Shown here piece by piece: positions 1-64,000 of a stretch of 64,000 nucleotides of DNA. The notes beneath the pieces are model-generated. The model saw only the letters and a list, made by a program, of their open reading frames with translations. It had not been told where the DNA came from and did no database searches. The position numbers and the translations under genes were made by a program. The DNA lies in sequence record NZ_CP067021.1. One strand, given 5' to 3'. Source of the DNA: a plasmid. Numbering within the stretch: position 1 is the first letter of the stretch; every line of letters starts with the position of its first letter.

Positions 1-1249
1 TCAGTGTAGGAGGGGTGAACGTCCACAAAGGTTCAGTAATATACTTCTCAACAATAGCGCGATATTGACCTACTTTAATACGAGCTTCAGGCGTCATCAT
101 CCAACCGCGCTGATTTAGCGTATTAACAACAGTTTGAACCGCAGTATAGCCATTTTCAGAAGTCAGAACATTATTCGTTACGGTATGACTCTTATTCACA
201 TAATTATCAACTAGCGCATTAAAGGCATCCATTCCAGCTTTACTAATAGGGAATGTGCCTTCTTGCTCAGTAGCATTAGCATTTACTTGATACGCGATAT
301 ACCATTTTTCCATATCGATAAAAAATTCACGATATAGATTGTACTTTTGTTGCTGTAACTTTGCTTGTACATTTGCCAAAGCAACGTTGATCTTGTTTTG
401 ATCTTGCTGGCGTAATTTATAAACAGGGATATCCATCAATTCACTATTAACCGCAGCTGGATTAACAACGTTCATTGATGCACCGCCACAAATTGGCTCT
501 TTTCTACCTCCAACTTCTAAACGGCTGTCTGAATATGCATAGTTATAAGTAATAGATGTCCAGTTTGTAGGTGTTTTAGCTGTTTTATCTATGTAGTTCT
601 GCTTTACCTCCACTGCAGTCCTACTAACACCGGGATCAGCATGACCCACGTATGAACCATCATTGTAGAAGCGTCCGAACGCTGGAGGGAGAGCATAGAA
701 CTCTTGGTTTAAAACGTTAATGCAATGCAGCTGTCGAAGCATGACTGGCGCATTTTTTCTGAAGCCAAAAATATCACGTTGATGATCGTGCGTATCTGAC
801 AAACTAGCCGAAGCCATTAAGGATTCGCCTAATGTTCTATTATTAATTGTATTAGAAACATTATTTGACCAAAGCACCATACCGAGGACAACCACTTGAA
901 TGAAACAGTAGCCAGACGCGGTAGGTAAAAGCAAAATAATCGAATATAATATACGGGAAAACATCGTAGTGACTTTAGAATCTTTCCCGAAAGCTTCACC
1001 GTCCTGGGCGCTTTTCAAAAGTGCAGTTAAACCAATACCGATCGCAAAAACCAGAACCAAAGACATTGCCACACTAGCTACACCACCTAATAATATATTA
1101 GTGAGTAATCCTGATGATGGTACTGTCGAAGCCGGGCCAGACGCATTGATAAACGCATTGATGAAATCGTGTCCAAAGATAGATGAGAGAAGAGTAACGG
1201 CTTGGTCGCCATCACAATTCGGATTTGTCGATTGACAAAATAAACTCAT
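1..1249 (-). CDS. Membrane protein, partial: ORF runs off the window start (C-terminus missing). Two N-terminal hydrophobic helices then a large soluble domain.
   Basis: Hand translation of minus strand from ATG at 1249-1247 (GGTGAG RBS about 7 nt upstream) is open for about 415 codons to position 1 with no stop. Absent from the ORF track because it lacks an in-window stop. Overlapping plus ORF 969..1235 is probably spurious. Confidence 0.6.
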   Translation of the reverse strand, partial: MSLFCQSTNPNCDGDQAVTLLSSIFGHDFINAFINASGPASTVPSSGLLTNILLGGVASVAMSLVLVFAIGIGLTALLKSAQDGEAFGKDSKVTTMFSRILYSIILLLPTASGYCFIQVVVLGMVLWSNNVSNTINNRTLGESLMASASLSDTHDHQRDIFGFRKNAPVMLRQLHCINVLNQEFYALPPAFGRFYNDGSYVGHADPGVSRTAVEVKQNYIDKTAKTPTNWTSITYNYAYSDSRLEVGGRKEPICGGASMNVVNPAAVNSELMDIPVYKLRQQDQNKINVALANVQAKLQQQKYNLYREFFIDMEKWYIAYQVNANATEQEGTFPISKAGMDAFNALVDNYVNKSHTVTNNVLTSENGYTAVQTVVNTLNQRGWMMTPEARIKVGQYRAIVEKYITEPLWTFTPPTL

Positions 1250-1515
1250 AGCTAACTCACCGTTTTTCTTAATGCTTCTTATACATCGCTTACTTAAGAC
1301 GACTAAAAGCAAAGTGTTATAAATTACAAGTTAGACGTTTAACTAAAAGGCTTAATACCTTTTAACCAAAGAATCATTAAAACCATTTTATTACAAATAA
1401 CAATGGTTTTTAAATTAGCAATAATGTACCACAAAACTATTATTGGTATATACAGAAAGTTTAAACATGACTTGCTAATTGTTTTAATGATTTAGTTTAA
1501 ATACAAGAGACTATT

Positions 1516-1929
1516 ATGGATAAAGCAAAGTTTACATCTCACTTAATTTTACTGTCGGAAATTAAGAAATCTGTATCTAAAGATATGGGGAAAGATATAA
1601 CTGTTTTAGAGTTATCCTACATACTCAACCAAAGCATAAATCCTTTAATGGCAATAACTTATAAAGAAAAACTAGATAAAATAAATACTTTTGAATTAGA
1701 TCCTATTGAAGTTCTCAAAAAACGGAAGAACCTAAAAATATTAAAAGTATTAAACCTCATGCTTACGTTAAATCTAGACAAAACCATTAAAAAAGACGAT
1801 ATAGAAAGTTACAACGAGTATAAAGACAAGTTTTTAGAGAACATCGCAACAATAGGTTTAGACAGATTAGAGCAAGAAGCGTTAAAGGTACAAATTGAAA
1901 ATTTATTGAAGTATAATTGGGTATCTTAA
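1516..1929 (+). CDS. Hypothetical protein, 137 aa
   Basis: ORF with ATG start after AT-rich divergent intergenic region; no recognisable motif. Confidence 0.5.
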   Translation: MDKAKFTSHLILLSEIKKSVSKDMGKDITVLELSYILNQSINPLMAITYKEKLDKINTFELDPIEVLKKRKNLKILKVLNLMLTLNLDKTIKKDDIESYNEYKDKFLENIATIGLDRLEQEALKVQIENLLKYNWVS

Positions 1930-1978
1930 TACATCTCTTAATTTTAAGATTCTGACTTTAATAAAGGGTTTAAGCCAA

Positions 1979-2380
1979 ATGGAAAACATACAGAACGAAG
2001 AAGATATACTTCAAGACGCGACCAGAGCCGTTTTTAATTGTGGCACTAGTTTTAGTGAAGCTAAAGTAGTTTCCCTTACTGACGAGTTTAACCCACAACC
2101 TACACTACAAACACAACGAACCAACCTAAAATATATCTACGACAATAAACTACCGAATGAAATTGGTCGTCAATTAGCGCAAGAACCAGAATACCAAGAA
2201 GAAACACGTTCATTACTTGTTGGCCACTTTAAAGAAATGGCTCTAGAAGATTTAATTGAGCAGCAAGATTACCAAAACCGCTACAAACAAACAGATCCAG
2301 AATTGGACCAAGACAATGAATATGAAAACAATTCGGATAACGAATACACATCACGCCCACCAGAGCCTAGACCTTGGTAA
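1979..2380 (+). CDS. Hypothetical acidic protein, 133 aa
   Basis: ORF followed directly by a strong hairpin terminator. Confidence 0.5.
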   Translation: MENIQNEEDILQDATRAVFNCGTSFSEAKVVSLTDEFNPQPTLQTQRTNLKYIYDNKLPNEIGRQLAQEPEYQEETRSLLVGHFKEMALEDLIEQQDYQNRYKQTDPELDQDNEYENNSDNEYTSRPPEPRPW

Positions 2381-2395
2381 GCCTAACCATTAAAA

Positions 2396-2427
2396 AGAAA
2401 ATGCCCGAATGATGGGCATTTTTTATA
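2396..2427. terminator. Bidirectional rho-independent terminator between convergent genes
   Basis: AAATGCCC-gaatgat-GGGCATTT hairpin flanked by an A-run on the left and a T-run on the right. Confidence 0.6.
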
Positions 2428-2428
2428 T

Positions 2429-4285
2429 CTACGTAATATCTAGCTTCAAAAGTTCAGATGGATCTATGCGCTGACGGAATGAACATGCGAGTTCTTTTAC
2501 AATTTGATTTTGATATTGTTTGCGGTCGAATGTGTCAAAAGCTGAAACCTCAATTTCAGGATCAGTGATTGCATTTAGAAGATCCTTGGTTGCATTGAGT
2601 GATGCGGTAGGACAAACATAGATAAGGTTAAGCACTGAAGTACGAAGCAAAATATCTAATAAGTGATATTTGGGCGGTTCCAGTTCCTTATCTACATTAG
2701 AAAAGTAGTTCACAAGATAAATGTCATTTGATAAATGCAGATTGATATTGTCAATGAGATCTTTGGTAACACCGTCAAGAATGCCATTCACCTTCAACAA
2801 AAGTTCAGTGTTTTCGATGTCTTTAATTTTTTGCGTATCGACACGTTCATTAAATAAGTTGTTTAGATTTCTCAAAAACTTTGGTTGTGGCGCCGTAGTT
2901 TCAAAATACATCTGATTTTTGATACGGTCCTTCATGTAAGTTTGGATCATCTTAGCTTCAGAAGAAAGAAACTCAATCTTAAACGTGTCGTATGACACTA
3001 GATCAATAAATACTTGCTGGCCAGCACCCGACTTAATATCAAACCAGTTCATAAAAATACTGGCTTTGAGTGATTTCAATTGTTTAAGAATAGCCGTCTT
3101 CTCAAAATCATTCATATTGAAGTAGCTACTTGAAAAAGTATCGAGATAAAACTTCCATTTATCTTGCACTATATTCCACGCTTGATTAATAGAAATGATT
3201 GGAGCATCTATAATTTCATCTTTGATGGATTTTGACAGCTCATATAATTCATTTAAACGTGCTTGGTAGTTGAAGTCTTGAGTAATCACATTCTTTTCTT
3301 GTGTTGTGGACTCAGAATCCTCAAGATCCGCACCAACCAATAAATAAGCATCGGTTACTTTTGGTGTTTCCTTATTTGACGGTGCTGGTACTGGAGCACT
3401 AGAATGTTCAGTGGAAAAAGTTTCATCATCTTCCGCTGGCGTATACGGCGGTGTAGTCTCTTCATTAGGAGAACGTGCGTCTGTACGTTCAGCAAAAAAG
3501 TAAAACAATTCTTCTTGCGGTGCAACTTTAAACGGCGTCACATTATTATTGATGATTGCTTTTACAATATGGTTTGCCAGTTTTAGCGTGTAGGATAGGG
3601 CATGTATATAAAGCTCTAATGTTGCAAAGTCACTGGTATCAACTTCATTAGCACCAAACCAAGATAGGTTACGCAGTTCAAGCCAGCTCGTGAAAGAATC
3701 GTGAGAGCTATTAAAACTTAGATCTACGGTCTTGGACAAATAGATAAAAACGCAAAACAAAAACCTATTTTTGTACTCATACTTAAATACATCAGAATCG
3801 GTCCAGATCTTATTCTCAATGAGAGCAAGAATGTAATTTAAAAGCTCATGGTGTTTAGTCGAATCGATTAAGTTGTCTGGTAATACTTTTAGTTGATTAA
3901 GGTGTGGTTTTACAGGTGCATCATTGGATGGTTTAAGGAAGTGGTAGAACAAGTTAAATGTTTGCGTATCATCTATATCAATTACAGGTTCATAATCATC
4001 TTCATCTACGTTATTTAGATCCTGTTGAATATCGACTATTTGCCCGGTGTGACCTTCTGAACGGTCAATCTGGCAGATACTAAAAAGAACAGGCAAAACC
4101 CCGACAATATTACGGTTGTCAATTGTTTGATAGTGGGTATCAAAAAATATCGTATCAGCTAAAAACGTACCTTTATGATAGTTGAGAAAGAAGAATAGTA
4201 CGTTATTTAAAGAACGGTGATTTTCACCATAAGAGGTGTTAGAAGTAGCGTTAAAGTCATCGAAAAAAACTAAATTTGTATCCAT
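2429..4285 (-). CDS. Hypothetical protein, 618 aa; last gene of the long minus-strand block
   Basis: 1857-nt ORF, no recognisable catalytic motif. Confidence 0.65.
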   Translation of the reverse strand: MDTNLVFFDDFNATSNTSYGENHRSLNNVLFFFLNYHKGTFLADTIFFDTHYQTIDNRNIVGVLPVLFSICQIDRSEGHTGQIVDIQQDLNNVDEDDYEPVIDIDDTQTFNLFYHFLKPSNDAPVKPHLNQLKVLPDNLIDSTKHHELLNYILALIENKIWTDSDVFKYEYKNRFLFCVFIYLSKTVDLSFNSSHDSFTSWLELRNLSWFGANEVDTSDFATLELYIHALSYTLKLANHIVKAIINNNVTPFKVAPQEELFYFFAERTDARSPNEETTPPYTPAEDDETFSTEHSSAPVPAPSNKETPKVTDAYLLVGADLEDSESTTQEKNVITQDFNYQARLNELYELSKSIKDEIIDAPIISINQAWNIVQDKWKFYLDTFSSSYFNMNDFEKTAILKQLKSLKASIFMNWFDIKSGAGQQVFIDLVSYDTFKIEFLSSEAKMIQTYMKDRIKNQMYFETTAPQPKFLRNLNNLFNERVDTQKIKDIENTELLLKVNGILDGVTKDLIDNINLHLSNDIYLVNYFSNVDKELEPPKYHLLDILLRTSVLNLIYVCPTASLNATKDLLNAITDPEIEVSAFDTFDRKQYQNQIVKELACSFRQRIDPSELLKLDIT

Positions 4286-4295
4286 CTAAAAATAC

Positions 4296-4356
4296 TTTAA
4301 ACCACACCCTTAAACTATTACTAACAAGCATATAAGTTTTAAGAGAGGGTTTAAAG
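4296..4356. repeat. Imperfect inverted repeat (CTTTAAACCACACCCTTAAA ... TTTAAGAGAGGGTTTAAAG) between genes. Right arm is a copy of the recurrent GGGAGGGTTT-type intergenic motif.
   Basis: Arms 4296-4314 and 4337-4356 are reverse-complementary apart from the central 6-7 nt. Confidence 0.5.
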
Positions 4357-4382
4357 TTAATTTTAAATATATTTAATGGAGT

Positions 4383-4865
4383 TTAAGACATCGGGCTTTG
4401 TAAGCGCTCTACATTTGATGAAAGGTCAGAAACATCTTGCTCTAAAGTCATTGCCTGGTCTATCGCACGTTTCATTAAATATTCTTGATTAATTTCTTTA
4501 GGCTCTTTACGAGTAGCATTCTTTTGTTCTTCTTCTAATTTGAAACGTTCAAAAGCGAAAATAGAACGAATAATACATAAGCTATCTTCAAGTAGGTCTG
4601 AATGCACTTTAGGAAAAATTAGATCAGGATCTAAATCAGATGCGACTTGGTTAAACAGCATAAATTGATCGCGATGTTCGATAAGAAATTCATCATATGT
4701 ACCGAACTCAGATTCGATCATATCTGGAAAATTTGCGAGAGTTGAGACTTTCGTATCTTGTGATAACAGAATTGAATCACCTGATGGCGCAACTAAAGCA
4801 TGAATAGGTTGTTCTGCAATAGGAGCCAACAACACTACAGTAAATGGGCGTGTTTGGTTTTTCAT
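4383..4865 (-). CDS. Hypothetical protein, 160 aa
   Basis: ORF 8 nt downstream of preceding gene; co-oriented operon. Confidence 0.55.
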   Translation of the reverse strand: MKNQTRPFTVVLLAPIAEQPIHALVAPSGDSILLSQDTKVSTLANFPDMIESEFGTYDEFLIEHRDQFMLFNQVASDLDPDLIFPKVHSDLLEDSLCIIRSIFAFERFKLEEEQKNATRKEPKEINQEYLMKRAIDQAMTLEQDVSDLSSNVERLQSPMS

Positions 4866-4873
4866 GGTTAGTC

Positions 4874-5662
4874 CTAATTAGTATAAAAAAAGCTTTGGCC
4901 AAAAAGTCTATTTTGAAATTTTGGTAGGTTAATGGAATCGAATGGAAGGTCCGTCTCTTTAGTACACTTCTGATTAATTAGATAAATGATATTTTGAAGA
5001 AGTGCAATCAATTTAAATGGACTGTTGTATTCATTGAATATGGGTGCAGCGATGCAAAGAGTCTTTTTTCTATCGGTTGATAATGCCCATGGGTTCACCA
5101 GGGTAAAGCTCACCTTGGCATTATTATGTTCAATTGGTCGTGCATAAATATCAAGAACATCGGATAAAGTAGATACCTTTAATTCTTTTGAAATGTCAGT
5201 AAGAATCTCACTGACTTGAAGCGCTGTTTTATCATGAATATCGCTTATAGTGATGCAAACACCACTATTACTATTCATTAAATTTGCATAAAGAACTTCA
5301 ATAACCATGGACTCGTCTTTGGATAAATCCTTTAAATTGGCATTGACTAAATCTATGGTCCGATCTGATTTTTGTTCAAGTTTAATTTGAAGCAAAAGCG
5401 GTTCATTCTTTTTTGAAACAGGGAGTACTTTATAATCGCTAAGATTGTACTTTAACCGCTTCATTTCAGTAATCAGCGTTTCTTTGGCATTATCAAAAAG
5501 CTTCTGATCTCTCTTGGTTAAACCAATAACAAAATTTGTGGACATGAGTATATTCATGATCCACAAAGCAGTAGATAAGGATAAAACACTATCCTTAACA
5601 ACTTCTGAATCTGAATCAGAAAACCCAGATATTTGCTTGATTTTGTCGGTTATCGAAATCAT
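4874..5662 (-). CDS. Hypothetical protein, 262 aa
   Basis: ORF with AAGGG RBS; 5-prime end overlaps upstream ORF by 47 nt, so start is uncertain. Confidence 0.5.
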   Translation of the reverse strand: MISITDKIKQISGFSDSDSEVVKDSVLSLSTALWIMNILMSTNFVIGLTKRDQKLFDNAKETLITEMKRLKYNLSDYKVLPVSKKNEPLLLQIKLEQKSDRTIDLVNANLKDLSKDESMVIEVLYANLMNSNSGVCITISDIHDKTALQVSEILTDISKELKVSTLSDVLDIYARPIEHNNAKVSFTLVNPWALSTDRKKTLCIAAPIFNEYNSPFKLIALLQNIIYLINQKCTKETDLPFDSINLPKFQNRLFGQSFFYTN

Positions 5663-6188
5663 GTGAACCCTTGTTTAATTCGGCATTTTCATCTGAAACT
5701 TTGTCAAAAAGATTAGTTTGATTAAGTACGTCTTGGATATTTTTTTGTGGATCATCACTGAGTAAACATTGGAATAGGGCACTAATTAAAGTAGCAAGTG
5801 ATGTGCCATAGTCATTGGTACACTTGATTAACTGGCCAGCATCTAAGCAAATTGGTGTTTCATCATCATAAAGCAAGTGTAATTCTGGTGATTCAGCATA
5901 AACCAACTTTACATGAGTATCCGTGATGATTAACTCAACTTCTAAGTACTCATTATTTTCAACAAAATATTTAAAGCGCAACATCAATGCATCATCGCCA
6001 CGTTCTATATATACAATTTGTCGATCGGTCGTATTGGTATGGGTGACGAATCTATTCTCTTTTGTGATCTGATCAATGTAGTTCAAAAAGATGGTTTTGA
6101 GTGACGCACTTAAAATACCTTTGGCAGCGAGTTCACTTTTCAAGTAAGGCAGAAAGTTTTCAAGATTTTCATGCAATGGTTTTTGCAT
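5616..6188 (-). CDS. Hypothetical protein, 190 aa
   Basis: ORF preceded by intergenic region containing a 14-bp perfect palindrome. Confidence 0.55.
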   Translation of the reverse strand: MQKPLHENLENFLPYLKSELAAKGILSASLKTIFLNYIDQITKENRFVTHTNTTDRQIVYIERGDDALMLRFKYFVENNEYLEVELIITDTHVKLVYAESPELHLLYDDETPICLDAGQLIKCTNDYGTSLATLISALFQCLLSDDPQKNIQDVLNQTNLFDKVSDENAELNKGSHDFDNRQNQANIWVF

Positions 6189-6358
6189 TCGATCATCTCC
6201 AATGGGATTAATAAAAGGGCATACACATCAAATGTACAGCGACTCAATTATGACTATTTCATTACAACAGTTACTTAAAGGACTGCAGACTGTTTGACTT
6301 ATAAAACTGATACTTTCGCCACACTTTTAATTCAGAAATATCTAACTTGTTTCTAAAT

Positions 6359-6392
6359 CAATATGGCTTTATCTGATTATAAAGCCATATTG
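6359..6392. promoter_or_regulatory. Perfect 14-bp inverted repeat CAATATGGCTTTAT-ctgatt-ATAAAGCCATATTG. Either an operator or a terminator hairpin.
   Basis: Read directly in intergenic region 6189-6460, between the stop of the 143-aa gene and the start of the 190-aa gene. Confidence 0.4.
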
Positions 6393-6460
6393 AAAGTTTA
6401 AATATTTAAAAATTATTTTTAGTATATACCTAAATCTAAGATTTAAAATGGATCTAACTT

Positions 6461-6892
6461 TTAACTGGCAAACTTTGTTGCTTTGGTTAAAAGGGTTAAG
6501 TCTTCATGGAATTGATTTTTTAAAAACCCATAGTTAAAAACGTAACTAATAAAGGTGAAAAACTCTAATTGGTTCGGTATTTTGTCTTCAAGAATACTGA
6601 CCTCTAATTGTAATGTTCCTGTTGCACGTTTCTTAGAATGAAACTTAAGACCATCAAATGTTTGACCGTAATAAGTTGATATTTCCAAGAAAACTAAACG
6701 GAAAAAATAAGGGAAGATTTGAGAAACAACACGCTCAGGATCATCAATTTGAGTTAAACGTCTACCGTTGTGATATTTAAACTTAATACCATCAGCCATA
6801 CTTTTTTCTACCAACAGGCGAATATAGGCATGACTACGAGTAATCATGCTTTTAAGTGGCGTTTTTGCTTCATGAATATTTTCGTATTGCAT
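6461..6892 (-). CDS. Hypothetical protein, 143 aa, translationally coupled to the 2418-aa giant ORF (9-nt gap)
   Basis: ORF immediately downstream of giant ORF on same strand. Confidence 0.55.
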   Translation of the reverse strand: MQYENIHEAKTPLKSMITRSHAYIRLLVEKSMADGIKFKYHNGRRLTQIDDPERVVSQIFPYFFRLVFLEISTYYGQTFDGLKFHSKKRATGTLQLEVSILEDKIPNQLEFFTFISYVFNYGFLKNQFHEDLTLLTKATKFAS

Positions 6893-6901
6893 TTAGTTAT
6901 C

Positions 6902-9900
6902 TCACATCTCAAGTCTTAATTGGTCAGCTTCATTTTCTTTTTCAATCGAAACTTCAGCAATAATTTTTTGGGTATTTTCGTTTTGCAGATCTTGATCAAA
7001 TATTTCATTCACACAAGTTTCGACTAATTGTTCAGTCAAGTTTCTGCAGATCTCAAACTCTAAACCTTTAGGTTGTACGGTAGGGTAGCCGTCAATTAAA
7101 AATGAGTTTTTCATTTCATTTTCATTTGAAACTTTAGAGTACAAATAAGTCTCAAAATAACGGGCAAACATTTCGGTACTGGTCGCGTAATACGGCGTTG
7201 CACGATTTTCAGCACTGTCGATATTTAAACAATCCTTTTTATAACGCGATAGATTGTCACTAAAACGAATATCACCTACGTTTACTTCAACGTCTTGCGA
7301 CTTATCAAAGAAGTTTTGCATTAGAGTATGAGGATTTTTAACACCCTCAGGCATGTACTTCTCTACCAGGTTATAGAACTTGTATTTAGATGACTCTATC
7401 AAGTATTCAGATAGGTTTTGCGATAGTGTTTTTAAATCCACATTCGCTGCAGTCGCAACACCTGTAATTTTTTCTTCCAAACCGGTTGTAGGTAAATGAT
7501 GTTCTGGCTGGCGCATATCATTAAGTTTTTGCTGATAGCGCTCAAACGACTTAAAGCTTATAGCATTAATGTCAGTGTTAATTTTAGAGACAATGACATC
7601 CACCTTGTCTTGAACCGTACTGAAGAAAGATAGGTTTGTATCAGCTTTATATTCACGCTCATACTTCTTCAAGTACTCTTCAATTTTCTCAAACTGACGG
7701 CGAATGAGATCTTCATAGTGCTTTTGGTGCCAGTCAAAGAAGCTGCTTAAAGTTTTGCGCGTAGAATTAGGATAATTCTCTTTATTCTTAATCACTTCAT
7801 CATGCATTGAATCAGCAACAGTGTGGTACGCCTTGATTGCAGTCTCAGCATTCTCATAAAGTACTTGACCGTAATTTTTCATTGGCTGAACTGGCTCATT
7901 CATCATCGCACGATGTAACTTTTCAAAAGCACGACCGGACTCAGTAACAGGGGAGTATCCAGCATCCAACATATTTGATAAGAAGTGTCGTGCACCTGGT
8001 ATCTCAAAATTAGGGATGTCTTCATAATAGTCCTGAAGTACAGAACGATTCATTTGAGCGTGATTTTTATATACTTCCGCTTTTTCCAACATCCCCAAGT
8101 GTGCATCTAGCGCATGGCCATACTCATGAGCCAAACTTCCAGATCCGCTATCACGAGTTAAGTTAACCACGTTCTTAGACAGCTCAAAATGCGCTGCAGA
8201 TCCTTTAATTCCGCGTGAAGCCAAAGCAACACCCAAGTTCAATAAACCATTGTTTGATTTAAAGCCCATGAGTTGTTTTAAGTCAGCCAATGAGTCATAC
8301 ACGGCATTAACCAACTGTTGAGCCACAGGACTAACTTTATTGCCTACTTCAACACCACGGATAGAAAAGTCATCTTTAAGCTTGAATGAATCCACATCGG
8401 CACCTTGGCGATGATCAGGACCAGTACGAGAGTAATTTAACAATCCGTAAATGCTTGATTGGACTTTTTCAGTCACAAAGCCATTTTCAAGTTTTTTCAC
8501 TTCACTGGTAAATGACGGCAAACGTGGTGCTTTAGGTGTATTCACAGCTTCAGTCGTTGCTTCTATAACTGGTGCAACAGGATCTTTAACATAAATAGGT
8601 GCAGATTCAGCTTTAACTAAACCACTTTCAATCGCACTTTTCAGAACGTATGGTTCAAGCACAGTTGAATATAAGCCAGTACGTTGCATGTTGCTGATCG
8701 CATCGCTCACATCTTTAGTGACTTTCGACTTACCGTAAAAATCAAAGATCTTACCTGTTGATAGAATCTCACTAAGTTCTTTATCAATCGTTTTTTCGAT
8801 GATTTTCTCAAGCTGAACACTGATACCGCCTGTATGTTCTGGCATAATGTAGTACTCATTCAAATTGCTAAGCAATTCGAAGTAGTTTTTGTAGTTGTTC
8901 TTGGTACCTTTACTATAAAGCCCGATATAGTCTTTACGTTGGCGATCAGTCATACCAAGACTTTCAGCAGATAAGCTTTTATTGTTTCTTACCGCATGAA
9001 TCAACTCTTCTTGAGTATCTACCATCAAATTTCTGATGTTAGAAACAACAGCCACATACGCACGTAATTCTGTCGCACGTTGGCTATCAAGCATCAACGC
9101 ATTTTTAGAGAATAACGGTTTAGTTGGGCAGTAGTCATACATTGCCTTTACGAATATTTTGTCATCAATACCGAGTGGCGTATTGGTGTACCAAGCTTGG
9201 AATTCTTTATTTGCAACGATTTTTGCTTTTCGATAGTCCGTAGCTGTTTGATCGGCTGATGTCGCTGAAATATATTCCAATGAAATATATTCACCGTAGC
9301 GATCTTTATGTGCACCGCCAAACTTGGCACCTACATCACCTAAGTACGTAGCAGGGGAGTCACTTGGCTCTACCTTTACATCAACAGGCACATATTTGTC
9401 TTTTGGTACCAATTGATCGATAAACGTGAAGTCAGTAAACACACGGTTTTGAAGTTGTAAGACATCTTCAACTGAGCGCATACTTTTAACAGGAAAAACG
9501 CACAGAGACTTGTAATCACCGTGAATATCGGCTTTATCACCAAAAAGTTTAACCGATGCATATTCATTGTCGGTCGATGGCTTGATGGCCAAGAACAATT
9601 TGTGATTTTCAGTTTTGATATACGGCTTTATGTGTGCAGTTTGATCGTATAGAGCACCAAGCGTATTCGTAATCAAAGTTTGGAAATGCAAACTTGCTAA
9701 CTGTTTATTCTCAAAGTCAGTTTTGTGTTTAATCTGAATTTCAGGCAAGTCAGATAGTGCTAATTGCTCTAAAGTGGTACCGAAATTAACCTTAGATTCG
9801 ATAGCATTTAAGATTTCGTGACTAAACTGGTCTACATCATCAAAACCAGTAATCAATTGATACTGATAGTCATGAGACGGTATACGAAGAAGCACGGCAG

Positions 9901-12900
9901 TCAATTGAGGCTCATAGTCCGTATCAACCATAAACAATTGAGGTGTTTCATCTTGTTGAGATGATTTGTTTAGCAACTTGTATTGGTGAACTTTAGGGTT
10001 GGAACCTACAAAATGCTCAGCATAAGCCTGTTTAACCGTATCTTGTAATGCTTTGACATGCTCAAGCATGACGGCATTGACTTCATTTAAAGCGGTTAAG
10101 GTTTTATATTTTTCTGCAAACGCCTCATTCACGGCGATCTGCTCTAACATAAATCTAGGCTGAATATCCTCAAGTTCTGGATTACCTACACGGTTTAATA
10201 CAACACTAAATTTGAGCTTATTAATAAATGGATCAGGTTCACCATTGATACCATTGCTAAAAAGTTCTTTAAGATCGCTTTTCTGAAGTTTAGAGTTCAC
10301 CAAATCAAACGGGTGAACTTCTTCAAATGCCTGAACATCAAAAACTTTGGTTAAGTTTTTAGGCATGATTGCTGTCTGGCCATCTACATGAGCGATAACA
10401 TAGGTGTACGCTGGAGAGATGTTGCTCAGAAGCTCAGTGACTTCACTCGGTTTTTTATCGTAGCTAAGATCCTCAAACTTTTCGTATGTTGCAGAATTAA
10501 GATTGCTGATGAAATCTAATTTAGAGTTGAAATTAGATGGATGATCAGAAATGTACTGGAACATCTTGTTTGGTAAAGACGTAAACACTTTATTGATTAA
10601 AGTTTGCTGACTGTCTTTAGCTTTGAAGAAGTTGAGATCTGACTCGTAATATTTTTCAAAAGTGAACTTAGCTGGAGGCATAAACGTCATGCTGTTGCGT
10701 GAAGTCGATAACTTAAACAAAGCATTCGCAGACGTTTTAACCGCATCTCTATCATTAAAGCCAGTAGCCTTATGCATATTGGCATCTAGGGAAACTGAAT
10801 GCCCAATAAACGGCGCATTTTTGTCTTTATGATTGTAGAGGCGTATATACTGAAGATCATTCTTTTGAAACACGGTGATAAACAAATCATGATCAGGGAT
10901 CTTGATTGCGCCGTGGTGATCTTCATAGTGCTTTACAGCATTTTCTAGCTGAGTGTTAAAGTATTCAGATTCACTATTGAACTGTACGTTCTCTTCTTCA
11001 GCTGATAGCGAAAAATATTTAACGTTATTCTGAAAAGCTACATTAGGTTTGAGAAGATCCTTAATCACCTCAAATTCTTTTTGTACTTCAACATCAAATT
11101 TGCCAAAAACTGTACGCTGATTAATATCAATCAGGTTCAGATAGTTGAATAGCTGAATGTTGTTGTAGTTGTGGTTCGGTAGGGCAGTTTTGTTTAACTG
11201 GAGCTTACCATCTTCTAACTGCATGCTTTGGACTTGCTTTAAGTCATCTGCAGTCAGCTCTACACCAAAGACTTTCTTAGTTTCTTGTTTGAGCTCTTTA
11301 TCTTCACCAGCAATCACTAAGGCAGCTATTTTTTGTGCCTTGTCATAATCGCCATCTTCTAGATATAGGGTTTTCTCAACAAAATACTTGGCAATGTTCG
11401 CATACGCTTGATTTGTTGCTTTGTAGCCATCGGTAGACAATGAAAAATGTTTGTTTTCATCAAATTCATTTGATTTAACGGTTTTAACTTTTAAATCGTC
11501 AATGTCACCCGTTGGTTTAATCTGAACATAGATTTCATCTGCAGCGAGATCCATATTCGAGACAAATAAGGTCGAATTTTTAGAATAAAACTGACGTTCG
11601 ATACTCGACAACAGATCCTTTGCATCTTTGCGGTCTTCTTCCATGTCAGACTGCATATCTTCAGCAATCGACTTGATGTTTTCGCCACGTTCATCCTTTG
11701 TGATAAATGACCAGTCTTGTTGCGGATATTTGGCTGTTAATGCCTTTTGGAAGCTTTGAACCTCAACAAAGCGATTGAACTGACGGTCCAGACTAAACCC
11801 ATCTGTATGTGATGAAGTTTTAGCAAAAATATCCTCAGGAACAGAATCAGATTTAGTCTTACGATTGAAGTTTTCACTTGCATTTGGCACCAATAAATTA
11901 CGGAATAAAATCTCATTTACACCGTTCTTTAAGAATGACGCACTTTTAGTTTGTGATAGAGATTGTTTTAAAAATGCTTCATCAAAGTTTGATTCATCAA
12001 GAAGCCGAGTAAACTCTTCAAAATACGCTGAAGCTAATTTATCGTTATTAGCAAGATCAGCCGTGCACAGATCGCTTAACTCTAAACGCTGTGCATCTTG
12101 CTCTAGCGATAACGGCGCAGAAAAATCACCAGCAACAAAATCATTGATATTTTGCTCAACATAACTGTTCGTGCGTGACATCAACATATCAACTGCAGTT
12201 TCATTATTCACAAATTCCTGAAGCTCAGGCGTGTTAATTGAAACCAATTGATTGTCGAATTGCTTAGACAGTAATTTGAACAGATCCGCTTTGTGTTGAT
12301 TGCTTTCTACTTCAGATTCAAAACCTACAAATTTGCCGTTTTCATCTTTAGCGTAGTAGAAGCTGTTTTTATTAAACAAAAAGGTATTTGTTGCAGACGT
12401 AATGCCAGATACCAAAGTTTCACTTTGCCATAAGACTTTTTTAACTTCATTGTACTGTTTTGAGATCTCAACATTGTGTGTGTCGATTTCGTCAGAGATC
12501 GCTTGAATATCATCTACGCTGAATCTTTTTGTTTGTGTAGCTGAGCGCACGACATCTTGAATTTCAGCATATTTCTGATTTAGATAATCACTATATTGCT
12601 TCTCAATTTGTTGAGCTTGTTCAGTAGCCTTAGGAATGACATAGACATCCAAAATCTGTCTAATTTCAAGCATAGACGGCGCGAAATCACGCACCTTGTC
12701 ATTGCCTCTTGCATCCAATAATTCTTCAGGAAACTTTAAGAGCTCTTTAAGTACGGCAACATCATCAATTTCTGGAGTAGGGAGGTCATTTGCAATGTTG
12801 AGTAGATCAGACTCAGTAATAGATGCCTTCTCAGTTGCCTCAAAATTAACATCAAGATTATTCAAGATCTCGTTAACATTTGATTCATTGAGTTGTTCTT

Positions 12901-14158
12901 CTAGTTTACGCTGTTTGATTTCAGCAGATTGGTGATCATAGAACGCATTAAACTTAGGAACGATGTTTACAGAGAATTCAGAGAACTCTTGGCTCAGATC
13001 GGCAAAGAAAACTTTACCTGTTGGCATCTGGCGTACCATTTGTTGTAAGACATCATGGCGAAGCATGGCAGCGTCATACACCATCTTATCTACAAGGCGT
13101 GTTTCAATACCTTGTTTAGACGCCATCCATGTGCCGTGTTCATCTTTATAAAAAGCTGGAATACCTTGTTTAGCTGATTCTAATAGCTTTGGATACGGCA
13201 ATTGCTGTTGATTAAACACACGGTCTATCACAACAAGATCAGAAGCTAATTTTTGTACATAAGCATCAACATCTTTAAAGCTCATGTTAAACATTCTGTT
13301 GCCACGGCCATGCTCAATCAGCTGATTAAAAGTGGACTCGTATTCATGAGCAAAATGCACCAGGTTAATATTGTCATTTAACCCCAATGCTTCATACGGA
13401 TCATGAGCAAAGATTTCAGGAATATGGCGCAAGTCATCAATAATCAGTAACGAACCATCTTTTTCGTAATTGACGGGTACTGCAAATGGAGACAACTTAA
13501 TTTTGGCTAGATTATCTAGACTTTCGCCACTGGCCATCGCCGATTCTTCATCTAGATAGACTTTAGAGAAGATATTTTCATAGCCATAATCTTGAAGACG
13601 ATTAAAAGGAATTTTTGAAGACTGAAATTGAGCCAAGTAGGATTTGTTCGATTCCTGAAGACTGGTTTTCAGCGTATCAAGGATATTAGATCCATTGTTT
13701 AGCTTACTGACATACACTTCAGGGAAAGCAGAAAGGCGTTCGGTCGCTGATGCGAAGTAACTTTTCCAGTTCGGAATGTTCTTCTTAAACGGTAGATTGG
13801 TGAGATAAATATCTTCTTGCTTAGTCGGTACTTTCATATCGTTGGTAAACGCTGGAAAGACCTTCTGAAGATCGTTTAGATCGATACCAGACTTTGCCGG
13901 GTTCTTATAGTAGTACGCATGAATACCATCATCATTTTGCACTTCATAAAAATGGGCATCCATTAACACTTGTTTAAATTGCTTAGAACTGTTTTGTTCA
14001 ATAGATTTTTTGAATTGCTCAAATTCATTAACAACAAGCATCGCCGTTTTTGGGCGAAAATTGTTGGCTGGCGATACTACAAGACGCGCACCAAGACCAG
14101 TTAAATTAGGCCATTTAACTTCATTCACTTTATAGTCTCCTACTTGGTCACATAGCAT
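6902..14158 (-). CDS. Giant multidomain (polyvalent-type) protein, 2418 aa, with C-terminal SprT/ArdC-C-like zincin metallopeptidase domain
   Basis: 7257-nt open frame. N-terminal KWPNLTGLGARLVVSP signature shared with the other giant ORFs. Near the C-terminus: KFGGAHKD, then LGVALASRG..AAHFE..NLTR..LAHEYGHALD (HExxH, DNA about 8105-8130), then a downstream TEMFAR motif. Confidence 0.85.
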   Translation of the reverse strand: MLCDQVGDYKVNEVKWPNLTGLGARLVVSPANNFRPKTAMLVVNEFEQFKKSIEQNSSKQFKQVLMDAHFYEVQNDDGIHAYYYKNPAKSGIDLNDLQKVFPAFTNDMKVPTKQEDIYLTNLPFKKNIPNWKSYFASATERLSAFPEVYVSKLNNGSNILDTLKTSLQESNKSYLAQFQSSKIPFNRLQDYGYENIFSKVYLDEESAMASGESLDNLAKIKLSPFAVPVNYEKDGSLLIIDDLRHIPEIFAHDPYEALGLNDNINLVHFAHEYESTFNQLIEHGRGNRMFNMSFKDVDAYVQKLASDLVVIDRVFNQQQLPYPKLLESAKQGIPAFYKDEHGTWMASKQGIETRLVDKMVYDAAMLRHDVLQQMVRQMPTGKVFFADLSQEFSEFSVNIVPKFNAFYDHQSAEIKQRKLEEQLNESNVNEILNNLDVNFEATEKASITESDLLNIANDLPTPEIDDVAVLKELLKFPEELLDARGNDKVRDFAPSMLEIRQILDVYVIPKATEQAQQIEKQYSDYLNQKYAEIQDVVRSATQTKRFSVDDIQAISDEIDTHNVEISKQYNEVKKVLWQSETLVSGITSATNTFLFNKNSFYYAKDENGKFVGFESEVESNQHKADLFKLLSKQFDNQLVSINTPELQEFVNNETAVDMLMSRTNSYVEQNINDFVAGDFSAPLSLEQDAQRLELSDLCTADLANNDKLASAYFEEFTRLLDESNFDEAFLKQSLSQTKSASFLKNGVNEILFRNLLVPNASENFNRKTKSDSVPEDIFAKTSSHTDGFSLDRQFNRFVEVQSFQKALTAKYPQQDWSFITKDERGENIKSIAEDMQSDMEEDRKDAKDLLSSIERQFYSKNSTLFVSNMDLAADEIYVQIKPTGDIDDLKVKTVKSNEFDENKHFSLSTDGYKATNQAYANIAKYFVEKTLYLEDGDYDKAQKIAALVIAGEDKELKQETKKVFGVELTADDLKQVQSMQLEDGKLQLNKTALPNHNYNNIQLFNYLNLIDINQRTVFGKFDVEVQKEFEVIKDLLKPNVAFQNNVKYFSLSAEEENVQFNSESEYFNTQLENAVKHYEDHHGAIKIPDHDLFITVFQKNDLQYIRLYNHKDKNAPFIGHSVSLDANMHKATGFNDRDAVKTSANALFKLSTSRNSMTFMPPAKFTFEKYYESDLNFFKAKDSQQTLINKVFTSLPNKMFQYISDHPSNFNSKLDFISNLNSATYEKFEDLSYDKKPSEVTELLSNISPAYTYVIAHVDGQTAIMPKNLTKVFDVQAFEEVHPFDLVNSKLQKSDLKELFSNGINGEPDPFINKLKFSVVLNRVGNPELEDIQPRFMLEQIAVNEAFAEKYKTLTALNEVNAVMLEHVKALQDTVKQAYAEHFVGSNPKVHQYKLLNKSSQQDETPQLFMVDTDYEPQLTAVLLRIPSHDYQYQLITGFDDVDQFSHEILNAIESKVNFGTTLEQLALSDLPEIQIKHKTDFENKQLASLHFQTLITNTLGALYDQTAHIKPYIKTENHKLFLAIKPSTDNEYASVKLFGDKADIHGDYKSLCVFPVKSMRSVEDVLQLQNRVFTDFTFIDQLVPKDKYVPVDVKVEPSDSPATYLGDVGAKFGGAHKDRYGEYISLEYISATSADQTATDYRKAKIVANKEFQAWYTNTPLGIDDKIFVKAMYDYCPTKPLFSKNALMLDSQRATELRAYVAVVSNIRNLMVDTQEELIHAVRNNKSLSAESLGMTDRQRKDYIGLYSKGTKNNYKNYFELLSNLNEYYIMPEHTGGISVQLEKIIEKTIDKELSEILSTGKIFDFYGKSKVTKDVSDAISNMQRTGLYSTVLEPYVLKSAIESGLVKAESAPIYVKDPVAPVIEATTEAVNTPKAPRLPSFTSEVKKLENGFVTEKVQSSIYGLLNYSRTGPDHRQGADVDSFKLKDDFSIRGVEVGNKVSPVAQQLVNAVYDSLADLKQLMGFKSNNGLLNLGVALASRGIKGSAAHFELSKNVVNLTRDSGSGSLAHEYGHALDAHLGMLEKAEVYKNHAQMNRSVLQDYYEDIPNFEIPGARHFLSNMLDAGYSPVTESGRAFEKLHRAMMNEPVQPMKNYGQVLYENAETAIKAYHTVADSMHDEVIKNKENYPNSTRKTLSSFFDWHQKHYEDLIRRQFEKIEEYLKKYEREYKADTNLSFFSTVQDKVDVIVSKINTDINAISFKSFERYQQKLNDMRQPEHHLPTTGLEEKITGVATAANVDLKTLSQNLSEYLIESSKYKFYNLVEKYMPEGVKNPHTLMQNFFDKSQDVEVNVGDIRFSDNLSRYKKDCLNIDSAENRATPYYATSTEMFARYFETYLYSKVSNENEMKNSFLIDGYPTVQPKGLEFEICRNLTEQLVETCVNEIFDQDLQNENTQKIIAEVSIEKENEADQLRLEM

Positions 14159-14340
14159 GATCCAAGACTTTAAAACGACTCTTACGAGTACTTATATGTG
14201 CTTATATTAAACTAAAAAATTAACTTTGAGGGAGGGTTTAGGCGTTATTCTTTAAAATAGTATATACCGAGTAAATAGCACTGTTTAAATACCTATCATT
14301 TTTAATAAAACCATCTAAAACCGTGCACTATTCTTTCTTT

Positions 14341-14367
14341 TTTTATAAATAAAAATGCCACCGTATA
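14341..14367 (-). terminator. Rho-independent terminator for the 225-aa gene
   Basis: Minus-strand ATGTCACC-tatac-GGTGGCAT stem (one GU wobble) followed by TTTTATTTAT. Confidence 0.45.
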
Positions 14368-14393
14368 GGTGACATCTTGCTTAAAGCTGATGG

Positions 14394-15053
14394 TTACATT
14401 TTAACAAATTCGTTTTTAGCGAGTTCGTCTGGTTGGGTGCCATCTTCTACACCTACAATAATTCCAGTACCACGAATAAAGTAGCCACTATTATTCGGAT
14501 ATTGGACCAAGGTAACATTATGCTCAAGGTTACTTTCTAAAAAGGTAGTGCCGTATCCCCAAAACTTATTTAATCCTTGCCATGGAGCATCCTTAATATA
14601 ATTGTTTTGGGCATATTGAATGGTGTATTGACCAATTGGAAGAGATATATTGACAGTTTGCTTTTTGGGTACCTGAACAACGGCTCGTAACCTTTTAGTG
14701 GCCTTATCTCGAATGATAAACACAGTATCAACATTTTGAGATTCCATTGAAACAGGACCAAAATGTTGTGTGTTTTCCATACTGGAAACATTAATCACTT
14801 CTTTTTTAAATGGCATGGCTGCACTATTGGCTACCATTTTTTGATGTTCAGCATAGTCTTTTGCCATTTGTAGACCGTTTTCAGGTTCATTCGGTTGGCC
14901 TGGATTGGCTGACTCTACTGATTGAGCTTGTTTCGATATTGCCCGTGTAGCACTTTGAGCAAAGAGATCGACCAATCCGAAATGATTAGCCACAGATATA
15001 ATTGCAACTGCTAGACCAAAACCAGCAAATTGCTTTGGAATTGCTATTGCCAT
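14394..15053 (-). CDS. Membrane-anchored protein (about 219 aa) lying between the two giant ORFs
   Basis: ORF with N-terminal hydrophobic helix (FAGFGLAVAIISVANHFGLV). Start chosen at the internal Met (15053) with AGGAGG 5 nt upstream; track start is 15071. Confidence 0.6.
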   Translation of the reverse strand: MAIAIPKQFAGFGLAVAIISVANHFGLVDLFAQSATRAISKQAQSVESANPGQPNEPENGLQMAKDYAEHQKMVANSAAMPFKKEVINVSSMENTQHFGPVSMESQNVDTVFIIRDKATKRLRAVVQVPKKQTVNISLPIGQYTIQYAQNNYIKDAPWQGLNKFWGYGTTFLESNLEHNVTLVQYPNNSGYFIRGTGIIVGVEDGTQPDELAKNEFVKM

Positions 15054-15136
15054 AGTGCCTCCTGATTCCATTTATAAGATTTAAATAAAAAAAAGATGCC
15101 ACCCACAGGGGATAGCATCCAAGATCTCAAAATTGC

Positions 15137-18100
15137 TTATAGTGCCAATTCAGGATCGCTATTCTTTTGTTTGCTTAATTCTGGATCTGCTTGTACTTCA
15201 ATGTTGGTCATGAGCTTAGTCCAATATTCATCGTATTCAGCTTGTGACATCTCATTAATGACTTCATTCCATTTAACTAGGTTCTCATGTTGATCTGTAC
15301 CCGGTTGGAAGAAGTGCATTGCATTTCTGACATACTGCTGATGATCAGCAAAACGCAGTTCAGCAATATTTTCCTGAATATAGTCCAGGCCTTTCACCGT
15401 AAATTCGCGAATCTCCTTCATGATTGCATCTTTTTCTATACCATGCGGTTGAGTTACAGAAGATGAACCACCTTCAGGACATGGGTAAACAAGCCAATCA
15501 TTACGCAAGTTCATTTCTGCTAAGGTCACTTGTAAGTACTGCTCACCACTACGGGCAAACATTTCATGTGCGGTCGTCCAATACGGCTTCTTAGCACTTG
15601 TTAAGCCCTCTAATACCATCGCATTTTTGTAGAAATCAGTTTTTAGCTGAGATTGATTAGTTGATGTTAAGCGATCGTTCGTCTGTAAGCTTAAAGAAAT
15701 TAACTTTAAGTGTTCATCTGACAATGGTTTAGGGCTGTTTTCTTTGATGAAGTCGAGTGCACATATCGCAAACTGACTACGCAACATTTGTCGATAATCA
15801 CGGAATACAACTGATCTAAAGACTGTACTGTTCGCTGCACCAAGTACTTGCGCTGCAAAGACACGATCATGATCAATTTCAGAACGAGATTGCGAGATAT
15901 ATTTGTTGAGCTCAGTCCGTGGGATTGGATACTCATTTTCAGACAAGAACTTATGCAAGCCTTGGGCAACGTGCATATAACGTCTATGTTGTATGGCGTC
16001 CTTTTGGAAAAGTTCAGGATCTTCATGACGATTAGCGAAGTTAATCAATGAAGATAGTTCAGTATGCAACTTGCCACGTTCCGCAATAAACGTATTAATT
16101 TTCTCTTTTATGCTGTCTCTATCTGGCGTAAACAAATCAACAATGTCAGGTTGATCTACCAATGTTTTATCCAAAATCGTTTTGATGCTGGTTTCATAAA
16201 ACTTGACTTGATTCTCAAGATTCGTGCGAAGTACTTCTATCGAGTCATCCTTTTTCATTGGCAAGTAATACATCGCTTGATTTACTTTGGCTGCAGCTTG
16301 CAACAAATCTTGGTTAATGTTGGCATACTTCTCAGACTTAATGTTATTCAATTCTGCAAAACGAGTTAGATAAGGCTGTACGTTTTCCATCATCATTTTT
16401 GGTTGATTGCGTGTCATCGCACTAAAAATGAGATGGTCATAGGCATGGAAAAATTCATGACCAAACGAGCCAAAACCTGAATTCTTGGTTAAGTTAATCA
16501 CACGGTTAGATGGCTCATAATGTGCCATCGCAGCGGAACGTCCACGCGAACCAAAAGCAACACCCAACATACCGTTAAAGCCAACAAATTTCGGATCTAT
16601 ATCAAGTGCCTTAGCAAGAGCGAAACAACCGTCATATGCGTTATTTAACGCGATTTGACGGTCGCTCTGGTTCAAGTACTCGCCAAACTCTACGGCTTTA
16701 AATCCAAAGGTCGCTTGCAAGGTATGTGCTGTAACATCTTGGCCATTACGTGAAGCAATGTTTTCCGTCACAACCACATCACTGAGCTTGAATGCCTTAC
16801 GCATAGTACGAGGCTTAGCATACTCTTTGAATAGGGCATCTAAGGTACTCGCCGTGTCATCTACAATGTGCGATACATTCTTTTCAGATAACGAGACTTC
16901 TTGAGTATCATCATTCTCTGCAGTTGCGTCTTTGGTTTTTTTAGCAGTTAACAGATCCATGACCTGTTCAGATAGACCAGCATCAGATCTGCTAAATAGC
17001 GTACTCGAATCTATAATGTTGCCACTTCTAAAAGTAACAGTCGCTTTTACTTTGTCTTGGAACGGTTTGGCATCAATCGCACTACGTATTTTTTTATAGA
17101 TAGAGTAGGTGCCTTTAACTGGCGGTAACTCTTTCCTTAAATGATGAAGTGCTTCAGTGAGCGTTTTACGTGCTTCACTACTATCGGTTTTCGCCAATTC
17201 AGAACTAATAATCATGTCAGTGGCAGCATATTCAGCATAGCTTTCTACCAATGAAAATAATGACCGATCTAATGATTTAAACGCCGTGAACAGATCTTTG
17301 TCTTCATTCAAACGAACGTATAAATCACATGCATTAGGAATAAATTCACGAACTGTTTTTGCTTCCATTAATGCATCACGCATACTTAAAACAGCGTCAT
17401 AGTATCCAGCACCTACTTTTTTAAACTGTTCTTCAGTGGCATTTTCAAGCGGATAACGTGGCTGATCATTCGTCATCTTACGTACAGCGTCAGTCAGCAA
17501 GTGAATGTAAATATCTCGACCAGCTTCTTTTGCTTGTAAAACCGATTCCTTTTTCCAAATTTTGTCACGCGTAATTAGGTTTTTGACTTGCAAAAGCGAC
17601 ATATCTTGAATCTGACTGAGCGATAAACGTGGACCATACAGATCCTTTTTCGCACCAGGCATTTTCATACCCGTATCTTCAATAAGTCCAACTTCAGAAC
17701 GTGGCTCAGTGGCTTTCGGTTTGGTTGTTTTTGGCTCTTTTGGTGCTTCAGCTTCAGGCTTACCCTCAGACTCAAACAGTGATGTTTGTTCTGGAGCAAC
17801 TGGCTCAGTCGGCTCTACAACTTCTACCGTTGTTTCCTGTACTTCTGGTTCAGTAGGCTTTTGAACTTCAGGCTCAGTTACGGTCGGTTCTTCAACCAAT
17901 GGTTCTTGGGCAACTTCTACAACAGGTGCGCTTTGAACCATATGTTCAGGTTTATATACTTGATCGCGAGACTTAAATAATTCTGCTTTTTTGAATGATT
18001 TTGCAAAATCAGTAATTAAGAAGTTCTTAGAGTTCGGGTGCTTTGGCGTAGGAAGAATTTTATAGCCTTGATCAACAAATTGCTGATGTTCGGCATTATT

Positions 18101-21100
18101 CACAATGGCCAGTTTTAACGGAGCTTGATCATCGGCAACTTTAATCGCGAGATCGAACCGGTCTTTAGATTCAAGTAGCTTTTCACCAAAGGCAAAATCA
18201 ATTTTATTGACCAATGTTGAAATATTAACAGCCACAATCTCATTAAGGCCTTTAACATCAATATTTTCAAAACTTGGTGATAATGGCACCTTGATTGTCT
18301 GCAGTATGTTTTCACGTAACCCAAGATCATTTAATACTTGGTCCACAAGATGCGCTTTTATCCCGTTTAACTGGAAGTCTTTAAACAATCCACCACGCTC
18401 GTTGAATTTAGCAAACTGCTCAACATTATCAAAAACCCGTAATTGATCATGCTGTAAAACTGGTGTGTCTTTATCAATGACAGAAATCACTAAATCAGCA
18501 CCGTCATTGGCCACAATAATTTTGGAGCCGTTTTCAAACGCTTGATCCATTTCTTTTTGATTGATGTAGTCGGTAAAGACGTTCATCAAATCAACATTGG
18601 TCATCACATCATTGCTTTTCACAAAATCGATTAGATCTTGTTTCGCCGTTGGATCGATGTATTGATTATCGGCATCACGTAAAGTTAATGCCTTGTAATC
18701 GTCCAACTCAGGGTTAAACAATACCTTTTCTTTAAGGTGTAGGTTTTCGATCGACTGGAAGATCTGATAGCGTTTTTCTAATGAGTCGATCAAGTACTGC
18801 ATTTGCTCTTGCGTACTTAAAACTGAATCATTGCTAAGCGTCAAAGCTTTAAACAGCGCCTTATCGTCTGCAGCTAAGTCATTCAGACTTGATTTAACGA
18901 TTAAGCGATCGGTAGACGGAATCTGTTCACCGCTGAAATATAAGTTAATCGCACCGTGCTTTTGTTCATCAGCTGGTGAAACCGTGAGATAAATATTTAT
19001 CTCAGGAAACTCAAACTCTTTAATGCGTTCAGGATTGGTGATAATGCTTAAAAGAGATCCCGTTTTTGTCTCGAGGGATTTATTTTTTAGTGCCGTCCAT
19101 TCTTCAATAGAACGATTTTCAAATGACTGCAGTAGGGCAGAATTGATTAAATCACGGTTGAGGTTAAATCCATTCTTGAGTGAGTCTGGAGTCGATTGTA
19201 ATGCTTCAAGCACAAGCCCATGTTTAAAGAGATTGCCAAAGTCATTTTCACTGTTAACATCGGTCTTTTCAAGTGGCAAGAAACTTGATGCATGCTCATA
19301 GACATTCTTAACTTCAATATCAAGCTTTAAGCCTTTTTCATATTTCGGTACCGCTTCCTTGGTCAAAATACGATTAAGAATTACATTCTTAAGGTCATCA
19401 TAGGTCAGCTTGTTTTCGCTGATCGGATTAGAGCTCAGGATATGTTCAAACGAAGAAGCACCATTAATCATAATGGTTTTTTGCTTTTGTAATGAACTAA
19501 CCTTTTGACCTAGATCCATCGGTAGTAAGCGAATGAAGTTCTGATCAGATGCTATCGTACTGCTATACACCGCCAAAGAACGTGCGCTAACTTCAGGCTC
19601 AACCATCAAAGCGTTACCTTCAGCTAGGTAGGTTTTTACCGCTTCTTCAGTCAACGTGACGACATTTTCAATTTTCGAGTCTTTTGGTGCCGTGACTTCA
19701 TTGTAGGTCGGTGTTAGATAACCTAGTGCCGTCAAAATATGCTTGTGCTCATTATTAATAATGGCAATAACCGCCTCAGATTTAGACTCTTCACCCACGG
19801 CATTTTGATAAAAGTCTTGTAGATAGCGCTTATACGCCATACTTACCGCGACCTTTTTATTTAAGGCAAAAAGCTGTTCTTGTGTATTTGAGTTGAAGTG
19901 GTCTTTATGTATCACCTTAGGCAGATAGTTTTGAAAGCTGTCTACCACATAGATTTCATCTTTTTCGAGTGTTTCTTTTAAAGACAAAACTTCATTGGTC
20001 GCAGCAAAAACAATCGCGTTGGCCAGTGCATTACCAGGATTCGTGCGTACACGTAATTCCTCATTTATCGCATGATTGAGTTGCGACCTAATATCAGGTA
20101 ATCGGTTAAGGATAGGGGAGTCAGGATTGTTGCCAATATTGCTACTCAGCTCAGAAAGCACATGAGCCACATCGATGCGCTTATTAAAACCCTTGTAGTT
20201 ACCGTCCTGTTCTAACAGGTTATAGAATCGCTCTAAGCTTTCATCTGATAAATATTGTGATGCAATGCTATGGGCATCACCATCACCAAGCGCCGTAAAT
20301 TGGCTATTAATACTATGCAGTTGTTGAAGAATACGAGGCATTTGCTGATGAAATGAAAAGTAGTTTTTACCTACATTTTCAGCACTGGTCGCAATCATGT
20401 CCTCAATACTGTTATCCAGCACTGATACAGCATTCGAGAACACCATATCGTTAAAATCTGGCATTGCAGATTCTTGAGATGGTGAATATCCCAAAATAGA
20501 ATATTCAAACTTTTCGACTGCAGATAACTCTTGATCTTGTTCATCATAATAATGAACCACATCAAACTGGTTAACAGCTTCATTCCAAAGCCCGTTCGGT
20601 TCTTCACCTAGATCAACGTTGAAATGATAAATGTCAATGTCATTTGAGGTGTGAGTAGCTTCAAACTCGTTCGCTTCATCCAATAGACGTTGCATTTCAT
20701 CTTGCAATTCATCATCGGTGACAACGCTTTGTAGGAAGTTATCAAGATCCGTGCCGTATTCTTCACGGTCTATCACTGAATCAAAAAAACTATCATAAAG
20801 ATTGTTCAGACGCGTAGAAGCAATGTTTAACTGACTTAATGCCAATTCCATTTCATAAGCTTGATCGTCATAGGCTTGCTGATCCAAAACATACGCATTT
20901 TCAGTAGCAACAGCGACTTGAATCGCAACCGCTTTTTCAATACGCTCACTGATGGTATGTGTTGCTTTCGCTTCAACAATGGCTTGACGTTCTTCTTTGA
21001 GCTTTGCAATTTTTTGTAGGTATTCTTGCTTAATTTTTCGCATTAAAGCGAGTTTAGTCAAAGAGTCCTTAATGACTGGTTCTGGAATGTTCGGCTTAAA

Positions 21101-22423
21101 CTTGGTGTGTCTAAAAAAGTGATCAATTCGATTGAACAAACGTTTTACTGGAACCTTAGGTTCAGGCGGTATGGTTTGCTTAATTTGATTGAGATCCAAG
21201 CTTTCTAAACTTGTACCGATGTCATCCAAACTTTCAGAAATTAATTCACGATCAAAACTGCTATCACCAATAGAGTAGGGATCAAATGTTCTTAAATTAT
21301 TAATATTATTTTGAACGCTTTGAATCAGGTCCTTAATCTTATCGGCAAGGTCGAATTCTTCTACATCTAAAGTTTGGTTGTTGTATTCCCAAACTTTCCA
21401 ATCATTGTCCACCAGCTGTAACGCAGTTGTTTCTATACCAAATGGTGCCAATGCTGACGGAATGCTGTTTTCTTCGTATGAATACAAACAGTCATTGATT
21501 TTCGTGACTAAGGTTTGAAGCTTGATCAATCCTTGGTGATTAACGGCATGATCATCCGATCTGAGCGCATTCACAATTGGATCAATGCTCGTATTCAGCC
21601 CCTTATTCAGCTCTCGAATATCAATAAATTGCTTCGGTAAGCTGTTATACGCTGGCCATGCTGGATGTGAAGATATTTTATAATTGGTCAGCTCAGGGAT
21701 TTGCGTAATATCTTTTAGGGCAAGTACTTCACCGCCTGAATTAACCGAAATCACTAGCTGTTTGCTTAGTTCAATAGGCTCTATCGTATCTTCTATGAGT
21801 CCAGCATTTAGCGCTGCTTCTTTATCAACATAATAACGAGTCAGTGTTTTATCTGCTTGGTACCCGTAATTGTCTAAATCAGCCAACGGCAATGGATCTA
21901 CTGACTGCAGTAATGTCGGTAGCTTATTCCAGCCTAAATCTGCTTTATTGAATTGTTTAACCGCACCCATAATGGTTGTATTTGGGGCAAACGGTTTTTG
22001 CTGTTTTGCTTGGTAAAGCACAACGGACTTTTGATTATTGAGTTCAAATAGGGATTGCCACTGGTTTTTTTCAGCACTACTCATTGGGTTTTGCAGATAT
22101 ATATCTGACATATCCATTTCAATGAGGTCATTTTTAGAGTCGTAAGGAAAAACAGATTTTATGTCAGCAAGAGAGAGACTATCTTGCGAACTCTTATACA
22201 TAAAACTAAGGTCGTTATTTTGCTCATTGGTGATATAAACAAACTTTCCAGTCTGTTTTAAACCTGTTAAGAAGCTGTTTAAGGATGTGTTCAACTTTTT
22301 CTCTAAAAGCTCAACATCTTTAATCTTAATAATGGCTGCTTGGTTTCTTAAATCAGTTTTAGGGGTTACTACAAGTTGAGCGCCAAAGCTACTCAGATCC
22401 AACCATTTCTTTTTAGTTGACAT
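15137..22423 (-). CDS. Giant multidomain (polyvalent-type) protein, 2428 aa, with C-terminal SprT/ArdC-C-like zincin domain and acidic Pro/Glu/Thr/Val-rich linker
   Basis: 7287-nt open frame with GGAG RBS. N-terminal KKWLDLSSFGAQLVVTP signature. KMPGAKKD, then LGVAFGSRG..AMAHYEP..NLTK..FGHEFFHAYD (HExxH, DNA about 16430-16460), then AHEMFARSGE. PE-rich low-complexity segment at about 17.7-17.9 kb. Confidence 0.85.
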   Translation of the reverse strand: MSTKKKWLDLSSFGAQLVVTPKTDLRNQAAIIKIKDVELLEKKLNTSLNSFLTGLKQTGKFVYITNEQNNDLSFMYKSSQDSLSLADIKSVFPYDSKNDLIEMDMSDIYLQNPMSSAEKNQWQSLFELNNQKSVVLYQAKQQKPFAPNTTIMGAVKQFNKADLGWNKLPTLLQSVDPLPLADLDNYGYQADKTLTRYYVDKEAALNAGLIEDTIEPIELSKQLVISVNSGGEVLALKDITQIPELTNYKISSHPAWPAYNSLPKQFIDIRELNKGLNTSIDPIVNALRSDDHAVNHQGLIKLQTLVTKINDCLYSYEENSIPSALAPFGIETTALQLVDNDWKVWEYNNQTLDVEEFDLADKIKDLIQSVQNNINNLRTFDPYSIGDSSFDRELISESLDDIGTSLESLDLNQIKQTIPPEPKVPVKRLFNRIDHFFRHTKFKPNIPEPVIKDSLTKLALMRKIKQEYLQKIAKLKEERQAIVEAKATHTISERIEKAVAIQVAVATENAYVLDQQAYDDQAYEMELALSQLNIASTRLNNLYDSFFDSVIDREEYGTDLDNFLQSVVTDDELQDEMQRLLDEANEFEATHTSNDIDIYHFNVDLGEEPNGLWNEAVNQFDVVHYYDEQDQELSAVEKFEYSILGYSPSQESAMPDFNDMVFSNAVSVLDNSIEDMIATSAENVGKNYFSFHQQMPRILQQLHSINSQFTALGDGDAHSIASQYLSDESLERFYNLLEQDGNYKGFNKRIDVAHVLSELSSNIGNNPDSPILNRLPDIRSQLNHAINEELRVRTNPGNALANAIVFAATNEVLSLKETLEKDEIYVVDSFQNYLPKVIHKDHFNSNTQEQLFALNKKVAVSMAYKRYLQDFYQNAVGEESKSEAVIAIINNEHKHILTALGYLTPTYNEVTAPKDSKIENVVTLTEEAVKTYLAEGNALMVEPEVSARSLAVYSSTIASDQNFIRLLPMDLGQKVSSLQKQKTIMINGASSFEHILSSNPISENKLTYDDLKNVILNRILTKEAVPKYEKGLKLDIEVKNVYEHASSFLPLEKTDVNSENDFGNLFKHGLVLEALQSTPDSLKNGFNLNRDLINSALLQSFENRSIEEWTALKNKSLETKTGSLLSIITNPERIKEFEFPEINIYLTVSPADEQKHGAINLYFSGEQIPSTDRLIVKSSLNDLAADDKALFKALTLSNDSVLSTQEQMQYLIDSLEKRYQIFQSIENLHLKEKVLFNPELDDYKALTLRDADNQYIDPTAKQDLIDFVKSNDVMTNVDLMNVFTDYINQKEMDQAFENGSKIIVANDGADLVISVIDKDTPVLQHDQLRVFDNVEQFAKFNERGGLFKDFQLNGIKAHLVDQVLNDLGLRENILQTIKVPLSPSFENIDVKGLNEIVAVNISTLVNKIDFAFGEKLLESKDRFDLAIKVADDQAPLKLAIVNNAEHQQFVDQGYKILPTPKHPNSKNFLITDFAKSFKKAELFKSRDQVYKPEHMVQSAPVVEVAQEPLVEEPTVTEPEVQKPTEPEVQETTVEVVEPTEPVAPEQTSLFESEGKPEAEAPKEPKTTKPKATEPRSEVGLIEDTGMKMPGAKKDLYGPRLSLSQIQDMSLLQVKNLITRDKIWKKESVLQAKEAGRDIYIHLLTDAVRKMTNDQPRYPLENATEEQFKKVGAGYYDAVLSMRDALMEAKTVREFIPNACDLYVRLNEDKDLFTAFKSLDRSLFSLVESYAEYAATDMIISSELAKTDSSEARKTLTEALHHLRKELPPVKGTYSIYKKIRSAIDAKPFQDKVKATVTFRSGNIIDSSTLFSRSDAGLSEQVMDLLTAKKTKDATAENDDTQEVSLSEKNVSHIVDDTASTLDALFKEYAKPRTMRKAFKLSDVVVTENIASRNGQDVTAHTLQATFGFKAVEFGEYLNQSDRQIALNNAYDGCFALAKALDIDPKFVGFNGMLGVAFGSRGRSAAMAHYEPSNRVINLTKNSGFGSFGHEFFHAYDHLIFSAMTRNQPKMMMENVQPYLTRFAELNNIKSEKYANINQDLLQAAAKVNQAMYYLPMKKDDSIEVLRTNLENQVKFYETSIKTILDKTLVDQPDIVDLFTPDRDSIKEKINTFIAERGKLHTELSSLINFANRHEDPELFQKDAIQHRRYMHVAQGLHKFLSENEYPIPRTELNKYISQSRSEIDHDRVFAAQVLGAANSTVFRSVVFRDYRQMLRSQFAICALDFIKENSPKPLSDEHLKLISLSLQTNDRLTSTNQSQLKTDFYKNAMVLEGLTSAKKPYWTTAHEMFARSGEQYLQVTLAEMNLRNDWLVYPCPEGGSSSVTQPHGIEKDAIMKEIREFTVKGLDYIQENIAELRFADHQQYVRNAMHFFQPGTDQHENLVKWNEVINEMSQAEYDEYWTKLMTNIEVQADPELSKQKNSDPELAL

Positions 22424-22442
22424 ATAAACTCCATGGCAATAT

Positions 22443-22471
22443 GTATAAGCATCTTTTAATTAAAATATCAA
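22443..22471 (-). promoter_or_regulatory. Possible sigma70 promoter for the 2428-aa gene (TTGATA - 17 nt - TTATAC on minus strand)
   Basis: Hexamers read in the 130-bp gap upstream of the gene; leader would be short. Weak call. Confidence 0.25.
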
Positions 22472-22554
22472 AGCACCATCGGTTACTTTTGAACGGTATA
22501 TACTAAAGATTATAAGAGAATTTATATAAAGAAACTATCTAAAAGGGTTTTAAA

Positions 22555-22621
22555 CAAAAAAAAGGGATGGCTTAAAACCATCCCTTTTTTTAAGTTTTTT
22601 TCATTATCAGTCTGATAATGA
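22555..22621 (-). terminator. Two tandem hairpins ending the secreted-protein operon: TCATTATCA-gtc-TGATAATGA, and AAGGGATGG-cttaaaa-CCATCCCTT plus T-run
   Basis: Perfect inverted repeats read directly after the stop of the 413-aa gene. The second is flanked by A-runs and T-runs, so it is bidirectional. Confidence 0.55.
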
Positions 22622-22631
22622 AAAAATCAGG

Positions 22632-23873
22632 CTATTTACTTGCCATTGCTTGTGAAAGTGCAATCCTACGAATGTTACCCGTAGACTTAGAACGATCTGT
22701 CACTTCAATTGAGCCGTCAGATAATTTGCTTTCAGCAGAAACTAGCGCAGCCAATACCGCTTCTTTACGTTCATTTGACTTGTATTGTTGATATTGCAAG
22801 TTCAAGCGTTCAGTACCTTGAATTAAACCATCGACCATCAAACCACGTTCATCTTTAATCGCTTGTGATTTAGCAAAGTCTTTGTAATCTTGCCCTGAAC
22901 CTAAATAACGAGCGACACTTTTTTCCAAGTGTTGCATCGGTGCAAGTTTGGTACTTGAATCATGACTATTGGTACCACCACCAGCAACAGGGGAGTATTG
23001 CGCTTGAATTGCTTTCAAAGAGGTAATTGCTGGAGAAGTTAAAGCATCTTTCGCCAGTTTAGCCATCACATAATCTTGACCAGCAGATGTTTTCGCAATT
23101 TTTCCGTCAATTGGGGCATCAGGTAGACCAACCATGTTGTTGATCAATGCATTTTGAGCACGAGCCATCGCCGTGTCTGGCGCTGCAGTCGTGAATAAAG
23201 TTGAAGCTTGTAAACTTAGACTAGCATTTTCACCAGCAGCACCACATAGTCCAGACGCAGCCTGAGAAGTGGTACAAAACTCATTATGAGCTTGTAACAT
23301 AGCTTCTTGTGCTTTGTGAGGGTTCATGTAGACACCAGGCGCAGCAATCACTTCAGAGCCAACTTTATTTAAAATTGAACTATCAGCAGATTTATTGTCT
23401 TGTTGAGCTTGTTCACGATCGCTTAAAACTTCACACGCTTTAAATGCTTGGCCATGTGCACCAAACTCAAATTGAGCTTTTTTCATTTGCTCACTTTGTT
23501 TAACAGCTTGGTACGCCGTTACAAGACTTTGTGCGTTTTTATGTGCGTTATCTGAAATACCTTGAGCAGATACAGCCTCTTGTTTCGTCAGGATCTTAAT
23601 CGCTGTCGTCACATCATCTTGTTGCTTTTTAATGCCCAAAGATAAGTTTGAGTCCAACGCACGTAACGCAGCGCTTTCCACCGCATCAGCCTGTTGAAGA
23701 AGCATATTCAAGGTATTTACTGCCATCGGGTTGCCCACGGAAGCACAGTAATAAGCAGATGCAGAACCACTAATGAGGGCGAGGGTTAAACCGAGTGCAC
23801 TAATTTTTGAACGAGAGCCGTGCGCTTGTGGCGCTTTCATAACTTTACGTGATGTTCTTTTCGGAGTACGCAT
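22632..23873 (-). CDS. Secreted protein, 413 aa (paralog A), with long basic N-region signal peptide ending ASA
   Basis: ORF with GGAG RBS. N-terminus MRTPKRTSRKVMKAPQAHGSRSKISALGLTLALISGSASA. Shares KKAQFxxGA..FKxCEVL and EFCT..G.C motifs with the next gene. Confidence 0.7.
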   Translation of the reverse strand: MRTPKRTSRKVMKAPQAHGSRSKISALGLTLALISGSASAYYCASVGNPMAVNTLNMLLQQADAVESAALRALDSNLSLGIKKQQDDVTTAIKILTKQEAVSAQGISDNAHKNAQSLVTAYQAVKQSEQMKKAQFEFGAHGQAFKACEVLSDREQAQQDNKSADSSILNKVGSEVIAAPGVYMNPHKAQEAMLQAHNEFCTTSQAASGLCGAAGENASLSLQASTLFTTAAPDTAMARAQNALINNMVGLPDAPIDGKIAKTSAGQDYVMAKLAKDALTSPAITSLKAIQAQYSPVAGGGTNSHDSSTKLAPMQHLEKSVARYLGSGQDYKDFAKSQAIKDERGLMVDGLIQGTERLNLQYQQYKSNERKEAVLAALVSAESKLSDGSIEVTDRSKSTGNIRRIALSQAMASK

Positions 23874-23885
23874 TATTTAGTCTCC

Positions 23886-25082
23886 TTAAAATTGAGGCAT
23901 AGTTTGTGAAAGCTTAACTTTCACTGACTGGCCGTATTTCGTTTTCACATCATCTTTTATCGGCTGAGATTTCGCTAAAAGTAATGCAGACAATAAACCT
24001 TCTTCACGCAAACTTTGCTTGTAAGTTTGAAGATCTAAATAAACAGAAACGCCGTTAATGATATTGGCTTCTTTAAGTAGACCGCGTGGATCTTGCATCG
24101 CCATCGCCATTTGCCATTTTTTAGCTTCAGGACCGCCGTAGTAACGTGCGATTGTTTGGTCGATCAAATCGTTGGCAGACACCATTTTGCCGTCAATATC
24201 TTTGAATGATTTTGTATTTTGCGCGTCAATAACCGCCAAGCTATACGCTGGCATAGCAAGTAAAGCTGTTTTTTGGTTGGTCGCTTGCAAATAATCTCGA
24301 CCAGCTGGAGTACGTGCCGTTGCAGTAGACAATGATTTATCTGGTGTACCTAAAATGTTTTCACGCACGTAATGTCTTGCTAGAGCTTCTTTTGAGCCAG
24401 GTGCAACAGACTTAAACAGTAGGGAAGCATTGGTATCGCCACCCGGTAATTTAGACAACGTACATTGACCAGCTTGTGCTTCAGCAACCGTACAGAATTC
24501 AGCTTTATGCACGTTTAGGCGTTGATTAATCACTTCCTGTTGAGAGCCAACTAATTTACCGCCGACTTGAGAAGTTTGAGTCGCCATATCAGCTGCTTGA
24601 TCAATCACTTGACCAGATGCACTCGACATATTTGTATTTTCAGCCAAAACCTCACAAGACTTAAAGCCTTGACCAGTATTGGCACCATAAGCAAATTGTG
24701 CTTTTTTCATGGTATCTGACTGTAAAAGCGCTTGAATACCAGAGGCAATAGTTTGGGTGTTTTTAGTTGTCGCATCGGTAATTTGGTTAGCAGCTTGCGC
24801 CTTTTGCTTCACCGCAACTTTAAGCGCTGCAACGATGTTTTCAGTCGAATCATCTAACTTTCTACGGGTACTTTGAGATACTTTTTGAATATCATTTGCT
24901 TGGTTGCTTGCATGCTTAGGAATCTGAGAAGACATCTCGCTCATAATCGTACCCAAACCAACCGTAGCCCATTCAGCAAAAACAGGACTACTAATCACCA
25001 AAGTTGCACCTAAAATGACAGGTACAAACTTTGATTTTCCTTTAGGCTGTCTTAAAGTATTTTTACGCTTTCTCATAGTCAT
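23886..25082 (-). CDS. Secreted protein, 398 aa (paralog B)
   Basis: Start overlaps upstream stop by 1 nt (TAATG). Basic N-region plus hydrophobic core ...VISSPVFAEW. Motifs KKAQFAYGAN..FKSCEVL and AEFCTVAEAQAGQC align with paralog A. Confidence 0.7.
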   Translation of the reverse strand: MTMRKRKNTLRQPKGKSKFVPVILGATLVISSPVFAEWATVGLGTIMSEMSSQIPKHASNQANDIQKVSQSTRRKLDDSTENIVAALKVAVKQKAQAANQITDATTKNTQTIASGIQALLQSDTMKKAQFAYGANTGQGFKSCEVLAENTNMSSASGQVIDQAADMATQTSQVGGKLVGSQQEVINQRLNVHKAEFCTVAEAQAGQCTLSKLPGGDTNASLLFKSVAPGSKEALARHYVRENILGTPDKSLSTATARTPAGRDYLQATNQKTALLAMPAYSLAVIDAQNTKSFKDIDGKMVSANDLIDQTIARYYGGPEAKKWQMAMAMQDPRGLLKEANIINGVSVYLDLQTYKQSLREEGLLSALLLAKSQPIKDDVKTKYGQSVKVKLSQTMPQF

Positions 25083-25918
25083 TACTCAAAGAATTTGGCT
25101 GAAGCATTGGAGTTTGGTGTAGTGCGTTGCATCACATTATTAGCCACCGAATAGTTAGCCAGTGATGAAAGAGTACTTCCAGCCATGTATTTATTTTGAA
25201 AATCAACGCAAGTTGAAGAAGAGCATTCCATCAATCCGACTGGAACAACGTTGTTAGATGCAATTGACGAGTAGTTCAATGCAACAGTCGCTTGCTGTTC
25301 AGAAAGTCGAGAACGAGAAAAAACAAAAGCAGTATCAATGTCGCCATACTGCAGACCATTTGGAATCAAATTACAGACACCCATTTTTGCTTCTTCTACG
25401 CCACACGAGGTCGCCAAGTGAAACGCATATGGTGAGGTTGCTTCATCTGTTGAATTTGAGAAAAGTTTCCCTGAAACGTCTTGCATGTATTTAAAAACGT
25501 TAAAGTCTTTTAAGTTTCTATTGAGATCGGTTTGTTCACGTTCTTCAAGAGCCGTACAAAAAGCTGAATCAGGGAGGGCAGCATTCGTACCAGAATTTAA
25601 AATCGCTTTTTTGATCTCAATATTTTTATCGACACTTTGAATACCAGCAACGATCATTTCTGAATCACGCGTTTGGTTATCAACAATTTGATTTGCACTG
25701 ACCGCTGTTTGTTGAGTAGATACACGCACAGCAGAACGTACCATCAATTGCTGAGCTTGTATTGCAAGCTCAGAAAGGATAGTGCCAAGACTAAAAGCAT
25801 TGGTAAAAAGTGGTACGGATAATAGACCAACCGTTAAAGTACCCACCGCAATTGCTTTAACAGGTGAAAACTGATTAACAGTAATTCTTCTTTTACGCAG
25901 ATTATTTCTATTTTTCAT
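25082..25918 (-). CDS. Secreted protein, 278 aa (paralog C, shorter)
   Basis: Basic N-region MKNRNNLRKRRITVNQF followed by hydrophobic core. Cysteine pattern SAFCT...SCGVEEAKMGVC resembles paralogs A and B. Confidence 0.65.
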   Translation of the reverse strand: MKNRNNLRKRRITVNQFSPVKAIAVGTLTVGLLSVPLFTNAFSLGTILSELAIQAQQLMVRSAVRVSTQQTAVSANQIVDNQTRDSEMIVAGIQSVDKNIEIKKAILNSGTNAALPDSAFCTALEEREQTDLNRNLKDFNVFKYMQDVSGKLFSNSTDEATSPYAFHLATSCGVEEAKMGVCNLIPNGLQYGDIDTAFVFSRSRLSEQQATVALNYSSIASNNVVPVGLMECSSSTCVDFQNKYMAGSTLSSLANYSVANNVMQRTTPNSNASAKFFE

Positions 25919-25930
25919 ACCACCCCCAAC

Positions 25931-26893
25931 TTAAGAGAAAAAGTCTTTAATTGATTGGGTGACAGAAGTAGATTCTGAACTTGAAGTTTTTGCGTTAGAC
26001 GGTGTGCTAGTACTGGCTTTTTGATCAGTTGAATAAGAAACTGTACCAGTCGATCTACTACCATTGATTGTATAAGTATCTCCACCCTCAAAAGCACCGC
26101 TAGGCATAACTAGACCAGGATCAAGTTTACCAAGTTGACCATTCACAGCAGTACCAAGCGCACCCGATACATCAGTGTATTGACCCGCTTTGTTGATTTC
26201 ACCTATAACATCATTCAATGGGCCAACAAGTTCAGTACTTGCAGTTTTCATTGCGTCACACGCTTTTTTAGTCGCGTAATCGACAACCATTTGTTGCGCT
26301 GCATTGATGATTGTATCAAGTGATGGAATAGTCACAGAAAGGTCAATGATTTTACCGATGTCAGCAAAACAGCCACCTTGACTAGCTGGACTGAACATTT
26401 TGTTAATATCGATTGGACGACCCCAAACCGTCATTTGTAGATCTAAGTTGTCTTTAACGACTTTACCGATCCCATCAGTTGCACATGATTCAATATTGGT
26501 TTGAATGTTTTGAGCAGCTGCTTGTTCACCTTTTTTAACCGCCATGAAGTTGTTTTCAGCAGCAGTAGAGTTGAATGACGAATTAGAACTGGTAGACGAA
26601 TAATATCCGCTATTTGAATTCGACAAAGGCGTATCACCACCAGAGCTACTTGCAATGGTCGATGATGTTGCGATGTTTAAGTTACCCATGTTTTGAGTAT
26701 TACTGGTAACAGAAGCAACGGAACTTTGTTGAACTGCAATAGCACTTGAACACCCAATAACGGTAGCAACAAAAATGCTTAAAGCACTTTTAGTTTTAAA
26801 AGCTGGCTTAACATTTTGTAGATTAGGGTTAGTCCTTAAAACATTGCCCCGAATTTGTTGTAGCCTTTTAGCTTTCTTGTGATTGTTACGCAT
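25931..26893 (-). CDS. Secreted or lipoprotein-like Ser/Thr-rich protein (about 320 aa)
   Basis: Start placed at internal Met (MRNNHKKAKRLQQ...) to avoid overlap with the upstream gene; track start is 26938. Hydrophobic segment ends VATVIGC (lipobox-like). Long S/T-rich low-complexity stretches. Confidence 0.55.
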   Translation of the reverse strand: MRNNHKKAKRLQQIRGNVLRTNPNLQNVKPAFKTKSALSIFVATVIGCSSAIAVQQSSVASVTSNTQNMGNLNIATSSTIASSSGGDTPLSNSNSGYYSSTSSNSSFNSTAAENNFMAVKKGEQAAAQNIQTNIESCATDGIGKVVKDNLDLQMTVWGRPIDINKMFSPASQGGCFADIGKIIDLSVTIPSLDTIINAAQQMVVDYATKKACDAMKTASTELVGPLNDVIGEINKAGQYTDVSGALGTAVNGQLGKLDPGLVMPSGAFEGGDTYTINGSRSTGTVSYSTDQKASTSTPSNAKTSSSESTSVTQSIKDFFS

Positions 26894-26918
26894 ATCTAGC
26901 CCTTTAAAAGAGTTATGA

Positions 26919-27725
26919 TTAATGTTTTTTAGAAGCAAGTTCGCAAAGCACTACAACATCTTTTACTACAGCTTCACTACTTAAATATAAGGTAGCTATA
27001 AGGTGTTTTAACTCATATATCCTTTTAGCGAACTTATATATAGAATCATAATACCATTCTTCACCATATTGTAGTATATACTTCTCATTGGTTAAACATA
27101 GTTTTATGAATTCTTTTAAAATAGGACGCTTAAAAATAATAGCTGTCGTAATATATATAAACTGAGTACTAACCAAACACATTAAAGTATTAATTAGCTC
27201 TACTTCCTCTTTTAAGCATTCCTGTAAAACCAATGGCTTTAGGGTTTTAGAAAAACCTTCCTCAGTCACAATATCTTTTAAAAAACCTGAATCCGAGTAC
27301 TTATTTTTCAGAAAATTACTTAATTCATGCACGTTCTTTAAGTAAATATTGATCTGATCTTTAGACGCAGTTTTGAAATGTTCCTCTACACGTTTTGGAT
27401 CGTTTAACGTGATGTCGAGCATTTCAGATTCATTATTTTTTTGATTTAAAAGCACAAAAGCGGTGAAGCTGGTAACTTTGCGTGTTTCGCCAAGATAGCC
27501 ACTACTGCAAGCATTCAAAAAAACAAGGCAATGCTGTTCAGTAAGATACAAGCCGTATTCTTTTGGTGTACCTGATTCAAAGAAATTGAGTGAACGCTTA
27601 TCAAAATGAAAAGTGTTCTCTAAGGTCTGACAAAAGTAGTTAATAGAGTGTACAAAAGCTTCTGGTACAAAGGTTGTAGGCTCTTGAGACAATGCTATGT
27701 TTTGGCTTTCTATGCTCATTCCCAC
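26919..27725 (-). CDS. Hypothetical cytoplasmic protein, 268 aa
   Basis: ORF separated by 3 nt from the upstream gene. Confidence 0.55.
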   Translation of the reverse strand: MGMSIESQNIALSQEPTTFVPEAFVHSINYFCQTLENTFHFDKRSLNFFESGTPKEYGLYLTEQHCLVFLNACSSGYLGETRKVTSFTAFVLLNQKNNESEMLDITLNDPKRVEEHFKTASKDQINIYLKNVHELSNFLKNKYSDSGFLKDIVTEEGFSKTLKPLVLQECLKEEVELINTLMCLVSTQFIYITTAIIFKRPILKEFIKLCLTNEKYILQYGEEWYYDSIYKFAKRIYELKHLIATLYLSSEAVVKDVVVLCELASKKH

Positions 27726-27728
27726 GAT

Positions 27729-28169
27729 TTAGTCCTCTTTGAGAGGTAGGGCGTAATAGCCCATTTGACTTAAAACACGTAAAGGAATATCAAAGTTAAG
27801 ACTTTGCGTTAGACCAGATTTAGGGTTAAAGGTTTTAGCTGAAGCTATAAACAAAGTTTGCTCATTAATAAACACTTGAATGCTATTCGTGACCTTTTGT
27901 TCATCAAGTATGACGCCACATACAATATCTAATTTCACATCAAACGTATAAGCATCCATTTGAACGTCTATTGATTCCCAATCGATCGTCATGAACAAAT
28001 TTTGGTTTTCAAATTCCAAATTACCTTCTTCAAGAACTTTATTGATTAATCCCTTTTCTAATAATTCCAAGTAAAACGCATGTAAAGGCGTTGCATCTGC
28101 AAAACCATGAGGATTAAACGGCGTTCTTGTCGGTTCAGTGATTTTAGTTTGAATCATGTTTAACTCCAT
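27729..28169 (-). CDS. Hypothetical small acidic protein, 146 aa
   Basis: ORF in tight operon. Confidence 0.55.
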   Translation of the reverse strand: MELNMIQTKITEPTRTPFNPHGFADATPLHAFYLELLEKGLINKVLEEGNLEFENQNLFMTIDWESIDVQMDAYTFDVKLDIVCGVILDEQKVTNSIQVFINEQTLFIASAKTFNPKSGLTQSLNFDIPLRVLSQMGYYALPLKED

Positions 28170-28225
28170 TAAAGGGTATTTAGATTCTATCTTAAAACAC
28201 CCTAAATGTTTTTATTTAAAATTAA

Positions 28226-29119
28226 TTAAAACCCATTGCTATAAGTTGAAGCGCTTTCTTTAGTTTTAACGTTTTCAAGATTGCTTTGCGTAATAGTATC
28301 TTTGTAATGCTGACTAAACGCATTTTTACCCGTTTCGTTTATGTTCTTAAGCTCATTTTTAATGACCTTAAGATAGTCTTGATATTTCGGTGACTGTTCT
28401 ACATAAACTTCGGTCGCTGCAATTGAGAACATGTTCTTATCATTGGTTGCGATCGGAAATAGGGCAGTATAGGAAGCATCTTGCTTGAGCTGGTCCACAG
28501 TTGTTTGTTGCTCAATGATCTTCGTCTGATAGTCCAACAATGTTTTATTGATGTTTTCATGACTATGGATAACGAAATTCAACTGTCTGTCATTCGGACG
28601 TTCAAGGGTAAACGGCTGATCGATACCAGAAAGCTTATTACAGATCTCCATATTGTATCGGTAGGCTTCAAACGAGTCTGAAAAGTGATTAAAGTCTTTT
28701 CGGAGAGCATTATTGTTTTCTAAGTCTTGCTGAAAGTCTTGAAAGCATTGCAATACATATTCATCTTCATTTTTTTCAACGAATAATTGAGCGATGTTGG
28801 AGCACTGGTGCCGTTCGCAGAGATCCGCAAGCTTTTGAATGCTTTTAACCTCATTTTTCTTTTCTAAGATATTGCGTAAATGTAGCTGAGTTGCCCGATA
28901 CTCTTGCATCAACATATTGTGATGCTCGACAAATAGCTCATAATCGCTTTTAAGGTACGGACTGGCACCTTCAATCTCACGCTCTACCTTTTCATGCTTA
29001 GAGTTGATTTGAACACGCTCACGCGTGGTATTCACTGTATTTTGACCAAAACCACCTAAGATTTTATCAAAAGTAATCATCGCATCGATGTCGCCAGATA
29101 CGTTTTTATAGAGATCCAT
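28226..29119 (-). CDS. Hypothetical protein, 297 aa
   Basis: ORF beginning 2 nt after the stop of the 1468-aa gene. Confidence 0.6.
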   Translation of the reverse strand: MDLYKNVSGDIDAMITFDKILGGFGQNTVNTTRERVQINSKHEKVEREIEGASPYLKSDYELFVEHHNMLMQEYRATQLHLRNILEKKNEVKSIQKLADLCERHQCSNIAQLFVEKNEDEYVLQCFQDFQQDLENNNALRKDFNHFSDSFEAYRYNMEICNKLSGIDQPFTLERPNDRQLNFVIHSHENINKTLLDYQTKIIEQQTTVDQLKQDASYTALFPIATNDKNMFSIAATEVYVEQSPKYQDYLKVIKNELKNINETGKNAFSQHYKDTITQSNLENVKTKESASTYSNGF

Positions 29120-29121
29120 GA

Positions 29122-32100
29122 TTAACGCCCCAATGTTTGATCATTGTCATGATCGTTTCTACGTGCGACTTCTAAATCTATATGCTTATCAAGGTCACTC
29201 AAAAATTGAGATGTCGTGTTTTTCTCAAGCTTTACTTGGTCTAAGTAGTTTTTAGTATTGAGATTCAAACCATCTTGGAGCGCTTCTAAGCGTAGGCCAG
29301 TTTTATCAAAATCAGCCTCAAGGATCTGATTCACTTCTTTGATTTTGTCCATGTCTTGCTGTTCTAGACGGTGTAACTTCACATCTTCATGAATCGCAGC
29401 GATATAGTGATCGGTTAAGATCTCTTGCTTTAAGTGCTGAAGCGCAATTTCCACGTTTCCTGTTTCAGCAATCACGGCGTTGAAGCTGTCAAAGATTTGA
29501 CCTGTTTCAGCCGAGTTTCTAAATTCAACAATACGAGGCTCAACACTATTAAGGTTTACAAACTTGGCATCACCATACGCAGTAGGTAGTACTAGATGAT
29601 CATCCATACATTCAAAAAGTTGCTTATATTCAGCATTCATAAGATTTGATGCTGCTTGAAGCTTTAAATCTTGTTGTAACGTGTCTAGGCGTTGGTTGAG
29701 ATGTAGAAAGCTTTGAACATACATCTCGTTTTGAGAGTTTTCAGGCGCAACAACGGTTGAGGCCATACCTTTAACAACATTTTTCAGTTGCGTATTTTGA
29801 ATCTGATCAGCAATTTGATTAAGCGCGTTAATGTGATCGGCTTTCACAAGGTTATTGTTTTTCAGTTGTTCAATAAATTGATTTTGTTCAATCACTTTTT
29901 CACTTTCCTTTTCGCTGAATAACGAATCTTTAATTTGTTGTTTCACCTGGTCCAAGTTAGAGAAGAGGTGAAGTACTTCTTGTTCATTGCTGTTATTGAC
30001 TGCATTTAGCAATGTAACAAACACATCATGGCTGATTAGTTGTTGCTGATTATTTTCCGCATTCTGAAATTCAGCAATTTGGCTACGGCTAATGACTTCA
30101 ACACCAACATCATTGATATAGCTTGCACCAATCGGGGAGAGTTGATTATCTGGAGCTTTTACGGCGTAGTACTCGCCTGATTTGCCATCATCTTTGGCGC
30201 ATAGACCAATATATGTATTGCCATCTTGCGTAATGATTTTTGAACCGATGCTATTGAGTGCTGCAGAGGGTTGTAACGTACTCAAGGTTTGAATCAATTC
30301 TTTTTCGCGATTTTGATGAATTGCATTACTTACTGCTTGGTAAACTTCAGGATCTAAATAAGTCACCTGATTGGCAGATTCTTCATTGAGCGCCGTGACA
30401 GTATTCCACTCTAAAATATCTTTACGCGGTATCGTTGTAATACCGGCATTAATAATATCTTCCGTGGTAATTTGACGATCAAGGTTGGTAATGGCCACGG
30501 CGTTGTATTCGGGTGCAATTGATTTATGACCTTCCGAATCTGAAGTCAGTACCACGAATTGACCGTAATCCGTTTTCACCATAGCACCTACAACACTGAG
30601 CTTGCCTTCCAAAATCATTTTTGAAAGTTCAAGTTCACGTTCGGCAGATCTGGCGTAAGTATTAGTCTGTTCTGCAGTATTGTTGATGGTATCGGCTTTG
30701 AGCTTGTCTAAGTATTCGCTTGAAAATTTACCAAGCGCATTTAACTCGTCTATCGGCTCGACAGACTCCAGCTCATACAGTGGAACGGTAGAGGATTCAT
30801 TCACGATGTCTTTAAGATAAAGCACATCTTTTTCAGTGATATTTTCGAGATCTTCAATCACCGAAAGAGGCACAACGATCGCACGTTTATCCAGATTATC
30901 GGAAGCTATATCCAAAACAACCATATTGGTTTGGGTTGTTTCATCTTCATAAACCATACCGACAAACTGTTCAATTTCAGCATTAGAAACATTGTTGTGA
31001 CGGTCTTTAAAGAATGCTTCTAAGTCAGAATCATGATCAACATAAATACTGTCATAAGGGTTCATTGGTTTACCGTCATTGTTTTGGTCTTGGCTTTGCG
31101 GTGCTGATTGAGTTGCCGACTGTTCTGCAGTATTGCCTTTAAACTTACCCAAAAGGTTTGAAAGTTTAGATTTGGCTTTCTTTACTTGATCCGAAATCAT
31201 TTGACCTGATTGATAGGCACGTTGAATAAACTGATCTTTGTATGAAGCTTTGGCTTCTTCAGTCATTTGTTCTGGATCTTGCCCTAATGGATATTCGGCA
31301 CCAAGGAACATACGTGCTTGTTCTAAATACTGAGAACAAATGGGTTCAAAAAAGCGACCTTCAAACTCATGGATCTTTTCAGACTTAATGCCTTCGTGCA
31401 GTTCTTCAATTGAGAGAAACGTTACTTTGTCTTCAATCGTTTCTAAATAGAACGGCGTAATCGGGGTAGGTGCATCGCTACCTTCCACTTGAGGCGGTAA
31501 ATCTGCTTCCTTAACCAGTTTGATAAATGGGGTAGAGGATTCAACACCTTCGACAGAATCCTTACCGACTACATCAATCACGATGTATTGTTCACCGTCA
31601 ATGGCATAGACTTTAGCGACATTTAGATCGAATTCTTCTAAGGTAACGCCGTCACGGTCTTTATTCAGTTGAGTGGTATATGGATCGTTTAAAAGAGGCA
31701 ACATTTGCTCTTTTGAGATCGGTTTTAAAATATCGGCATTCTTACCAGGTTCAGTCAATTTTGATTTATCGGCTGTATTGGCAAGCTGTTCGGGTTGTTG
31801 TGCGTCTGGATGGTTACTTTTAACGGTAACATCAGGATTGATTGGTTTATCCCAAATATTTTTCAGGTTATCAAGGCTTTTGTTCTTGTTGAACATGGCC
31901 ATAATCGCTGCAATGATCAACTTGATTGTTTTCTTAACCAGTTCAATCATGACTGCAATCATTTTTGCACTGAGCGCAGCGAGTTCATCAGCGACCGTGC
32001 GTGGATGGCCGTGGCTATTTTCACGCGCTAAAGGAGGACGTTCGTTACCTTCCTCATTTCGCATATCCTTAAAGCTTTTAGAGGCAACGCTACTTGCAGC

Positions 32101-33528
32101 CAAACTTGCTTTGTCTTGTGGACCACCAGCAATGTTTAATGTGCTCTTTGGTGTACCTTTTGGTGCATTCGGATCAGCTGATTCAACATCTTCCTTTACT
32201 GTCTCTTTAGTCTTCTGATTTTCTTTATGTTCTTTCAAAAGTAGAGCAGCTTGCAACTGGTCGCTATGTTCACGGGTTTCTAATAACTGAATTACTTCCT
32301 TGGTTAACGTGTCCGTATTGAATTCAAGATAGTGAATCTCAAGTTGTTCAAGTCGAGCAGCTGTATGGTCGCTATTCACACGCCATTGATCCATGACGAT
32401 AGTTTTTGGCACTAAGCCAAGTTCTTCAGCTTCAATCCCACGAATTAAGCAAAAGTCACGCACTTGGCGCATCAATGCGTTAATTTGGTTTTTATCGGTT
32501 AATTCACCTGAAAAATAGGTATTCGGTGCACCCGTAACTTCGTTGTAGATCTGCTGCTTTGCTTCACGCACGACTTGGTTTTGGTTAATCAAGCCTTCAA
32601 TCGCGAATTGACGATTACTCAGGAAGTTGAGGGCATTTTCTTTAGTTGCACCCTTCAGGCTTAAACCATAGTAGGGCTGAGTGACAAAAGATTTTGTCTC
32701 AAAGTTAAAGAGGGTTTTTTCAGCCACTTGAACGGCTTCAAATGGATTCTCTTCTTTGGAAAGGAGGAAATCAGGATCATTGTCTGATAGGAATAATTTA
32801 GAGTCTGCAGTTGTATATACACGGTCTTCAACTGGCAATGAACTGTTATTTTCAGCAATATTGCCTAATCCTTGGTCCAGTGCGTTTTTAGTCTGGATTT
32901 TATTCAGATCCGCAATAAACTTAAGATCATCATCATTCTGCAGATCAAGCCCGATGTCTGCAAAGAATTCTAATTGACTGGCTGGATCTCTTTGCTCAAG
33001 TGCATCAAATACTTTACCAATCAGAACAGGATCAAGTTCAGCTAAATCATTGACAGTGACAGCGGAAAGATCAAACGTGTTTTCAGGAATGATGGACTGT
33101 TCATTCTCGTAGATCGGGTAGCTACTACGCTCATAATCACCTTCGTCAAAAAACATCGGTTCATCATCGTTCAACCGAGTATCTTCAAGAGGGGGAGCGT
33201 AATCATAATCTGGGTGCCCAGGAGGTACAGAGTTACCGCCCATAGGCTGATCATATTGATACCCATCATCTTGCATGACTGGCGGTTCTTCCATTAATGG
33301 AGGTTCAGATAGGGGATCTTTGGGATGTGGTTCAGACTGGTATTGTTGCGATTGATCTTGTGCAACATTGTTTTGTTGTGGCGTAGGCTGGATGGATTGA
33401 AATTCCACGCCGTCCAAACTTAAATCATCCCACTGTTCCAGGCCCTCATTGAAAGTTAATGATTGGCCGTCTTGCAGTTGATCAAGTGTTTGCTCGTCAA
33501 AATTATCTTGTTTAGGGCTTTGGTCCAT
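29122..33528 (-). CDS. Giant protein, 1468 aa: acidic Gln/Pro/Tyr-rich N-terminus, one central hydrophobic helix, coiled-coil-like C-terminal half
   Basis: 4407-nt open frame. N-terminal EQWDDLSLDGVEF resembles the W-x-D-L-S-x-x-G-V signature of the other giants. Central segment LAALSAKMIAVMIELVKKTIKLIIAAIMAMF. Confidence 0.8.
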   Translation of the reverse strand: MDQSPKQDNFDEQTLDQLQDGQSLTFNEGLEQWDDLSLDGVEFQSIQPTPQQNNVAQDQSQQYQSEPHPKDPLSEPPLMEEPPVMQDDGYQYDQPMGGNSVPPGHPDYDYAPPLEDTRLNDDEPMFFDEGDYERSSYPIYENEQSIIPENTFDLSAVTVNDLAELDPVLIGKVFDALEQRDPASQLEFFADIGLDLQNDDDLKFIADLNKIQTKNALDQGLGNIAENNSSLPVEDRVYTTADSKLFLSDNDPDFLLSKEENPFEAVQVAEKTLFNFETKSFVTQPYYGLSLKGATKENALNFLSNRQFAIEGLINQNQVVREAKQQIYNEVTGAPNTYFSGELTDKNQINALMRQVRDFCLIRGIEAEELGLVPKTIVMDQWRVNSDHTAARLEQLEIHYLEFNTDTLTKEVIQLLETREHSDQLQAALLLKEHKENQKTKETVKEDVESADPNAPKGTPKSTLNIAGGPQDKASLAASSVASKSFKDMRNEEGNERPPLARENSHGHPRTVADELAALSAKMIAVMIELVKKTIKLIIAAIMAMFNKNKSLDNLKNIWDKPINPDVTVKSNHPDAQQPEQLANTADKSKLTEPGKNADILKPISKEQMLPLLNDPYTTQLNKDRDGVTLEEFDLNVAKVYAIDGEQYIVIDVVGKDSVEGVESSTPFIKLVKEADLPPQVEGSDAPTPITPFYLETIEDKVTFLSIEELHEGIKSEKIHEFEGRFFEPICSQYLEQARMFLGAEYPLGQDPEQMTEEAKASYKDQFIQRAYQSGQMISDQVKKAKSKLSNLLGKFKGNTAEQSATQSAPQSQDQNNDGKPMNPYDSIYVDHDSDLEAFFKDRHNNVSNAEIEQFVGMVYEDETTQTNMVVLDIASDNLDKRAIVVPLSVIEDLENITEKDVLYLKDIVNESSTVPLYELESVEPIDELNALGKFSSEYLDKLKADTINNTAEQTNTYARSAERELELSKMILEGKLSVVGAMVKTDYGQFVVLTSDSEGHKSIAPEYNAVAITNLDRQITTEDIINAGITTIPRKDILEWNTVTALNEESANQVTYLDPEVYQAVSNAIHQNREKELIQTLSTLQPSAALNSIGSKIITQDGNTYIGLCAKDDGKSGEYYAVKAPDNQLSPIGASYINDVGVEVISRSQIAEFQNAENNQQQLISHDVFVTLLNAVNNSNEQEVLHLFSNLDQVKQQIKDSLFSEKESEKVIEQNQFIEQLKNNNLVKADHINALNQIADQIQNTQLKNVVKGMASTVVAPENSQNEMYVQSFLHLNQRLDTLQQDLKLQAASNLMNAEYKQLFECMDDHLVLPTAYGDAKFVNLNSVEPRIVEFRNSAETGQIFDSFNAVIAETGNVEIALQHLKQEILTDHYIAAIHEDVKLHRLEQQDMDKIKEVNQILEADFDKTGLRLEALQDGLNLNTKNYLDQVKLEKNTTSQFLSDLDKHIDLEVARRNDHDNDQTLGR

Positions 33529-33782
33529 ATTTGATCCTTATGACAGGTGGCCTTTCTGATTTTAAGAGTCCTTTTTAGAATCTGTATCAACATTCCAAAT
33601 AAAGTCTTCTTTAAAGTCAGAATTAAAACCAGTTGTGATGTCTAATTCACTGTCAAAATCCACTAAATCTGAGTTATTAGAAGATTCCTCTAAGGGATTA
33701 GAGTTGCACATAAAATACCTGTATTTGTTTTTTAAAACGTCAATGTGATCGTCACAGATATGATACATGGTATATACGAACT

Positions 33783-33815
33783 AGACCACACGTAATTGTT
33801 ATTCACGTATGGTCT
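33783..33815. repeat. Imperfect 11-bp inverted repeat AGACCACACGT-N11-ACGTATGGTCT just downstream of the giant MTase-helicase gene
   Basis: 10 of 11 positions are complementary. Could be a weak terminator or a protein-binding site. Confidence 0.3.
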
Positions 33816-33840
33816 GGTATATACCTTTTAAGGGAGGGTT

Positions 33841-36800
33841 TTAGAAAGATAATTGCTGGATTTCTTGATCGTTATCTAGGGTTTTACCCTCATGTAACTC
33901 AGCCTTATAAGCTGGCTCTTCTGCAGGATTAAGCATACGGTTAATTTCATTTAAAAAGTAACCATTACCATCAGGAAGCTTAGATTTTAAATCCAAAAAG
34001 GCAGCTTCAATTTTGGTTGTACTGTCCAGCTCGTCAACAAAGCGTTCAACATCCTTGAGATCAAGCGCAAATCTAAACTCATTACGGCCTGGCTCAGTAA
34101 AGTGGATGTTCAACGATTCATCTGTTTTACCGCCTTTAGGATCATGGAATACGTTGGTATTCGACATAAAACGATTGAACTGTTTTGCAACAGATTTTAC
34201 CGTCACATTAAAGCAGTCTGAACCGTTGTAGTAGAACTCAATACTTGCTTTCTTGTACGGGAAATTAACCTTAGTACCCACATAGTTATTGCGGTTGAAA
34301 TCAATGTTTACAGGCAATTGATTAAAGAAGTTCGCAATCTCTTTAACTTGCTTAAACGTCACTTGGTTTTCAAGAGAGCTTTCAAACAAGTCAGTTGGTG
34401 TATTTGATGGCAATAATAACGCACGGTTACGCATACCATCAGCATCGGTAAATATAACGGTTGAATGTCGTAGATCTAGTGAGCTGACAATCTTATGTGC
34501 CTTGAACATATTGCCCGTTAAGGTAATCGCTTGTCGTGTGACATCACCAGACGGCGCTTTTTCAAAATAGGTACGCGTATAACGGGAATAATTGTTTTGT
34601 TCAGTAAATAAGTTCACCAAGGGTTGACGATCCTCAACATGACGTCTATTCACATCAGCATAAGAATAAAATTCAGGATTGAAGCGTTTTAGGATAATAC
34701 GTCCTTTTTCACTCACTGGAGCTACCCAATCCAAGTCTTGCTTGGCATTTTGCATGGTGTAATTGATCAGTGGAACTTTAAACGACTTCTTATCACCAGG
34801 GTAAACCAAATCAAGCTTAACCGCATTCGGTGTGATTGCACCTCCACGTAACGGCGGTAGGTCTAGACGTAGCAAAGCACCTGTTTTGTGATCTGGCGTC
34901 ACTTCATCATCAAAAAGACTAGGTTTTGAGATAAGGAACAATAACCCATGCGCTGAATGACCTTCTTTTTCGTTCCTTTCCATAGAACGAGCCAAGAATT
35001 TTAGATCCTGAACAATTCGATACATGCGATCAAAGTTAGAGGTCAAAATAGGATCATTGGCTAGATAAACCGCTTCAGCTACTTTCTCAAAGGCATCTGC
35101 AGAGTGATCATCAGGTTTACGAAATTGAATATCATCAATGTGTTTTACATTGGCTTCAACAACACCGAAATGATCAAATACTTCGTGTCGATAATCACGA
35201 ATTACTTCACCACGCATTTGCCCACTTTTGAAAAATAACTTTTGCTTAGCAAAGCCTTCATATTTTTGGTACATCAATGCCTCAAAGTTATAGGCATAGT
35301 GTAGTAGTCCGTTTACCGTTTCATTGATGTTTTCATTGATACGTTTAAATTGACGCACCAGATAATCATCACTTTCTTTGAACATGAGTTTTAGATTGTC
35401 AGCACGTAATGGCTCAACATGTTCAATGTATTGCAGACCTTCAAAACGCACAGGTAGATCAAAGGTATTGATCTTGGCTGCTTCTGTTTCTGAAGTCACG
35501 GTAAAGAAGTTGTCCTTCACTTCAAACTCACGGACTTTTTTAGCTTTCCAGTCTAAAAAGTTGGTCTTGAGTGGGTTACGACCCAACAAGTCTAATTCAC
35601 GGATCTTATCGTTATAGTCAACAACCAAGTCTTGATAAACCTGTTCTTGCTGACTAATCGGCATCAAAATCAGTTTAGATAGCAACTGGTTCACATGATA
35701 GTTTTGCGCCGTGCGATACGATGGTCCTTTTTCATCATCCGAAATATCAATATCAAGTGTGTTCGCCAAGTTCACGTTATTTTTCAAATAGTCCAACGAT
35801 ACCCGGTTGCCAATGTAGTTGAGCATGTCAGGATAATCGTTTTCGTTAAACTTGGTTTCTGAGTTGGCAGAGACGTTCGCTGATAGGGTAGACAGTTTAC
35901 GCATCATCATTAAGTGCATACGTGTTTCTGCTGGAATACCCGAATCTACTGTCGTCATAATCGGATGTGATTCTTCACCACGGCGACCCACACGACCGAT
36001 CATCTGAATCGTATCGGTAGAGTTCTCAGGTTTTTGCAAGAAAAACAACTCACGTTGGCGCAAGTGATCCGATGGAATTGTAGGATCAGGGTTTTTGGCT
36101 GCATGTAGAGAAATACCCGTACAACCAGAGCGAGTCACAATAACAACATCGATTTCACCAGATTGGAATTTTGATTGAACCAAAATCTTACCTTGTGTCG
36201 TATTGTTCTCTTGTTTATTAACCTTCCATTTGCCGTCTCTTGTTTCCGTTAAGTGGATCTGACGGCCAGAGATTTCATCAATCTTGAAGCCAGCTTTTGT
36301 CACCTTGTTACGTAGTACGTCCAAAGGCATCAAAGGTAGATCAGGGAACTTTTGAATCTTTTCTTTGATACGATCCAAAATGATTTTATACGGACTTACC
36401 ACTGGATCGCCGTTTTCATTAAATGTCACTTCCGTACTGAGCTTCTTAACGAACGAGTTACCGTAGTTATCTTCAGCTTTCACCACATCGATGCGATCTA
36501 ACATCACTTCAAGCAAGTCACGGAATTGTGGGAGTTCATCTAAAACAGAAATTTGACTTTGCAGATAGCTACCGCGCTTATCTTCAAGCTTAGTCAATTC
36601 CTTTTGAATATTTTTCGCTGCTTTTTCATCGCCAGCGTCACGGTTTTCTTTGATCATGAGTTTTTGAAGCTCATTTTCAAGAAATTCAATTTCTGACGAT
36701 ACCGACTTGAAGTTATTAAACGCTTTTTCTTTTTCAGGCGAATCAGCGGTAACGTCTTGCGCCGTATCTGCTTTTAAAATCGCTTCCATGCGACTTTGCA

Positions 36801-39800
36801 TCAAAATGTTGAATAGACTCTCACCCGTATTTTCCAAACCAATCACGGGCTTTCTACCCTCATGTAATGCCTGAATCACAGCATCACTTGTAGAGTCAGT
36901 TTTCAATGCCAATAGGAATTGCTTTTGGATCTGGTACATTCGAGATCCAAAGTTCATCACACTCAAACTTAAACGGTTTTTCGGATCGTCTGAATCCTGA
37001 TGAAAGTCTAAATTGGCAACAGCATCATCATCATTGGCAATGTTTTCTAGCGCATCGAGGCGAATATCTTTAGAAAATTTCACCATGTCCGTCAAGATGT
37101 CAGAAAGAACATCTGAGTAATTGTGAAATTTCTTAATTTCCTCTTCAGTTGGCACAAAGGTTTGAATGGTAATGTGCGAGAGATCTTGCTCTCTACGAAT
37201 CATGGCAGAGCTGTCTACCAAACCTTCAGAAATAAACTCCAAAATTGGACCATCTGCATTTTCGATAACCTTTTGTAAGTCATTACGAGATACGGATCGA
37301 GGGAACAATTTATGGAAGAATTCAAGATTTTCAGGTTTCTTAATTGCCGATGCAGACTGGAAATTAATTAGATTGGTCTGATCAATAACATCTAAGAAAA
37401 ATTGACTTGTAGCTGATTTCAAGGATGCTGCACGGTGCGTTTCATCCATCACCAAAACAGTGTCTTGATTAATAAAACGAGTCAATAACGCACGTTTCCG
37501 GTTTGGTCGGTTAAATTGGCTATACGTTGCCAATACCAAGTCATGTTGCGCTGGAATATCTTCAATTTCCTTAGGCAGATCTTGGCCAGTGAATAAAACC
37601 TCTTCAGTACCAAAGCGGTTAATCACAGCATCCGAGTTAAAGATAAACGGATCTTTAAAGAACTTGTCACTGTCTGTAGCAACAATATCACGCCAAATGT
37701 CGTTCAAGAGTTGCGTTGTATCTGTAAGGAAAACAGGGGGCTTTCCTCTTAACGCACTATATCGTAAACACGCAGCTGCAATACGACCTTTACCTAAACC
37801 CGTCTGGTCGCCAATAAGCACAGGTAAGTTTTGGTCAAAACGTAAAATGATATGGGCAACCGCATCGACCTGTTCACATGCAAAAGCGGACTTTAGTGCA
37901 TCAAAATTGTCATATTGCAATTTCTTAGCGACATAGGCATCAACAAGAGTAGGGTAGTTACCATTATCGACTTCAGCTTGGAAATTGATACCCCCAAAAC
38001 CTAATACATTTTGGATGTGTGTAGTCAATTGAGCATTTGCCTGATTAATCGCTTTAATCTGGTTTTTAGCCACTAAAGCAATTGGCTCAGATGCCATAGA
38101 CATCGGTATATACTTAACTTGGTATATATTTTCCGGAGTTGGTTCTGTTGTGTTTTCAGCATTAGGAACAGGAACAATCGGCTGTAAATTTGATTGGTCA
38201 GATTCAACAGTCGGTTCTTCTTTTTGCTCAGTACCGATCGCTAATTCAGAATTTAACTTAGCAATCTCTTCAGCAGTTAAACCCGGTTCCTGTTTTACTT
38301 GCTCTACCGCTGGTTCTTCAGCTGGTGTTTGTTCAGGTGTTTCACCCTCATTGGTCGCCGTGGTATCACCTACTTGAAGATTAACGTCATCGTCAAGGTC
38401 TTCATCCTGATTTTGGTTCTCGTGCGGATTCTTTACCTCAGGCACGAAATCATTGTCATTTTCATTTTCAAACGTTGGTGTAGCTTCAGTTGGTGTAGGT
38501 ACATCATCATCTGAACTGGTTGTTTGCGTACTAACTTCAACGGTTCCAAAGTCAAAAGAAACTTTATTCGGTTTTGATTTAGGTTTACGACCAAACATCG
38601 GTTTTGGTTTGACAGCTTCCTCTTGCTTAATCTCTTCTTCTTTAGCGACCACGACTTCATCAAACATAGTGACTGCAGACGTAGGCGTTACACTTGATGC
38701 AATATCTTCAAGTGGCGAAACAGGCTGTTCATCACCTAGACTGGCAAACAAATCGTCATTTTCTTTTTCAACAGGCTTAACCTCAACAACAGGTTCAACC
38801 ACTGGTGCTTGTTGTGCTTGTTGCTCAACTGGAGTCGGAGTAGTTGGCTTGAAGTATAGATCCTTATTCGGATTCAAACGATTATAGATTACGTTATTAG
38901 CCCATCCCCAAAGTTCGTCATAGTCCGTAATGACTTTCAACTTATCTGGTACCACAGAAGATTGGTAAGTTTGTAGTAACGCTTGTTCGTTTTTACGATT
39001 GCCTACCACTAACATACGAACATTTTGATTAGCGCCGTTTCGTGCATATGCATTGCCGTGGATTTCTACAACCGCCTCAACTTCATAATGCTTATAGAGA
39101 TAATTAAGTAAATTCTTTGATTTACGCTCAACCGTACCATCTGAAATCTGTTTATCTGAGCCAATAATGAAAACTGAACGCCCTTGATCGTTTCGTGCGT
39201 TTAGTGATTTAACCAGAATGGCATGGTCCAATTTATCCGTACTGAACCAGACGTTTTCTGATGGATCTACCAATAATGGGTTTGGATCTACGCCGTTACG
39301 CTGTTGAACCAAAATTGGTGCAACACGTTCTAGTTTATCCATAGCACCAAAAGGAGGGTTGGCAATCACATAGTCAACTTTTTGCTTAAACGTTTGCTCA
39401 AAATCAATTTGTGTAGCATCTGCAGTAACAACCGTGCATTCATAATTTTGAGTCAGTGCTTTTGTACGTTCAGCACGTTTGGGATCTAACTCAACCGCAT
39501 AGACAGAAGCATTACGCTCTTGGGTTAATAAACCGATTAAAGATCCATTACCCACAGTTGGCTCGAGCACGGAAAAGTTTTGTTTTGTTCGGTTATCACC
39601 CTCAATCAATAAGCGCTGAGCCACAAGTGACATCGGGATTGGAGTCGAATATTGCTGTAACATACGAATCGTATTGTTTCGCATGGTCTTAGTCGGCATG
39701 CGATTGTATAACGCTAAACTCGTTTTAAATGAGCTCTCAGTAAAATCAAGCTCACCTAACTTTTCGACCATCACTGTTTCAAGCGCTTCTTCTGCAGTAT

Positions 39801-40473
39801 GGATCTGTTTATCTGTTACCTTGGATACATCAACGTCAGCATTTTTGGCTTGCGTGATTAGAGCTAAAAACTTTAAAAAGTCCTGGTGATTATGGCTCTT
39901 TGTTTCATGTTCTAATTGATAGATATAGCCTCTTAAGCATTCTTTTAAATCTTTTTGCTTGGTCGCACGTAAGTACAGACTAGACGGCTGATCATTAGGA
40001 CCTTCAGGTATTTGCGTACCTTGGGCATTCACGTAAAAACGGTTATGAGCTGAAGCATAGATTTTGTTGCCATCAGAGTTATAACCGAGTGGAGTTGCAC
40101 TATTCAACGCAACGTTCAATCGTTGTGGCACCAATGTTTTTGCTTGGGCATTGAATAAATCATGCAATTCTTGGCGAGTCGCAAGCACACTACGGATAAA
40201 TTCTTTTGGAATACCCAAAACTTCATGAAACAGTCTTGGTTTGATCGTTTCATTCAAATTGTATTGATACAAGTGACCGTCAAAGTGAGGATAAGCCTCA
40301 AACTTCATCGGTGTAAAACCAATGTTATTCAAATTTTCTTTAGATAGTTTTTTTTGAACGTCCAATAAAAGTAATTGGCTATCCGTCTGGCCAACACGCC
40401 GTACATCGAGATATACACCAGCTTGTGATAAGTCGATCCATTTAATTTTTTCGTTTAAATCATGAGTAGTCAT
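33841..40473 (-). CDS. DarB-like giant fusion protein, 2210 aa: N-terminal gamma-class N6-adenine DNA methyltransferase, then an acidic Pro/Thr/Glu-rich linker, a DExH (SF2/SNF2-like) helicase and a C-terminal domain of about 700 aa of unknown function
   Basis: Methyltransferase motif I (VLEPTVGNGSL) followed by motif IV (VIANPPFG, DNA about 39345-39365). Helicase motif I (TGLGKGR, about 37771-37815), motif II (VMDETHRA, about 37421-37455), motif VI (QMIGRVGRRG, about 35971-36003). Low-complexity linker about 38150-38900. N-terminal KWIDLSQAGVYLDV signature. Confidence 0.9.
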   Translation of the reverse strand: MTTHDLNEKIKWIDLSQAGVYLDVRRVGQTDSQLLLLDVQKKLSKENLNNIGFTPMKFEAYPHFDGHLYQYNLNETIKPRLFHEVLGIPKEFIRSVLATRQELHDLFNAQAKTLVPQRLNVALNSATPLGYNSDGNKIYASAHNRFYVNAQGTQIPEGPNDQPSSLYLRATKQKDLKECLRGYIYQLEHETKSHNHQDFLKFLALITQAKNADVDVSKVTDKQIHTAEEALETVMVEKLGELDFTESSFKTSLALYNRMPTKTMRNNTIRMLQQYSTPIPMSLVAQRLLIEGDNRTKQNFSVLEPTVGNGSLIGLLTQERNASVYAVELDPKRAERTKALTQNYECTVVTADATQIDFEQTFKQKVDYVIANPPFGAMDKLERVAPILVQQRNGVDPNPLLVDPSENVWFSTDKLDHAILVKSLNARNDQGRSVFIIGSDKQISDGTVERKSKNLLNYLYKHYEVEAVVEIHGNAYARNGANQNVRMLVVGNRKNEQALLQTYQSSVVPDKLKVITDYDELWGWANNVIYNRLNPNKDLYFKPTTPTPVEQQAQQAPVVEPVVEVKPVEKENDDLFASLGDEQPVSPLEDIASSVTPTSAVTMFDEVVVAKEEEIKQEEAVKPKPMFGRKPKSKPNKVSFDFGTVEVSTQTTSSDDDVPTPTEATPTFENENDNDFVPEVKNPHENQNQDEDLDDDVNLQVGDTTATNEGETPEQTPAEEPAVEQVKQEPGLTAEEIAKLNSELAIGTEQKEEPTVESDQSNLQPIVPVPNAENTTEPTPENIYQVKYIPMSMASEPIALVAKNQIKAINQANAQLTTHIQNVLGFGGINFQAEVDNGNYPTLVDAYVAKKLQYDNFDALKSAFACEQVDAVAHIILRFDQNLPVLIGDQTGLGKGRIAAACLRYSALRGKPPVFLTDTTQLLNDIWRDIVATDSDKFFKDPFIFNSDAVINRFGTEEVLFTGQDLPKEIEDIPAQHDLVLATYSQFNRPNRKRALLTRFINQDTVLVMDETHRAASLKSATSQFFLDVIDQTNLINFQSASAIKKPENLEFFHKLFPRSVSRNDLQKVIENADGPILEFISEGLVDSSAMIRREQDLSHITIQTFVPTEEEIKKFHNYSDVLSDILTDMVKFSKDIRLDALENIANDDDAVANLDFHQDSDDPKNRLSLSVMNFGSRMYQIQKQFLLALKTDSTSDAVIQALHEGRKPVIGLENTGESLFNILMQSRMEAILKADTAQDVTADSPEKEKAFNNFKSVSSEIEFLENELQKLMIKENRDAGDEKAAKNIQKELTKLEDKRGSYLQSQISVLDELPQFRDLLEVMLDRIDVVKAEDNYGNSFVKKLSTEVTFNENGDPVVSPYKIILDRIKEKIQKFPDLPLMPLDVLRNKVTKAGFKIDEISGRQIHLTETRDGKWKVNKQENNTTQGKILVQSKFQSGEIDVVIVTRSGCTGISLHAAKNPDPTIPSDHLRQRELFFLQKPENSTDTIQMIGRVGRRGEESHPIMTTVDSGIPAETRMHLMMMRKLSTLSANVSANSETKFNENDYPDMLNYIGNRVSLDYLKNNVNLANTLDIDISDDEKGPSYRTAQNYHVNQLLSKLILMPISQQEQVYQDLVVDYNDKIRELDLLGRNPLKTNFLDWKAKKVREFEVKDNFFTVTSETEAAKINTFDLPVRFEGLQYIEHVEPLRADNLKLMFKESDDYLVRQFKRINENINETVNGLLHYAYNFEALMYQKYEGFAKQKLFFKSGQMRGEVIRDYRHEVFDHFGVVEANVKHIDDIQFRKPDDHSADAFEKVAEAVYLANDPILTSNFDRMYRIVQDLKFLARSMERNEKEGHSAHGLLFLISKPSLFDDEVTPDHKTGALLRLDLPPLRGGAITPNAVKLDLVYPGDKKSFKVPLINYTMQNAKQDLDWVAPVSEKGRIILKRFNPEFYSYADVNRRHVEDRQPLVNLFTEQNNYSRYTRTYFEKAPSGDVTRQAITLTGNMFKAHKIVSSLDLRHSTVIFTDADGMRNRALLLPSNTPTDLFESSLENQVTFKQVKEIANFFNQLPVNIDFNRNNYVGTKVNFPYKKASIEFYYNGSDCFNVTVKSVAKQFNRFMSNTNVFHDPKGGKTDESLNIHFTEPGRNEFRFALDLKDVERFVDELDSTTKIEAAFLDLKSKLPDGNGYFLNEINRMLNPAEEPAYKAELHEGKTLDNDQEIQQLSF

Positions 40474-40504
40474 AGCGAACCTGAAGAAGAATTATTTTAT
40501 TTGA

Positions 40505-42139
40505 TTAAAAAGTCATGTCGTTATAGACATCAGAAGTCGCAGCCTTTTCTTGGCTTTTCTTAACATCCATTTCTGGCTGTCTGACTTTCATCATTAACTC
40601 TTGCGGATCAGGTAAAAGATCGTGGTTGAAGTTCTTAGATAACGGACTATCGATTGAAGCTTTATGTTGCTGTACATGCTCTACCGTAATTTCTGAAAAG
40701 TTCAACGCATTCATACGGGTTTGAGTAAGTTCAACAGGCTCGATAAACGAGACAAAACAATTATTCGAGTTCCGTTGGTGTGGTTGAATAACAATAAACG
40801 CTTCAGCAAATTGCTGTTTTGCATGCGTCAATTTATTCATGGTCTGACGATCAACTTGACTTAAAAATTGAGGATTTAAGTCGTGCGGTTTTGGATTGCC
40901 GTAGTCATCGGTAAATTGATTCACTAGGGGAGGTGCACCAACACCACGAACACCCTCACCAGTACGTAAATCTATTTCTGGATCTACCTTGCGAAAACCA
41001 GCGTGAGGCGTTTTATTGTTGAAAAATTTCTTTAAGAACGTGTCTTTGTAAAGCGCACCTAGTTGTAGTTGTTGGCCATGATAAACCTCAGGCAGTAATT
41101 TTTGACTCACCAAGCCAGCGTAAAGACGTTTTAAATTTTGATTTTTTTCTTTGTCTACATCTTCATTGTAGAACACTTTAATTTGTCGATCGCCAAGTAA
41201 TGCAAACAGGGCAATACGGGCCTGGTCCATAACATAAACGTTCTGAGCCTGTTTATCGAACTGGTCTTTTTCATACTGGTTGGATGGTACAAAATTTGGA
41301 TCAAATGTTGCGGTGTGAAAGTCATTGCCGTTCAAAATATCTTTGATACTTTCAATCGGATCTTTAGCAACCCGATAAGACTTTTTAGTTTTATCAATAC
41401 CGCCACGTTCCATCAACGGATCTGGCTTAGCGAATTGCTTAACACTTTCACGATCAGCACTGTCATAGGTTGGAATCAATGGGATTGTAGTTAATACAGA
41501 ACCAGACTCATAGCGCACAACAATTTTTGAAAATGGAATGCGCTCAGGTTGGTTGTCAGTACTATTCGATAAAGATTTAACAAGAAGCTGTAAATTATTT
41601 TTAATAATAGCGTTATGAAGTGCTGGAGAATTAATTTTTACATTGGGCACTTGCATATGTGCTGCATCTTCAATGATTTGAGCTTTAACAAAGAAATCGC
41701 CGTTTTTTTGTTGATGCACATTGATAGAAGTGACTGCTTTGATTAATTGTGAATTCGGGTTGTTACTCATTACGTTGCACCACTGAGCAACATAAGTTTT
41801 ATAACCGTCAAGAGATTCGTAGGGTGAGTCAACACATTTGTCAAAACAGATAATTCGACCACGGTTAGCACCGCGATTATGTGTGTCTAATGAAGTACGT
41901 TGGTTACGTCCAGAATCAAATTTTGCGTGGACTTCATCTACTGAAACATTCTCAGTATGATGCTTGTTGAGTTTATTAATGATCTTCGTGAATTCTTCAG
42001 ATGAACTCATTCGTATGCGAACTGGTTCATTGGTAGACATATCAAAGCCGTATGCATACAGCTCGTCTTGTTCATCATGTTTGTAAAATTGATCTACAGT
42101 CATGACGATACGTTTAATCGTATTATCACTTTTACTCAT
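40505..42139 (-). CDS. Hypothetical protein, 544 aa; first gene of the long minus-strand block, next to the origin-like region (candidate initiator or element-specific function)
   Basis: ORF, 31-nt gap to the MTase-helicase gene; no recognised motif. Confidence 0.65.
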   Translation of the reverse strand: MSKSDNTIKRIVMTVDQFYKHDEQDELYAYGFDMSTNEPVRIRMSSSEEFTKIINKLNKHHTENVSVDEVHAKFDSGRNQRTSLDTHNRGANRGRIICFDKCVDSPYESLDGYKTYVAQWCNVMSNNPNSQLIKAVTSINVHQQKNGDFFVKAQIIEDAAHMQVPNVKINSPALHNAIIKNNLQLLVKSLSNSTDNQPERIPFSKIVVRYESGSVLTTIPLIPTYDSADRESVKQFAKPDPLMERGGIDKTKKSYRVAKDPIESIKDILNGNDFHTATFDPNFVPSNQYEKDQFDKQAQNVYVMDQARIALFALLGDRQIKVFYNEDVDKEKNQNLKRLYAGLVSQKLLPEVYHGQQLQLGALYKDTFLKKFFNNKTPHAGFRKVDPEIDLRTGEGVRGVGAPPLVNQFTDDYGNPKPHDLNPQFLSQVDRQTMNKLTHAKQQFAEAFIVIQPHQRNSNNCFVSFIEPVELTQTRMNALNFSEITVEHVQQHKASIDSPLSKNFNHDLLPDPQELMMKVRQPEMDVKKSQEKAATSDVYNDMTF

Positions 42140-42397
42140 TTCTTAAATTCCACGCTTTATATTTTTGATTGCTGGTCATTGACTCAAGCTATTTATAAAA
42201 TACTACAAAACCTCATTGGTATATACTAAGGAGGCAAATAAAAAATTAAAAAATATATTAAAAAGTTTAAGAGTAAATTTTTAAAAAGAAATTTTTTGTT
42301 TATTATCTTTCTAATTAAGGGAAGTTAATTAGGGACATTTTTTATGCTTATTTTTCATGATATTACAGGATTAGTACGGAAAAACACAAATGGTACG

Positions 42398-42439
42398 AGC
42401 GAAAATCAAATTCATTTGAGCGCAAATTGAATTTGAATT
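42398..42439. repeat. Pair of 21-bp direct repeats (GCGAAAATCAAATTCATTTGA / GCGCAAATTGAATTTGAATTT), iteron-like
   Basis: Read directly; same unit as the pair at 42660-42701. Confidence 0.6.
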
Positions 42440-42477
42440 TTTAGAAAATAAGGCGTTTTTAGCTGGTTTTTGATGTT

Positions 42478-42508
42478 TTTATCCACTTTCCTATTAAATT
42501 CTATCCAC
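42478..42508 (+). promoter_or_regulatory. Two DnaA-box-like sites (TTATCCACT at 42478-42486, CTATCCACA at 42500-42508), same orientation, 22 bp apart
   Basis: Each matches the consensus TTATCCACA at 8 of 9 positions. They lie between the two 21-bp repeat pairs, downstream of a very AT-rich stretch at about 42200-42340. Confidence 0.45.
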
Positions 42509-42659
42509 AAATTAAGTTCTTGTATATTAGAATGAATTTAAAAATATGAGTAAAATATTGTTCATTTTTTAGCTTTTTGCAATATTGGAAATTTGCAAAC
42601 TAGCAAGTGTTGTAAGTCGCTGTTTATAATAAAATTAAATAGAATAAAAAATACTTCCA

Positions 42660-42701
42660 GCGCAAATTAAATTCATTTGAGCGCAAATTAAATTCAAAAC
42701 G
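42660..42701. repeat. Pair of 21-bp direct repeats (GCGCAAATTAAATTCATTTGA / GCGCAAATTAAATTCAAAACG), iteron-like
   Basis: Read directly; 17-19 of 21 identical to the units at 42398-42439. Confidence 0.6.
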
Positions 42702-42811
42702 TTGCGGATAACTTCTCCAATTTCCTGAGAGCCTTGATAATAAAGACTTTCAGATTTTATGAGGAATAGCCCTTATATATGACCCAACGATCGCTATTTA
42801 GCTTGTTTTAC

Positions 42812-43712
42812 GACAAATCAATAACTTACGCCATTAGGACGGAAGAAAGTTTACAACCCATTTATAAAAAACTTTCGCTGAGTTCAGACTATAACAGAAA
42901 ATCAATGAGTTACGCCATTAGGACGGAAGAAAGTTTACATCCACTTATAAAAAACTTTCGCTCGTATTTTGACACAACTATAAATCAATAACTTACGTCA
43001 TTAGGACGGAAGAAAGTTTACAACCCATTTATAAAAAACTTTCGCTGGAAGTTAGGTACAGCCAAAAAGTTATAACCTAACCTTAAAACATACTAAACAT
43101 ACTATCTATGATAGTTGAGCTATTGGATCTGGACAAAAAAGTAAAATCAATAACTTACGCTATTAGGACGGAAGAAAGTTTACAACCCATTTATAAAAAA
43201 CTTTCGCTCGTATTTTGGCACCACTATAAATCAACAACTTACATCATTAGGACGGAAGAAAGTTTACACCCACTTATAAAAAACTTTCGCTCGAAATTTG
43301 CCAGCAATATAAATCAACAACTTACATCATTAGGACGGAAGAAAGTTTACAACCCATTTATAAAAAACTTTCGCTCGAAATTTGCCAGCACTATAAATCA
43401 ACAACTTACATCATTAGGACGGAAGAAAGTTTACAACCCATTTATAAAAAACTTTCGCTCGAAATTTGCCAGCACTATAAATCAACAACTTACATCATTA
43501 GGACGGAAGAAAGTTTACAACCCATTTATAAAAAAGTTTCGCTCGAAATTTGCCAGCACTATAAATCAACAACTTACATCATTAGGACGGAAGAAAGTTT
43601 ACAACCCATTTATAAAAAAGTTTCGCTCGTATTTTGGCACCACTATAAAACAATAACTTACGTCATTAGGACGGAAGAAAGTTTACAAACCATTTATAAA
43701 AAAGTTTCGCTG
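42812..43712. repeat. Array of ten 84-bp tandem direct repeats (3 copies, a unique gap of about 78 bp, then 7 copies), each with palindrome GAAAGTTT-N16-AAACTTTC. Candidate iterons or partition centromere.
   Basis: TTAGGACGG unit starts at 42834, 42917, 43001, 43163, 43247, 43330, 43414, 43498, 43582, 43666. Copies 5-9 are nearly identical. Confidence 0.85.
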
Positions 43713-43874
43713 GGTGCCTATCTTGAGCACATATTTATTTGATCAAGTATTACATTGGTTAACTTACATTGTAATTGTGAATATTACTCATATAAGGCAC
43801 TGTTTTTCATAGTCTTATTTATTAAGAAATTACTGTTAAAAATGCTTTTAATCGTAGTCTAATTAACGAATTGA

Positions 43875-43883
43875 TGCTATAAT
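43875..43883 (+). promoter_or_regulatory. Extended -10 promoter element (TGcTATAAT) upstream of the first plus-strand gene
   Basis: TGnTATAAT read at 43875-43883, about 12 nt before the ORF start at 43895. No good -35. Confidence 0.35.
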
Positions 43884-43894
43884 GTCTACTCAGA

Positions 43895-44392
43895 ATGCCT
43901 ATGGGAATTCGAGATATGCAATATCAATCATTTAGTCTTAGACATCAAAAAATACTCATTGACTTCAATGTGTTTAGCTCTGGCTCGTCTGATATTTTGC
44001 TAAAAGGTGTTTTATCTGCCGAATTGCTTATTCTAGTTGATAATTTAAATGCATTTTATTCTGCAGAAGACGGTAGATACGTTGTATCAGCTGAAAAAGT
44101 TAACCACGTTACAGGTCTAGATTTTAATAAGAAAACTATCAACCAGATCATGCGTGAAGCTTGTGATTTATCATTTATGATTGATACAGATGCGAAGCAA
44201 GCTGCAGCACCTATGATTGACGAAATTCAAATCTTATCAAGTGGCGATATTACTTTTAAACTCACTAAAAGCTTTGATTTTTTTAGAAATTCTCTTAGTT
44301 TTAAAAGCATATATGAGAAGCTACCATACAGGTTCACTACTTCTAAACTAGAGTTACCGCAGATCGGTCAACAAATAATGTTAATTGCGTAA
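43895..44392 (+). CDS. Hypothetical protein, 165 aa; first gene rightwards of the origin-like region
   Basis: ORF followed by a hairpin terminator. Start may be the downstream Met at 43916. Confidence 0.5.
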   Translation: MPMGIRDMQYQSFSLRHQKILIDFNVFSSGSSDILLKGVLSAELLILVDNLNAFYSAEDGRYVVSAEKVNHVTGLDFNKKTINQIMREACDLSFMIDTDAKQAAAPMIDEIQILSSGDITFKLTKSFDFFRNSLSFKSIYEKLPYRFTTSKLELPQIGQQIMLIA

Positions 44393-44394
44393 TT

Positions 44395-44418
44395 AAGCCT
44401 CTGACGAGGCTTTTTTAT
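44395..44418 (+). terminator. Rho-independent terminator
   Basis: AAGCCTC-tgac-GAGGCTT followed by TTTTTATT. Confidence 0.55.
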
Positions 44419-44559
44419 TGTCTAAAATTTAGTTAGTATATACACAGCTTTAAAGCGAAAAGACTACAACGTTAGTTGGGTTGCAAATATATTTTTATTT
44501 TTATTTTTTAATTCAATCTCAGGCAATGTACGTTGTACGTTGTCTAAAGTGGAGCAGTT

Positions 44560-46350
44560 ATGCAAGATTCTTCACAAGTCTGCATAAGTAAAGGAATTTC
44601 AGAAGATGAAATTTTTGGACTATCGCAGTCAATCAAAGACTCAATTATTAATGCCGAAACAAAAACCATGGATCTCTTGGGTTACGGCAACAAAATCAGT
44701 AATTTCATAGTCGAATGTTATCTAGATATTCCAGTTGTTGATCAATTCATTTTTTACTTAATGTTGGTGAATGCCAAAAATAAGTATGCACATCAGCTGC
44801 AGCGCGTTATCGCTGAAAAACCTGAATTATCCCAAATTGAAGCATTACAACTAGCGAACAACTTTGTTCTGAATTTTGAATACATCCGTCAAATTCTTTT
44901 ATTCAAAAATAAAGCTAATTACCTTAGCAATGGCCGTATCAAATCTTTGGCATGGAATACGCTAAATAGTGTTGGTAAAGTGATGCTACCAATGAGCTCT
45001 TTACGCCAAATGGACAGCGAACCATTTTCAAGAAATGACGTAGACAGCGTAACTCATAAAAGAATGTTTGCCAGTACGGGCTATTTTGAATTAGATAACA
45101 ATGCGTTTATTTGCTATCAGCTTGAAGAAACGTTGATTGCCAATCTATCTGAATTAGATTTTGATAAAAAGGGGCGCTACACAGTTCTCGACACTTTAAC
45201 GGTTCTTGGATTTAAGGACCGTTTTGATCTTTATATGTATAACTTGATGAAGATCAATGAGTTTCGTGGCGAAGTGGTTATTCCTTACATTGACTTCAAA
45301 GCATTAACCGAGTTTTCAGTAGAATTTAAATACAAAGCAAGTGATTTTTACCGTAAACGACTTCTTGTTTCATTAGAAAGACTGAATAACAATCCATCTA
45401 TTGAATTATTTATTTCTGTTAAGTATGAACCATGCAATAAGCGTACACCAGATCGTGACAATTTTTGCAATTATCGTTTTCAGATTCAGTTGAAGTCCAA
45501 CTATCGTAAAGCGCTTAATACATTAAATGAAATGTGTGCAAAGGTTCAGGATGAACAGGGCAATGAGCTTAAAATCAGTAATGCGCTCTTCACTTCAGCA
45601 ATTCGATTGAATAATGGTGAACCTGAAAAAGTAATAGAACTTGTTAAGGATCGTTTAGCTGCTTATACAACTAAGAATGGACCATCATATTTAGCTAAAA
45701 ATCTTAATTTGGTTGCGTCTTATGTTACGCGAGCTCTAGAAGATCTATATAAAAGTAATCACTTCTTTGAAAGATTCCTAAACGATATGAAGCAAGCAGA
45801 TAATTTACTTTATCTGAGAAATCGTGATAAGAAAGTTGAGATCGAAAACAAAAGTGCATCTACTTTCTCAAGCGAATTCATTAATATTCGCGACAAAGTT
45901 GATGTTACCACTTGTGAAATTCTTACAAACGCTGAGTACATTTCAAAGAAAACGGAAGCTACTGTAATTATTGATTATGCTTTCATACGTAATTCTATTT
46001 TTATTACACATCCTCATTTGCGCCACCAGCGAAATGCAGACGAGAAAAAATACATAGATCTCGTGTGTGAAAGCACAAAGCTTTGCCAAATATTCTTTGG
46101 TACGGGTAATGAAAATAAAAAAACGTTAACTCAAAACTATTTAACAGAACTCCTGTTTGAACATTTTTTTGATGATAATTTCCACTTGAACTCAGATGTA
46201 TTAAAGAATCTTCTAAAAAAAGATAAGGACTATTGGGTACAAGAAAAGCAAAAGACATTTATGCGGTTGTGGAAACTTGCAAATGAGTTCAGTTTAAAAG
46301 CTATTAGTCCAGCGAACTACAACGGTAAAGAGAGTTCAGACAATGAATAA
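44560..46350 (+). CDS. Hypothetical protein, 596 aa (candidate replication or partition-associated protein by position only)
   Basis: 1791-nt ORF 850 bp right of the repeat array; no diagnostic motif recognised. Confidence 0.65.
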   Translation: MQDSSQVCISKGISEDEIFGLSQSIKDSIINAETKTMDLLGYGNKISNFIVECYLDIPVVDQFIFYLMLVNAKNKYAHQLQRVIAEKPELSQIEALQLANNFVLNFEYIRQILLFKNKANYLSNGRIKSLAWNTLNSVGKVMLPMSSLRQMDSEPFSRNDVDSVTHKRMFASTGYFELDNNAFICYQLEETLIANLSELDFDKKGRYTVLDTLTVLGFKDRFDLYMYNLMKINEFRGEVVIPYIDFKALTEFSVEFKYKASDFYRKRLLVSLERLNNNPSIELFISVKYEPCNKRTPDRDNFCNYRFQIQLKSNYRKALNTLNEMCAKVQDEQGNELKISNALFTSAIRLNNGEPEKVIELVKDRLAAYTTKNGPSYLAKNLNLVASYVTRALEDLYKSNHFFERFLNDMKQADNLLYLRNRDKKVEIENKSASTFSSEFINIRDKVDVTTCEILTNAEYISKKTEATVIIDYAFIRNSIFITHPHLRHQRNADEKKYIDLVCESTKLCQIFFGTGNENKKTLTQNYLTELLFEHFFDDNFHLNSDVLKNLLKKDKDYWVQEKQKTFMRLWKLANEFSLKAISPANYNGKESSDNE

Positions 46351-46945
46351 TAAACTTTATTTATGTGCAATTTTTACGGCTACTATATTGAGTAGTAGTG
46401 CAAATGCCGATTTTAGTGATTGGTATAAAAAAGCAACTTCAAATGAAGATTCAACTCAGCAAGTGCCAGCTCAACAACAGCAAGCACCTGGTCAAATTCA
46501 ACAGCAAGCACCAGTTCAGGTTCAGCAACAGCCGATACAGCAAAGACAATATAATTCTAATCGGAACACCACAGCTACGCGTTACCAAAACAATAATGCA
46601 AATGTCACTGGTGATTCTGGCCTTGAAGCACGAATGAATAACTTGAATTCGACCATTGAGAATCTAAACAAGTCATCAAAAAGTGGTGACAACCTCACGA
46701 ATAACTATCTAAATATTGTTCAATTCATAGTGATAAACGAAGAAACACGTAAATTGGATGGTAAAGACAATACATCACTGATCAATAACATGTTGGCTGG
46801 TATTGTGAGTTGTCAGAATAAATACAAAGTCGATGTTATACAAAAAGTGAATAATCAACTCCCAAGAGATGTTGCTAACACCGTACAACGGTATTTAAGC
46901 CAGAATGGACGCTCTATTGGTGCAAACGGCAACTGTTTATACTAA
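46343..46945 (+). CDS. Secreted Gln-rich protein, 200 aa
   Basis: N-terminal signal peptide MNNKLYLCAIFTATILSSSANA, then QQQAPGQIQQQAPVQVQQQ low-complexity. 8-nt overlap with the upstream gene. Confidence 0.6.
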   Translation: MNNKLYLCAIFTATILSSSANADFSDWYKKATSNEDSTQQVPAQQQQAPGQIQQQAPVQVQQQPIQQRQYNSNRNTTATRYQNNNANVTGDSGLEARMNNLNSTIENLNKSSKSGDNLTNNYLNIVQFIVINEETRKLDGKDNTSLINNMLAGIVSCQNKYKVDVIQKVNNQLPRDVANTVQRYLSQNGRSIGANGNCLY

Positions 46946-46959
46946 TTAAACCCCCTTTT

Positions 46960-46990
46960 AAAACCGTCCTTAAAAGGCGGTTTTTTTTAT
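46960..46990 (+). terminator. Rho-independent terminator
   Basis: AACCGTCC-ttaaaa-GGCGGTT (one bulge) followed by T8. Confidence 0.45.
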
Positions 46991-47046
46991 TCTTAAAACA
47001 TACCTATTTATTTTAAAACCACATTCTATATACTACTAACAGTTTA

Positions 47047-47916
47047 ATGAATATTAATGTGGGTTTTATCATGATCAGTTCTAAAACAATATATGAACTA
47101 TATCAATTGCTGAATCAATCCGAAGTACAAGAATTAAAATCATCTATAACTGAGACTTTTGGTGCAGATGTGGAAAGTGAAGTTGATAAAAGCCCGGTCT
47201 TACAGCAAAAGATCAATTATTTTATTTATCAATATATACATCTCAAGCATCCAGAAAGAACAGACAAGATCTTATTCGATGCAAATGAGTCGGCTCACGA
47301 GGTTGTAAAAACAGAACACCTTAAAAGTGAGCCAGTACCCTTATTAAAAGATTTTGTATCAAACAGCAGCAATAAAAGTTTAGCACCTGAAGAACAAAAA
47401 GATGTAATTGCAGTCACTTTACCAGCCGAATTATCTGACATTCCTGTTGAACCAACAAATCAAAACCATACAGGAAATAATGAAGTAAAACATGACTATA
47501 ACATTATCCTTGATGGTCGAACTAAGCTAAATATATTGCTCGAAAGATATTTAAGTGGTGTTGATGATGTGGCTCGTGAAATCATTGTGAAGTGCTTTCT
47601 TGTTATCTCTATATTTGTAGCACTGATCTCTCTTGTTATGGTTCTTCTGAATACGACCAATATTAACCAGATCCAAGAAATGTATGATATTGGCCATAAA
47701 ACATTCCTATTCCAATATGCTGAAGTCTGCAATGTAAATGTTGAAGTTGCAAAAGCGAATCCATGTGTTATCTCAGAAATCAATAAACGTATTTCTGAAC
47801 TATCAAATAGCAGATTTTGGAACACGTTCGGGGTGGTGCTTTTCTCACTTTTATCGTGCTTTTTCTTCTACCATATCTCTACTTACCGTGATTCTAAAGA
47901 TAAGCACAACGGCTAG
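47047..47916 (+). CDS. Membrane protein, 289 aa (two C-terminal hydrophobic helices)
   Basis: ORF containing hydrophobic segments ISIFVALISLVMVLL and FGVVLFSLLSCFFFY. Confidence 0.55.
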   Translation: MNINVGFIMISSKTIYELYQLLNQSEVQELKSSITETFGADVESEVDKSPVLQQKINYFIYQYIHLKHPERTDKILFDANESAHEVVKTEHLKSEPVPLLKDFVSNSSNKSLAPEEQKDVIAVTLPAELSDIPVEPTNQNHTGNNEVKHDYNIILDGRTKLNILLERYLSGVDDVAREIIVKCFLVISIFVALISLVMVLLNTTNINQIQEMYDIGHKTFLFQYAEVCNVNVEVAKANPCVISEINKRISELSNSRFWNTFGVVLFSLLSCFFFYHISTYRDSKDKHNG

Positions 47917-47941
47917 TCTTAAAAGGAGGGTAGGGTGTTTT

Positions 47942-47970
47942 AAAATGGTCTTAAAAGGCCATTTTTTTAT
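47942..47970 (+). terminator. Rho-independent terminator
   Basis: AAAATGGTC-ttaaaa-GGCCATTTTTTT (one GU wobble). Confidence 0.45.
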
Positions 47971-48047
47971 TTTAATAACAAAGTTTTATAGTTGATAAAA
48001 GGTATTCTAAAAGTATAATAGATACACTCTTAAAACTGGAATGCGTT

Positions 48048-48419
48048 GTGCTTTTTAAAATTCCAAAAACGGGTGAGATTGATTCAAGTGAACAATCGAT
48101 GACAGGCCTGGTACTCAAATCGGCATACAACTTAGTTGCCATTTTCAATATTTGCTACATCTTTGTAGTTGTATTCTTTGTGTTTGAAATGTTTTTAAAT
48201 ACAACGATATACAAGATTAAATATCTACCAGAAACCCTCAATACTCCATCATATATATTGCAAATCATCATATTCATTTTATGTTTTTCTTCACTTCTGT
48301 ATGCGATAAACAAAATGTTTGATGAAAAGTATATCCCTACACGCAAAGAAATCTATCTATTCCTTATCTCTTTTACTATCAATAGTTTATCAATGTTTAA
48401 TTTTTTAGCTACCAAATAA
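48048..48419 (+). CDS. Small membrane protein, 123 aa
   Basis: ORF with three hydrophobic helices; start codon uncertain. Confidence 0.45.
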   Translation: MLFKIPKTGEIDSSEQSMTGLVLKSAYNLVAIFNICYIFVVVFFVFEMFLNTTIYKIKYLPETLNTPSYILQIIIFILCFSSLLYAINKMFDEKYIPTRKEIYLFLISFTINSLSMFNFLATK

Positions 48420-48601
48420 CACTGTAATACCAAGTTCCCACCGTAGCCTAAGCAAAAGTTACCTGTTTTTTTGGGTTTTAAAAGCAGTGAACAAGGGCAG
48501 AATTAAAACACAAAAAAATAAAATTAATAGTTTTAAAAAATATTTTTTAAAACTAAATCAGTGATAATATGTAACCAACGTTAAGTTTAAGAAAGTATAT
48601 T

Positions 48602-49732
48602 ATGTCTGATATTCGCAGCATCTATTTTTACGGTAATAATAAAAGCATCAAATTGGGTAAAAACCCAATCTTAAATACTGTCTTTGAAATTTTTCCAGCC
48701 ACTAAAACCCCTTTAAAGCGGATTCTTAATCATAACCACCAGTGGGTTAGTAATTGCGCTTTTTACGTGCCTAACGATGTGAAAAGTGAATGGGTTAAAA
48801 CGGTAACACTTTCAATTTTGACAATCTCAATTATGGCTTCCTTCCGTAATGCAATTGCACAGCAAAAAGGGTTGTCACCAAACGATGAAGCACTTGATGA
48901 AGAGGTAGAGAACCTTGTGCCAGATTCGTTATTCAATTCTGCTATTGAATTATCGGATCTTAAAAAAAGTTTATTAGAAGTTCTGCCAAATTTAATGAGC
49001 GAATACCTTGCACAAAACTTTGGTGAATACGAAAGCATTATTACAAACGGTGTAGCTAAGCTTTTTATTGATAACCATGAATTTTTGGATAAGCAACTTG
49101 ATTCTGATGCTGGAACAGATAATCAGATTTCAATGTTAAATTTTACTGACAATGCAGATGAATTATTTCACACAACAAACTATATTTTAGTCCGTATTGC
49201 TGATTCAAATGAAAACTTGAAAATCAACTTTACTAACAGCAAACCACATGCAGAACACTTAGGCCGAATTCTGCATACATTGTTGGGGGATGAAAGTTTT
49301 GAGATCTCAAAAGGTTCAATTGAGATACCTAATGACGAAGATGGCCAAGAAATTTTCATCTTTGAAAAAGAAACGAACTTTATTGATTTTTACAATTCAT
49401 TATTGCTGGAAGTTAGTTTTTTTCTAGATCATGCAACAGTCTTAGAGCATATAGAAAAGTATGCACCAATTAACCAAACACTAAGCAGTTTGAGTGAGAA
49501 TTTAGAAAAGAATATTAACTTTGTCATTTCTTCATTCAAAGAAACTCGCGATCTATCTGCATATTTAGAAAGCCGTGCTCAAATCATAGGGTTAATTCAT
49601 GAAGCTGCACAAATCGCCAGCATTGAAATACAGCCAGTTGCTCAGGCTAAGGACCTTAAATCGTTAATTGAATCGCATCACCTGGTTACTTTTAATGATA
49701 AAGACACCTTTAAACAATTTAATTTATTTTGA
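48602..49732 (+). CDS. Hypothetical protein, 376 aa
   Basis: ORF preceded by a long AT-rich intergenic region. Confidence 0.6.
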   Translation: MSDIRSIYFYGNNKSIKLGKNPILNTVFEIFPATKTPLKRILNHNHQWVSNCAFYVPNDVKSEWVKTVTLSILTISIMASFRNAIAQQKGLSPNDEALDEEVENLVPDSLFNSAIELSDLKKSLLEVLPNLMSEYLAQNFGEYESIITNGVAKLFIDNHEFLDKQLDSDAGTDNQISMLNFTDNADELFHTTNYILVRIADSNENLKINFTNSKPHAEHLGRILHTLLGDESFEISKGSIEIPNDEDGQEIFIFEKETNFIDFYNSLLLEVSFFLDHATVLEHIEKYAPINQTLSSLSENLEKNINFVISSFKETRDLSAYLESRAQIIGLIHEAAQIASIEIQPVAQAKDLKSLIESHHLVTFNDKDTFKQFNLF

Positions 49733-49739
49733 GGTGAAT

Positions 49740-50252
49740 ATGAAATTTGTTATTAAAAATGGCATTGGTACACGTAAAGTCGAAGTGGATCTCGCATTAG
49801 ATATACCATTGGTGCTACAAAAATCCATTTCTGTAATTGAGTATGAAGATTTCTTTAAATATTTTAGTGAGCAACATTTTCACATTTGCAAATTTAGAAC
49901 GTTGAACTTTAAAGATAATAGCGTAGAGGGAAGTAGTAAGGAATTAAATCGCTTTATCTGGCTTGCTATGGCACATCAAGCTTATATGGAGCGTAAAGCT
50001 TTACTACCAAGTAAATATATTGCGGATCTAGAAGCTTCAATTTCAAGCATGTTTAATTTAGAGAGCGAATCGCGAGAATGGTACCGAGCTATTCACAAAG
50101 CCATAGATGCTTACCTTAAATCACAATTTCCTGAAGCAATAGATTTTTTACCTTCCAACATTGCACCACTGGATGAAGTGACTAAAATTCTTATGCAAGA
50201 AGTACAGCCAGTGATACCAGTTGCAGACGAGCCAGCGAAGCTTTATAGCTGA
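49740..50252 (+). CDS. Hypothetical protein, 170 aa
   Basis: ATG with GAGGTG RBS (MKFVIKNGIG...). The track's longer start at 49668 overlaps the upstream gene. Confidence 0.55.
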   Translation: MKFVIKNGIGTRKVEVDLALDIPLVLQKSISVIEYEDFFKYFSEQHFHICKFRTLNFKDNSVEGSSKELNRFIWLAMAHQAYMERKALLPSKYIADLEASISSMFNLESESREWYRAIHKAIDAYLKSQFPEAIDFLPSNIAPLDEVTKILMQEVQPVIPVADEPAKLYS

Positions 50253-50271
50253 TTCTAGAAATAATTAAGAC

Positions 50272-50308
50272 ATAAAAAAACCATCTAAAAATTAGATGGT
50301 TTTTTTTG
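50272..50308. terminator. Bidirectional rho-independent terminator between convergent genes
   Basis: A7-CCATCTA-aaaat-TAGATGG-T8. Confidence 0.6.
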
Positions 50309-50317
50309 TTTGTGTTT

Positions 50318-50980
50318 TTATAATTTTGCGAATACTTCAGGATTGTCATTCATAAACTGTTCAATGAAATCATTGTCTAATTCGACATGTTTTGGAAGCT
50401 TCTCATGTTCACGAACAATGGATTTTATAGATTCAATATTTTGCTGATTGAAAACAGGTGTTGTACGGCTCTTATAGCCAGTATCAGCCATCGCATAGCG
50501 ATCATCAAACATACCTGAAGAGGTATTAGAATCGACTTCTGAGTCGCTTATAGATAGTGTTAAGTTGCGGTCTTCAGCTAACTTTAAAATGAATTCGTCA
50601 GAGATAAAGTTACGTAGCTCATGCAGCATAGATTCAACTTTATTGTGTTTAAAAAGCACCTTTGCAATTGAACGACAAGATAAGAAACCTTTTGTGATGT
50701 TTAGATCTAGTAATTTTTGAGGAATGATTGGATCGCTTTTCTTGTTGCTATTCGCGATCTGTTCAACTTCTTCATCAGTCATAGAAGCTATAATGTTTTT
50801 AAAGAAATTGCCATATTGAAACTTTTCAATTTTCTCCAGCATTGTCACTTGTTCTGTATCTAATAAGCAAAAAGAAATAGGTTTAAGCTTGCGTTGGTCG
50901 GTTTTGCTTAAACTGCCATTTTGGTTTAAGCGGTTCTCTTTGGTTTTAGCGTTAGTTTTAGAGTTAGTCATTTTAAACAC
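50318..50980 (-). CDS. Hypothetical protein, 220 aa
   Basis: ORF convergent with the upstream plus-strand genes. Confidence 0.55.
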   Translation of the reverse strand: MFKMTNSKTNAKTKENRLNQNGSLSKTDQRKLKPISFCLLDTEQVTMLEKIEKFQYGNFFKNIIASMTDEEVEQIANSNKKSDPIIPQKLLDLNITKGFLSCRSIAKVLFKHNKVESMLHELRNFISDEFILKLAEDRNLTLSISDSEVDSNTSSGMFDDRYAMADTGYKSRTTPVFNQQNIESIKSIVREHEKLPKHVELDNDFIEQFMNDNPEVFAKL

Positions 50981-51135
50981 CTTTCAATATGTTTTAAACT
51001 TTGGTTAATACCAATAATCATATTATAAGTGGTTTTAGCTAAAATACAAAAAATGAACATTTTGTTTTTTTAAAAAAATCTTTTAAATGTTTTTCGTATA
51101 TACTATAAGAATATCTATCTTAAAAGGTATAACTC

Positions 51136-51558
51136 GTGATTAAAACTGATACAGGCGATACGGTTGGAGGGGGTTTAACGAATCCTCAGGATGAAGTTCT
51201 AGCATTGTTAGAAGAGTGCTTAAACTCTGAACAATATACAGCTCGTATTACTTATATTTGTGAAGATGGCGGTCAATTAGTAGGTAAAAAGGCAGCTTTA
51301 AAGATTTTAAAGGAACAAGAGGACAATGGTTTAATGCTGGTTCCAATACCAGTCTTAGGAAAACAACTAAGAGTCTGGAGTGGTTTAAGTAAAACCAAAA
51401 TGTCTAGTCACACAGGATTGTACAACAATATACAGTGGTCAAAGTTTGAAAGTGGCGAAAAGTTAATAACAAAGCAAGCGTGGACATTACTTCAACTTAG
51501 ACTTGGGGTTCATCCAAAATACAAATTGGTTTTAAAAAATGAATTAGATGTCGAGTGA
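51136..51558 (+). CDS. Hypothetical protein, 140 aa (GTG start)
   Basis: ORF with AAAGG RBS 9 nt upstream of GTG. Confidence 0.5.
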   Translation: MIKTDTGDTVGGGLTNPQDEVLALLEECLNSEQYTARITYICEDGGQLVGKKAALKILKEQEDNGLMLVPIPVLGKQLRVWSGLSKTKMSSHTGLYNNIQWSKFESGEKLITKQAWTLLQLRLGVHPKYKLVLKNELDVE

Positions 51559-52073
51559 ATTATATGTTAGTGAAATTAGCCCTTAGTGGTCATGCTTCTC
51601 CAGAAGCTTTAAGTAAATTTGAACGTATCAAAGCGTATGTGCCAGATAGCGCACCTGTTTTGGTCACATACTTTAATAAACAAGTTTTATTAAGTGATCT
51701 ACTGGTTAATTTTTCTAATTTTTTACCATCGCTCGAAATCACAAAAGATAAAGACATGCTGGTTACGATTAGAGGAAATGAAACACCTTTAGTCGAATTT
51801 ATTGTCAATTTAAAACTATACAGCATGAAATTAGGCAAACTTTTCTTTGAATTTGAGAATCAATTTAAAGAAAAAGAGCAAGACTTTAAGGGCTTTATTA
51901 AACGTCACAAACTTAAAGGTTTTGATCATGCCAATTTTGTTAATTACGTGAAACTAGGTGCATATGATAGTGCTTTAGACATTATCAAACACCAGTACGA
52001 AAGCGTTAAAAAAACATTCTTTGTACTGTTTAAAGATCGTTTCACCCTATTAGAAAGCAAGGGTTTTATTTAA
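51555..52073 (+). CDS. Hypothetical protein, 172 aa
   Basis: GTGA overlap with the upstream gene; alternative ATG at 51564. Confidence 0.5.
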   Translation: MNYMLVKLALSGHASPEALSKFERIKAYVPDSAPVLVTYFNKQVLLSDLLVNFSNFLPSLEITKDKDMLVTIRGNETPLVEFIVNLKLYSMKLGKLFFEFENQFKEKEQDFKGFIKRHKLKGFDHANFVNYVKLGAYDSALDIIKHQYESVKKTFFVLFKDRFTLLESKGFI

Positions 52074-52082
52074 GGATATTCT

Positions 52083-52571
52083 ATGGAAATGTTAGATCCA
52101 TCAAACACAAACCCTGGGCTCTTTTTAGTCATAATGGCTACGGCAATTGGTACCATACTTTTTGGTTTTTTAATTGTCGCTTTAATTGCACGATATAAGT
52201 TCAAGATTAGAGTTACGGTATCTAGTTTTATAGCTGCAGTTACTTTATCTGTATTTAGCTTTATATGCTTTGGTTCACTTGGTCCGATGGAACCTAAATA
52301 CAGTACTTCAGTTGTTCAGCTTTATGCGTTGGGCTTACTGGCTGGTACTTTAATATTAAATATAGTTCTTCTGAAATTATTCAGCCCTAAAACTATTGAA
52401 CAGTTAGCTTTGAAAGGTTTTAATAAGTCAGAAAATGAACAAAAAGAGCATTACAAAAACATCTTAAAAGAGTTTAAATGTATTACTGATTTGGAAGATA
52501 AAAACAAGCTTAATAAGCGCAGTTTTAACTTGTTAAATGTTTTTAAACATAAAGGAAAACAAAATGTTTGA
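52083..52571 (+). CDS. Membrane protein, 162 aa (three hydrophobic helices)
   Basis: ORF with hydrophobic N-terminal two-thirds. Confidence 0.5.
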   Translation: MEMLDPSNTNPGLFLVIMATAIGTILFGFLIVALIARYKFKIRVTVSSFIAAVTLSVFSFICFGSLGPMEPKYSTSVVQLYALGLLAGTLILNIVLLKLFSPKTIEQLALKGFNKSENEQKEHYKNILKEFKCITDLEDKNKLNKRSFNLLNVFKHKGKQNV

Positions 52572-53343
52572 TTTTAAGATGAAATCTTTGTGTGTTTTGG
52601 CTGTTGCCGGATCTCTTTTAACTGGTTGCGTATCTAGTACTATTGATGGAATGGGTTCTAAACGCAAACAAATCATGTTGTATTCTGAAAAAGAATATCT
52701 TCAGCAAAGTACTCAGTCTTACAACAACATCATCACGACTGCTAAACAGCGTGGATTGATTGTGAATAACGCTCAAGTAAATAGAGTAGCAAAACGTCTT
52801 ATCGCACAAGTTCCACATTATCGAGCTGACGCAGCAAATTGGAATTGGGAAGTTAATACAATCCGAGATAATGAAATCAACGCGTTTTGTCTATCTGGAG
52901 GCAAGATCGGTGTGTTGACTGGTTCTATCACAAAAATTAATGCAACTGATGATGAATTGGCTGCACTGATCGGCCACGAAATTGCACATGCTTTACGTGA
53001 TCATGGGCGTGAAAAGGTAAGTAAAAAGCTTTTAACTGGTTTAGGTGTGCTTGCAGCTAGTTCGGCTGGTCTTGGTGACATGGTTGTATCTGGCACAAGT
53101 TTACTAGGCGATTATGGGGTTAACTTACCTGGTTCGCGCAAACTTGAAAGTGAAGCGGATCTTCTAGGTGTTGATATTATGGTTCGTGCTGGTTACAACC
53201 CACAGGGCGCAGTCAGCTTTTGGAATAAAGTAGTAGCCCAAGAAAAACAGGGCACTAAAATTGATTTCTTATCAACGCATCCTACTTCAGAAAAAAGAAT
53301 TGTAGCGATCCAAGAATACATCAACCAAAATTACAGGAAATAA
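52564..53343 (+). CDS. M48-family zinc metallopeptidase lipoprotein
   Basis: Lipoprotein signal with lipobox LLTGC. HEIAH zinc-binding motif (LIGHEIAHALRDHG), as in LoiP/YfgC-type peptidases. AAGGA RBS 7 nt upstream of ATG at 52564. Confidence 0.75.
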   Translation: MFDFKMKSLCVLAVAGSLLTGCVSSTIDGMGSKRKQIMLYSEKEYLQQSTQSYNNIITTAKQRGLIVNNAQVNRVAKRLIAQVPHYRADAANWNWEVNTIRDNEINAFCLSGGKIGVLTGSITKINATDDELAALIGHEIAHALRDHGREKVSKKLLTGLGVLAASSAGLGDMVVSGTSLLGDYGVNLPGSRKLESEADLLGVDIMVRAGYNPQGAVSFWNKVVAQEKQGTKIDFLSTHPTSEKRIVAIQEYINQNYRK

Positions 53344-53358
53344 TATAAGGAGCTGGTT

Positions 53359-54294
53359 ATGGATATTTACACAGTTATCCGAGTGAGCAAAAAGTTGTTT
53401 GACCACGGTTATGTTGTAATACCAGAACACAAAGTAGATTTTAAATCGGCTTTACTGCTCTTAAATGAACAAACCGTTGATGATCGATTTCTAATATCTA
53501 AAGATATAGTAGGTGCTGAAATCAGAGGGAATTTTGCCTTAATTGAAAAGGAGGGGAAGTTTCAATTGTTTACCAAAGGAATAGATTACTTTTGTTTGAA
53601 TGTTGAGCCTGAAAAATCCAGTACTGATCCTAAACCTGAAAAAGAGGTAAAAAAGAGTAAAGTAGTTCTCAAAAACCGTTATTTATATAAAAGTGGCGTG
53701 AAGAAGATAGGGGAGCTGGACACGTACAAGAAAAGAAGCGTCAAGATTACGAATGTAGGAAAACCATTTGTACTAAAACAAAAATTGCATGACGTTCCAG
53801 ATTGGCTTTTTGAAAAGCTAAAAGACCAAGATGTATGTTGGATCTATTTTGAATATGCTGAAGAACAATTATCAGAGGCACCAATAGAAACTGCACCAAT
53901 CAATTTAAAAAGTGACATTGAAAGTTGTGTTAAATACTTTAAGTTACATGGTGAAAAAACAAGAAAAAAACCAATTATCAATGCTGAAGCACCAGGTAAC
54001 GTAAACCTATTCAGATATTGTGATTTACGGCGCATTGATCAGGAATTAAAAGTCTTATTTGTTTGTAGTGAAAACTATCTTTGGTTACTGGAACAAAATA
54101 GACAAGATCCACTACCTAACATCAAATTAAACAATATTAGTTTTGGCGGTTGGATCATTCCCAAGACGACAAACCAAGATATGTTGAATAAGCTAATAAT
54201 GTTAGATAAAGAATTAAAAACGAATCCAGATGCTTATCTTCTAAGTGTACGAGAGAGAGATGGATCCGTAAATTTGAACAACTCCTATAAGTGA
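53359..54294 (+). CDS. Hypothetical protein, 311 aa; last 3 codons and stop are supplied by the IS3-family left inverted repeat, so it is possibly C-terminally truncated
   Basis: ORF ends ...AAC TCC TAT AAG TGA, where TATAAGTGA is the start of the IS inverted repeat (54286-54304). Confidence 0.55.
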   Translation: MDIYTVIRVSKKLFDHGYVVIPEHKVDFKSALLLLNEQTVDDRFLISKDIVGAEIRGNFALIEKEGKFQLFTKGIDYFCLNVEPEKSSTDPKPEKEVKKSKVVLKNRYLYKSGVKKIGELDTYKKRSVKITNVGKPFVLKQKLHDVPDWLFEKLKDQDVCWIYFEYAEEQLSEAPIETAPINLKSDIESCVKYFKLHGEKTRKKPIINAEAPGNVNLFRYCDLRRIDQELKVLFVCSENYLWLLEQNRQDPLPNIKLNNISFGGWIIPKTTNQDMLNKLIMLDKELKTNPDAYLLSVRERDGSVNLNNSYK

Positions 54295-54328
54295 TATTCT
54301 GCTCCTCAAATGATGTTATAAACATCAA

Positions 54329-55060
54329 GGCTCTAGACTAGCAAAATGATTATGTTAGTCTAGAATCATGATAGAAAACAGTAAATTAAGTCACTACAAG
54401 ATTAAAAAAATTATTCAATGCTTTTGTGTTGATATTCCTGCTTCCAAAACAGCCTTATTACTCAATTTAAATCGTAATACGATTAACTATTGGTACATGC
54501 TTTTTAGAGAAACTATCTATGATCATCAAACAGATTTAAGAGCTAAGTTTGTTGGTTCAATAGAAGTAGATGAAAGCTATTTTGGAGCGAAAAGGCAACG
54601 TGGGTTTCATGGAAAGTTAAAGTGTGGTCGTGGGACTCTAAAACAGCCAGTATTTGGAATATTCGAACGTAATGGGCGCGTCTATACTGAAATCGTACCT
54701 GACTGTAAAATGAAGACTTTACAAGAGGTTATCATTGGTAAAGTTTCACTTGAGAGTGTGATTTATAGTGATGGATGGCGTGGCTATAATGGTCTTGTTG
54801 ATGTGGGTTATTCAAAGCATTTTAGGGTAAATCACGGAGCAAATGAGTTTGCTAGAGGAGAATGTCATATAAATGGAATAGAATCATTTTGGAGCTTTTG
54901 TAAAAGAAGGCTAGCAAAGTTTAACGGCATATCAAAAGAGTACTTTGATTATCATCTTAAAGAAACTGAATGGCGTTGGATGAGGGAACCTAATGAGTTA
55001 GCAACTGAGCTGTGGAACCTCATTAGGTAAAATTAAGTGTAAATCTGCTAGTCTAGAGCC
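54329..55060 (+). mobile_element. IS1595-family insertion sequence (732 bp) with 15-bp perfect terminal inverted repeats and a 7-bp target-site duplication ACATCAA
   Basis: Left end GGCTCTAGACTAGCA (54329-54343) is reverse-complementary to the right end TGCTAGTCTAGAGCC (55046-55060). Direct repeats ACATCAA at 54322-54328 and 55061-55067. Confidence 0.8.
54368..55030 (+). CDS. IS1595-family DDE transposase, 220 aa
   Basis: Single ORF filling the IS. Sequence (..IEVDESYFGAKRQRG..VFGIFERNGRVYTEIVPD..YSDGWRGYNGL..) fits the IS1595/ISPna2-type transposase pattern from memory. Confidence 0.8.
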   Translation: MIENSKLSHYKIKKIIQCFCVDIPASKTALLLNLNRNTINYWYMLFRETIYDHQTDLRAKFVGSIEVDESYFGAKRQRGFHGKLKCGRGTLKQPVFGIFERNGRVYTEIVPDCKMKTLQEVIIGKVSLESVIYSDGWRGYNGLVDVGYSKHFRVNHGANEFARGECHINGIESFWSFCKRRLAKFNGISKEYFDYHLKETEWRWMREPNELATELWNLIR

Positions 55061-55082
55061 ACATCAATATATGGAGTATTTT

Positions 55083-55388
55083 ATGGCACGTAGACCAAGA
55101 AGAAATCATTCAAATGATTTTAAAGCTAAGGTAGCACTTGCTGCGATTAAAGCAGAAAAAACACTTGCTGAATTGAGTGCTGAGTTTGATGTTCATCAAA
55201 ACCAAATTATTGACTGGAAAAATCAATTGATCTCAGCTTCCTCGCAAGCTTTCGATCAATCAAAAGCTCCAACAGAACCACCCATCGATCTAAAAAAACT
55301 ACATGCAAAAATCGGTGAGCAGGCATTAGAAATTGATTTTTTAGAAGGTGTGTTGAAGAAACTGGGCCGCTTCAACCACAAAAGTTAA
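55083..55388 (+). CDS. IS3-family transposase OrfA (helix-turn-helix and leucine-zipper part)
   Basis: MARRPRRNHSNDFKAKVALAAI...LAELSAEFDVHQNQIIDWK, typical of IS3 OrfA. Start taken at the second ATG. Confidence 0.8.
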   Translation: MARRPRRNHSNDFKAKVALAAIKAEKTLAELSAEFDVHQNQIIDWKNQLISASSQAFDQSKAPTEPPIDLKKLHAKIGEQALEIDFLEGVLKKLGRFNHKS

Positions 55389-56215
55389 TCGACGACTCAC
55401 TTCAGATTTCAGTATCTAAGCAAGCTAAGCTGCTGAAAGTCTCCCGTGGTTGTTATTACTATCGCCCAAAACCTGTGAGTGCATCAGATCTGAAGCTGAT
55501 GCGATGTATTGATGAATTACATATGCAATATCCTTTTGCAGGCAGTCGTATGATGCGTGATTTGTTGAATCGTCAAGGACATCATATAGGACGACGTCAT
55601 ACACGTACTTTAATGAAGAAAATGGGTATTCAGGCGTTATATTGCAAACCAAATTTAAGCCAGGCTAATCAAGCTCACCGTAAATATCCATATCTGCTCA
55701 AAGGGTTGGCTATTCAGCGCAGTAATCAAGTGTGGTCTACGGATATAACGTATATCCCTATGGCAAAAGGCTTTGTTTATTTATGTGCTGTGATTGATTG
55801 GCATAGCCGCAAGGTACTTGCGCATAGGGTATCGATTAGTATGGAGGTGGATTTTTGTATTTCGGCTTTAAATGAAGCGATTGAAAAATATGGTCGACCT
55901 GAAATATTTAATACAGACCAAGGCAGCCAGTTTACCAGTGATGCATTTATTGATGTATTGAAATCAAATGGCATTCAAATCAGTATGGATGGTAAAGGTC
56001 GATGGGTAGATAATGTGATGGTTGAACGATTATGGCGGAGCGTTAAATATGAAGAGGTGTATCTCAAAGCTTATAGCAGTGTCACAGATGCGAAAAAGCA
56101 ATTAAGTGCATATTTTGAGTTTTATAATTTGAAACGACCTCATTCGAGTCTAGACAAAATGACACCAAATGAGTTTTACTATGATCAGCTACCCCAACAA
56201 AACAAGGTGGCTTAA
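55337..56215 (+). CDS. IS3-family transposase OrfB (DDE catalytic domain), expressed as an OrfAB fusion by -1 programmed frameshift
   Basis: The -1 frame opens at 55337, right at a T-TTT-TTA heptamer, and overlaps the orfA 3-prime end. DDE core motifs STDITYIP...DQGSQFTS...ERLWRSVKYEE. Confidence 0.8.
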   Translation, partial: FFRRCVEETGPLQPQKLIDDSLQISVSKQAKLLKVSRGCYYYRPKPVSASDLKLMRCIDELHMQYPFAGSRMMRDLLNRQGHHIGRRHTRTLMKKMGIQALYCKPNLSQANQAHRKYPYLLKGLAIQRSNQVWSTDITYIPMAKGFVYLCAVIDWHSRKVLAHRVSISMEVDFCISALNEAIEKYGRPEIFNTDQGSQFTSDAFIDVLKSNGIQISMDGKGRWVDNVMVERLWRSVKYEEVYLKAYSSVTDAKKQLSAYFEFYNLKRPHSSLDKMTPNEFYYDQLPQQNKVA

Positions 56216-56470
56216 CTAGAGCGGAATATCACTTATAAATACGCTTTTAGTTGTTCAAACAAGTGGGACCACCTCTAGAGTAAAGTACTCTCGTACAATA
56301 ACTATTGTAATGCTACTAATTAAGTTGCTTAAATCTAAATAATTAAACATAGCTGCAAACATGAATCTCAATTTTTTATTCGGCTTTATCATAATTATTG
56401 TTGGCGGTGGTGCAGCAATAGTTGCGCTTCGTTCAATGTTAGAAAATGAAATTTTTATGAAGGATAGTAT

Positions 56471-56770
56471 ATGGCTATGAATAATTCTAAATTCGATAAA
56501 TACTTATTGCGCTCATTTTTAAAAAATACTGGACTTGCAATAATTTCAATTAGTGCAATAGCATTGGTTATATTTGCATGTTATGTGGTTTATATAGGAA
56601 TAGGAAAAGCATCAACTTATGTATTCAATAACTTTGTACTAACTCTAAAAACTATTGGCTATATCGTATTATTTTTAATCGCTTTAAATTTAGTTATCTG
56701 TTTTATTGAAAATGTTATCAAAGAAGCCAATCAAAAAAGGAGTGAAGATAGTTCAGAAGATAATGTATGA
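56471..56770 (+). CDS. Small membrane protein, 99 aa
   Basis: Two hydrophobic helices. A 39-codon hydrophobic ORF (56361-56480) sits immediately upstream and overlaps it. Confidence 0.4.
   Translation: MAMNNSKFDKYLLRSFLKNTGLAIISISAIALVIFACYVVYIGIGKASTYVFNNFVLTLKTIGYIVLFLIALNLVICFIENVIKEANQKRSEDSSEDNV

Positions 56771-64000: not shown

Follow-up and report, generated by a model that had tools for sequence, protein, structure and literature searches.

We find that three of the four giant proteins encoded in the window (the whole 64-kb stretch of DNA analysed) share a predicted folded N-terminal domain of about 100 residues, the 'KWxDL' N-domain. This domain is undescribed so far, is restricted to Dot/Icm-type plasmids (MPF_I or Dot/Icm-gene-bearing) and marks two otherwise unrelated, co-encoded families on such plasmids, the LPD1 giants (here G1 and G2) and the strawberry-notch (Sno) giants (here G4). 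Our best explanation, a tentative one that we place somewhat short of an even chance, is that G1, G2 and G4 are polyvalent giants and that the N-domain is a docking module coupling them to the conjugation machinery.

The plasmid is an Acinetobacter megaplasmid of the pXBB1-9/pALWED1.1 type, and the window is its transfer region; G4 is at least 99% identical across 65 Acinetobacter megaplasmids. Conjugation has been demonstrated by experiment in this plasmid family, which has a Dot/Icm-like MPF_I type IV secretion system (T4SS) (PMC8490738). In pXBB1-9, the giants are adjoined by DotA/TraY, DotB, DotC, DotD, DotG, DotH, DotI, DotO/TraU and DotL/TrbC. The replicon thus carries the T4SS genes for which the first-pass annotation had advised a search, and T4SS genes also lie next to homologs of the giants in P. 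savastanoi, Yersinia and Shewanella plasmids.

The giant ORFs reported initially are real; all four have the same orientation and lie on the minus strand (Table 1). The true start of G1 is probably a GTG at 14128, 10 codons past the listed ATG, judging from the RefSeq CDS in pXBB1-9, which is 10 codons shorter than the listed ORF, and from ortholog P0017, whose alignment begins at G1 residue 11. The four genes between the giants, which include a paralogous pair (413 and 398 aa), are kept in all five related plasmids compared. Their products are predicted to be exported or membrane-anchored: in the 398-, 278- and 335-aa products a basic N-terminus precedes a hydrophobic stretch (hydropathy), and the 413-aa product is similar by eye but gave no TM-like segment in the scoring. 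The 544-aa protein is always found directly upstream of the Sno giant (tblastn matches in L009, L002 and L004; position kept in L003 and L008) and has 17 invariant residues in a six-sequence alignment, with no match in Pfam, NCBIfam, PHROG or PDB.

Table 1. Location of the giant ORFs, their N-terminal features and neighbouring genes in the window.
Feature	Coordinates	Strand	Description
G1, 2418-aa ORF (likely 2408 aa)	6902..14158	-	G2 paralog: N-domain, zincin, C-terminal LPD1
'KWxDL' N-domain of G1	13799..14122	-	Domain HMM, alignment A3
G2, 2428 aa	15137..22423	-	N-domain, variable middle, zincin, C-terminal LPD1
'KWxDL' N-domain of G2, aa ~3-108	22100..22417	-	hhalign boundaries
Four conserved genes between giants (413, 398, 278, 335 aa)	22632..26938	-	
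G3, 1468-aa acidic protein	29122..33528	-	No recognisable domain or N-domain; syntenic partner of the Sno giant
G3 look-alike WDDLSLDGVEF, aa 33-43	33400..33432	-	In acidic, Q/P-rich, low-complexity N-terminal region
G4, 2210 aa	33841..40473	-	Putative MTase + strawberry-notch (Sno) helicase, polyvalent protein
'KWxDL' N-domain of G4, aa ~8-105	40159..40452	-	hhalign boundaries 8-103
544-aa conserved protein, function unassigned	40505..42139	-	Opens minus-strand gene block

The N-terminal similarity was originally described as a short motif, W-x-[DN]-L-[ST]-x-x-G-[AV]-x-[LF], at the start of all four giants. All four strings are present, with two swapped between proteins: EQWDDLSLDGVEF belongs to the 1468-aa protein (G3, residues 31-43) and KWIDLSQAGVYLDV to the 2210-aa protein (G4, residues 11-24). 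In a six-frame translation of the window, the pattern and looser versions of it occur at four sites, only these N-termini; this count is no independent test, because these sites are the ones that defined the pattern. Profile searches link G1, G2 and G4 across families. A domain HMM (alignment A3) matches G1 at 1e-32 (residues 22-133 of the stop-to-stop segment), G2 at 8.4e-32 and G4 at 1.5e-19. An HMM built from LPD1-family N-termini only has G4 as its best non-family match in the window (E=0.0085), and one built from Sno-family N-termini only matches LPD1-family N-termini at 7.7e-9 and 1.2e-5. An HMM made without the target sequences also finds the G2-like (3.5e-17) and G1-like (1.4e-13) proteins of pB18-1, a Xanthomonas LPD1 giant (3.4e-15), and the Sno giants of Yersinia (2e-4) and pB18-1 (4e-3). 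In hhalign, alignments of the 420 N-terminal residues of the two families match with 84.5% probability (E 7e-6) over 91 columns, confined to residues 3-108 of G2 and 8-103 of G4. The HMM and hhalign results together indicate that the similarity between G1/G2 and G4 is real and takes the form of a domain of about 100 residues. The hhalign probability, at 84%, does not exceed 95%.

AlphaFold models of the G4 N-domain (pLDDT 81.1, pTM 0.71; strands at 9-14, 20-27, 31-38, 67-72 and 94-99) and of the G2 N-domain, the latter from an LPD1-family-only alignment (pLDDT 81.7, pTM 0.72), agree in predicted topology from independent alignments. The N-domain is thus modelled as an alpha/beta fold of order b1-b2-b3-a-b4-b5-a-b6-a with invariant W, L and G, and the motif noticed initially is its first strand and turn. 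What had been taken for a 13-residue tag is instead a predicted folded domain, one that moreover has an internal position in the Sno giants of P. savastanoi and Yersinia, where it lies behind an extension of 262-290 residues. The W sits 3-13 residues from the start in roughly 25 homologs, which come from Acinetobacter, Pseudomonas, Xanthomonas, Cupriavidus, Shewanella, Burkholderia, Achromobacter and Aeromonas. The conserved positions mainly form the hydrophobic core, and the domain is non-catalytic as judged from its sequence. A classical DNA-binding role is disfavoured because the net charge is close to zero and the sequences carry no basic surface signature.

An exhaustive search for the N-domain among 1.84e9 representatives returned 19 clusters. 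Apart from the spurious, repetitive P0024, these consist of Sno giants, LPD1 giants or fragments of either, and the real full-length matches always combine the N-domain with either LPD1 or Sno. The N-domain has no match in Pfam, the same library that did match LPD1 in G1 and G2, and is not found in the parts of the polyvalent-protein survey considered here (PMC5512222).

The proposal of a conserved N-terminal module on otherwise unrelated giants therefore holds for G1, G2 and G4 and fails for G3. The G3 N-terminus is missed by all N-domain HMMs. A 9-column core PSSM built without G3 predicts 0.4-1.0 equal-scoring chance sites in the six-frame set of the window, and with 11-16 columns the G3 match is at chance level. 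Among the G3 homologs (P0031-P0039, 98-31% identity), W, L and G are lost step by step between 75 and 31% identity, the motif decaying to WGDLNLDD, NWDDSFLDQ, EWDQ and GLGHISLDG. G3 has no match in Pfam, NCBIfam, PHROG or PDB, and its synteny is repeated in the metagenomic contig L020. The motif match in G3 is coincidental, the protein being a distinct, acidic and syntenic one.

The domains of the other giants support the suggested reading as polyvalent proteins of a conjugative element, as does the Dot/Icm-like transfer region. G4 has the features of a strawberry-notch-type SF2 helicase, with N-lobe and C-lobe above gathering thresholds (Helicase_C_4 57.2 bits, cut-off 30.5; ResIII 34.0, cut-off 22.5; AAA_34 27.9, cut-off 27). 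It also carries an NPPF motif of the N6-adenine MTase type (EcoKI/TaqI-like, NPP[YF]) at residue 372; its match to Pfam MTS is weak (16.1 bits, cut-off 23), as are those to NCBIfam Erm/PrmC, and its homologs are annotated in RefSeq as N-6 DNA methylase. G4 orthologs occur in many genera, on Dot/Icm-type plasmids. G1 and G2 each carry a zincin motif within a CLCA_X-like region (HEYGH at 2011 within 1909-2024 in G1; HEFFH at 1989 within 1891-2040 in G2) and a C-terminal LPD1 domain (Pfam PF18796) above the gathering threshold of 27 bits (32.5 bits at 2317-2358 in G1; 34.0 bits at 2277-2339 in G2). They are paralogs that have about 300 N-terminal residues (E 4e-15) and 480 C-terminal residues (E 5e-18) in common, so that the earlier statement that the downstream domains are otherwise different is in part incorrect for this pair. 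Orthologs of G2 are P0020 (48% identity) and P0023 (35%).

The polyvalent proteins of conjugative elements, as presented by Iyer, Burroughs, Anand, de Souza and Aravind 2017 (PMC5512222), include a DNA methylase-helicase dyad, a zincin MPTase and LPD1. Correspondingly, G4 joins a putative adenine MTase to a SWI2/SNF2-clade (strawberry-notch) ATPase, and G1/G2 join a zincin HExxH to LPD1, so that both have at least two disparate activities per polypeptide; G3 has no recognised domain. As described for polyvalent proteins, the giants also lie beside plasmid T4SS genes (in pXBB1-9), and action in the earliest phase of invasion would be predicted. Unlike polyvalent proteins in that description, two families in one operon have a common N-terminal module.

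The docking module that we favour would act in protein-protein contacts and couple both giant families to one common partner, which might be the coupling-protein complex, an IcmW-like adaptor or the relaxosome. Both families would then be delivered into the recipient together with the DNA, where the methylase-helicase and the metallopeptidase would serve as establishment or anti-defence factors; we infer delivery and an anti-defence role, anti-restriction activity included, from the polyvalent-protein framework (PMC5512222). In plasmids of Pseudomonas, Xanthomonas, Yersinia and Aeromonas, the Sno giant is immediately followed by an IcmW-like gene, which suggests an adaptor link; no such gene is detectable in the Acinetobacter loci. 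The giants recall Dot/Icm (type IVB) substrates with their IcmS/IcmW/LvgA adaptors, as well as the transfer of Sog primase by IncI1 plasmids, in the type of secretion system, in this adjacent gene and in their signal-like tails. To our knowledge, however, Dot/Icm substrates have their signals at the C-terminus, and adaptors do not bind them through a conserved folded N-terminal domain such as the one predicted in these plasmid giants. The logic is also akin to that of type III secretion effectors with chaperone-binding domains at their N-termini, where such a module sits on diverse cargo and a small adaptor/chaperone gene adjoins the cargo gene. This parallel would be conceptual only, since the secretion system is a different one and the N-domain is predicted to be compact and folded, with no extended chaperone-wrapping segment.

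Two explanations would remove the link to conjugation or between the families. One holds that the motif reflects chance plus G1/G2 paralogy, with G4 unlinked to G1 and G2. Indeed, BLASTP between G2 and G4 finds nothing better than E=5.8 over 19 residues, the regular expression was made post hoc, and the G3 match does fit chance. This reading is nevertheless very improbable, being largely refuted by the reciprocal matches of family-specific HMMs, the extent of the hhalign alignment and the common predicted topology; both families, moreover, keep the motif in the same position in some ten genera. The other is a phage-like system, either Dar-type anti-restriction proteins packaged into capsids, a parallel drawn by the first-pass annotation, or tail and tape-measure structural proteins. 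G4 is analogous in architecture (MTase + SF2 helicase) to P1 DarB as outlined in the polyvalent-protein survey (PMC5512222), and the giants recall the Dar proteins, thought to protect incoming DNA, in the notion that several large proteins are delivered together and in order. The locus, however, is without capsid or packaging genes and is surrounded by Dot/Icm tra genes, any delivery would proceed through the T4SS, and the helicase is of the strawberry-notch type. Megablast of the locus against phages found no match, tblastn of the G4 MTase-helicase core against 50,697 phage records did not find P1 DarB at E<=1e-3, and none of the sequences compared with PHROGs (G3, the 544-aa protein and N-terminal fragments of G4 and G2) had a match. 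A phage-like system is so improbable as to be nearly negligible, and a tail-fibre or tape-measure identity is contradicted by the missing PHROG matches, the enzymatic domains and the tra neighbourhood.

A real possibility, if a minority one, is that the N-domain is genuine and yet no delivery signal: it could act after transfer or in the donor, by assembling the Sno and LPD1 giants into hetero- or homo-oligomers or by binding a common host or plasmid target, while the T4SS reads a C-terminal signal. The C-terminal tails of G1, G2 and G4 are polar/acidic and end in a hydrophobic-x-hydrophobic pattern kept between orthologs (QLRLEM/NLDLTI, PELAL/NELSI and QQLSF/FLLSL), and by their resemblance to Dot/Icm-type signals they could be real ones. 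An upstream extension is tolerated in two lineages, and the N-domain is carried by no diverse set of proteins but by only two cargo families, always co-inherited with the backbone, so that phylogeny alone may account for its association with MPF_I. Against this, a generic interaction module leaves the extreme N-terminal bias in some 25 proteins unexplained, and the charge and surface features noted above disfavour a DNA-binding version. A further reading, which we regard as distinctly unlikely, has the giants act without translocation, in the donor or the resident cell, for example in processing of plasmid DNA, in self-methylation before transfer or as part of the relaxosome, with the N-domain as a tether. 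No relaxase has been identified in pXBB1-9/pALWED1.1-type megaplasmids (PMC8490738), and MOB-suite classes most related plasmids as 'non-mobilizable' although MPF_I genes are present. The giants are embedded in a tra operon among predicted exported or membrane proteins, and one natural clinical-isolate plasmid persists without G4 and the first third of G3, from which we take G4 to be dispensable for maintenance. However, the combination of MTase-helicase dyad, zincin and LPD1 is that associated with early-invasion effectors (PMC5512222), and domain searches (Pfam/NCBIfam) found no HUH, relaxase-like or nuclease domain in any giant.

A targeting or docking role for the N-domain is plausible. 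It is possible, and on balance doubtful, that the N-domain is specifically an unrecognised folded N-terminal docking module of conjugative Dot/Icm-type (MPF_I) systems that licenses polyvalent effectors of >250 kDa for co-translocation with DNA. The T4SS substrate signals known to us are C-terminal or internal, not N-terminal. If this reading were true, the N-domain would represent a new class of T4SS substrate determinant, apart from these signals, in the context of clinically important Acinetobacter resistance megaplasmids.

The four giant ORFs reported in the first-pass annotation are present on the minus strand with the lengths it gave. G4 combines an NPPF adenine-methyltransferase (MTase) motif with ResIII, AAA_34 and Helicase_C_4 (strawberry-notch, Sno) domains, and G1 and G2, which are paralogs across about 300 N-terminal and 480 C-terminal residues, carry a zincin HExxH inside a CLCA_X-like region and LPD1 at the C-terminus. 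No recognisable domain was found in G3. Pfam, NCBIfam and PHROGs gave no meaningful match for the N-terminal regions, G3, the 544-aa protein encoded upstream of G4 or the small genes between the giants, and no PDB sequence matched G2, G3, G4 or the profile of the 544-aa family. The domain content of G1, G2 and G4 fits the polyvalent proteins of conjugative elements, as proposed at first pass, and all three show two anatomical features of polyvalent-protein membership, domains of disparate kinds in one polypeptide and a plasmid location beside T4SS genes. The parallel drawn there with the capsid-packaged Dar proteins of P1 fails: the likeness of Dar to G4 is architectural only, and the G4 MTase-helicase core found no P1 match by tblastn in 50,697 phage records.

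Sixty-five Acinetobacter plasmids of 250-400 kb match the G4 gene at 99% identity or more, and phage records gave no match to the G4 locus. In the best-annotated relative, pXBB1-9, nearly every gene in the corresponding stretch is labelled 'hypothetical', but the giants abut DotA/TraY (which extends past the low end of the window), DotD/TraH, DotC/TraI, DotB/TraJ, DotI, DotH, DotG, TraU/DotO and TrbC/DotL, and ParAB and StbA also adjoin them. Lying directly beside tra genes, the giants are therefore part of the conjugative transfer region and not of a prophage. Given these surroundings and the lack of a P1 match, both the phage Dar and the phage structural readings were rejected. [quoted passage not shown]

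All four motif strings listed at first pass were found, two of them having been assigned to the wrong proteins. The motif regular expression and looser forms of it match four sites only in the six-frame translation of the window, the expression itself having been built from those sites. As a shared N-terminal signature the motif stands for G1, G2 and G4. It is not a short tag, however: similarity runs far past it in two alignments (A1 and A3), and it marks the start of a real domain of about 100 residues (the N-domain). An HMM built from LPD1-family sequences only (the G1/G2-like giants) places G4 as its top non-family match in the window (E=0.0085), and one built from Sno-family sequences only (the G4-like giants) matches LPD1 N-termini at 7.7e-9 and 1.2e-5. 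This relationship is further supported by hhalign of the 420-aa N-terminal alignments (84.5% probability, E 7e-6, 91 columns), which confines the homology to G2 3-108 and G4 8-103, with none beyond. Moreover, leaving the pB18-1, Xanthomonas and Yersinia sequences out of the HMM does not prevent their detection, and nothing else is hit in about 350 kb of fetched loci. G1 probably starts 10 codons further downstream than the listed ATG, as judged from the pXBB1-9 RefSeq CDS, which is shorter by 10 codons, and from ortholog P0017 (58% identical), which aligns from G1 residue 11; the conserved W would then be residue 6.

Conserved N-domain positions are chiefly hydrophobic core plus K, W, D, L, G and R, and the net charge is about 0, which indicates a non-catalytic module. 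DNA binding was rejected as the favoured function because of this charge, and a classical DNA-binding role is probably not to be expected. Pfam gave no match to the N-domain, whereas the same library matched LPD1 in G1 and G2; in the searched passages of PMC5512222, LPD36 is the only domain mentioned ahead of the MTase. The N-domain is an undescribed domain family that links two families of polyvalent proteins on Dot/Icm-type conjugative plasmids.

Distant homologs of both families, gathered by tblastn of plasmids and from a representative library, share 22-33% identity and conserved synteny, and occur on plasmids of Dot/Icm type (MPF_I-typed or bearing Dot/Icm genes) from Pseudomonas, Xanthomonas, Yersinia, Cupriavidus, Aeromonas, Shewanella, Burkholderia and Achromobacter, as well as on other Acinetobacter plasmids. 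The motif is retained at their N-termini (table). All MTase-Sno homologs from the plasmid collection with an MPF call or visible T4SS genes lie on a Dot/Icm-type backbone; several records have no MPF call. Across about 25 proteins the conserved W falls 3-13 residues from the start. An exhaustive HMMER search over 1.84 billion cluster representatives gave just 19 matches at E<=1e-3, and all real full-length matches have the N-domain at residues 1-110 of 1059-2459-aa proteins, followed by either C-terminal LPD1 or the Sno helicase. A protein homolog search with G4 1-290 gave no match in a database from which full-length giants are seemingly absent, and the N-domain alignment retrieved truncated fragments only from it. 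The Sno giants of P. savastanoi and Yersinia carry the N-domain internally, after a 262-290-aa extension without a Pfam match; its N-terminal preference is thus strong, but a terminal position is not obligatory as it would be for a tag. For the Achromobacter insolitus Sno giant (NZ_CP026974.1) the annotated start lies too far downstream; the in-frame ORF continues upstream and in fact begins with the motif, so RefSeq misses its N-domain. Two records of about 69 kb deposited as 'Acinetobacter phage MD-2021a' (CAKLQH020000019.1, CAKLQF020000023.1) carry an MTase-Sno giant that scores in tblastn just as A. baumannii MPF_I plasmids of about 117-238 kb do (same identity, coverage and E-value), and look like plasmid fragments.

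G3, which the first-pass annotation counted among the bearers of the signature, is not detected by any domain HMM. A 9-column core PSSM built without G3 leaves 0.4-1.0 equal-or-better sites expected by chance in the window, and with 11-16 columns the G3 match is indistinguishable from chance. Past the motif, G3 enters an acidic, Q/P-rich, low-complexity region. Its homologs span 98-31% identity; variants at 98% are uninformative, and the site reads WDDLSMDG at 75%, WGDLNLDD at 65%, NWDDSFLDQ or NWDDNYLDQ at 50-53%, EWDQ at 51% and GLGHISLDG at 31-33%. W, L and G are invariant in the true N-domain but not maintained among G3 homologs, and G3 is therefore not a member. It is instead a conserved syntenic partner of the Sno giant: the order Sno giant, small ORF, G3-like, 299 aa, 146 aa recurs in a metagenomic contig (L020), and in pB18-1 the slot is occupied by an unrelated 2300-aa protein. 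Family members with the same first 60 residues differ in the low-complexity region by a 12-aa Q/Y/D-rich insertion (NNQYDQYDQYEQ). Conservation throughout the family begins with the block FDLSA[VI]T...VF.AL.Q.D..SQ (aa ~152-195), and the C-terminus keeps ND-x-x-NDQ-x-L.

Coordinates of the giants, their neighbours and related features, with motif sequences at homologous N-termini (L numbers, homologous loci from other plasmids or contigs)
Feature	Location	Detail
G1	window 6902-14158	2418 aa
G1 start region	window 14128-14158	10 codons
G2	window 15137-22423	2428 aa
G3	window 29122-33528	1468 aa
G3 low-complexity region	window 33230-33330	aa ~67-100
G4	window 33841-40473	2210 aa
C-terminal tails of G1, G2, G4	window 6902-6990, 15137-15230, 33841-33930
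Four genes between giants	window 22632-26938	minus strand; 413, 398, 278, 335 aa; 413/398 paralogs
Protein directly upstream of Sno giant	window 40505-42139	minus strand; 544 aa (family 424-599 aa); 17 invariant residues
Homologs of 544-aa protein	L009:7832-9631, L002:596-1870, L004:18561-19955, L003:17816-19114, L008:5089-6381
IcmW-like gene directly downstream of Sno giant	L003:25896-26414, L008:12305-12817, L002:8462-8983, L006 ~6650-7300	~170 aa
Divergent intergenic region	window 42140-43107	~1 kb, GC ~0.31
M48 metallopeptidase	window ~52.5-53.3 kb	plus strand
Deletion in pAP43-OXA58-NDM1	L019 (NZ_CP043053.1) 2885-6033	corresponds to window ~32150-40473
CRISPR-associated genes, pB18-1	L009 14601-17036	NZ_CP044456.1 63600-66035
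A. insolitus Sno giant start	L014 ~3560-4035
N-terminus, P. savastanoi LPD1		KWFDLERFGAAIRV
N-terminus, pAC1633-1 LPD1		KWLNLENYGLNV
N-terminus, pB18-1 G2-like		KKWIDLTQFGVRAVV
N-terminus, pB18-1 G1-like		ITWLDLRRFGADLAL
N-terminus, pB18-1 Sno		MKWIDMSSAGIYL
N-terminus, Xanthomonas Sno		MQKWIDLSAQGIYL
N-terminus, Shewanella		MKWLDFTPHG
N-terminus, B. pseudomallei		VNWVDLSKIG
N-terminus, Achromobacter		MQWIDLRDPAG, upstream of mis-annotated start

Since no relaxase has been found in these plasmid families, the 544-aa protein, whose gene always directly precedes that of the Sno giant, counts as one candidate for a DNA-processing protein or adaptor that has escaped recognition. The four intervening genes are kept in every related plasmid examined, and three of their four products begin with a basic segment and then a hydrophobic stretch, resembling a signal peptide or anchor; the genes probably encode periplasmic or membrane components of the transfer apparatus that lack annotation. 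In the clinical A. pittii megaplasmid pAP43-OXA58-NDM1, a natural deletion runs from about G4 codon 43 through G3 codon ~459, leaving a 44-aa remnant and a truncated G3. This plasmid lacks G4, which is therefore dispensable for plasmid maintenance. An AT-rich divergent intergenic region, the likely control region, lies between the minus-strand block of giants and tra genes and a set of small hypothetical genes on the plus strand, one of which encodes an M48 metallopeptidase; consensus scans for promoters and terminators, this region included, gave nothing exceeding shuffles, and an Rfam scan of the window found no RNA family. In the divergent megaplasmid pB18-1, Cas6/Cse3-like and RAMP-superfamily CRISPR-associated genes lie a few kb from the Sno giant, across the divergent promoter region.

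Three giants with polyvalent-type enzymatic domains, encoded among the tra genes of a conjugative plasmid of Dot/Icm type, thus share a discrete N-terminal domain. In the polyvalent-protein framework (PMC5512222), such giants would be delivered into the recipient and act early, incoming DNA being acted on by methylation or translocation and host factors being cut by proteolysis. From its anatomy, the N-domain could be a common docking module coupling both families to one partner. Docking for delivery is proposed because the N-domain is restricted to this plasmid type, because it sits N-terminally, and because an IcmW-like adaptor gene directly follows the Sno giant in Pseudomonas, Xanthomonas, Yersinia and Aeromonas plasmids (frameshifted in Aeromonas).

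We hold this docking model tentatively, at somewhat less than even confidence, for several reasons. T4SS signals are usually C-terminal, which counts against N-terminal docking, and the giants' own tails could be such a signal. The C-termini of G1, G2 and G4 are polar/acidic tails ending hydrophobic-x-hydrophobic, and the terminal hydrophobics are kept in orthologs though the tails otherwise diverge (QLRLEM/NLDLTI, PELAL/NELSI, QQLSF/FLLSL); these are possibly Dot/Icm-type C-terminal signals. In addition, when the Acinetobacter loci were searched with a profile built from the IcmW-like proteins of Pseudomonas, Xanthomonas and Yersinia, no such adaptor turned up, and the N-domain occurs on only two co-inherited cargo families. 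The main rival, in which the N-domain is a shared functional or oligomerisation module and the secretion signal is C-terminal, draws on the same tails and is held at slightly lower confidence.

Megaplasmids of this kind carry carbapenem and tigecycline resistance between Acinetobacter species, and their transfer region is almost all 'hypothetical'. The N-domain common to two giant polyvalent families of Dot/Icm-type plasmids is discrete, conserved and structurally confident, and as a ~100-aa fragment in which W, L and G are invariant it offers a concrete handle on any recruitment of giant, putative establishment or anti-defence proteins to a conjugative type IVB system. Should it prove to act in recruitment, it would be a T4SS substrate determinant of a new kind and could perhaps be targeted to block the establishment of plasmids; otherwise it would still be an unannotated family to add to the polyvalent-protein domain catalogue.

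Follow-up and report, generated by a model that had tools for sequence, protein, structure and literature searches.

The gene at 33841..40473 (minus strand) encodes a protein of 2210 aa, which its sequence identifies as a Sno-type member of the methylase–helicase dyad class of large polyvalent proteins. The window, the 64,000-nt stretch of plasmid NZ_CP067021.1 that was analyzed, shared 99.8% identity with conjugative megaplasmids of Acinetobacter group III-4a. In these large resistance plasmids, the gene is part of the backbone. The protein was 99.5–99.9% identical in at least 50 Acinetobacter megaplasmids, which represent at least 11 species, and its RefSeq name there is "strawberry notch C-terminal domain-containing protein". 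Group III-4a megaplasmids conjugate between species via an MPF_I system (PMC8490738). An earlier note, made from the sequence alone, had expected similar proteins on conjugative plasmids, and the window itself comes from one. No phage context of the gene was found.

The gene is a single ORF with an ATG start and zero internal stops. It lies in a run of at least 16 co-directional genes, which includes the genes for proteins of 2418, 2428, and 1468 aa. The giant-protein surroundings given in the earlier note were thus borne out, and the genes may form an operon.

Domain architecture

A gamma-class N6-adenine DNA methyltransferase domain was assigned to aa 215–545 (38839..39831, minus strand) by Pfam, profile, and AF2/Foldseek analyses. 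Motif I (EPTVGNGSL, aa 304–312) precedes motif IV (NPPF, aa 372–375), the order that had been claimed, and a TP motif (QQYSTP) is located at aa 273–278. The isolated domain passed the cut-off of Pfam N6_Mtase (28.1 vs 20.4 bits), and matches to this family were present in 18 of 21 homologous segments as well. Its profile matched the EcoR124II HsdM methylase (E = 1.8e-13). The AlphaFold (AF2) model had a pLDDT of 89.5, and its best structural matches in Foldseek were M.BseCI, CamA, type I HsdM, and M.TaqI. STP, E..G.G.L, and NPPF were invariant in the alignment of 21 homologues, so the catalytic motifs are present and conserved. A separate target-recognition domain was not recognized in the methylase domain. 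These results showed an intact EcoKI/TaqI-like N6-adenine methylase.

The helicase motifs quoted in the earlier note were all found, GLGKGR at aa 892–897, DETH at aa 1010–1013, and QMIGRVGRRG at aa 1490–1499. Lobe 1 (aa 791–1060; 37294..38103, minus strand) contains the Walker A motif GLGKGR, DETH, and motif III SAS. It matched Pfam AAA_34 (E = 1.4e-6, 27.9 bits, cut-off 27) and ResIII (E = 3.4e-8). Lobe 2 (aa 1397–1640; 35554..36285, minus strand) is a Strawberry-notch C-terminal domain, which matched Helicase_C_4 (E = 2.9e-15, 57.2 bits, cut-off 30.5) and carries motif V (TRSGCTGISLH) and motif VI (QMIGRVGRRG). The residues of Walker A, DExH, motif V, and motif VI were unchanged across 51 homologues, and the helicase is an intact Sno-type SWI2/SNF2-clade ATPase. 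The interlobe region between the Pfam matches (aa 1061–1396; 36286..37293, minus strand) is charged (18% D+E). A multihelical insert between the lobes is typical of the SWI2/SNF2 clade (PMC5512222), and the interlobe region may, by its position, be helical. The Pfam, profile, AlphaFold, and invariance results together indicated that the methylase and helicase motifs are not chance matches.

The earlier description did not include a conserved domain of about 214 aa at the N-terminus. It covers aa 1–214 (39832..40473, minus strand) and was defined by alignment of about 50 homologues with 20–30% identity. In its profile (A3), W12, G52, G130, N132, R145, and F146 were invariant. It had no match in PDB or Pfam.

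The spacer between methylase and helicase (aa 546–790; 38104..38838, minus strand) was defined by composition and agreed with the long acidic disordered linker described before. It contains 22.4% D+E and 6.5% K+R (net charge −39), with Pro and Val at 11.4% each and Thr at 9.4%; FILMWY residues make up 11% of it, compared with 24–28% in the rest of the protein. Spacer length ranged from 0 to 840 aa in 87 homologues. The net charge was negative in 94% of the 70 homologue spacers of at least 30 aa. In the Acinetobacter clade, short islands within the spacer are conserved, among them a Lys-rich patch at aa 621–640.

The family-specific C-terminal module (aa 1641–2210 plus the stop codon; 33841..35553, minus strand) has a conserved core, LTGNMF...FTDADGMRNR, at about aa 1985–2016. 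Its length is about 570 aa, not the roughly 700 aa estimated earlier, because Helicase_C_4 reaches aa 1625. Across 67 family members, the C-terminal tails were no more acidic than background; therefore, there was no sign of a Dot/Icm E-block signal.

Relation to DarB and other known systems

The protein had been likened to phage P1 DarB. The likeness held for the methylase upstream of a DExH SF2 helicase, for the size (2210 aa vs 2255 aa), and for the homology of the methylases, but not for the helicase type or the N- and C-terminal modules. In hhalign, the methylase domain matched that of DarB with a probability of 97% (E = 1.2e-10) across the TP motif, motifs I and IV, and the late strand motif. 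Motif IV is NVPF in DarB and NPPF in the plasmid protein. DarB contains SNF2-rel_dom and Helicase_C, whereas the plasmid protein contains AAA_34 and Helicase_C_4, and the helicase profile aligned with DarB over motifs V–VI only (probability 8%). Nothing in DarB corresponded to the N-terminal domain or to the C-terminal module. Full-length BLASTP against DarB gave no significant similarity (best E = 0.064), and P1 was absent among the phage tblastn matches. Both proteins have an N-terminal EcoKI/TaqI-like methylase with a TP motif; an SF2 helicase follows, and then a long C-terminal region. Both are also encoded on mobile elements that have to enter hosts capable of restriction. DarB is found in the virion head and acts with the DarA, Hdf, and Ddr proteins; unlike it, the plasmid protein is encoded by a conjugative plasmid, where its gene neighbors a type IVB secretion system. 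As the methylases are homologous but the helicase type and terminal modules differ, the plasmid protein belongs to DarB's class without being a DarB orthologue.

This class is the MTase–SF2 helicase dyad of polyvalent proteins, with DarB as archetype (Iyer, Burroughs, Anand, de Souza, and Aravind 2017, PMC5512222). That paper mentions a few polyvalent proteins with Sno-like ATPases and suggests that the ATPase serves to transport the methylase on the incoming DNA. The plasmid protein shares with the dyad described there a gamma-class adenine methylase upstream of a SWI2/SNF2-clade ATPase, a conjugative element, T4SS genes nearby, and LPD1-bearing neighbors. A difference is that LPD36 with its GXGU motif, given there as the usual N-terminal partner, was not recognized in the plasmid protein; the 214-aa domain and three helices, not LPD36, precede the TP motif. 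The protein has no other effector domains (MPTase, ART, ArdC-N) and is therefore a dyad with private modules, not a many-domain polyvalent protein. Further polyvalent-protein domains (PF18857, PF18823, PF18798, PF18763, and PF18819) are carried by homologues. In the passages of PMC5512222 retrieved by keyword, no description of conserved synteny with IcmW and the partner gene was found.

Like eukaryotic and bacterial Sno/SBNO helicases, the plasmid protein carries the two Pfam families that define Sno, AAA_34 followed by Helicase_C_4, and a long insert separates its lobes. Eukaryotic Sno proteins are transcription co-regulators without a methylase, whereas the plasmid ATPase is fused to a DNA methylase. 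Type I HsdM (EcoR124II, EcoKI) was the best profile match of the methylase domain and shares its catalytic motifs. The plasmid protein differs from type I restriction–modification systems in being a single polypeptide with another helicase family and without an HsdS-like specificity subunit, a target-recognition domain, or an HsdR nuclease. IncI1 plasmids export large Sog polypeptides into the recipient. The plasmid protein has no sequence similarity to primases, unlike the exported IncI1 Sog primase. A further difference from proteins exported by type IVB systems, such as this primase and IcmSW-dependent Legionella effectors, is that no IcmW was found in the window and no C-terminal acidic signal in the family. 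Points in common with them are the MPF_I (IncI/Dot-Icm-like) system of the plasmid (PMC8490738) and the IcmW homologue that comes immediately after the gene in relatives.

Gene neighborhood

A conserved 544-aa partner gene (40505..42139, minus strand) ends 31 nt ahead of the methylase–helicase start codon. An HMM built from the genes directly upstream of homologues at five other loci matched it with E = 3.2e-20; searches of Pfam, NCBIfam, PADLOC, and PHROG gave no match. Upstream of the gene block is an AT-rich, divergent intergenic region (42140..43107; GC 0.306 in the 42–44 kb interval) with a direct repeat of about 84 bp present in three copies at 42810–43047. Its promoter-like matches were weak only, and it is presumed to be regulatory. 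Downstream, a 312-nt gap contains a small acidic ORF of 49 aa, found by translation (33562..33711, minus strand). The A. gandensis plasmid CP183910.1 has an ORF of equal length with about 60% identity.

A giant protein of 1468 aa without a family match (29122..33528, minus strand) follows, and then four conserved mid-size genes (22632..26938, minus strand) encoding 335, 278, 398, and 413 aa, the last three being paralogous. HMMs of the syntenic genes at three related loci (L004, L009, and L010) matched the four with E values of 1.5e-25, 2.6e-20, 1.2e-81, and 1.6e-77, and BLASTP gave the same correspondence. LPD1 proteins close the module at these loci. In the window, two giant LPD1 proteins are encoded, one of 2428 aa (15137..22423, minus strand; LPD1 3.1e-8, NCBIfam CLCA_X 2.1e-31), which marks the point where the relatives' module stops, and one of 2418 aa (6902..14158, minus strand; LPD1 8.8e-8, CLCA_X 3.6e-25).

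The gene block adjoins genes for DotA/TraY, DotD, DotI, DotH, and DotG (Dot/Icm-like, MPF_I transfer). In Xanthomonas and two metagenomic plasmid contigs, the partner gene comes first, followed in order by the MTase–Sno gene, IcmW, the four conserved genes, an M23 peptidase, and an LPD1 protein. The relatives' homologues of IcmW, a Dot/Icm substrate adaptor, scored 39–52 bits (cut-off 27); none was detected in the window's own gene block. In Burkholderia, DotM_C is encoded nearby. A distant, spacer-less subfamily of about 1560 aa is encoded on the chromosome, in an island that also holds Wadjet, Mrr, and integrase genes, and not next to a T4SS, which counts against the role proposed below. PADLOC found no defense-system match in the gene block beyond the methylase.

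Proposed role in conjugation

We lean slightly toward an anti-restriction enzyme, delivered or expressed early in conjugation, that would protect the plasmid through ATPase-carried methylation of broad specificity. This would be the conjugative counterpart of the role proposed for P1 DarB. It is supported by the identity of the methylase and of the Sno helicase, by the dyad class and the polyvalent-protein domains of homologues, by the interspecies conjugation of the megaplasmids, by the adjoining Dot genes and the IcmW synteny of relatives, and by the lack of other defense matches. Orphan methylases are enriched in plasmid leading regions, and a protective role toward incoming DNA has been proposed for them (PMC11541004). 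On the other side, III-4a plasmids have no identified oriT or relaxase (PMC8490738) by which a leading region could be placed. DarB's own mechanism is undefined, and its apparent plasmid effects can be DNA-mediated artefacts (PMC11109961), which counts against an anti-restriction reading. The lack of IcmW in the window block and of E-block-like acidic tails in the 67 members counts against delivery.

The same two absences would fit a non-translocated enzyme, which we consider unlikely. It would act only once the plasmid has expressed it, either in the donor or in the established transconjugant. There it would be a processive orphan methylase that maintains methylation of the 200–400 kb plasmid as protection from resident or incoming restriction systems; alternatively, it would be an epigenetic regulator. 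Orphan methylases are common on plasmids and often expressed from incoming DNA (PMC11541004). A protein of 2210 aa would also be a demanding secretion substrate. However, relatives keep the synteny with IcmW and LPD1 polyvalent proteins, PMC5512222 argues that polyvalent proteins as a class travel with DNA, and protection awaiting expression of a 6.6-kb gene would be late.

Somewhat more doubtful is a role in plasmid establishment and not in counter-restriction. The motor would strip or remodel proteins on incoming DNA, such as H-NS-like silencers, SSB, or RecA, or aid DNA processing in plasmids that lack a recognizable relaxase, with the methylase marking self DNA. SWI2/SNF2 enzymes are protein–DNA remodelers, with RapA as a bacterial example (PMC5512222). 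The conserved, uncharacterized N- and C-terminal modules, the position of the gene within the transfer backbone, and the fact that no relaxase has been identified in III-4a plasmids (PMC8490738) are consistent with such a role.

A plasmid-borne defense or exclusion enzyme (type I/ISP-, BREX-, or DISARM-like) attacking unmethylated phage or rival-plasmid DNA is improbable. In its favor, several restriction and defense systems have a methylase and an SF2 helicase at their core, PADLOC matched the MADS methylase mad2 (1.1e-10), and the distant subfamily lies in a defense island. Against it, the mad2 match is limited to the methylase core (aa 270–497), neither the protein nor its neighbors showed a nuclease domain, the helicase and neighbors match no defense model, and the syntenic genes are those of T4BSS and polyvalent proteins, not of defense partners.

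As the anti-restriction enzyme, the protein would be synthesized in the donor at the time of transfer-gene expression, and the type IVB secretion system would bring it into the recipient; otherwise it would be expressed very early in the recipient. Its ATPase would track on newly double-stranded plasmid DNA and carry the methylase along, and adenines would be methylated with broad specificity. The motor may also dislodge translocating type I restriction complexes. As a result, the plasmid may evade restriction in its many recipient species of Acinetobacter.

Domain architecture of the methylase-helicase protein

A single ATG-initiated open reading frame of 2210 aa occupies positions 33841-40473 (-) of the window. 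An open frame of 6.6 kb at ~40% GC cannot be a chance event. The protein, named MTase-Sno for its methylase and its Strawberry-notch (Sno) helicase, consists of an N-terminal domain, a methylase, an acidic spacer, a helicase and a C-terminal module. The motifs quoted in the earlier note were all located in it: EPTVGNGSL (aa 304-312), NPPF (372-375), GLGKGR (892-897), DETH (1010-1013) and QMIGRVGRRG (1490-1499). HMM searches and residue alignments supported the methylase and helicase assignments of that note. The methylase segment passed the Pfam N6_Mtase cut-off, the helicase matched Helicase_C_4, ResIII and AAA_34, and the catalytic residues were invariant in 21 methylase and 51 helicase homologues.

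The N6_Mtase match was obtained with the isolated segment aa 215-545 (28.1 bits, cut-off 20.4). In the full-length Pfam scan this match was masked, and only a sub-threshold MTS match (0.0091) was listed. Eighteen of the 21 homologous methylase segments matched Pfam N6_Mtase, and a profile of the segment found the type I methylase EcoR124II HsdM (E 1.8e-13). The X/TP motif QQYSTP (aa 273-278) comes first, followed by motif I and then motif IV; S-T-P, E..G.G.L and N-P-P-F were invariant across the 21 homologues in the family alignment. The domain was modeled using AlphaFold2 and had a Rossmann-type fold (pLDDT 89.5, pTM 0.90). Its nearest folds in Foldseek were M.BseCI, CamA, HsdM and M.TaqI (E 1e-10 to 1e-7). 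The alignment and the model together indicated a predicted gamma-class N6-adenine methylase with intact catalytic residues. No target-recognition domain was recognized: in the model, aa 215-545 were entirely core fold and flanking helices, and the disordered spacer comes next. Pfam-type scans also found no HsdS-like specificity gene near the MTase-Sno gene. Target specificity could reside in the N- or C-terminal module.

In the full-length Pfam scan, lobe 2 of the helicase matched Helicase_C_4 with 57.2 bits (cut-off 30.5, E 2.9e-15), and ResIII gave 34 bits (cut-off 22.5, E 3.4e-8). Lobe 1 matched AAA_34 with 27.9 bits, barely past the threshold of 27 (E 1.4e-6). Both Pfam families that define Strawberry-notch proteins, AAA_34 and Helicase_C_4, were thus matched. 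Walker A, DExH, motif III, motif V and motif VI were all intact. In the 51 homologues, the invariant residues were G892, G894, K895, G896, R897, D1010, E1011 and H1013 of Walker A and DExH, and G1450, T1452, G1453, S1455, H1457, Q1490, G1493, R1494 and R1497 of motifs V and VI. The helicase is therefore predicted to be a Sno-type ATPase with intact catalytic motifs.

The acidic linker described earlier was borne out by its composition. Residues 546-790 contain 22.4% Asp+Glu and 6.5% Lys+Arg, giving a net charge of -39, and are rich in Pro (11.4%), Val (11.4%) and Thr (9.4%). Bulky hydrophobic residues make up 11%, compared with 24-28% elsewhere in the protein. Among 87 homologues, the spacer between methylase and helicase ranged from 0 to ~840 aa and could be aligned among close relatives only; 94% of the 70 spacers of at least 30 aa were net negative. 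What is retained appears to be an acidic and disordered character and not a particular sequence. Spacers of the Acinetobacter clade contain short conserved islands, and one of them is a Lys-rich patch. The patch, VKPKPMFGRKPKSKPNKVSF (net +7, aa 621-640, window 38554-38613 (-)), lies amid the acidic spacer and is kept in the Acinetobacter clade with flanking DDLL..LGD, SAV..FD and FDF..GTVE.

The ends of the protein differ from their earlier description. The C-terminal region of unassigned function had been put at about 700 aa; as Helicase_C_4 extends to aa 1625, it is shortened to ~570 aa. A conserved N-terminal domain of ~214 aa, absent from that description, is also present. It was alignable in ~50 homologues and had no PDB or Pfam match. 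The C-terminal module, with the core LTGNMF...FTDADGMRNR, follows the helicase in all homologues of the closer clade, and all five parts are common to this clade. An exhaustive search of 1.84 billion representatives with the module profile recovered 581 clusters at 50% identity. Nearly all matches were C-terminal and came from proteins 1600-2500 aa in length, indicating that the module is private to the family and not a shuffled domain.

Homologues are numerous and range from 1500 to 3800 aa. Some add the polyvalent-protein domains PF18857, PF18823, PF18798, PF18763 or PF18819. A remote, spacer-less subfamily of ~1560 aa is encoded on a chromosomal island together with Wadjet, Mrr and integrase genes.

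Relation to phage P1 DarB

The earlier note had matched the protein to DarB, the 2255-aa defence-against-restriction protein of phage P1. We retrieved the DarB sequence and compared it with MTase-Sno directly. The methylase part of the match stood: hhalign found the two methylases homologous (probability 97%, E 1.2e-10), with an alignment that begins at the TP motif, covers motifs I and IV and extends to the late "GT..V" strand. The remainder did not. Full-length BLASTP gave a best E of 0.064. DarB contains N6_Mtase/Eco57I, SNF2-rel_dom and Helicase_C, whereas MTase-Sno has AAA_34 and Helicase_C_4. The helicase profile of MTase-Sno aligned to DarB in motifs V-VI only (probability 8%), the C-terminal profile gave no alignment (probability 0.5%), and the N-terminus of DarB was dissimilar to the N-terminal profile. 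DarB orthology was rejected on the BLASTP value, the different helicase family and the unrelated N- and C-terminal parts. On these comparisons, MTase-Sno belongs to the class of DarB but not to its family.

That class is the "DNA methylase-helicase dyad" of polyvalent proteins, and a Sno-like variant is mentioned explicitly in its description (Iyer et al. 2017, PMC5512222). MTase-Sno shares two of its features: an EcoKI/TaqI-like adenine methylase is C-terminally fused to an SF2 ATPase of the SWI2/SNF2 clade, and the setting is a mobile element, here a conjugative megaplasmid with adjacent Dot/Icm-like genes and with LPD1 (polyvalent-protein domain) proteins in the same block. A difference is that LPD36, the domain of four helices with a GXGU motif that in this class usually stands directly before the methylase, was not recognized in MTase-Sno. 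No GXGU motif was found in aa 215-272, and the hhalign match to DarB begins only at the TP motif; a very divergent LPD36 is possible. The mechanism of DarB itself is still undefined (PMC11109961).

A virion-associated setting like that of DarB was not found either. None of the Dar partners (DarA, Hdf, DdrA, DdrB, Ulx) or other phage genes was found in the window, and PHROG matched the methylase only. P1 was absent among the tblastn matches of MTase-Sno in 50,697 phage records. A phage origin was rejected, as the only sizeable 'phage' matches were contigs of Acinetobacter phage MD-2021a with plasmid-type synteny. One of these contigs (CAKLQH020000019.1) encodes a 458-aa protein, a 1986-aa methylase-helicase, a 683-aa protein, mid-size proteins and a 1244-aa protein. 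It also carries TetR, IS4 transposase and H-NS genes, and inspection of 29 kb showed no structural phage genes. This 'phage' record is probably a misfiled plasmid contig.

Plasmid backbone and conserved gene neighbourhood

More than 50 large plasmids of Acinetobacter, namely pXBB1-9 and its relatives from at least 11 species, encode proteins 99.5-99.9% identical to MTase-Sno. Fifty of 65 full-length copies were at least 99% identical and 64 at least 95%, with one at 90-95%. RefSeq names the protein "strawberry notch C-terminal domain-containing protein", and one GenBank record names it "N-6 DNA methylase". Positions 39001-64000 of the window were 99.8% identical to NZ_CP043309.1 and NZ_CP032285.1, which are group III-4a conjugative megaplasmids. 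Megaplasmids of this group transfer between species and use an MPF_I (IncI/Dot-Icm-like) mating system, and no relaxase has been recognized in them (PMC8490738).

In pXBB1-9, the giant-gene block continues into DotA/TraY, DotD/TraH, DotI, DotH, DotG and partition genes, and an M23 peptidase gene lies past DotA. Because the block abuts Dot/Tra and partition genes, the MTase-Sno gene is part of the transfer backbone rather than of an accessory island. A UvrD-helicase-domain gene (103995-105551 of the pXBB1-9 record) and an HNH endonuclease gene (125998-126885) also lie in the transfer region of this plasmid and might be candidate parts of an unconventional DNA-processing system. In the window, the backbone is broken at 54368-56215 (+) by an ISXO2-like (IS1595 family) transposase and an IS3-family (ISAba14-like) integrase-core ORF. 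This stretch lies to the right of an M48 peptidase gene (52537-53343). Related plasmids diverge there, and pXBB1-9 carries tet(Y), IS26 and other insertions at this place.

A conserved gene order was found on a Xanthomonas citri plasmid contig and two metagenomic plasmid contigs. A gene for a ~420-470-aa protein is followed by MTase-Sno, IcmW, four genes for ~250-400-aa proteins, an M23 peptidase, two further genes and a large LPD1 protein; RepA, SSB, SLT or TraG-like genes lie near the module. IcmW, part of the substrate adaptor of type IVB secretion systems (T4BSS), came directly after the MTase-Sno homologue in all three loci (51.5, 38.9 and 48.5 bits, cut-off 27). A Burkholderia locus has a DotM_C gene upstream. 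In these relatives the gene is linked to the adaptor gene IcmW and to polyvalent-protein genes. T4BSS genes adjoin the MTase-Sno gene block in pXBB1-9; in the block of the window, neither a Pfam scan (E up to 1) nor an HMM of the three IcmW relatives detected IcmW.

An HMM of the upstream neighbours from five other loci identified a 544-aa ORF at 40505-42139 (-) as the counterpart of the upstream gene (E 3.2e-20). It ends 31 nt ahead of the MTase-Sno start, and the two genes are a conserved pair. HMMs of the neighbours also identified four genes for proteins of 335, 278, 398 and 413 aa at 22632-26938 (-) (E 1.5e-25 to 1.2e-81). These proteins had no family match; their order is kept in the Xanthomonas and the two metagenomic loci, and the last three are mutually paralogous. 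They may be parts of the type IVB system that have escaped recognition, or its substrates.

On Acinetobacter plasmids, extra giant genes are inserted in the module, encoding a 1468-aa protein and two LPD1 giants. The two giants, of 2418 and 2428 aa, lie at 6902-14158 (-) and 15137-22423 (-), respectively, and matched both LPD1 and NCBIfam CLCA_X. A further LPD1 ORF of 546 aa (61752-63392 (+)) lies beyond the IS-containing stretch. Acidic tails were noticed in the giants, and a Dot/Icm-like acidic C-terminal signal was considered; it was dropped, as there was no family-wide enrichment over background. The last 30 aa of 67 family members had a mean net charge of -0.94, compared with -0.72 for the background, and no Glu-rich E-block signal was seen.

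The 312-nt gap between the MTase-Sno gene and the 1468-aa gene contains a strongly acidic 49-aa ORF, MCNSNPLEESSNNSDLVDFDSELDITTGFNSDFKEDFIWNVDTDSKKDS (33562-33711 (-); 13 D/E, 3 K). A counterpart of the same length and ~60% identity occupies the same place on the A. gandensis plasmid CP183910.1 (L012:12723-12872). The ORF is absent from the gene table of pXBB1-9, which is itself incomplete in PLSDB. It could encode a small DNA-mimic-like or adaptor protein. No terminator was found on the minus strand in this gap.

The divergent, AT-rich (~31% GC) intergenic region at 42140-43107 lies upstream of the gene block. It contains three direct repeats of ~71 nt at 42810-43047, spaced 83-84 bp, and a second repeated element, GAGCGCAAATT.AATTCATTTGAGCGCAAATT, at 42388-42433 and 42649-42694. 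The repeats resemble iterons or operators, or could be oriT- or centromere-like sites. In a promoter scan around the MTase-Sno gene, shuffled sequence gave more promoter-like sites than the real one. Rfam found no RNA family anywhere in the window.

Possible roles in conjugation and their meaning

Overall, we lean slightly towards reading MTase-Sno as an anti-restriction enzyme that is delivered, or expressed early, in conjugation. The protein would be supplied to the recipient along with the DNA or produced very early. Its motor would follow the new duplex and bring the methylase along, or would dislodge translocating restriction complexes, and the plasmid would thereby evade restriction. The model of a motor carrying a methylase is the proposal of Iyer et al. 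for the dyad (PMC5512222). Orphan methylases are enriched in plasmid leading regions (PMC11541004), and the anti-restriction model is consistent with this enrichment. That the protein is itself injected through the T4BSS is a tentative part of this reading and clearly the less probable one. The evidence for delivery along with the DNA is indirect, namely IcmW beside the gene in the relatives.

Among the alternatives, we consider an orphan methylase acting by expression only unlikely. A plasmid establishment or remodelling factor is a little less likely again. A defence or exclusion system is the most doubtful: PADLOC gave a single match, mad2 (1.1e-10), confined to the methylase core (aa 270-497), and seven neighbour proteins had none. 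With a match at the methylase level only, the known defence systems (type I/ISP R-M, BREX, DISARM and MADS) were rejected.

The anti-restriction reading can be extended from the enzyme to the module. The partner gene, MTase-Sno, IcmW in the relatives, the four mid-size genes and the LPD1 giants would then make up a conjugation-borne counterpart of the P1 Dar system, a speculative idea to which we give rather less than even weight. IncI/Dot-Icm-type plasmids would inject the very large proteins of the module via the type IVB system, and MTase-Sno, a methylase driven by its motor and free of sequence specificity, would cover the incoming megaplasmid with m6A within minutes. If true, this would help to explain how a single lineage of plasmids spreads across at least 11 species of Acinetobacter, and would offer a tractable system to work out how DarB-type enzymes act.

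Part of this was known. The gene is in databases under a domain-based name, and its architectural class has been published, with the Sno variant included. New here are the direct comparison with DarB, the definition of N- and C-terminal modules private to the family, the finding that an otherwise variable spacer keeps its acidity, and the conserved module of MPF_I plasmids in which MTase-Sno is linked to the partner gene, to IcmW and to LPD1 proteins.

The III-4a megaplasmids spread resistance genes, among them tet(X), NDM-1 and OXA-58, between Acinetobacter species of clinical, animal and environmental origin, and nearly all genes of their backbone are "hypothetical". The MTase-Sno gene is intact and highly conserved on them and is therefore a strong candidate host-range factor; a role as a host-range determinant of these clinically important resistance megaplasmids is plausible. 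Dyad proteins are widespread, as the clusters of the C-terminal module alone indicate, and none of them, DarB included, has a demonstrated mechanism. With a conjugative, genetically tractable member that has a clear partner gene and a T4BSS linkage, the questions of motor-carried methylation and of injection would become directly testable.

What the first reader, a model, noticed from the sequence alone, without database searches (positions are those of the whole stretch)
42140..43900. Origin-like strand-switch region: AT-rich tract, two DnaA boxes, two pairs of 21-bp direct repeats and an 84-bp repeat array
All genes from 2.4 kb to 42.1 kb lie on the minus strand, and all genes from 43.9 kb onward lie on the plus strand, apart from a few convergent ones. 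The 1.75-kb non-coding hinge contains four elements. First, a tract of about 140 bp with more than 85% AT (42200-42340). Second, DnaA-box-like TTATCCACT and CTATCCACA sites (42478-42508). Third, four copies of a 21-bp unit GCG[CA]AAAT[TC][AG]AATT[CT]ATTTGA arranged as pairs at 42398-42439 and 42660-42701, flanking the DnaA boxes. Fourth, a ten-copy 84-bp array. This matches the classical layout of an iteron-type plasmid or phage-plasmid oriV with divergent transcription. Neither flanking protein (544 aa to the left; 165 and 596 aa to the right) resembles a Rep family I can recognise by eye, so the initiator may be novel.
Basis: partly seen in the sequence, partly recalled or inferred. Interest (0 to 1): 0.75.

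Follow-up and report, generated by a model that had tools for sequence, protein, structure and literature searches.

The report
Acinetobacter megaplasmid replication origin candidate
This non-coding hinge is very probably the replication origin of a widespread family of Acinetobacter antibiotic-resistance megaplasmids; it was proposed in 2021 but never tested, and comparison with diverged relatives now pins down a compact DnaA-box/iteron core and shows that the neighbouring orphan protein has the fold of classical plasmid initiators.

Summary
The window is backbone of the Acinetobacter group III-4a megaplasmids (pXBB1-9, pALWED1.1, p34AB). Mindlin et al. 2021 (PMC8490738) already proposed the 596-aa gene as rep and the ten 83-84-bp repeats as iterons, without experiment. 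So the main claim is published but unproven.

New evidence here:
- An origin core at 42399-42711 keeps exact spacing in four lineages whose 596-aa proteins are 100, 81, 61 and 51% identical: iteron-21-iteron-59/60-DnaA box-22-DnaA box-159-iteron-21-iteron-22-inverted DnaA box.
- The 84-bp array evolves fast. Each unit keeps an IHF-consensus box about 21-23 bp from a core motif, which suggests an auxiliary or copy-control element rather than the initiating iterons.
- parAB has its own 47-bp palindrome array about 57 kb away, which argues against a centromere role.
- Plasmid-wide skew minima fall at this region.

Best reading: an iteron-type, DnaA-dependent oriV (confidence about 0.7). Interest is moderate.

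The parts
42140..42231 (-). Upstream/promoter region of the leftward operon (544-aa gene and the giant polyvalent-protein genes). Contains the palindrome GTATATAC at 42219-42226.
   Evidence: The blocks TATAAAATACTATAAA and GGTATATACTAA are invariant in three lineages. TAGTATATAC-type motifs number 20 against 3.7 expected and sit in backbone intergenic regions.
42232..42312 (.). A/T tract, 88% AT. It contains the least stable 60-mer of the 64-kb window (42237-42296, 93% AT).
   Evidence: The tract is A-rich in all three aligned lineages.
42399..42440 (+). Iteron pair A: two 21-bp direct repeats, GCGAAAATCAAATTCATTTGA and GCGCAAATTGAATTTGAATTT.
   Evidence: A pair with 21-bp spacing sits at the same position in L019, L002 and L004.
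42479..42487 (+). DnaA box 1 (TTATCCACT). The relatives have TTATCCACA, TTATCCACA and TTATTCACA.
42501..42509 (+). DnaA box 2 (CTATCCACA), 22 bp after box 1 in all four lineages.
42510..42659 (.). AT-rich spacer (79% AT overall; 42511-42570 is 85%). Candidate DNA-unwinding element between the DnaA boxes and iteron pair B.
   Evidence: Box 2 to iteron 3 (start to start) is 159 bp in three lineages and 138 bp in L004. Unwinding is inferred.
42660..42701 (+). Iteron pair B: GCGCAAATTAAATTCATTTGA and GCGCAAATTAAATTCAAAACG.
42703..42711 (-). DnaA box 3, inverted (TTATCCGCA). It lies 22 bp after the start of iteron 4 in all four lineages.
42813..43063 (+). 84-bp array, units 1-3.
43064..43141 (.). 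78-bp non-repeat insert that interrupts the array.
   Evidence: Unit spacing jumps to 162 bp here.
43142..43728 (+). 84-bp array, units 4-10. Each unit holds an IHF-consensus box AATCAAYAACTTA, a 47-bp invariant core ATTAGGACGGAAGAAAGTTTACAACCCATTTATAAAAAACTTTCGCT, and a variable spacer of about 19 bp.
   Evidence: The core occurs nowhere else in the window or in a 207-kb relative.
43875..43883 (+). Extended -10 promoter element TGCTATAAT of the small gene. Conserved as TGCTATAAT in L002 and TGATATAAT in L004.
   Evidence: Read directly. The simple scan did not list it because there is no good -35.
43895..44392 (+). Small co-conserved gene: a 165-aa ORF whose real start is probably the ATG at 43916, giving 158 aa. 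Possible Rep_3-N/WH1-like DNA-binding protein.
   Evidence: Always found immediately upstream of the 596-aa gene. The family is very narrow. One divergent member hits PF01051 Rep3_N at E=0.003 and 18.4 bits, below the 22.4-bit cut-off.
44395..44420 (+). Intrinsic terminator after the small gene.
   Evidence: Conserved in the relatives.
44434..44443 (+). TAGTATATAC motif upstream of the 596-aa gene. It is the same motif as at 42219 on the other strand.
44522..44544 (+). Dyad-symmetric element just upstream of the Shine-Dalgarno sequence of the 596-aa gene.
   Evidence: A stem is retained at the same place in four lineages, with different sequence in the window. Folding energies are not exceptional.
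44560..46350 (+). Candidate initiator (596 aa). Its central winged-helix domain is residues 196-345 (window 45145-45594).

Best explanation
The hinge is the vegetative replication origin (oriV) of the group III-4a Acinetobacter megaplasmids, and it is an iteron-type, DnaA-assisted theta origin.

Proposed mechanism; every step is inferred, none is shown:
1. The plasmid initiator is the 596-aa protein, which has a RepE/Pi-type winged-helix domain. The co-conserved 158-aa protein may act with it.
2. The initiator binds the four 21-bp iterons, which lie in two pairs at 42399-42440 and 42660-42701.
3. Host DnaA binds the three boxes at 42479, 42501 and 42703.
4. Together they open one of the AT-rich stretches: either the 150 bp between box 2 and iteron pair B, or the 93%-AT tract at 42237-42296.
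5. Replication then proceeds bidirectionally, in the same direction as the two divergent operons.

The ten-unit 84-bp array lies between the core and the rep genes. It is a second, auxiliary class of site. Each unit pairs an IHF-consensus box with a core motif, repeated every eight helical turns. Its most likely role is copy-number control by titration or handcuffing, or an architectural enhancer, rather than the site of initiation.
For: 1. Conserved architecture. In four lineages with 596-aa proteins 100, 81, 61 and 51% identical, the order and spacing are the same: iteron-21-iteron-59/60-DnaA(+)-22-DnaA(+)-159-iteron-21-iteron-22-DnaA(-), with 138 instead of 159 in the most distant lineage. 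The intervening sequence has diverged. The boxes are perfect TTATNCACA in two of the three relatives (L002, L004); in the third, L019, the inverted box is TTATCCATA, one mismatch.

3. Fixed gene neighbourhood. The SNF2 giant, the 545-569-aa gene, a hinge of about 1.6 kb, the 158-161-aa gene and the 587-591-aa gene keep the same order in all relatives.

4. No other Rep. The complete 207-kb family member pHNJXA13-1 has no other annotated Rep. Ghaly et al. found none in 17 of 21 plasmids.

5. Skew. In pHNJXA13-1 the cumulative AT-skew minimum is at 193,373, inside the hinge (192,168-193,859). The detrended cumulative GC-skew minimum is at 196,206, on a flat plateau from 185 to 207 kb. The cumulative GC-skew minimum of the window falls in the 43-44 kb bin.

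6. Not dispersed. The 21-mer and the 47-bp array core occur only here.

7. Array units. Nine of ten units carry an exact WATCAANNNNTTR match, all on one strand; the window has 22 such matches in total against 8.3 expected. In the 81% lineage the units keep 81-86-bp spacing although their spacers have diverged so far that TRF finds no repeat. The box-to-core distance is 21-23 bp in all four lineages. In L004 and L002 the array core groups with the origin 21-mers (GCGAAWTTTAAWT).

8. Centromere elsewhere. parAB has its own centromere-like array.
Against: - There is no experimental evidence. No later functional study turned up in the literature searches.
- The protein matches no Rep family by sequence: Pfam at E<=10 in seven members, PHROGs and NCBIfam, PDB profiles, and only 8 cluster representatives among 1.84 billion proteins.
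- Foldseek did not retrieve Rep structures.
- Only one winged-helix domain is modelled with confidence, from a seven-sequence alignment. The rest of the protein models poorly (pLDDT 46).
- Four iterons split 2+2 is unusual, and the rep gene lies 1.85 kb from the core.
- The three DnaA boxes of this lineage each deviate by one base, and such a cluster has a chance probability of about 0.1 in one sequence.
- Skew is confounded with the strand switch of the genes.
- A PWM built from the relatives' iteron-like sites picks up the window's four 21-mers but not its array cores. In this lineage there is therefore no direct sequence link between the array and the iterons.
Confidence: 0.7

Rival explanations
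1. The published reading (Mindlin et al. 2021): the ten 83-84-bp repeats are themselves the iterons at which the Rep protein initiates replication, as proposed for the 81-bp repeats of IncHI2 plasmid R478. On this reading the 21-mers and DnaA boxes are incidental.
For: The array is the most conspicuous repeat next to the candidate rep and is present in all family members. Units are phased at eight helical turns. The array core resembles the origin 21-mers in two relatives.
Against: The array is the least conserved part of the hinge. Unit spacing is 84 bp in two lineages but 66-68 and 67-172 bp in the others, the core sequence changes, and copy number differs between near-identical plasmids. 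The 21-mer/DnaA-box module is conserved to the base pair in spacing. The array is only 67% AT and has no adjacent DnaA box.
Confidence: 0.1
2. The 84-bp array is a centromere or plasmid-pairing site, in the style of sopC or parS, bound by the small 158-aa protein. It serves partition rather than replication.
For: Long tandem units with an internal inverted repeat (GAAAGTTT-N16-AAACTTTC) and an IHF site recall F sopC and P1 parS (own knowledge). The array sits directly upstream of the small gene.
Against: No ParA- or ParM-type gene is adjacent. In the complete relative, parA-parB lie about 57 kb away and have their own upstream array of about 20 units of 47 bp, each with the 17-bp palindrome TTATCAGNCTGATAATG. 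A ParM/StbA system sits beside them. The inverted repeat is broken in units 8-10.
Confidence: 0.08
3. The hinge is a purely transcriptional control region for the two divergent backbone operons. The repeats are operators for a winged-helix regulator, and the DnaA boxes act as DnaA-dependent regulatory sites. The origin is elsewhere.
For: Both operons start here. The GTATATAC motif shared with many other backbone intergenic regions occurs at both ends of the hinge. Winged-helix proteins are mostly transcription factors.
Against: The best structural matches are specifically plasmid initiators, not regulators. The strict iteron/DnaA-box/AT-rich geometry is that of origins. No alternative Rep or origin is annotated on the 207-kb plasmid. 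The skew minima coincide with the hinge.
Confidence: 0.07
4. [quoted passage not shown]
For: The relaxase and oriT of this family are still unidentified although conjugation is proven. IHF sites and repeats are common at oriTs. Polyvalent SNF2/LPD1 proteins are typical of conjugative elements (own knowledge).
Against: No relaxase-like or accessory gene is adjacent. DnaA boxes, 21-bp phased direct repeats and a Rep-fold protein are features of oriV, not oriT. The T4SS and coupling-protein genes lie tens of kb away.
Confidence: 0.05

Closest known systems
F plasmid ori2 with RepE, and R6K gamma origin with Pi (iteron-type theta replicons)
   Different: There are only four iterons, split 2+2 around the DnaA boxes and AT-rich region. 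The initiator is 596 aa, against about 250-300 aa. It has no detectable sequence similarity to Rep_3, and about 200 N-terminal and 250 C-terminal residues are of unknown fold. rep lies 1.85 kb from the core, behind an array and a separate small gene.
P1 oriR/incC with incA, and F incC: a second iteron cluster that controls copy number by handcuffing or titration (own knowledge)
   Same: There are two spatially separate classes or clusters of repeats. The larger cluster (ten units) lies outside the minimal origin and next to rep.
   Different: Here the second cluster consists of 84-bp composite units (an IHF box plus a 47-bp core). In this lineage the units no longer resemble the origin iterons. 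No incompatibility or copy-number data exist.
Vibrio cholerae chromosome 2 ori2 with RctB (own knowledge; PDB 5UBF)
   Same: The initiator is large and multi-domain, with Rep-like winged-helix domains embedded between extra domains. There are two classes of binding site: short iterons at the origin and longer regulatory sites (39-mers).
IncHI2 plasmid R478 RepHI2A replicon with twelve 81-bp repeats (as cited by Mindlin et al. 2021)
   Same: Many unusually long tandem repeats of about 80 bp lie several hundred bp upstream of the rep start.
   Different: No sequence relationship: tblastn of the 596-aa protein against 72,556 plasmids finds only the III-4a family. I did not examine the R478 repeats here.
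F sopC / P1 parS centromeres
   Same: Tandem units carry an internal inverted repeat and, as in P1 parS, an IHF site between the arms.
   Different: The array is not next to partition genes. A separate sopC-like 47-bp array sits upstream of parAB elsewhere on the plasmid.

Membership tests
Iteron-type theta replicons (RepE/Pi/RepA class) | The initiator has the Rep winged-helix fold (a WH1-WH2 tandem). | tested here: inconclusive
Iteron-type theta replicons (RepE/Pi/RepA class) | Directly repeated iterons of about 17-22 bp in helical register at the origin. | tested here: met
   Four 21-bp repeats in two pairs, unique in the window, with position and spacing conserved in four lineages.
Iteron-type theta replicons (RepE/Pi/RepA class) | Host DnaA boxes and an AT-rich unwinding region adjoin the iterons. 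| tested here: met
   Three boxes with conserved position and orientation; all three match TTATNCACA perfectly in L002 and L004, and two of three do in L019. The AT-rich stretches are 79-93% AT. Actual DnaA binding and unwinding were not tested.
Iteron-type theta replicons (RepE/Pi/RepA class) | Rep binds the iterons, and the fragment replicates autonomously. | not testable with these tools
   This needs mini-replicon, EMSA or footprinting experiments. No such study turned up in the literature searches.
Pfam Rep_3 (PF01051), the family named by Mindlin et al. 2021 | A sequence match to the Rep_3 profile at or above the gathering score. | tested here: not met
   No PF01051 hit at E<=10 for any of seven family members of the 596-aa protein. 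For the small protein, one of seven members scores 18.4 bits (E 0.003), below the 22.4-bit cut-off.
IncHI2 RepHI2A (R478) long-iteron replicon | Homology of the Rep protein. | tested here: not met
   tblastn against PLSDB at E<=1e-3 returns only 65 Acinetobacter III-4a plasmids.
ParABS / sopC-type centromere | A repeat array adjacent to, and recognised by, a ParB encoded with ParA. | tested here: not met
   parA-parB are about 57 kb away in pHNJXA13-1 and have their own 47-bp palindrome array. No par gene flanks the hinge.
Origin of transfer (oriT) | Adjacent relaxase or relaxosome accessory genes, and a nick region with an inverted repeat. | tested here: inconclusive
   No relaxase-like protein is adjacent or recognisable among the candidates tested. 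The family's relaxase is unknown in the literature, so adjacency cannot be excluded formally.
Phage-plasmid | Phage structural or replication genes, or similarity to phage genomes. | tested here: not met
   No match of the hinge in 50,697 phage records. No relative in IMG/VR. The backbone encodes a Dot/Icm-type T4SS.

The most novel reading that the evidence does not exclude
The replicon uses a bipartite initiator and two classes of site.
- A sequence-orphan 596-aa protein carries a single RepE-like winged-helix domain between two large domains of unknown fold.
- It works together with a separately encoded 158-aa WH1-like protein, in effect a split and expanded Rep.
- The four 21-mers form the firing site.
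- The phased 84-bp units (IHF box plus core) form a wrapped regulatory nucleoprotein array, comparable to the RctB 39-mers or P1 incA, that sets the copy number of a plasmid of 200-400 kb.
Probability: 0.2. Interest if true: 0.6.

Novelty: already known. Interest (0 to 1): 0.38.

Why it matters
Group III-4a megaplasmids (200-400 kb) carry tet(X3), blaNDM-1 and many other resistance genes across at least a dozen Acinetobacter species. Rep-based typing schemes still list them as having no identifiable rep, and their relaxase and oriT are also unknown.

A defined minimal origin of about 320 bp and a structurally supported initiator would have practical uses:
- The replicon could be tested directly with a mini-replicon.
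- The family would gain a typing and incompatibility marker.
- The origin would offer a target for plasmid-curing strategies.

The design itself may show how very large plasmids control copy number: a 2+2 iteron core plus a rapidly evolving, helically phased array with IHF sites, and a Rep protein twice the usual size.

Tried and rejected
Sequence searches that found nothing:
- 596-aa protein: Pfam, PHROGs, NCBIfam, and PDB by sequence and by profile.
- Small protein: Pfam, PHROGs, NCBIfam, and PDB by sequence and by profile.
- 544-aa protein: Pfam, PHROGs and NCBIfam only.

Other dead ends:
- An exhaustive HMMER profile search of 1.84 billion representatives found only the family itself.
- The full-length AlphaFold model was too poor to use (pLDDT 46), and its Foldseek hits were meaningless.
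- hhalign found no similarity between the small and the large protein.
- A profile search with the small-protein family found no Rep_3 link.
- Rfam found no RNA family in 41.5-45.0 kb.
- Scans of genome, viral and metagenome contigs added no new diverged loci.
- Pfam on candidate relaxase or primase genes of pHNJXA13-1 gave nothing that would locate oriT.
- A PWM built from the relatives' iteron-like sites did not recognise the window's array cores. I therefore dropped the claim that, in this lineage, the array is simply more iterons.

Readings rejected:
- The ORF inside the array is not a gene.
- The element is not a phage-plasmid.
- The repeats are not a dispersed element.
Full report
WHAT THE WINDOW IS. 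The hinge 42140-43900 matches 67 PLSDB plasmids, all from Acinetobacter and 200-400 kb long, at 80-99% identity. It matches no phage record. The matching plasmids include pXBB1-9, p34AB and pHNJXA13-1, which belong to the group III-4a megaplasmids. Annotation of p34AB around the match shows almost only hypothetical proteins. To the left are giant LPD1 and strawberry-notch (SNF2) polyvalent proteins.

THE OBSERVATION. All listed elements exist.
- The strand switch is real.
- TRF finds an 84-bp array at 42815-43711 with 10.8 copies. Unit by unit there are ten units in two blocks, 3 and 7, split by a 78-bp insert at 43064-43141.
- The four 21-mers start at 42399, 42420, 42660 and 42681 and are unique in the window.
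- The two DnaA-like boxes are at 42479 and 42501. A third, inverted box at 42703-42711 was missed.
- The stated AT tract is 80% AT rather than >85%. However, 42237-42296 (93% AT) is the least stable 60-mer of the entire 64 kb.
- One-mismatch DnaA boxes are frequent: 28 against 19.7 expected. The three-box cluster is unique in the window and in a 207-kb relative, but it has a chance probability of about 0.1. Taken alone it proves little.
- The 182-aa ORF inside the array exists only because the period is 28 codons. The relatives have no ORF there.

PRIOR LITERATURE. Mindlin et al. 2021 (PMC8490738) nominated a 1791-bp gene of pALWED1.1 as rep. Its size and its position relative to the repeats identify it as window 44560-46350. 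They nominated ten 83-84-bp repeats 830 bp upstream as iterons. Their arguments were conservation, proximity and a low similarity to pfam01051, with R478 as an analogue, and they stated that proof is lacking. That paper does not mention DnaA boxes, IHF sites or the 21-mers. Ghaly et al. 2020 found no Rep in 17 of 21 plasmids. Lam et al. 2022 still class the pALWED1.1 type as having no identifiable rep. A 2024 preprint notes that the relaxase and oriT of the family are unidentified. The headline of the finding is therefore published, but only as an untested hypothesis.

THE INITIATOR CANDIDATE.
- The 596-aa protein has no hit in Pfam (at E<=10 across seven family members), PHROGs, NCBIfam or PDB sequences. 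The reported Rep_3 similarity is not reproducible.
- The family is tiny: nine proteins in a 5.8-billion-sequence search and eight cluster representatives among 1.84 billion. In PLSDB it occurs only in the III-4a plasmids, at 97.6% identity or more.
- The full-length AlphaFold model is poor (pLDDT 46) except for residues about 220-330.
- Residues 196-345, remodelled alone, give pLDDT 80.7 and a winged-helix topology.
- Foldseek against the PDB found nothing significant.
- This is specific structural support for an iteron-binding initiator domain. The caveats are that it rests on a seven-sequence alignment and covers only one domain.

THE SMALL GENE. The 165-aa ORF probably starts at 43916, giving 158 aa. 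It always precedes the large gene and is equally restricted in distribution. It is followed by a terminator. Its most divergent homologue gives a sub-threshold Rep3_N (WH1) hit: E 0.003 and 18.4 bits, against a cut-off of 22.4. This is a hint only. hhalign finds no similarity to the large protein.

COMPARATIVE ANATOMY: THE KEY RESULT. Diverged relatives of the 596-aa protein were traced to contigs:
- L019, 81% identity;
- L002, L020 and L022, 61% identity, including a complete 209-kb A. gandensis plasmid;
- L003 and L004, 51% identity.

All keep the same gene order around a hinge of about 1.6 kb. In all four lineages the left part of the hinge has the same order and spacing: iteron, 21 bp, iteron, 59-60 bp, DnaA box (+), 22 bp, DnaA box (+), 159 bp (138 in L004), iteron, 21 bp, iteron, 22 bp, DnaA box (-). 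The sequence between these elements has diverged. The boxes match TTATNCACA perfectly in L002 and L004; in L019 the inverted box is TTATCCATA, one mismatch. The iteron sequence drifts from GCGCAAATTAAATTC to GCGCATTTTAAATTC to ACGAATTTTAAATTT. This base-pair-exact geometry is what a constrained initiation complex would give, and it turns the weak single-sequence evidence into strong evidence for function.

THE ARRAY. Each window unit consists of three parts:
- an exact IHF consensus (WATCAANNNNTTR), present in 9 of 10 units and always on the + strand;
- a 47-bp invariant core that contains the inverted repeat GAAAGTTT-N16-AAACTTTC, broken in units 8-10;
- a variable spacer of about 19 bp.

The core occurs nowhere else in the window or in the 207-kb plasmid. 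Copy number differs between near-identical plasmids: 10.8 here and 9.8 in p34AB, with shorter matches in others.

In the 81% lineage the units keep 81-86-bp spacing although their spacers have diverged so far that TRF reports no repeat. The phasing of eight helical turns therefore appears to be selected. In the 61% and 51% lineages the spacing is irregular (66-172 bp), but each unit still pairs a CAATAnCTTA box with a core 21 bp downstream. In those lineages the core groups with the origin 21-mers (GCGAAWTTTAAWT).

A PWM built from the relatives' sites recognises the window's 21-mers but not its array cores. In this lineage the link between the array and the iterons is therefore positional only. 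I conclude that the array is a fast-evolving auxiliary element. Copy control or an architectural role is the most plausible function; this is inferred.

RIVALS.
- Centromere. In pHNJXA13-1, parA-parB lie about 57 kb away. They have their own array of about 20 units of 47 bp, each with a 17-bp palindrome, and a ParM system sits beside them.
- oriT. No relaxase is recognisable anywhere, so this cannot be excluded formally. However, DnaA boxes, phased iterons and a Rep-fold protein point to oriV.
- Pure transcriptional control. A GTATATAC palindrome occurs at both ends of the hinge, but it is a backbone-wide intergenic motif (20 matches against 3.7 expected). It does not explain the core.

SKEW. 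In the complete 206,931-bp pHNJXA13-1 the hinge lies at 192,168-193,859. The cumulative AT-skew minimum is at 193,373. The detrended cumulative GC-skew minimum is at 196,206, on a flat plateau from 185 to 207 kb, and the maxima are near 134-137 kb. It is confounded with gene orientation.

VERDICT. The interpretation as an iteron-type oriV is well supported computationally (about 0.7) but is not new in outline. Four points add to the published account:
- a conserved DnaA-box/21-mer core;
- structural rather than sequence support for the initiator;
- demotion of the 84-bp array to an auxiliary role;
- exclusion of the ParAB-centromere reading.

Interest is moderate.

Noticed in passing
L008:41563-42550 (pHNJXA13-1, NZ_CP054138.1; outside the window): About 20 tandem 47-bp units, each carrying the 17-bp palindrome TTATCAGNCTGATAATG, lie directly upstream of parA-parB. 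This is a sopC-like centromere candidate for the megaplasmid family.
   Followed up: partly
window 1444, 6420, 14258, 22496, 27072, 33768, 33815, 42219, 44434, 47026, 51094 and others: The motif TAGTATATAC (palindrome core GTATATAC) occurs 20 times against 3.7 expected. Most of the sites checked lie in intergenic regions upstream of backbone operons, on both sides of the hinge; a few are inside ORFs. It is probably a backbone-wide operator or promoter element.
   Followed up: partly
window 44522-44544; L019:1738-1755; L002:9969-9986; L004:9968-9985: A dyad-symmetric element lies just upstream of the Shine-Dalgarno sequence of the 596-aa gene. In the relatives it is GGCAAT-GTGA-ATTGCC. In the window the sequence differs but forms an 11-bp stem. 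It could be an autoregulatory operator or a 5'-UTR hairpin. Folding energies are not exceptional.
   Followed up: partly
window 42813-43728 compared with L001:20676-21488 and the hits: The copy number of the 84-bp array differs between near-identical plasmids: 10.8 copies here and 9.8 in p34AB. The match is about 250 bp shorter in NZ_CP078019.1. This may be real polymorphism or assembly collapse.
   Followed up: partly
window 43064-43141: The 78-bp insert that splits the array into 3+7 units shares a short stretch (ATAACCT...AAAACATACTA) with the sequence that follows the array in L002 (about 9060-9085). This suggests that the array expanded on both sides of an older boundary. The similarity was judged by eye only.
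   Followed up: no
window 43108-43656; L001:20969-21433: PGAP annotates a hypothetical protein (WP_042066634.1) inside the array of p34AB. The ORF is a by-product of the 28-codon period and is absent from the diverged relatives.
   Followed up: yes
window 2429-42139 (minus strand): The leftward operon encodes four giant proteins of 2418, 2428, 1468 and 2210 aa. They include LPD1-domain and strawberry-notch/SNF2 polyvalent proteins typical of conjugative elements. The 544-aa protein next to the hinge has no detectable homology to any family.
   Followed up: no
L011:8414-13208 (pHNJXA13-1 158414-163208; outside the window): Four adjacent genes encode a nucleotidyltransferase, a ThiF/E1-like protein, a Mov34/JAB protein and a SAVED-domain protein. 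This looks like a type II CBASS anti-phage system on the megaplasmid. I judged it from the annotation only.
   Followed up: no
L005, L006, L007, L013, L014, L015 (short-read contigs): Short-read assemblies of relatives repeatedly end just upstream of the small gene, at the repeat array. Draft genomes will therefore usually lack this hinge.
   Followed up: no

Follow-up and report, generated by a model that had tools for sequence, protein, structure and literature searches.

Composite 84-bp repeats as a putative initiator-binding array in the replication region of group III-4a Acinetobacter megaplasmids

The 64,000-nucleotide stretch of plasmid record NZ_CP067021.1 analysed here (the window) contains ten tandem repeats of about 84 bp, each with an inverted repeat, which raise the question of whether they serve replication, as an iteron array, or partition, as a centromere of the sopC/parS type. 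A first-pass annotation made from the sequence alone had offered both readings. The window matches 67 Acinetobacter megaplasmid records and is the backbone of the pALWED1.1/pXBB1-9 (group III-4a) megaplasmids, to which it is at least 99% identical, and copies of the array that are at least 99% identical occur in 65-67 Acinetobacter plasmid records. We favour the replication reading: with a probability of roughly 0.55, the array is an initiator-binding, iteron-type long-repeat block of the III-4a replication region, and not a centromere.

The array is already known, having been published in 2021 as putative iterons (PMC8490738). In the passages of that paper dealing with the repeats, every plasmid of the pALWED1.1 group is described as having "10 tandem repeats, 83-84 bp", lying upstream of a putative rep of 1791 bp at a distance of about 830 bp. 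There the whole unit is the iteron, whereas here it resolves into a composite of an IHF box and inverted half-sites; the same passages give the repeat number as constant, whereas 7-13 units are found here; and they describe neither the module of 16-mers and DnaA-box-like sites upstream of the array nor the 165-aa gene beside it. Since the array itself is not new, the gain is one of refinement rather than discovery: what is added is the composite unit, the upstream module, a winged-helix (WH) fold prediction, a par array and the range in unit number. Resistance genes, tet(X), NDM and OXA among many others, are carried by the plasmids concerned, which are 200-400 kb in size and occur in more than 12 Acinetobacter species; typing schemes list these plasmids as being without an identifiable rep gene (PMC9927589).

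Anatomy and variability of the array

Tandem Repeats Finder placed the array at 42815-43711, with a period of 84 bp, 10.8 copies, 82% matches and a score of 1010, and found no second large array in the 64-kb window. The left arms of the inverted repeats, GAAAGTTTAC, begin at 42845, 42929, 43012, 43174, 43258, 43341, 43425, 43509, 43593 and 43677, and are thus spaced by 84, 83, 162, 84, 83, 84, 84, 84 and 84 bp. The ten units of about 84 bp first claimed for this locus are borne out by both results, and the 162-bp spacing agrees with the claimed unique insert of about 78 bp between copies 3 and 4. The features are as follows.

42815-43712, no strand: tandem array, period 84 bp, made up of ten unit cores and one 78-bp insert (Tandem Repeats Finder and unit dissection)
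42815-42879, + strand: unit 1 core, 65 bp, with IHF-consensus box at 42816-42828, left arm GAAAGTTT from 42845 and right arm AAACTTTCGCT ending at 42879
42899-42962, + strand: unit 2 core, N15 variant, unit of 83 bp
42982-43046, + strand: unit 3 core
43047-43143, no strand: extended spacer following unit 3, in which the 78-bp insert adds to the common spacer of about 19 bp
43144-43208, + strand: unit 4 core
43228-43291, + strand: unit 5 core, N15 variant, unit of 83 bp
43311-43375, + strand: unit 6 core
43395-43459, + strand: unit 7 core, the same in sequence as unit 6
43479-43543, + strand: unit 8 core, C-to-G variant of the right arm (AAAGTTTCGCT)
43563-43627, + strand: unit 9 core, C-to-G variant of the right arm
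43647-43711, + strand: unit 10 core, IHF box with one mismatch, right arm C to G

The insert has an inverted repeat of its own, AAGTTAGGT...ACCTAACCTT. The near-identity that had been noted for copies 5 to 9 holds for units 6 and 7, and for unit 8, which is 1 bp off, but units 5 and 9 diverge more.

Each unit consists of an IHF-consensus box, about 17 bp of intervening sequence, two inverted half-sites, and lastly some 19 bp of variable spacer. Of the half-sites, the left one is AAGAAAGTTT and the right one, on the opposite strand, AGCGAAAGTTT; the right arms are also the exclusive location of the seven copies of the core GCGAAAGTT found in the window. At up to two mismatches, the pattern GAAAGTTT-N16-AAACTTTC has 8 matches, against 0.10 expected from shuffles. 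A palindrome with a 16-bp spacer had been ascribed to all ten units; it is exact in five, while units 2 and 5 have N15 and units 8-10 carry the variant right arm AAAGTTTC (C to G). The 8-bp arms lie 15-16 bp apart in every unit and are perfect in 7 of the 10.

The remainder of the unit had been described as a 52-bp AT-rich spacer, yet it is more than a spacer, as it holds a conserved 13-bp box that matches the IHF consensus WATCAANNNNTTR in nine units and departs from it by one mismatch in the tenth. There are 22 matches to this consensus in the window, against 8.3 +/- 3.1 expected, and nine of them fall one per unit, all on the + strand; the consensus is that of E. coli, scored in AT-rich DNA, and one-mismatch matches are frequent in relatives. 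Every unit also has an A6 tract, recurring at 84 bp. That this period equals eight helical turns is correct as arithmetic for 84 bp, but the phasing fails in relatives, with their units of about 83-85, 94 and 67 bp.

The period is divisible by 3, and an ORF of 182 aa (43108-43656) lies in the array, so that the repeats could be thought to encode a repeat protein or a structured RNA. We give this next to no credence. The ORF is an artefact of the repeats, as already supposed: the longest stop-free stretch varies from 58 to 189 aa in sister plasmids, and the frame is broken by the 83-bp units. Furthermore, Rfam has no match and ARAGORN no tRNA in the window, and the RNA folding of one unit is no better than that of shuffles on either strand (z of -0.47 and +0.82). 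A CRISPR array or known RNA family was likewise rejected, given that the sequence between one palindrome and the next recurs in unit after unit and that the Rfam search was empty, as was a phage origin, for which there was no phage match and PHROGs was uninformative.

Among plasmids 99% identical to each other, the array has 7-13 units, a difference between records that could in part reflect assembly errors. The 78-bp insert is missing from two sister plasmids (L021 and L022) and stands after unit 4 in a third (L020). Such variation in unit number and in the presence of the insert is more in keeping with an accessory or control array than with an origin that has to be built precisely. Three diverged relatives, L010, L002 and L003, extend the comparison. 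The array of L010 comprises six units, 83-85 bp in length, that share the three conserved blocks AAATCAnTnACTTA, GAGAAAGTTAGTATA and AnTTTCGCT, and the units of L002 (about 94 bp) and L003 (about 67 bp) both have the box and an iteron-like motif. Scans for further diverged loci gave, among genome contigs, only two that were 99% identical, each starting or ending within the array, and among metagenome contigs only three short ones, 99-100% identical and ending within the 596-aa gene; the short contigs L005, L006, L007, L011 and L030 stop before or within the repeat region.

The conservation of three separate blocks in diverged arrays argues for specific binding, and thereby bears on the possibility that the array is an operator or silencer of the divergent operons that flank it, or curved structural DNA without a specific binder. 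The array does sit between divergent genes, with a 544-aa gene on the left and the 165-aa and 596-aa genes on the right; the recurring A6 tracts could be read in the same sense, and initiators often autoregulate through inverted repeats. However, ten or so copies over 900 bp, 183 bp from the nearest gene, are in excess of what an operator needs, and promoter-like matches in the region are no more numerous than in shuffles (7 against 12.1 expected), in a promoter and terminator scan that yielded nothing above shuffles except for one hairpin described below. We therefore regard this explanation as very improbable.

The module upstream of the array

Within the same intergenic region, on the left of the array, lies a second set of repeats.

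42398-42434, + strand: 16-mer pair 1, direct repeats at 21-bp spacing, AGCGAAAATCAAATTC (42398-42413) and AGCGCAAATTGAATTT (42419-42434)
42479-42509, + strand: two DnaA-box-like 9-mers at 22-bp spacing, TTATCCACT (42479-42487) and CTATCCACA (42501-42509)
42510-42658, no strand: AT-rich stretch that separates these DnaA-box-like sites from 16-mer pair 2, a candidate DNA-unwinding region
42659-42695, + strand: 16-mer pair 2, direct repeats at 21-bp spacing, both AGCGCAAATTAAATTC (42659-42674 and 42680-42695)
42703-42711, - strand: inverted DnaA-box-like site TGCGGATAA

All three DnaA-box-like sites match 8 of the 9 positions of the DnaA-box consensus, which for TTATCCACT and CTATCCACA is TTATCCACA. 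Among the relatives, both direct boxes of L010 are perfect copies of TTATCCACA, L002 has one perfect direct box and one perfect inverted box (TGTGGATAA), and L003 has a perfect inverted box (TGTGGATAA) beside two direct variants of the TTATNCACA type. The GC content of the whole intergenic region is 0.30, and the 2-kb bin with the lowest GC content of the window is 42001-44000, at 0.306.

The module can be aligned between lineages in which the identity of the 596-aa proteins is 81%, 61% and 51%, with the 16-mers and the boxes in invariant columns; the first 16-mer pair is kept in L010, L002 and L003. The 16-mer pattern occurs four times in the window, every time within 42398-42711, and the half-site core GCGAAAGTT of the array is the same motif as that of these four repeats. 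Arms and 16-mers also appear to vary together: in a comparison of four lineages in two clades, the Hamming distances between them are 2.3-3.7 within the clade of the window and L010 and 1.3-2.1 within that of L002 and L003, against 2.8-4.2 between the clades, so that the arms are nearest to the 16-mers of their own clade.

Iteron replicons have direct repeats of about 17-22 bp, phased at some two helical turns and lying beside rep, with DnaA boxes and an AT-rich region adjoining them and an initiator of winged-helix (WH1/WH2) fold encoded nearby. Four 16-mers with 21-bp spacing are found in four lineages, and the 42398-42711 module combines them with DnaA-box-like sites and an AT-rich stretch. 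The 84-bp units are too long for the usual iteron size, although their half-sites carry the 16-mer core.

These observations bear on the proposal, set out in the repeat-related passages of Mindlin et al. 2021 (PMC8490738), that the units are themselves origin iterons. Under this proposal the origin would be opened within the array, the initiator binding the units would be the 596-aa protein, as a distant member of the Rep_3 type, and the model would be RepHI2 of R478. In its favour, the array lies near the candidate rep genes and within the most AT-rich 2-kb bin of the window, and its half-sites have an iteron-like core. Nevertheless, a better origin candidate lies 100-400 bp upstream, where repeats spaced by 21 bp, DnaA-box-like sites and an AT-rich stretch are far more conserved than the array, which varies in its period (67-94 bp), its unit number (4-13) and the arrangement of its arms. 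Moreover, the half-sites of the array are inverted; in the cases of RepE and of RepA from pPS10, inverted half-sites are bound by the dimers, which are the repressing form, and not by the monomers. Together with the failure to reproduce a Rep_3 relationship, described in the next section, this makes origin iterons a rather doubtful reading.

The R478 (IncHI2) RepHI2A replicon is cited in the same passages, after Page et al. 2001 and Gilmour et al. 2004, for its twelve repeats of 80-81 bp several hundred bp upstream of rep (PMC8490738), and by that description it resembles the III-4a array in having many copies of a long repeat of about 80 bp upstream of rep. The 80-81-bp repeats were not located in positions 1-58000 and 271500-274762 of R478, where the only large arrays have a period of 249 bp and no 83-bp sub-repeat. 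In the annotation of R478, the Rep at 1-876 belongs to the RepB family of initiators, unlike the 165-aa and 596-aa proteins.

Genes beside the array and the partition loci

Two ORFs follow the array on its right.

43895-44392, + strand: 165-aa ORF (RefSeq start M8, at 43916), predicted winged-helix, WH1-like, candidate repeat binder
44560-46350, + strand: 596-aa ORF of 1791 bp, the "putative rep" of Mindlin et al. 2021, orphan family

The 165-aa ORF is directly downstream of the array, 183 bp from its end, and is syntenic in every lineage examined; the distance from the end of the array to the 596-aa ORF is 848 bp. A terminator-like hairpin follows the 165-aa ORF.

A sequence search with the 165-aa protein gave no Pfam or PDB match. 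Its AlphaFold2 model, a moderate one built from 7 sequences, has a mean pLDDT of 58, with means of 57-83 for 10-residue blocks over residues 41-140. When this model was compared with the PDB by Foldseek, the top 48 matches were all RctB, RepE or other Rep initiators, at a TM of about 0.4-0.45. The best match was to domains 2-3 of RctB (5ubf_A, E=3.3e-4), and others were to RepE54, Rep-DUE complexes, a WH1 domain and PDB 2z9o. On this basis, a winged-helix fold of the kind found in iteron initiators is tentatively predicted for the 165-aa protein, which has the size of a single WH domain.

For the 596-aa protein the model was unusable (pLDDT 46). The link of this protein to PF01051 given in the corresponding passage of PMC8490738 could not be reproduced here: Pfam searches at E up to 10, with 7 members of each of the two protein families, gave no match, and hhalign of the families against an Acinetobacter Rep_3 protein returned probabilities of 0.2% and 0.4%. 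Neither protein could thus be placed by sequence in Rep_3 or any other Rep family. PDB searches with the 596-aa protein, by sequence and by profile, were empty or noise, as was hhalign of its family against the 165-aa family, and an HMM search of 1.84 billion representatives recovered its own family only.

The alternative that the array is a partition centromere of the sopC, parS or parC kind would have it bound by a partner of ParM/StbA or by a protein of an unrecognised system. The sopC site of F consists of 12 repeats of 43 bp, each with a 7-bp inverted repeat, is bound by SopB, and has a copy number that is variable and dispensable. The array resembles it in its long tandem units, in having one inverted repeat in each, and in its variable copy number, which centromeres tolerate. 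The IHF site beside protein-binding boxes recalls P1 parS, in which an IHF site likewise adjoins the boxes, and the region upstream of the ParM/StbA gene yielded no repeats.

Conversely, whereas F sopC abuts sopAB, the 84-bp array is separated by about 55 kb from both the parA-parB operon and the ParM/StbA gene of this plasmid family. In a Pfam scan of 31 of the 54 window ORFs that reach 100 aa, which left out ORFs 25082-29119 and 50318-53343, no par gene was detected. ParA and ParB homologs elsewhere on the replicon, for which the first-pass annotation had proposed to look, do exist in the family, but they come with their own candidate centromere: immediately upstream of parA is an array of 17.5 x 47 bp with the palindrome TTATCAGTCTGATAA in each unit, which is the family's sopC look-alike and argues against the centromere reading of the 84-bp array. 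A solitary candidate ParB site lies within the window, at 22604-22618. Neither GCGAAAGTT nor the 16-mer pattern occurs in 50 kb of the par/tra region. In addition, the array arms share their core with direct repeats set among DnaA-box-like sites, and the neighbouring 165-aa gene product has a predicted initiator fold, not that of ParB, ParR or a ribbon-helix-helix protein. The centromere half of the original interpretation is therefore not supported, and we consider it unlikely. Its iteron half gains support from the adjoining origin-like module, the common half-site core, the predicted WH gene and the putative iterons of the published account (PMC8490738).

A candidate two-site replication region

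An initiator-binding array next to a separate origin has counterparts in chromosome 2 of V. cholerae (RctB with 12-mers and 39-mers), P1 (oriR and incA) and F (ori2 and incC, with an inverted-repeat operator). In these two-site systems the origin combines DnaA boxes and an AT-rich region with short direct repeats at regular spacing, and a second, separate set of initiator sites restrains replication through titration or handcuffing. The dimer of RepE binds inverted half-iterons.

By analogy, the 42398-42711 module would be the origin proper, and the array may have a role in copy control. The initiator would be the 165-aa WH protein, possibly together with the 596-aa orphan, and would bind the 21-bp-spaced 16-mers and, with host DnaA, open the AT-rich stretch. 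Its dimers would bind the inverted half-sites of the array units, each of which IHF would bend, and the array could act as a high-capacity initiator sink or as a pairing locus. It would then set copy number and incompatibility through titration and handcuffing, like P1 incA, F incC and the V. cholerae 39-mers. The division into an origin proper, formed by the 16-mers, and a control locus, formed by the array, is drawn from this analogy. If the split into origin module, control array and WH1-like protein is true, it would give a definite plan for a minireplicon, a marker for incompatibility or typing, and a target for plasmid curing.

The likeness to the RctB and RepE systems extends to the predicted structure, in that the best match of the 165-aa model is to RctB, followed by RepE. 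Unlike the known two-site systems, the III-4a region would have 65-bp cores in 84-bp units with an IHF-consensus box, gathered in one long array upstream of the rep genes. Unlike RctB, RepE and the Rep_3 initiators, it has a protein of single-WH size beside a 596-aa orphan, neither of which has sequence similarity to them. These differences raise the tentative idea, to which we assign a rather low likelihood, of an unrecognised initiator arrangement, in which the 165-aa WH1-like protein and its 596-aa partner would read both direct 16-mers and IHF-bent inverted pairs. The array of 7-13 units would then be a wrapped nucleoprotein body controlling copy number and possibly pairing, a counterpart of the RctB 12-mers and 39-mers without sequence relation to them.

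In keeping with a replication region here, the cumulative G-C of the window reaches its minimum at about 44000, although the skew trough extends over 39.5-48 kb and the orientation of the genes changes at the same place.

Composite units of the 84-bp array

The array itself is real; Tandem Repeats Finder places it at 42815-43711, with a period of 84, 10.8 copies and 82% matches, and no other large tandem array is present in the window.

Features of the array and its surroundings
42815-43712: array of ten tandem 84-bp units, with a 78-bp insert after unit 3
43535, 43619 and 43703: C to G right-arm variants, in three consecutive units (8-10)
43895-44392 (+): 165-aa ORF, directly after the array
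44560-46350 (+): 596-aa ORF (1791 bp)

With GAAAGTTTAC as the anchor, ten units are obtained, at spacings of 84, 83, 162, 84, 83, 84, 84, 84 and 84, which reproduces the unit number and the insert described in the first-pass annotation. That annotation had also assigned a palindrome, GAAAGTTT-N16-AAACTTTC, to every unit. This pattern has 8 matches at up to two mismatches, versus 0.10 expected, and is exact in five units, whereas units 2, 5 and 8-10 deviate. In units 2 and 5 the arms stand 15 bp apart and the unit measures 83 bp, and the right arm of units 8-10 reads AAAGTTTC instead of AAACTTTC. Since AAASTTT is almost a palindrome, the C to G exchange in effect reverses the orientation of this arm, making it a direct rather than an inverted copy of the left arm. 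The exchange has spread between these neighbouring units.

The units are composite: in each, ~19 bp of variable spacer comes after a core of 65 bp, and the core is laid out as AAATCAAYAACTTAC - 15 bp - GAAGAAAGTTTAC - N - AAAAACTTTCGCT. The E. coli IHF consensus is WATCAANNNNTTR, and the first core block, AAATCAAYAACTTAC, matches it perfectly in nine of the ten units and with one mismatch in the tenth. Across the window the consensus has 22 matches, versus 8.3 +/- 3.1 expected; nine of these are the array matches, one per unit and all on the + strand. The arms differ from each other: the right one reads AGCGAAAGTTT (on the minus strand), the left one AAGAAAGTTT. The RNA fold of one unit was no better than those of shuffled sequences, and the ORF over the array is, as had been proposed, repeat-derived, its frame not being conserved.

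The 78-bp insert (43047-43143) carries an inverted repeat of its own, AAGTTAGGT...ACCTAACCTT, which resembles the arm sequence GAAAGTTAGTATA from the lineage of the diverged relative L010. The insert may therefore be a decayed or foreign unit.

The upstream module and its half-sites

Upstream of the array, at 42398-42711, lies a module with the following layout.

Elements of the module, in order
First: 16-mer pair, AGCGAAAATCAAATTC and AGCGCAAATTGAATTT, spaced 21 bp
Second: two DnaA-box-like 9-mers, TTATCCACT and CTATCCACA, spaced 22 bp
Third: AT-rich DNA, ~150 bp
Fourth: second 16-mer pair, AGCGCAAATTAAATTC twice, spaced 21 bp
Last: inverted DnaA-box-like site, TGCGGATAA

The module can be aligned across three diverged relatives, L010, L002 and L003, whose 596-aa proteins share 81%, 61% and 51% identity with that of the window, respectively. 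In the alignment the 16-mers and boxes occupy invariant columns, and several of the DnaA boxes in the relatives are perfect TTATCCACA. The 16-mers, DnaA-box-like sites and AT-rich DNA form a conserved module with the layout of a textbook iteron origin (PMC4980987). Within the window, cumulative G-C reaches its minimum at ~44000, in a broad trough that coincides with a switch in gene orientation.

The same three relatives carry arrays in the same place, built with the same grammar and different dimensions. The six units of L010 (83-85 bp) are mutually divergent outside three blocks, AAATCAnTnACTTA, GAGAAAGTTAGTATA and AnTTTCGCT; those of L002 measure ~94 bp and run from AATCAATATCTTA through GATGAATTTTAGATGAC to AAACTTCGCT; and L003 has seven units of ~67 bp, each comprising the IHF-type box and a single TGCGAAATTTAATTA. 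Since the period varies among these relatives, the earlier proposal that 84 bp, as eight helical turns, phases the sites does not describe a conserved requirement.

A half-site core is common to the array arms and the 16-mers. All seven copies of GCGAAAGTT in the 64-kb window belong to array right arms, and all four copies of the 16-mer pattern lie inside the module; the par/tra region of a sister plasmid, over 50 kb, contains neither. In a small sample of four lineages from two clades, the arms are closer to the 16-mers of their own clade than to those of the other, which points to one protein that would read both kinds of site.

The reading that we favor, with a probability of roughly 0.55, is that the module would be the origin proper, that an initiator would bind the 16-mers and, as dimers, the inverted array arms, and that IHF would bend every unit. 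The array would then restrain replication by titration and pairing, in the manner by which P1 incA, F incC and the RctB 39-mers limit it.

Unit number, neighboring genes and the published reading

The 10 kb around the array matched 67 plasmid records, all from Acinetobacter, and no phage record; 65 of the 67 are at least 95% identical, and 32 span 80% or more of the 10-kb query. The matching plasmids, 200-400 kb in size, are group III-4a megaplasmids (pALWED1.1, pXBB1-9). The feature and its iteron reading are not new, since the passages on the repeats in Mindlin et al. 2021 (PMC8490738) report '10 tandem repeats, 83-84 bp each' and place them 830 bp away from where a 1791-bp putative rep begins; in the window, the array end and the corresponding ORF are 848 bp apart. 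Those passages name the repeats iterons by analogy with R478, giving no experiment, and state that repeat number is unchanged in all members. Most members of this plasmid family were reported to have no Rep (Ghaly et al. 2020), and pALWED1.1-type plasmids were placed under 'no identifiable rep' (Lam et al. 2022, PMC9927589). Our literature search found no later experimental work on this replicon.

Among plasmids at least 99% identical in the flanks, there are 7 units in pAJ_351-2, 9 in pXBB1-9, pAJ_082-2 and pHUAV/AMR-R, 10 in the window, 11 in CRAb2 and 13 in pR4WN_1BD1. The 78-bp insert varies too: it can be in the same place, elsewhere or missing (sister plasmids L001, L017, L018, L020, L021 and L022). 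Unit number is therefore variable, which contradicts the published constancy unless some assemblies are wrong. That anywhere from 7 to 13 copies are tolerated is in keeping with an accessory binding array. The published reading, by which the units themselves are the origin iterons, seems to us unlikely.

R478 (NC_005211.1) carries two arrays of period 249 bp, with 4.1 and 4.5 copies and a GC of 0.51, at 12516-13544 and 13974-15095 (4516-5544 and 5974-7095 of its stretch L031), in an unannotated 3.8-kb gap between traC and parA. They contain no 83-bp sub-repeat and no IHF consensus, and are not the 80-81-bp repeats of R478.

The 165-aa and 596-aa ORFs are syntenic in all lineages found. By sequence, the 165-aa protein has no Pfam or PDB match. 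Its AlphaFold2 model (mean pLDDT 58; 10-residue block means of 57-83 over residues 41-140) shows helix-strand-helix-helix followed by beta hairpins, and its best 48 Foldseek matches in the PDB are all iteron-type initiators, among them RctB domains 2-3 (5ubf_A, E=3.3e-4), RepE54, Rep-DUE complexes (8ac8, 8aan) and the MSBI1.176 WH1 domain. The gene adjoining the array is predicted, from this one model of moderate confidence, to encode a WH1-like protein.

The 596-aa protein remains an orphan: its family (seven homologues, E up to 10) has no Pfam match, the protein has no PDB match and eight relatives among 1.84 billion representative proteins, and the family profile resembles neither the 165-aa family nor a bona fide Rep_3 protein from Acinetobacter. 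With neither a Pfam match nor Rep_3 profile similarity, its published link to PF01051 was not reproducible, which does not show that the protein lies outside the initiator.

A terminator-like hairpin (44395-44412; 7-bp stem and T run) lies directly 3' of the 165-aa ORF, so that the two genes may be transcribed separately or controlled by attenuation. Promoter-like matches did not exceed those in shuffles. Downstream of the 596-aa gene, a 200-aa ORF, called a 'transporter' in some RefSeq records with no evident support, contains a 24-bp coding repeat (46457-46532, 2.3-2.7 copies).

The par array and the centromere question

Pfam detected no par gene among the 31 ORFs scanned of the 54 window ORFs of at least 100 aa (25082-29119 and 50318-53343 lie outside the scan). 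In the sister plasmid NZ_CP089039.1, ~55 kb separate the 84-bp array from parA, parB and a ParM/StbA gene, and a further array accompanies parA-parB.

NZ_CP089039.1 61762-62582 (13763-14583 of its stretch L024): 17.5 x 47-bp tandem array, immediately upstream of parA-parB

Every 47-bp unit holds the palindrome TTATCAGTCTGATAA, and F sopC is a close structural analogue. This array, separate from the 84-bp one, is a sopC-like candidate centromere for ParAB; the plasmid would therefore already have an obvious ParAB centromere. The ParM/StbA gene has no evident repeats beside it, and the 84-bp array may therefore have a role in that system. However, with a candidate centromere array beside parAB and no par gene among the scanned window ORFs, we give little credence to the 84-bp array as a partition centromere, and minor alternatives share the remaining probability. 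The first-pass annotation, which had left the array as either iterons or a sopC/parS-like centromere, was thus half right, its iteron side being supported.

The division into origin module and array, the IHF box and the WH1-like small gene may be new, and so may the variation in copy number, the candidate sopC-like centromere and the dismissal of the PF01051 link. These refinements are testable, their basis being sequence analysis and the single structure model.

One perfect TTATCAGTCTGATAA lies in the window at 22604-22618 (0.00 predicted by shuffles), in the gap that separates ORF 15137-22423 (-) from ORF 22632-23873 (-). This copy, distant from the par operon, may represent a lone ParB-type site or else an operator. 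LPD1 (large polyvalent protein) domains occur in ORFs 6902-14158 and 15137-22423 (2418 and 2428 aa) and in the 546-aa ORF 61752-63392, and the 2210-aa ORF 33841-40473 has methylase and strawberry-notch helicase features; the remaining scanned backbone ORFs of the window matched no Pfam family. Two transposase genes at 54368-56215, one IS1595-like and one of the rve integrase-core type, represent an IS insertion in the backbone.
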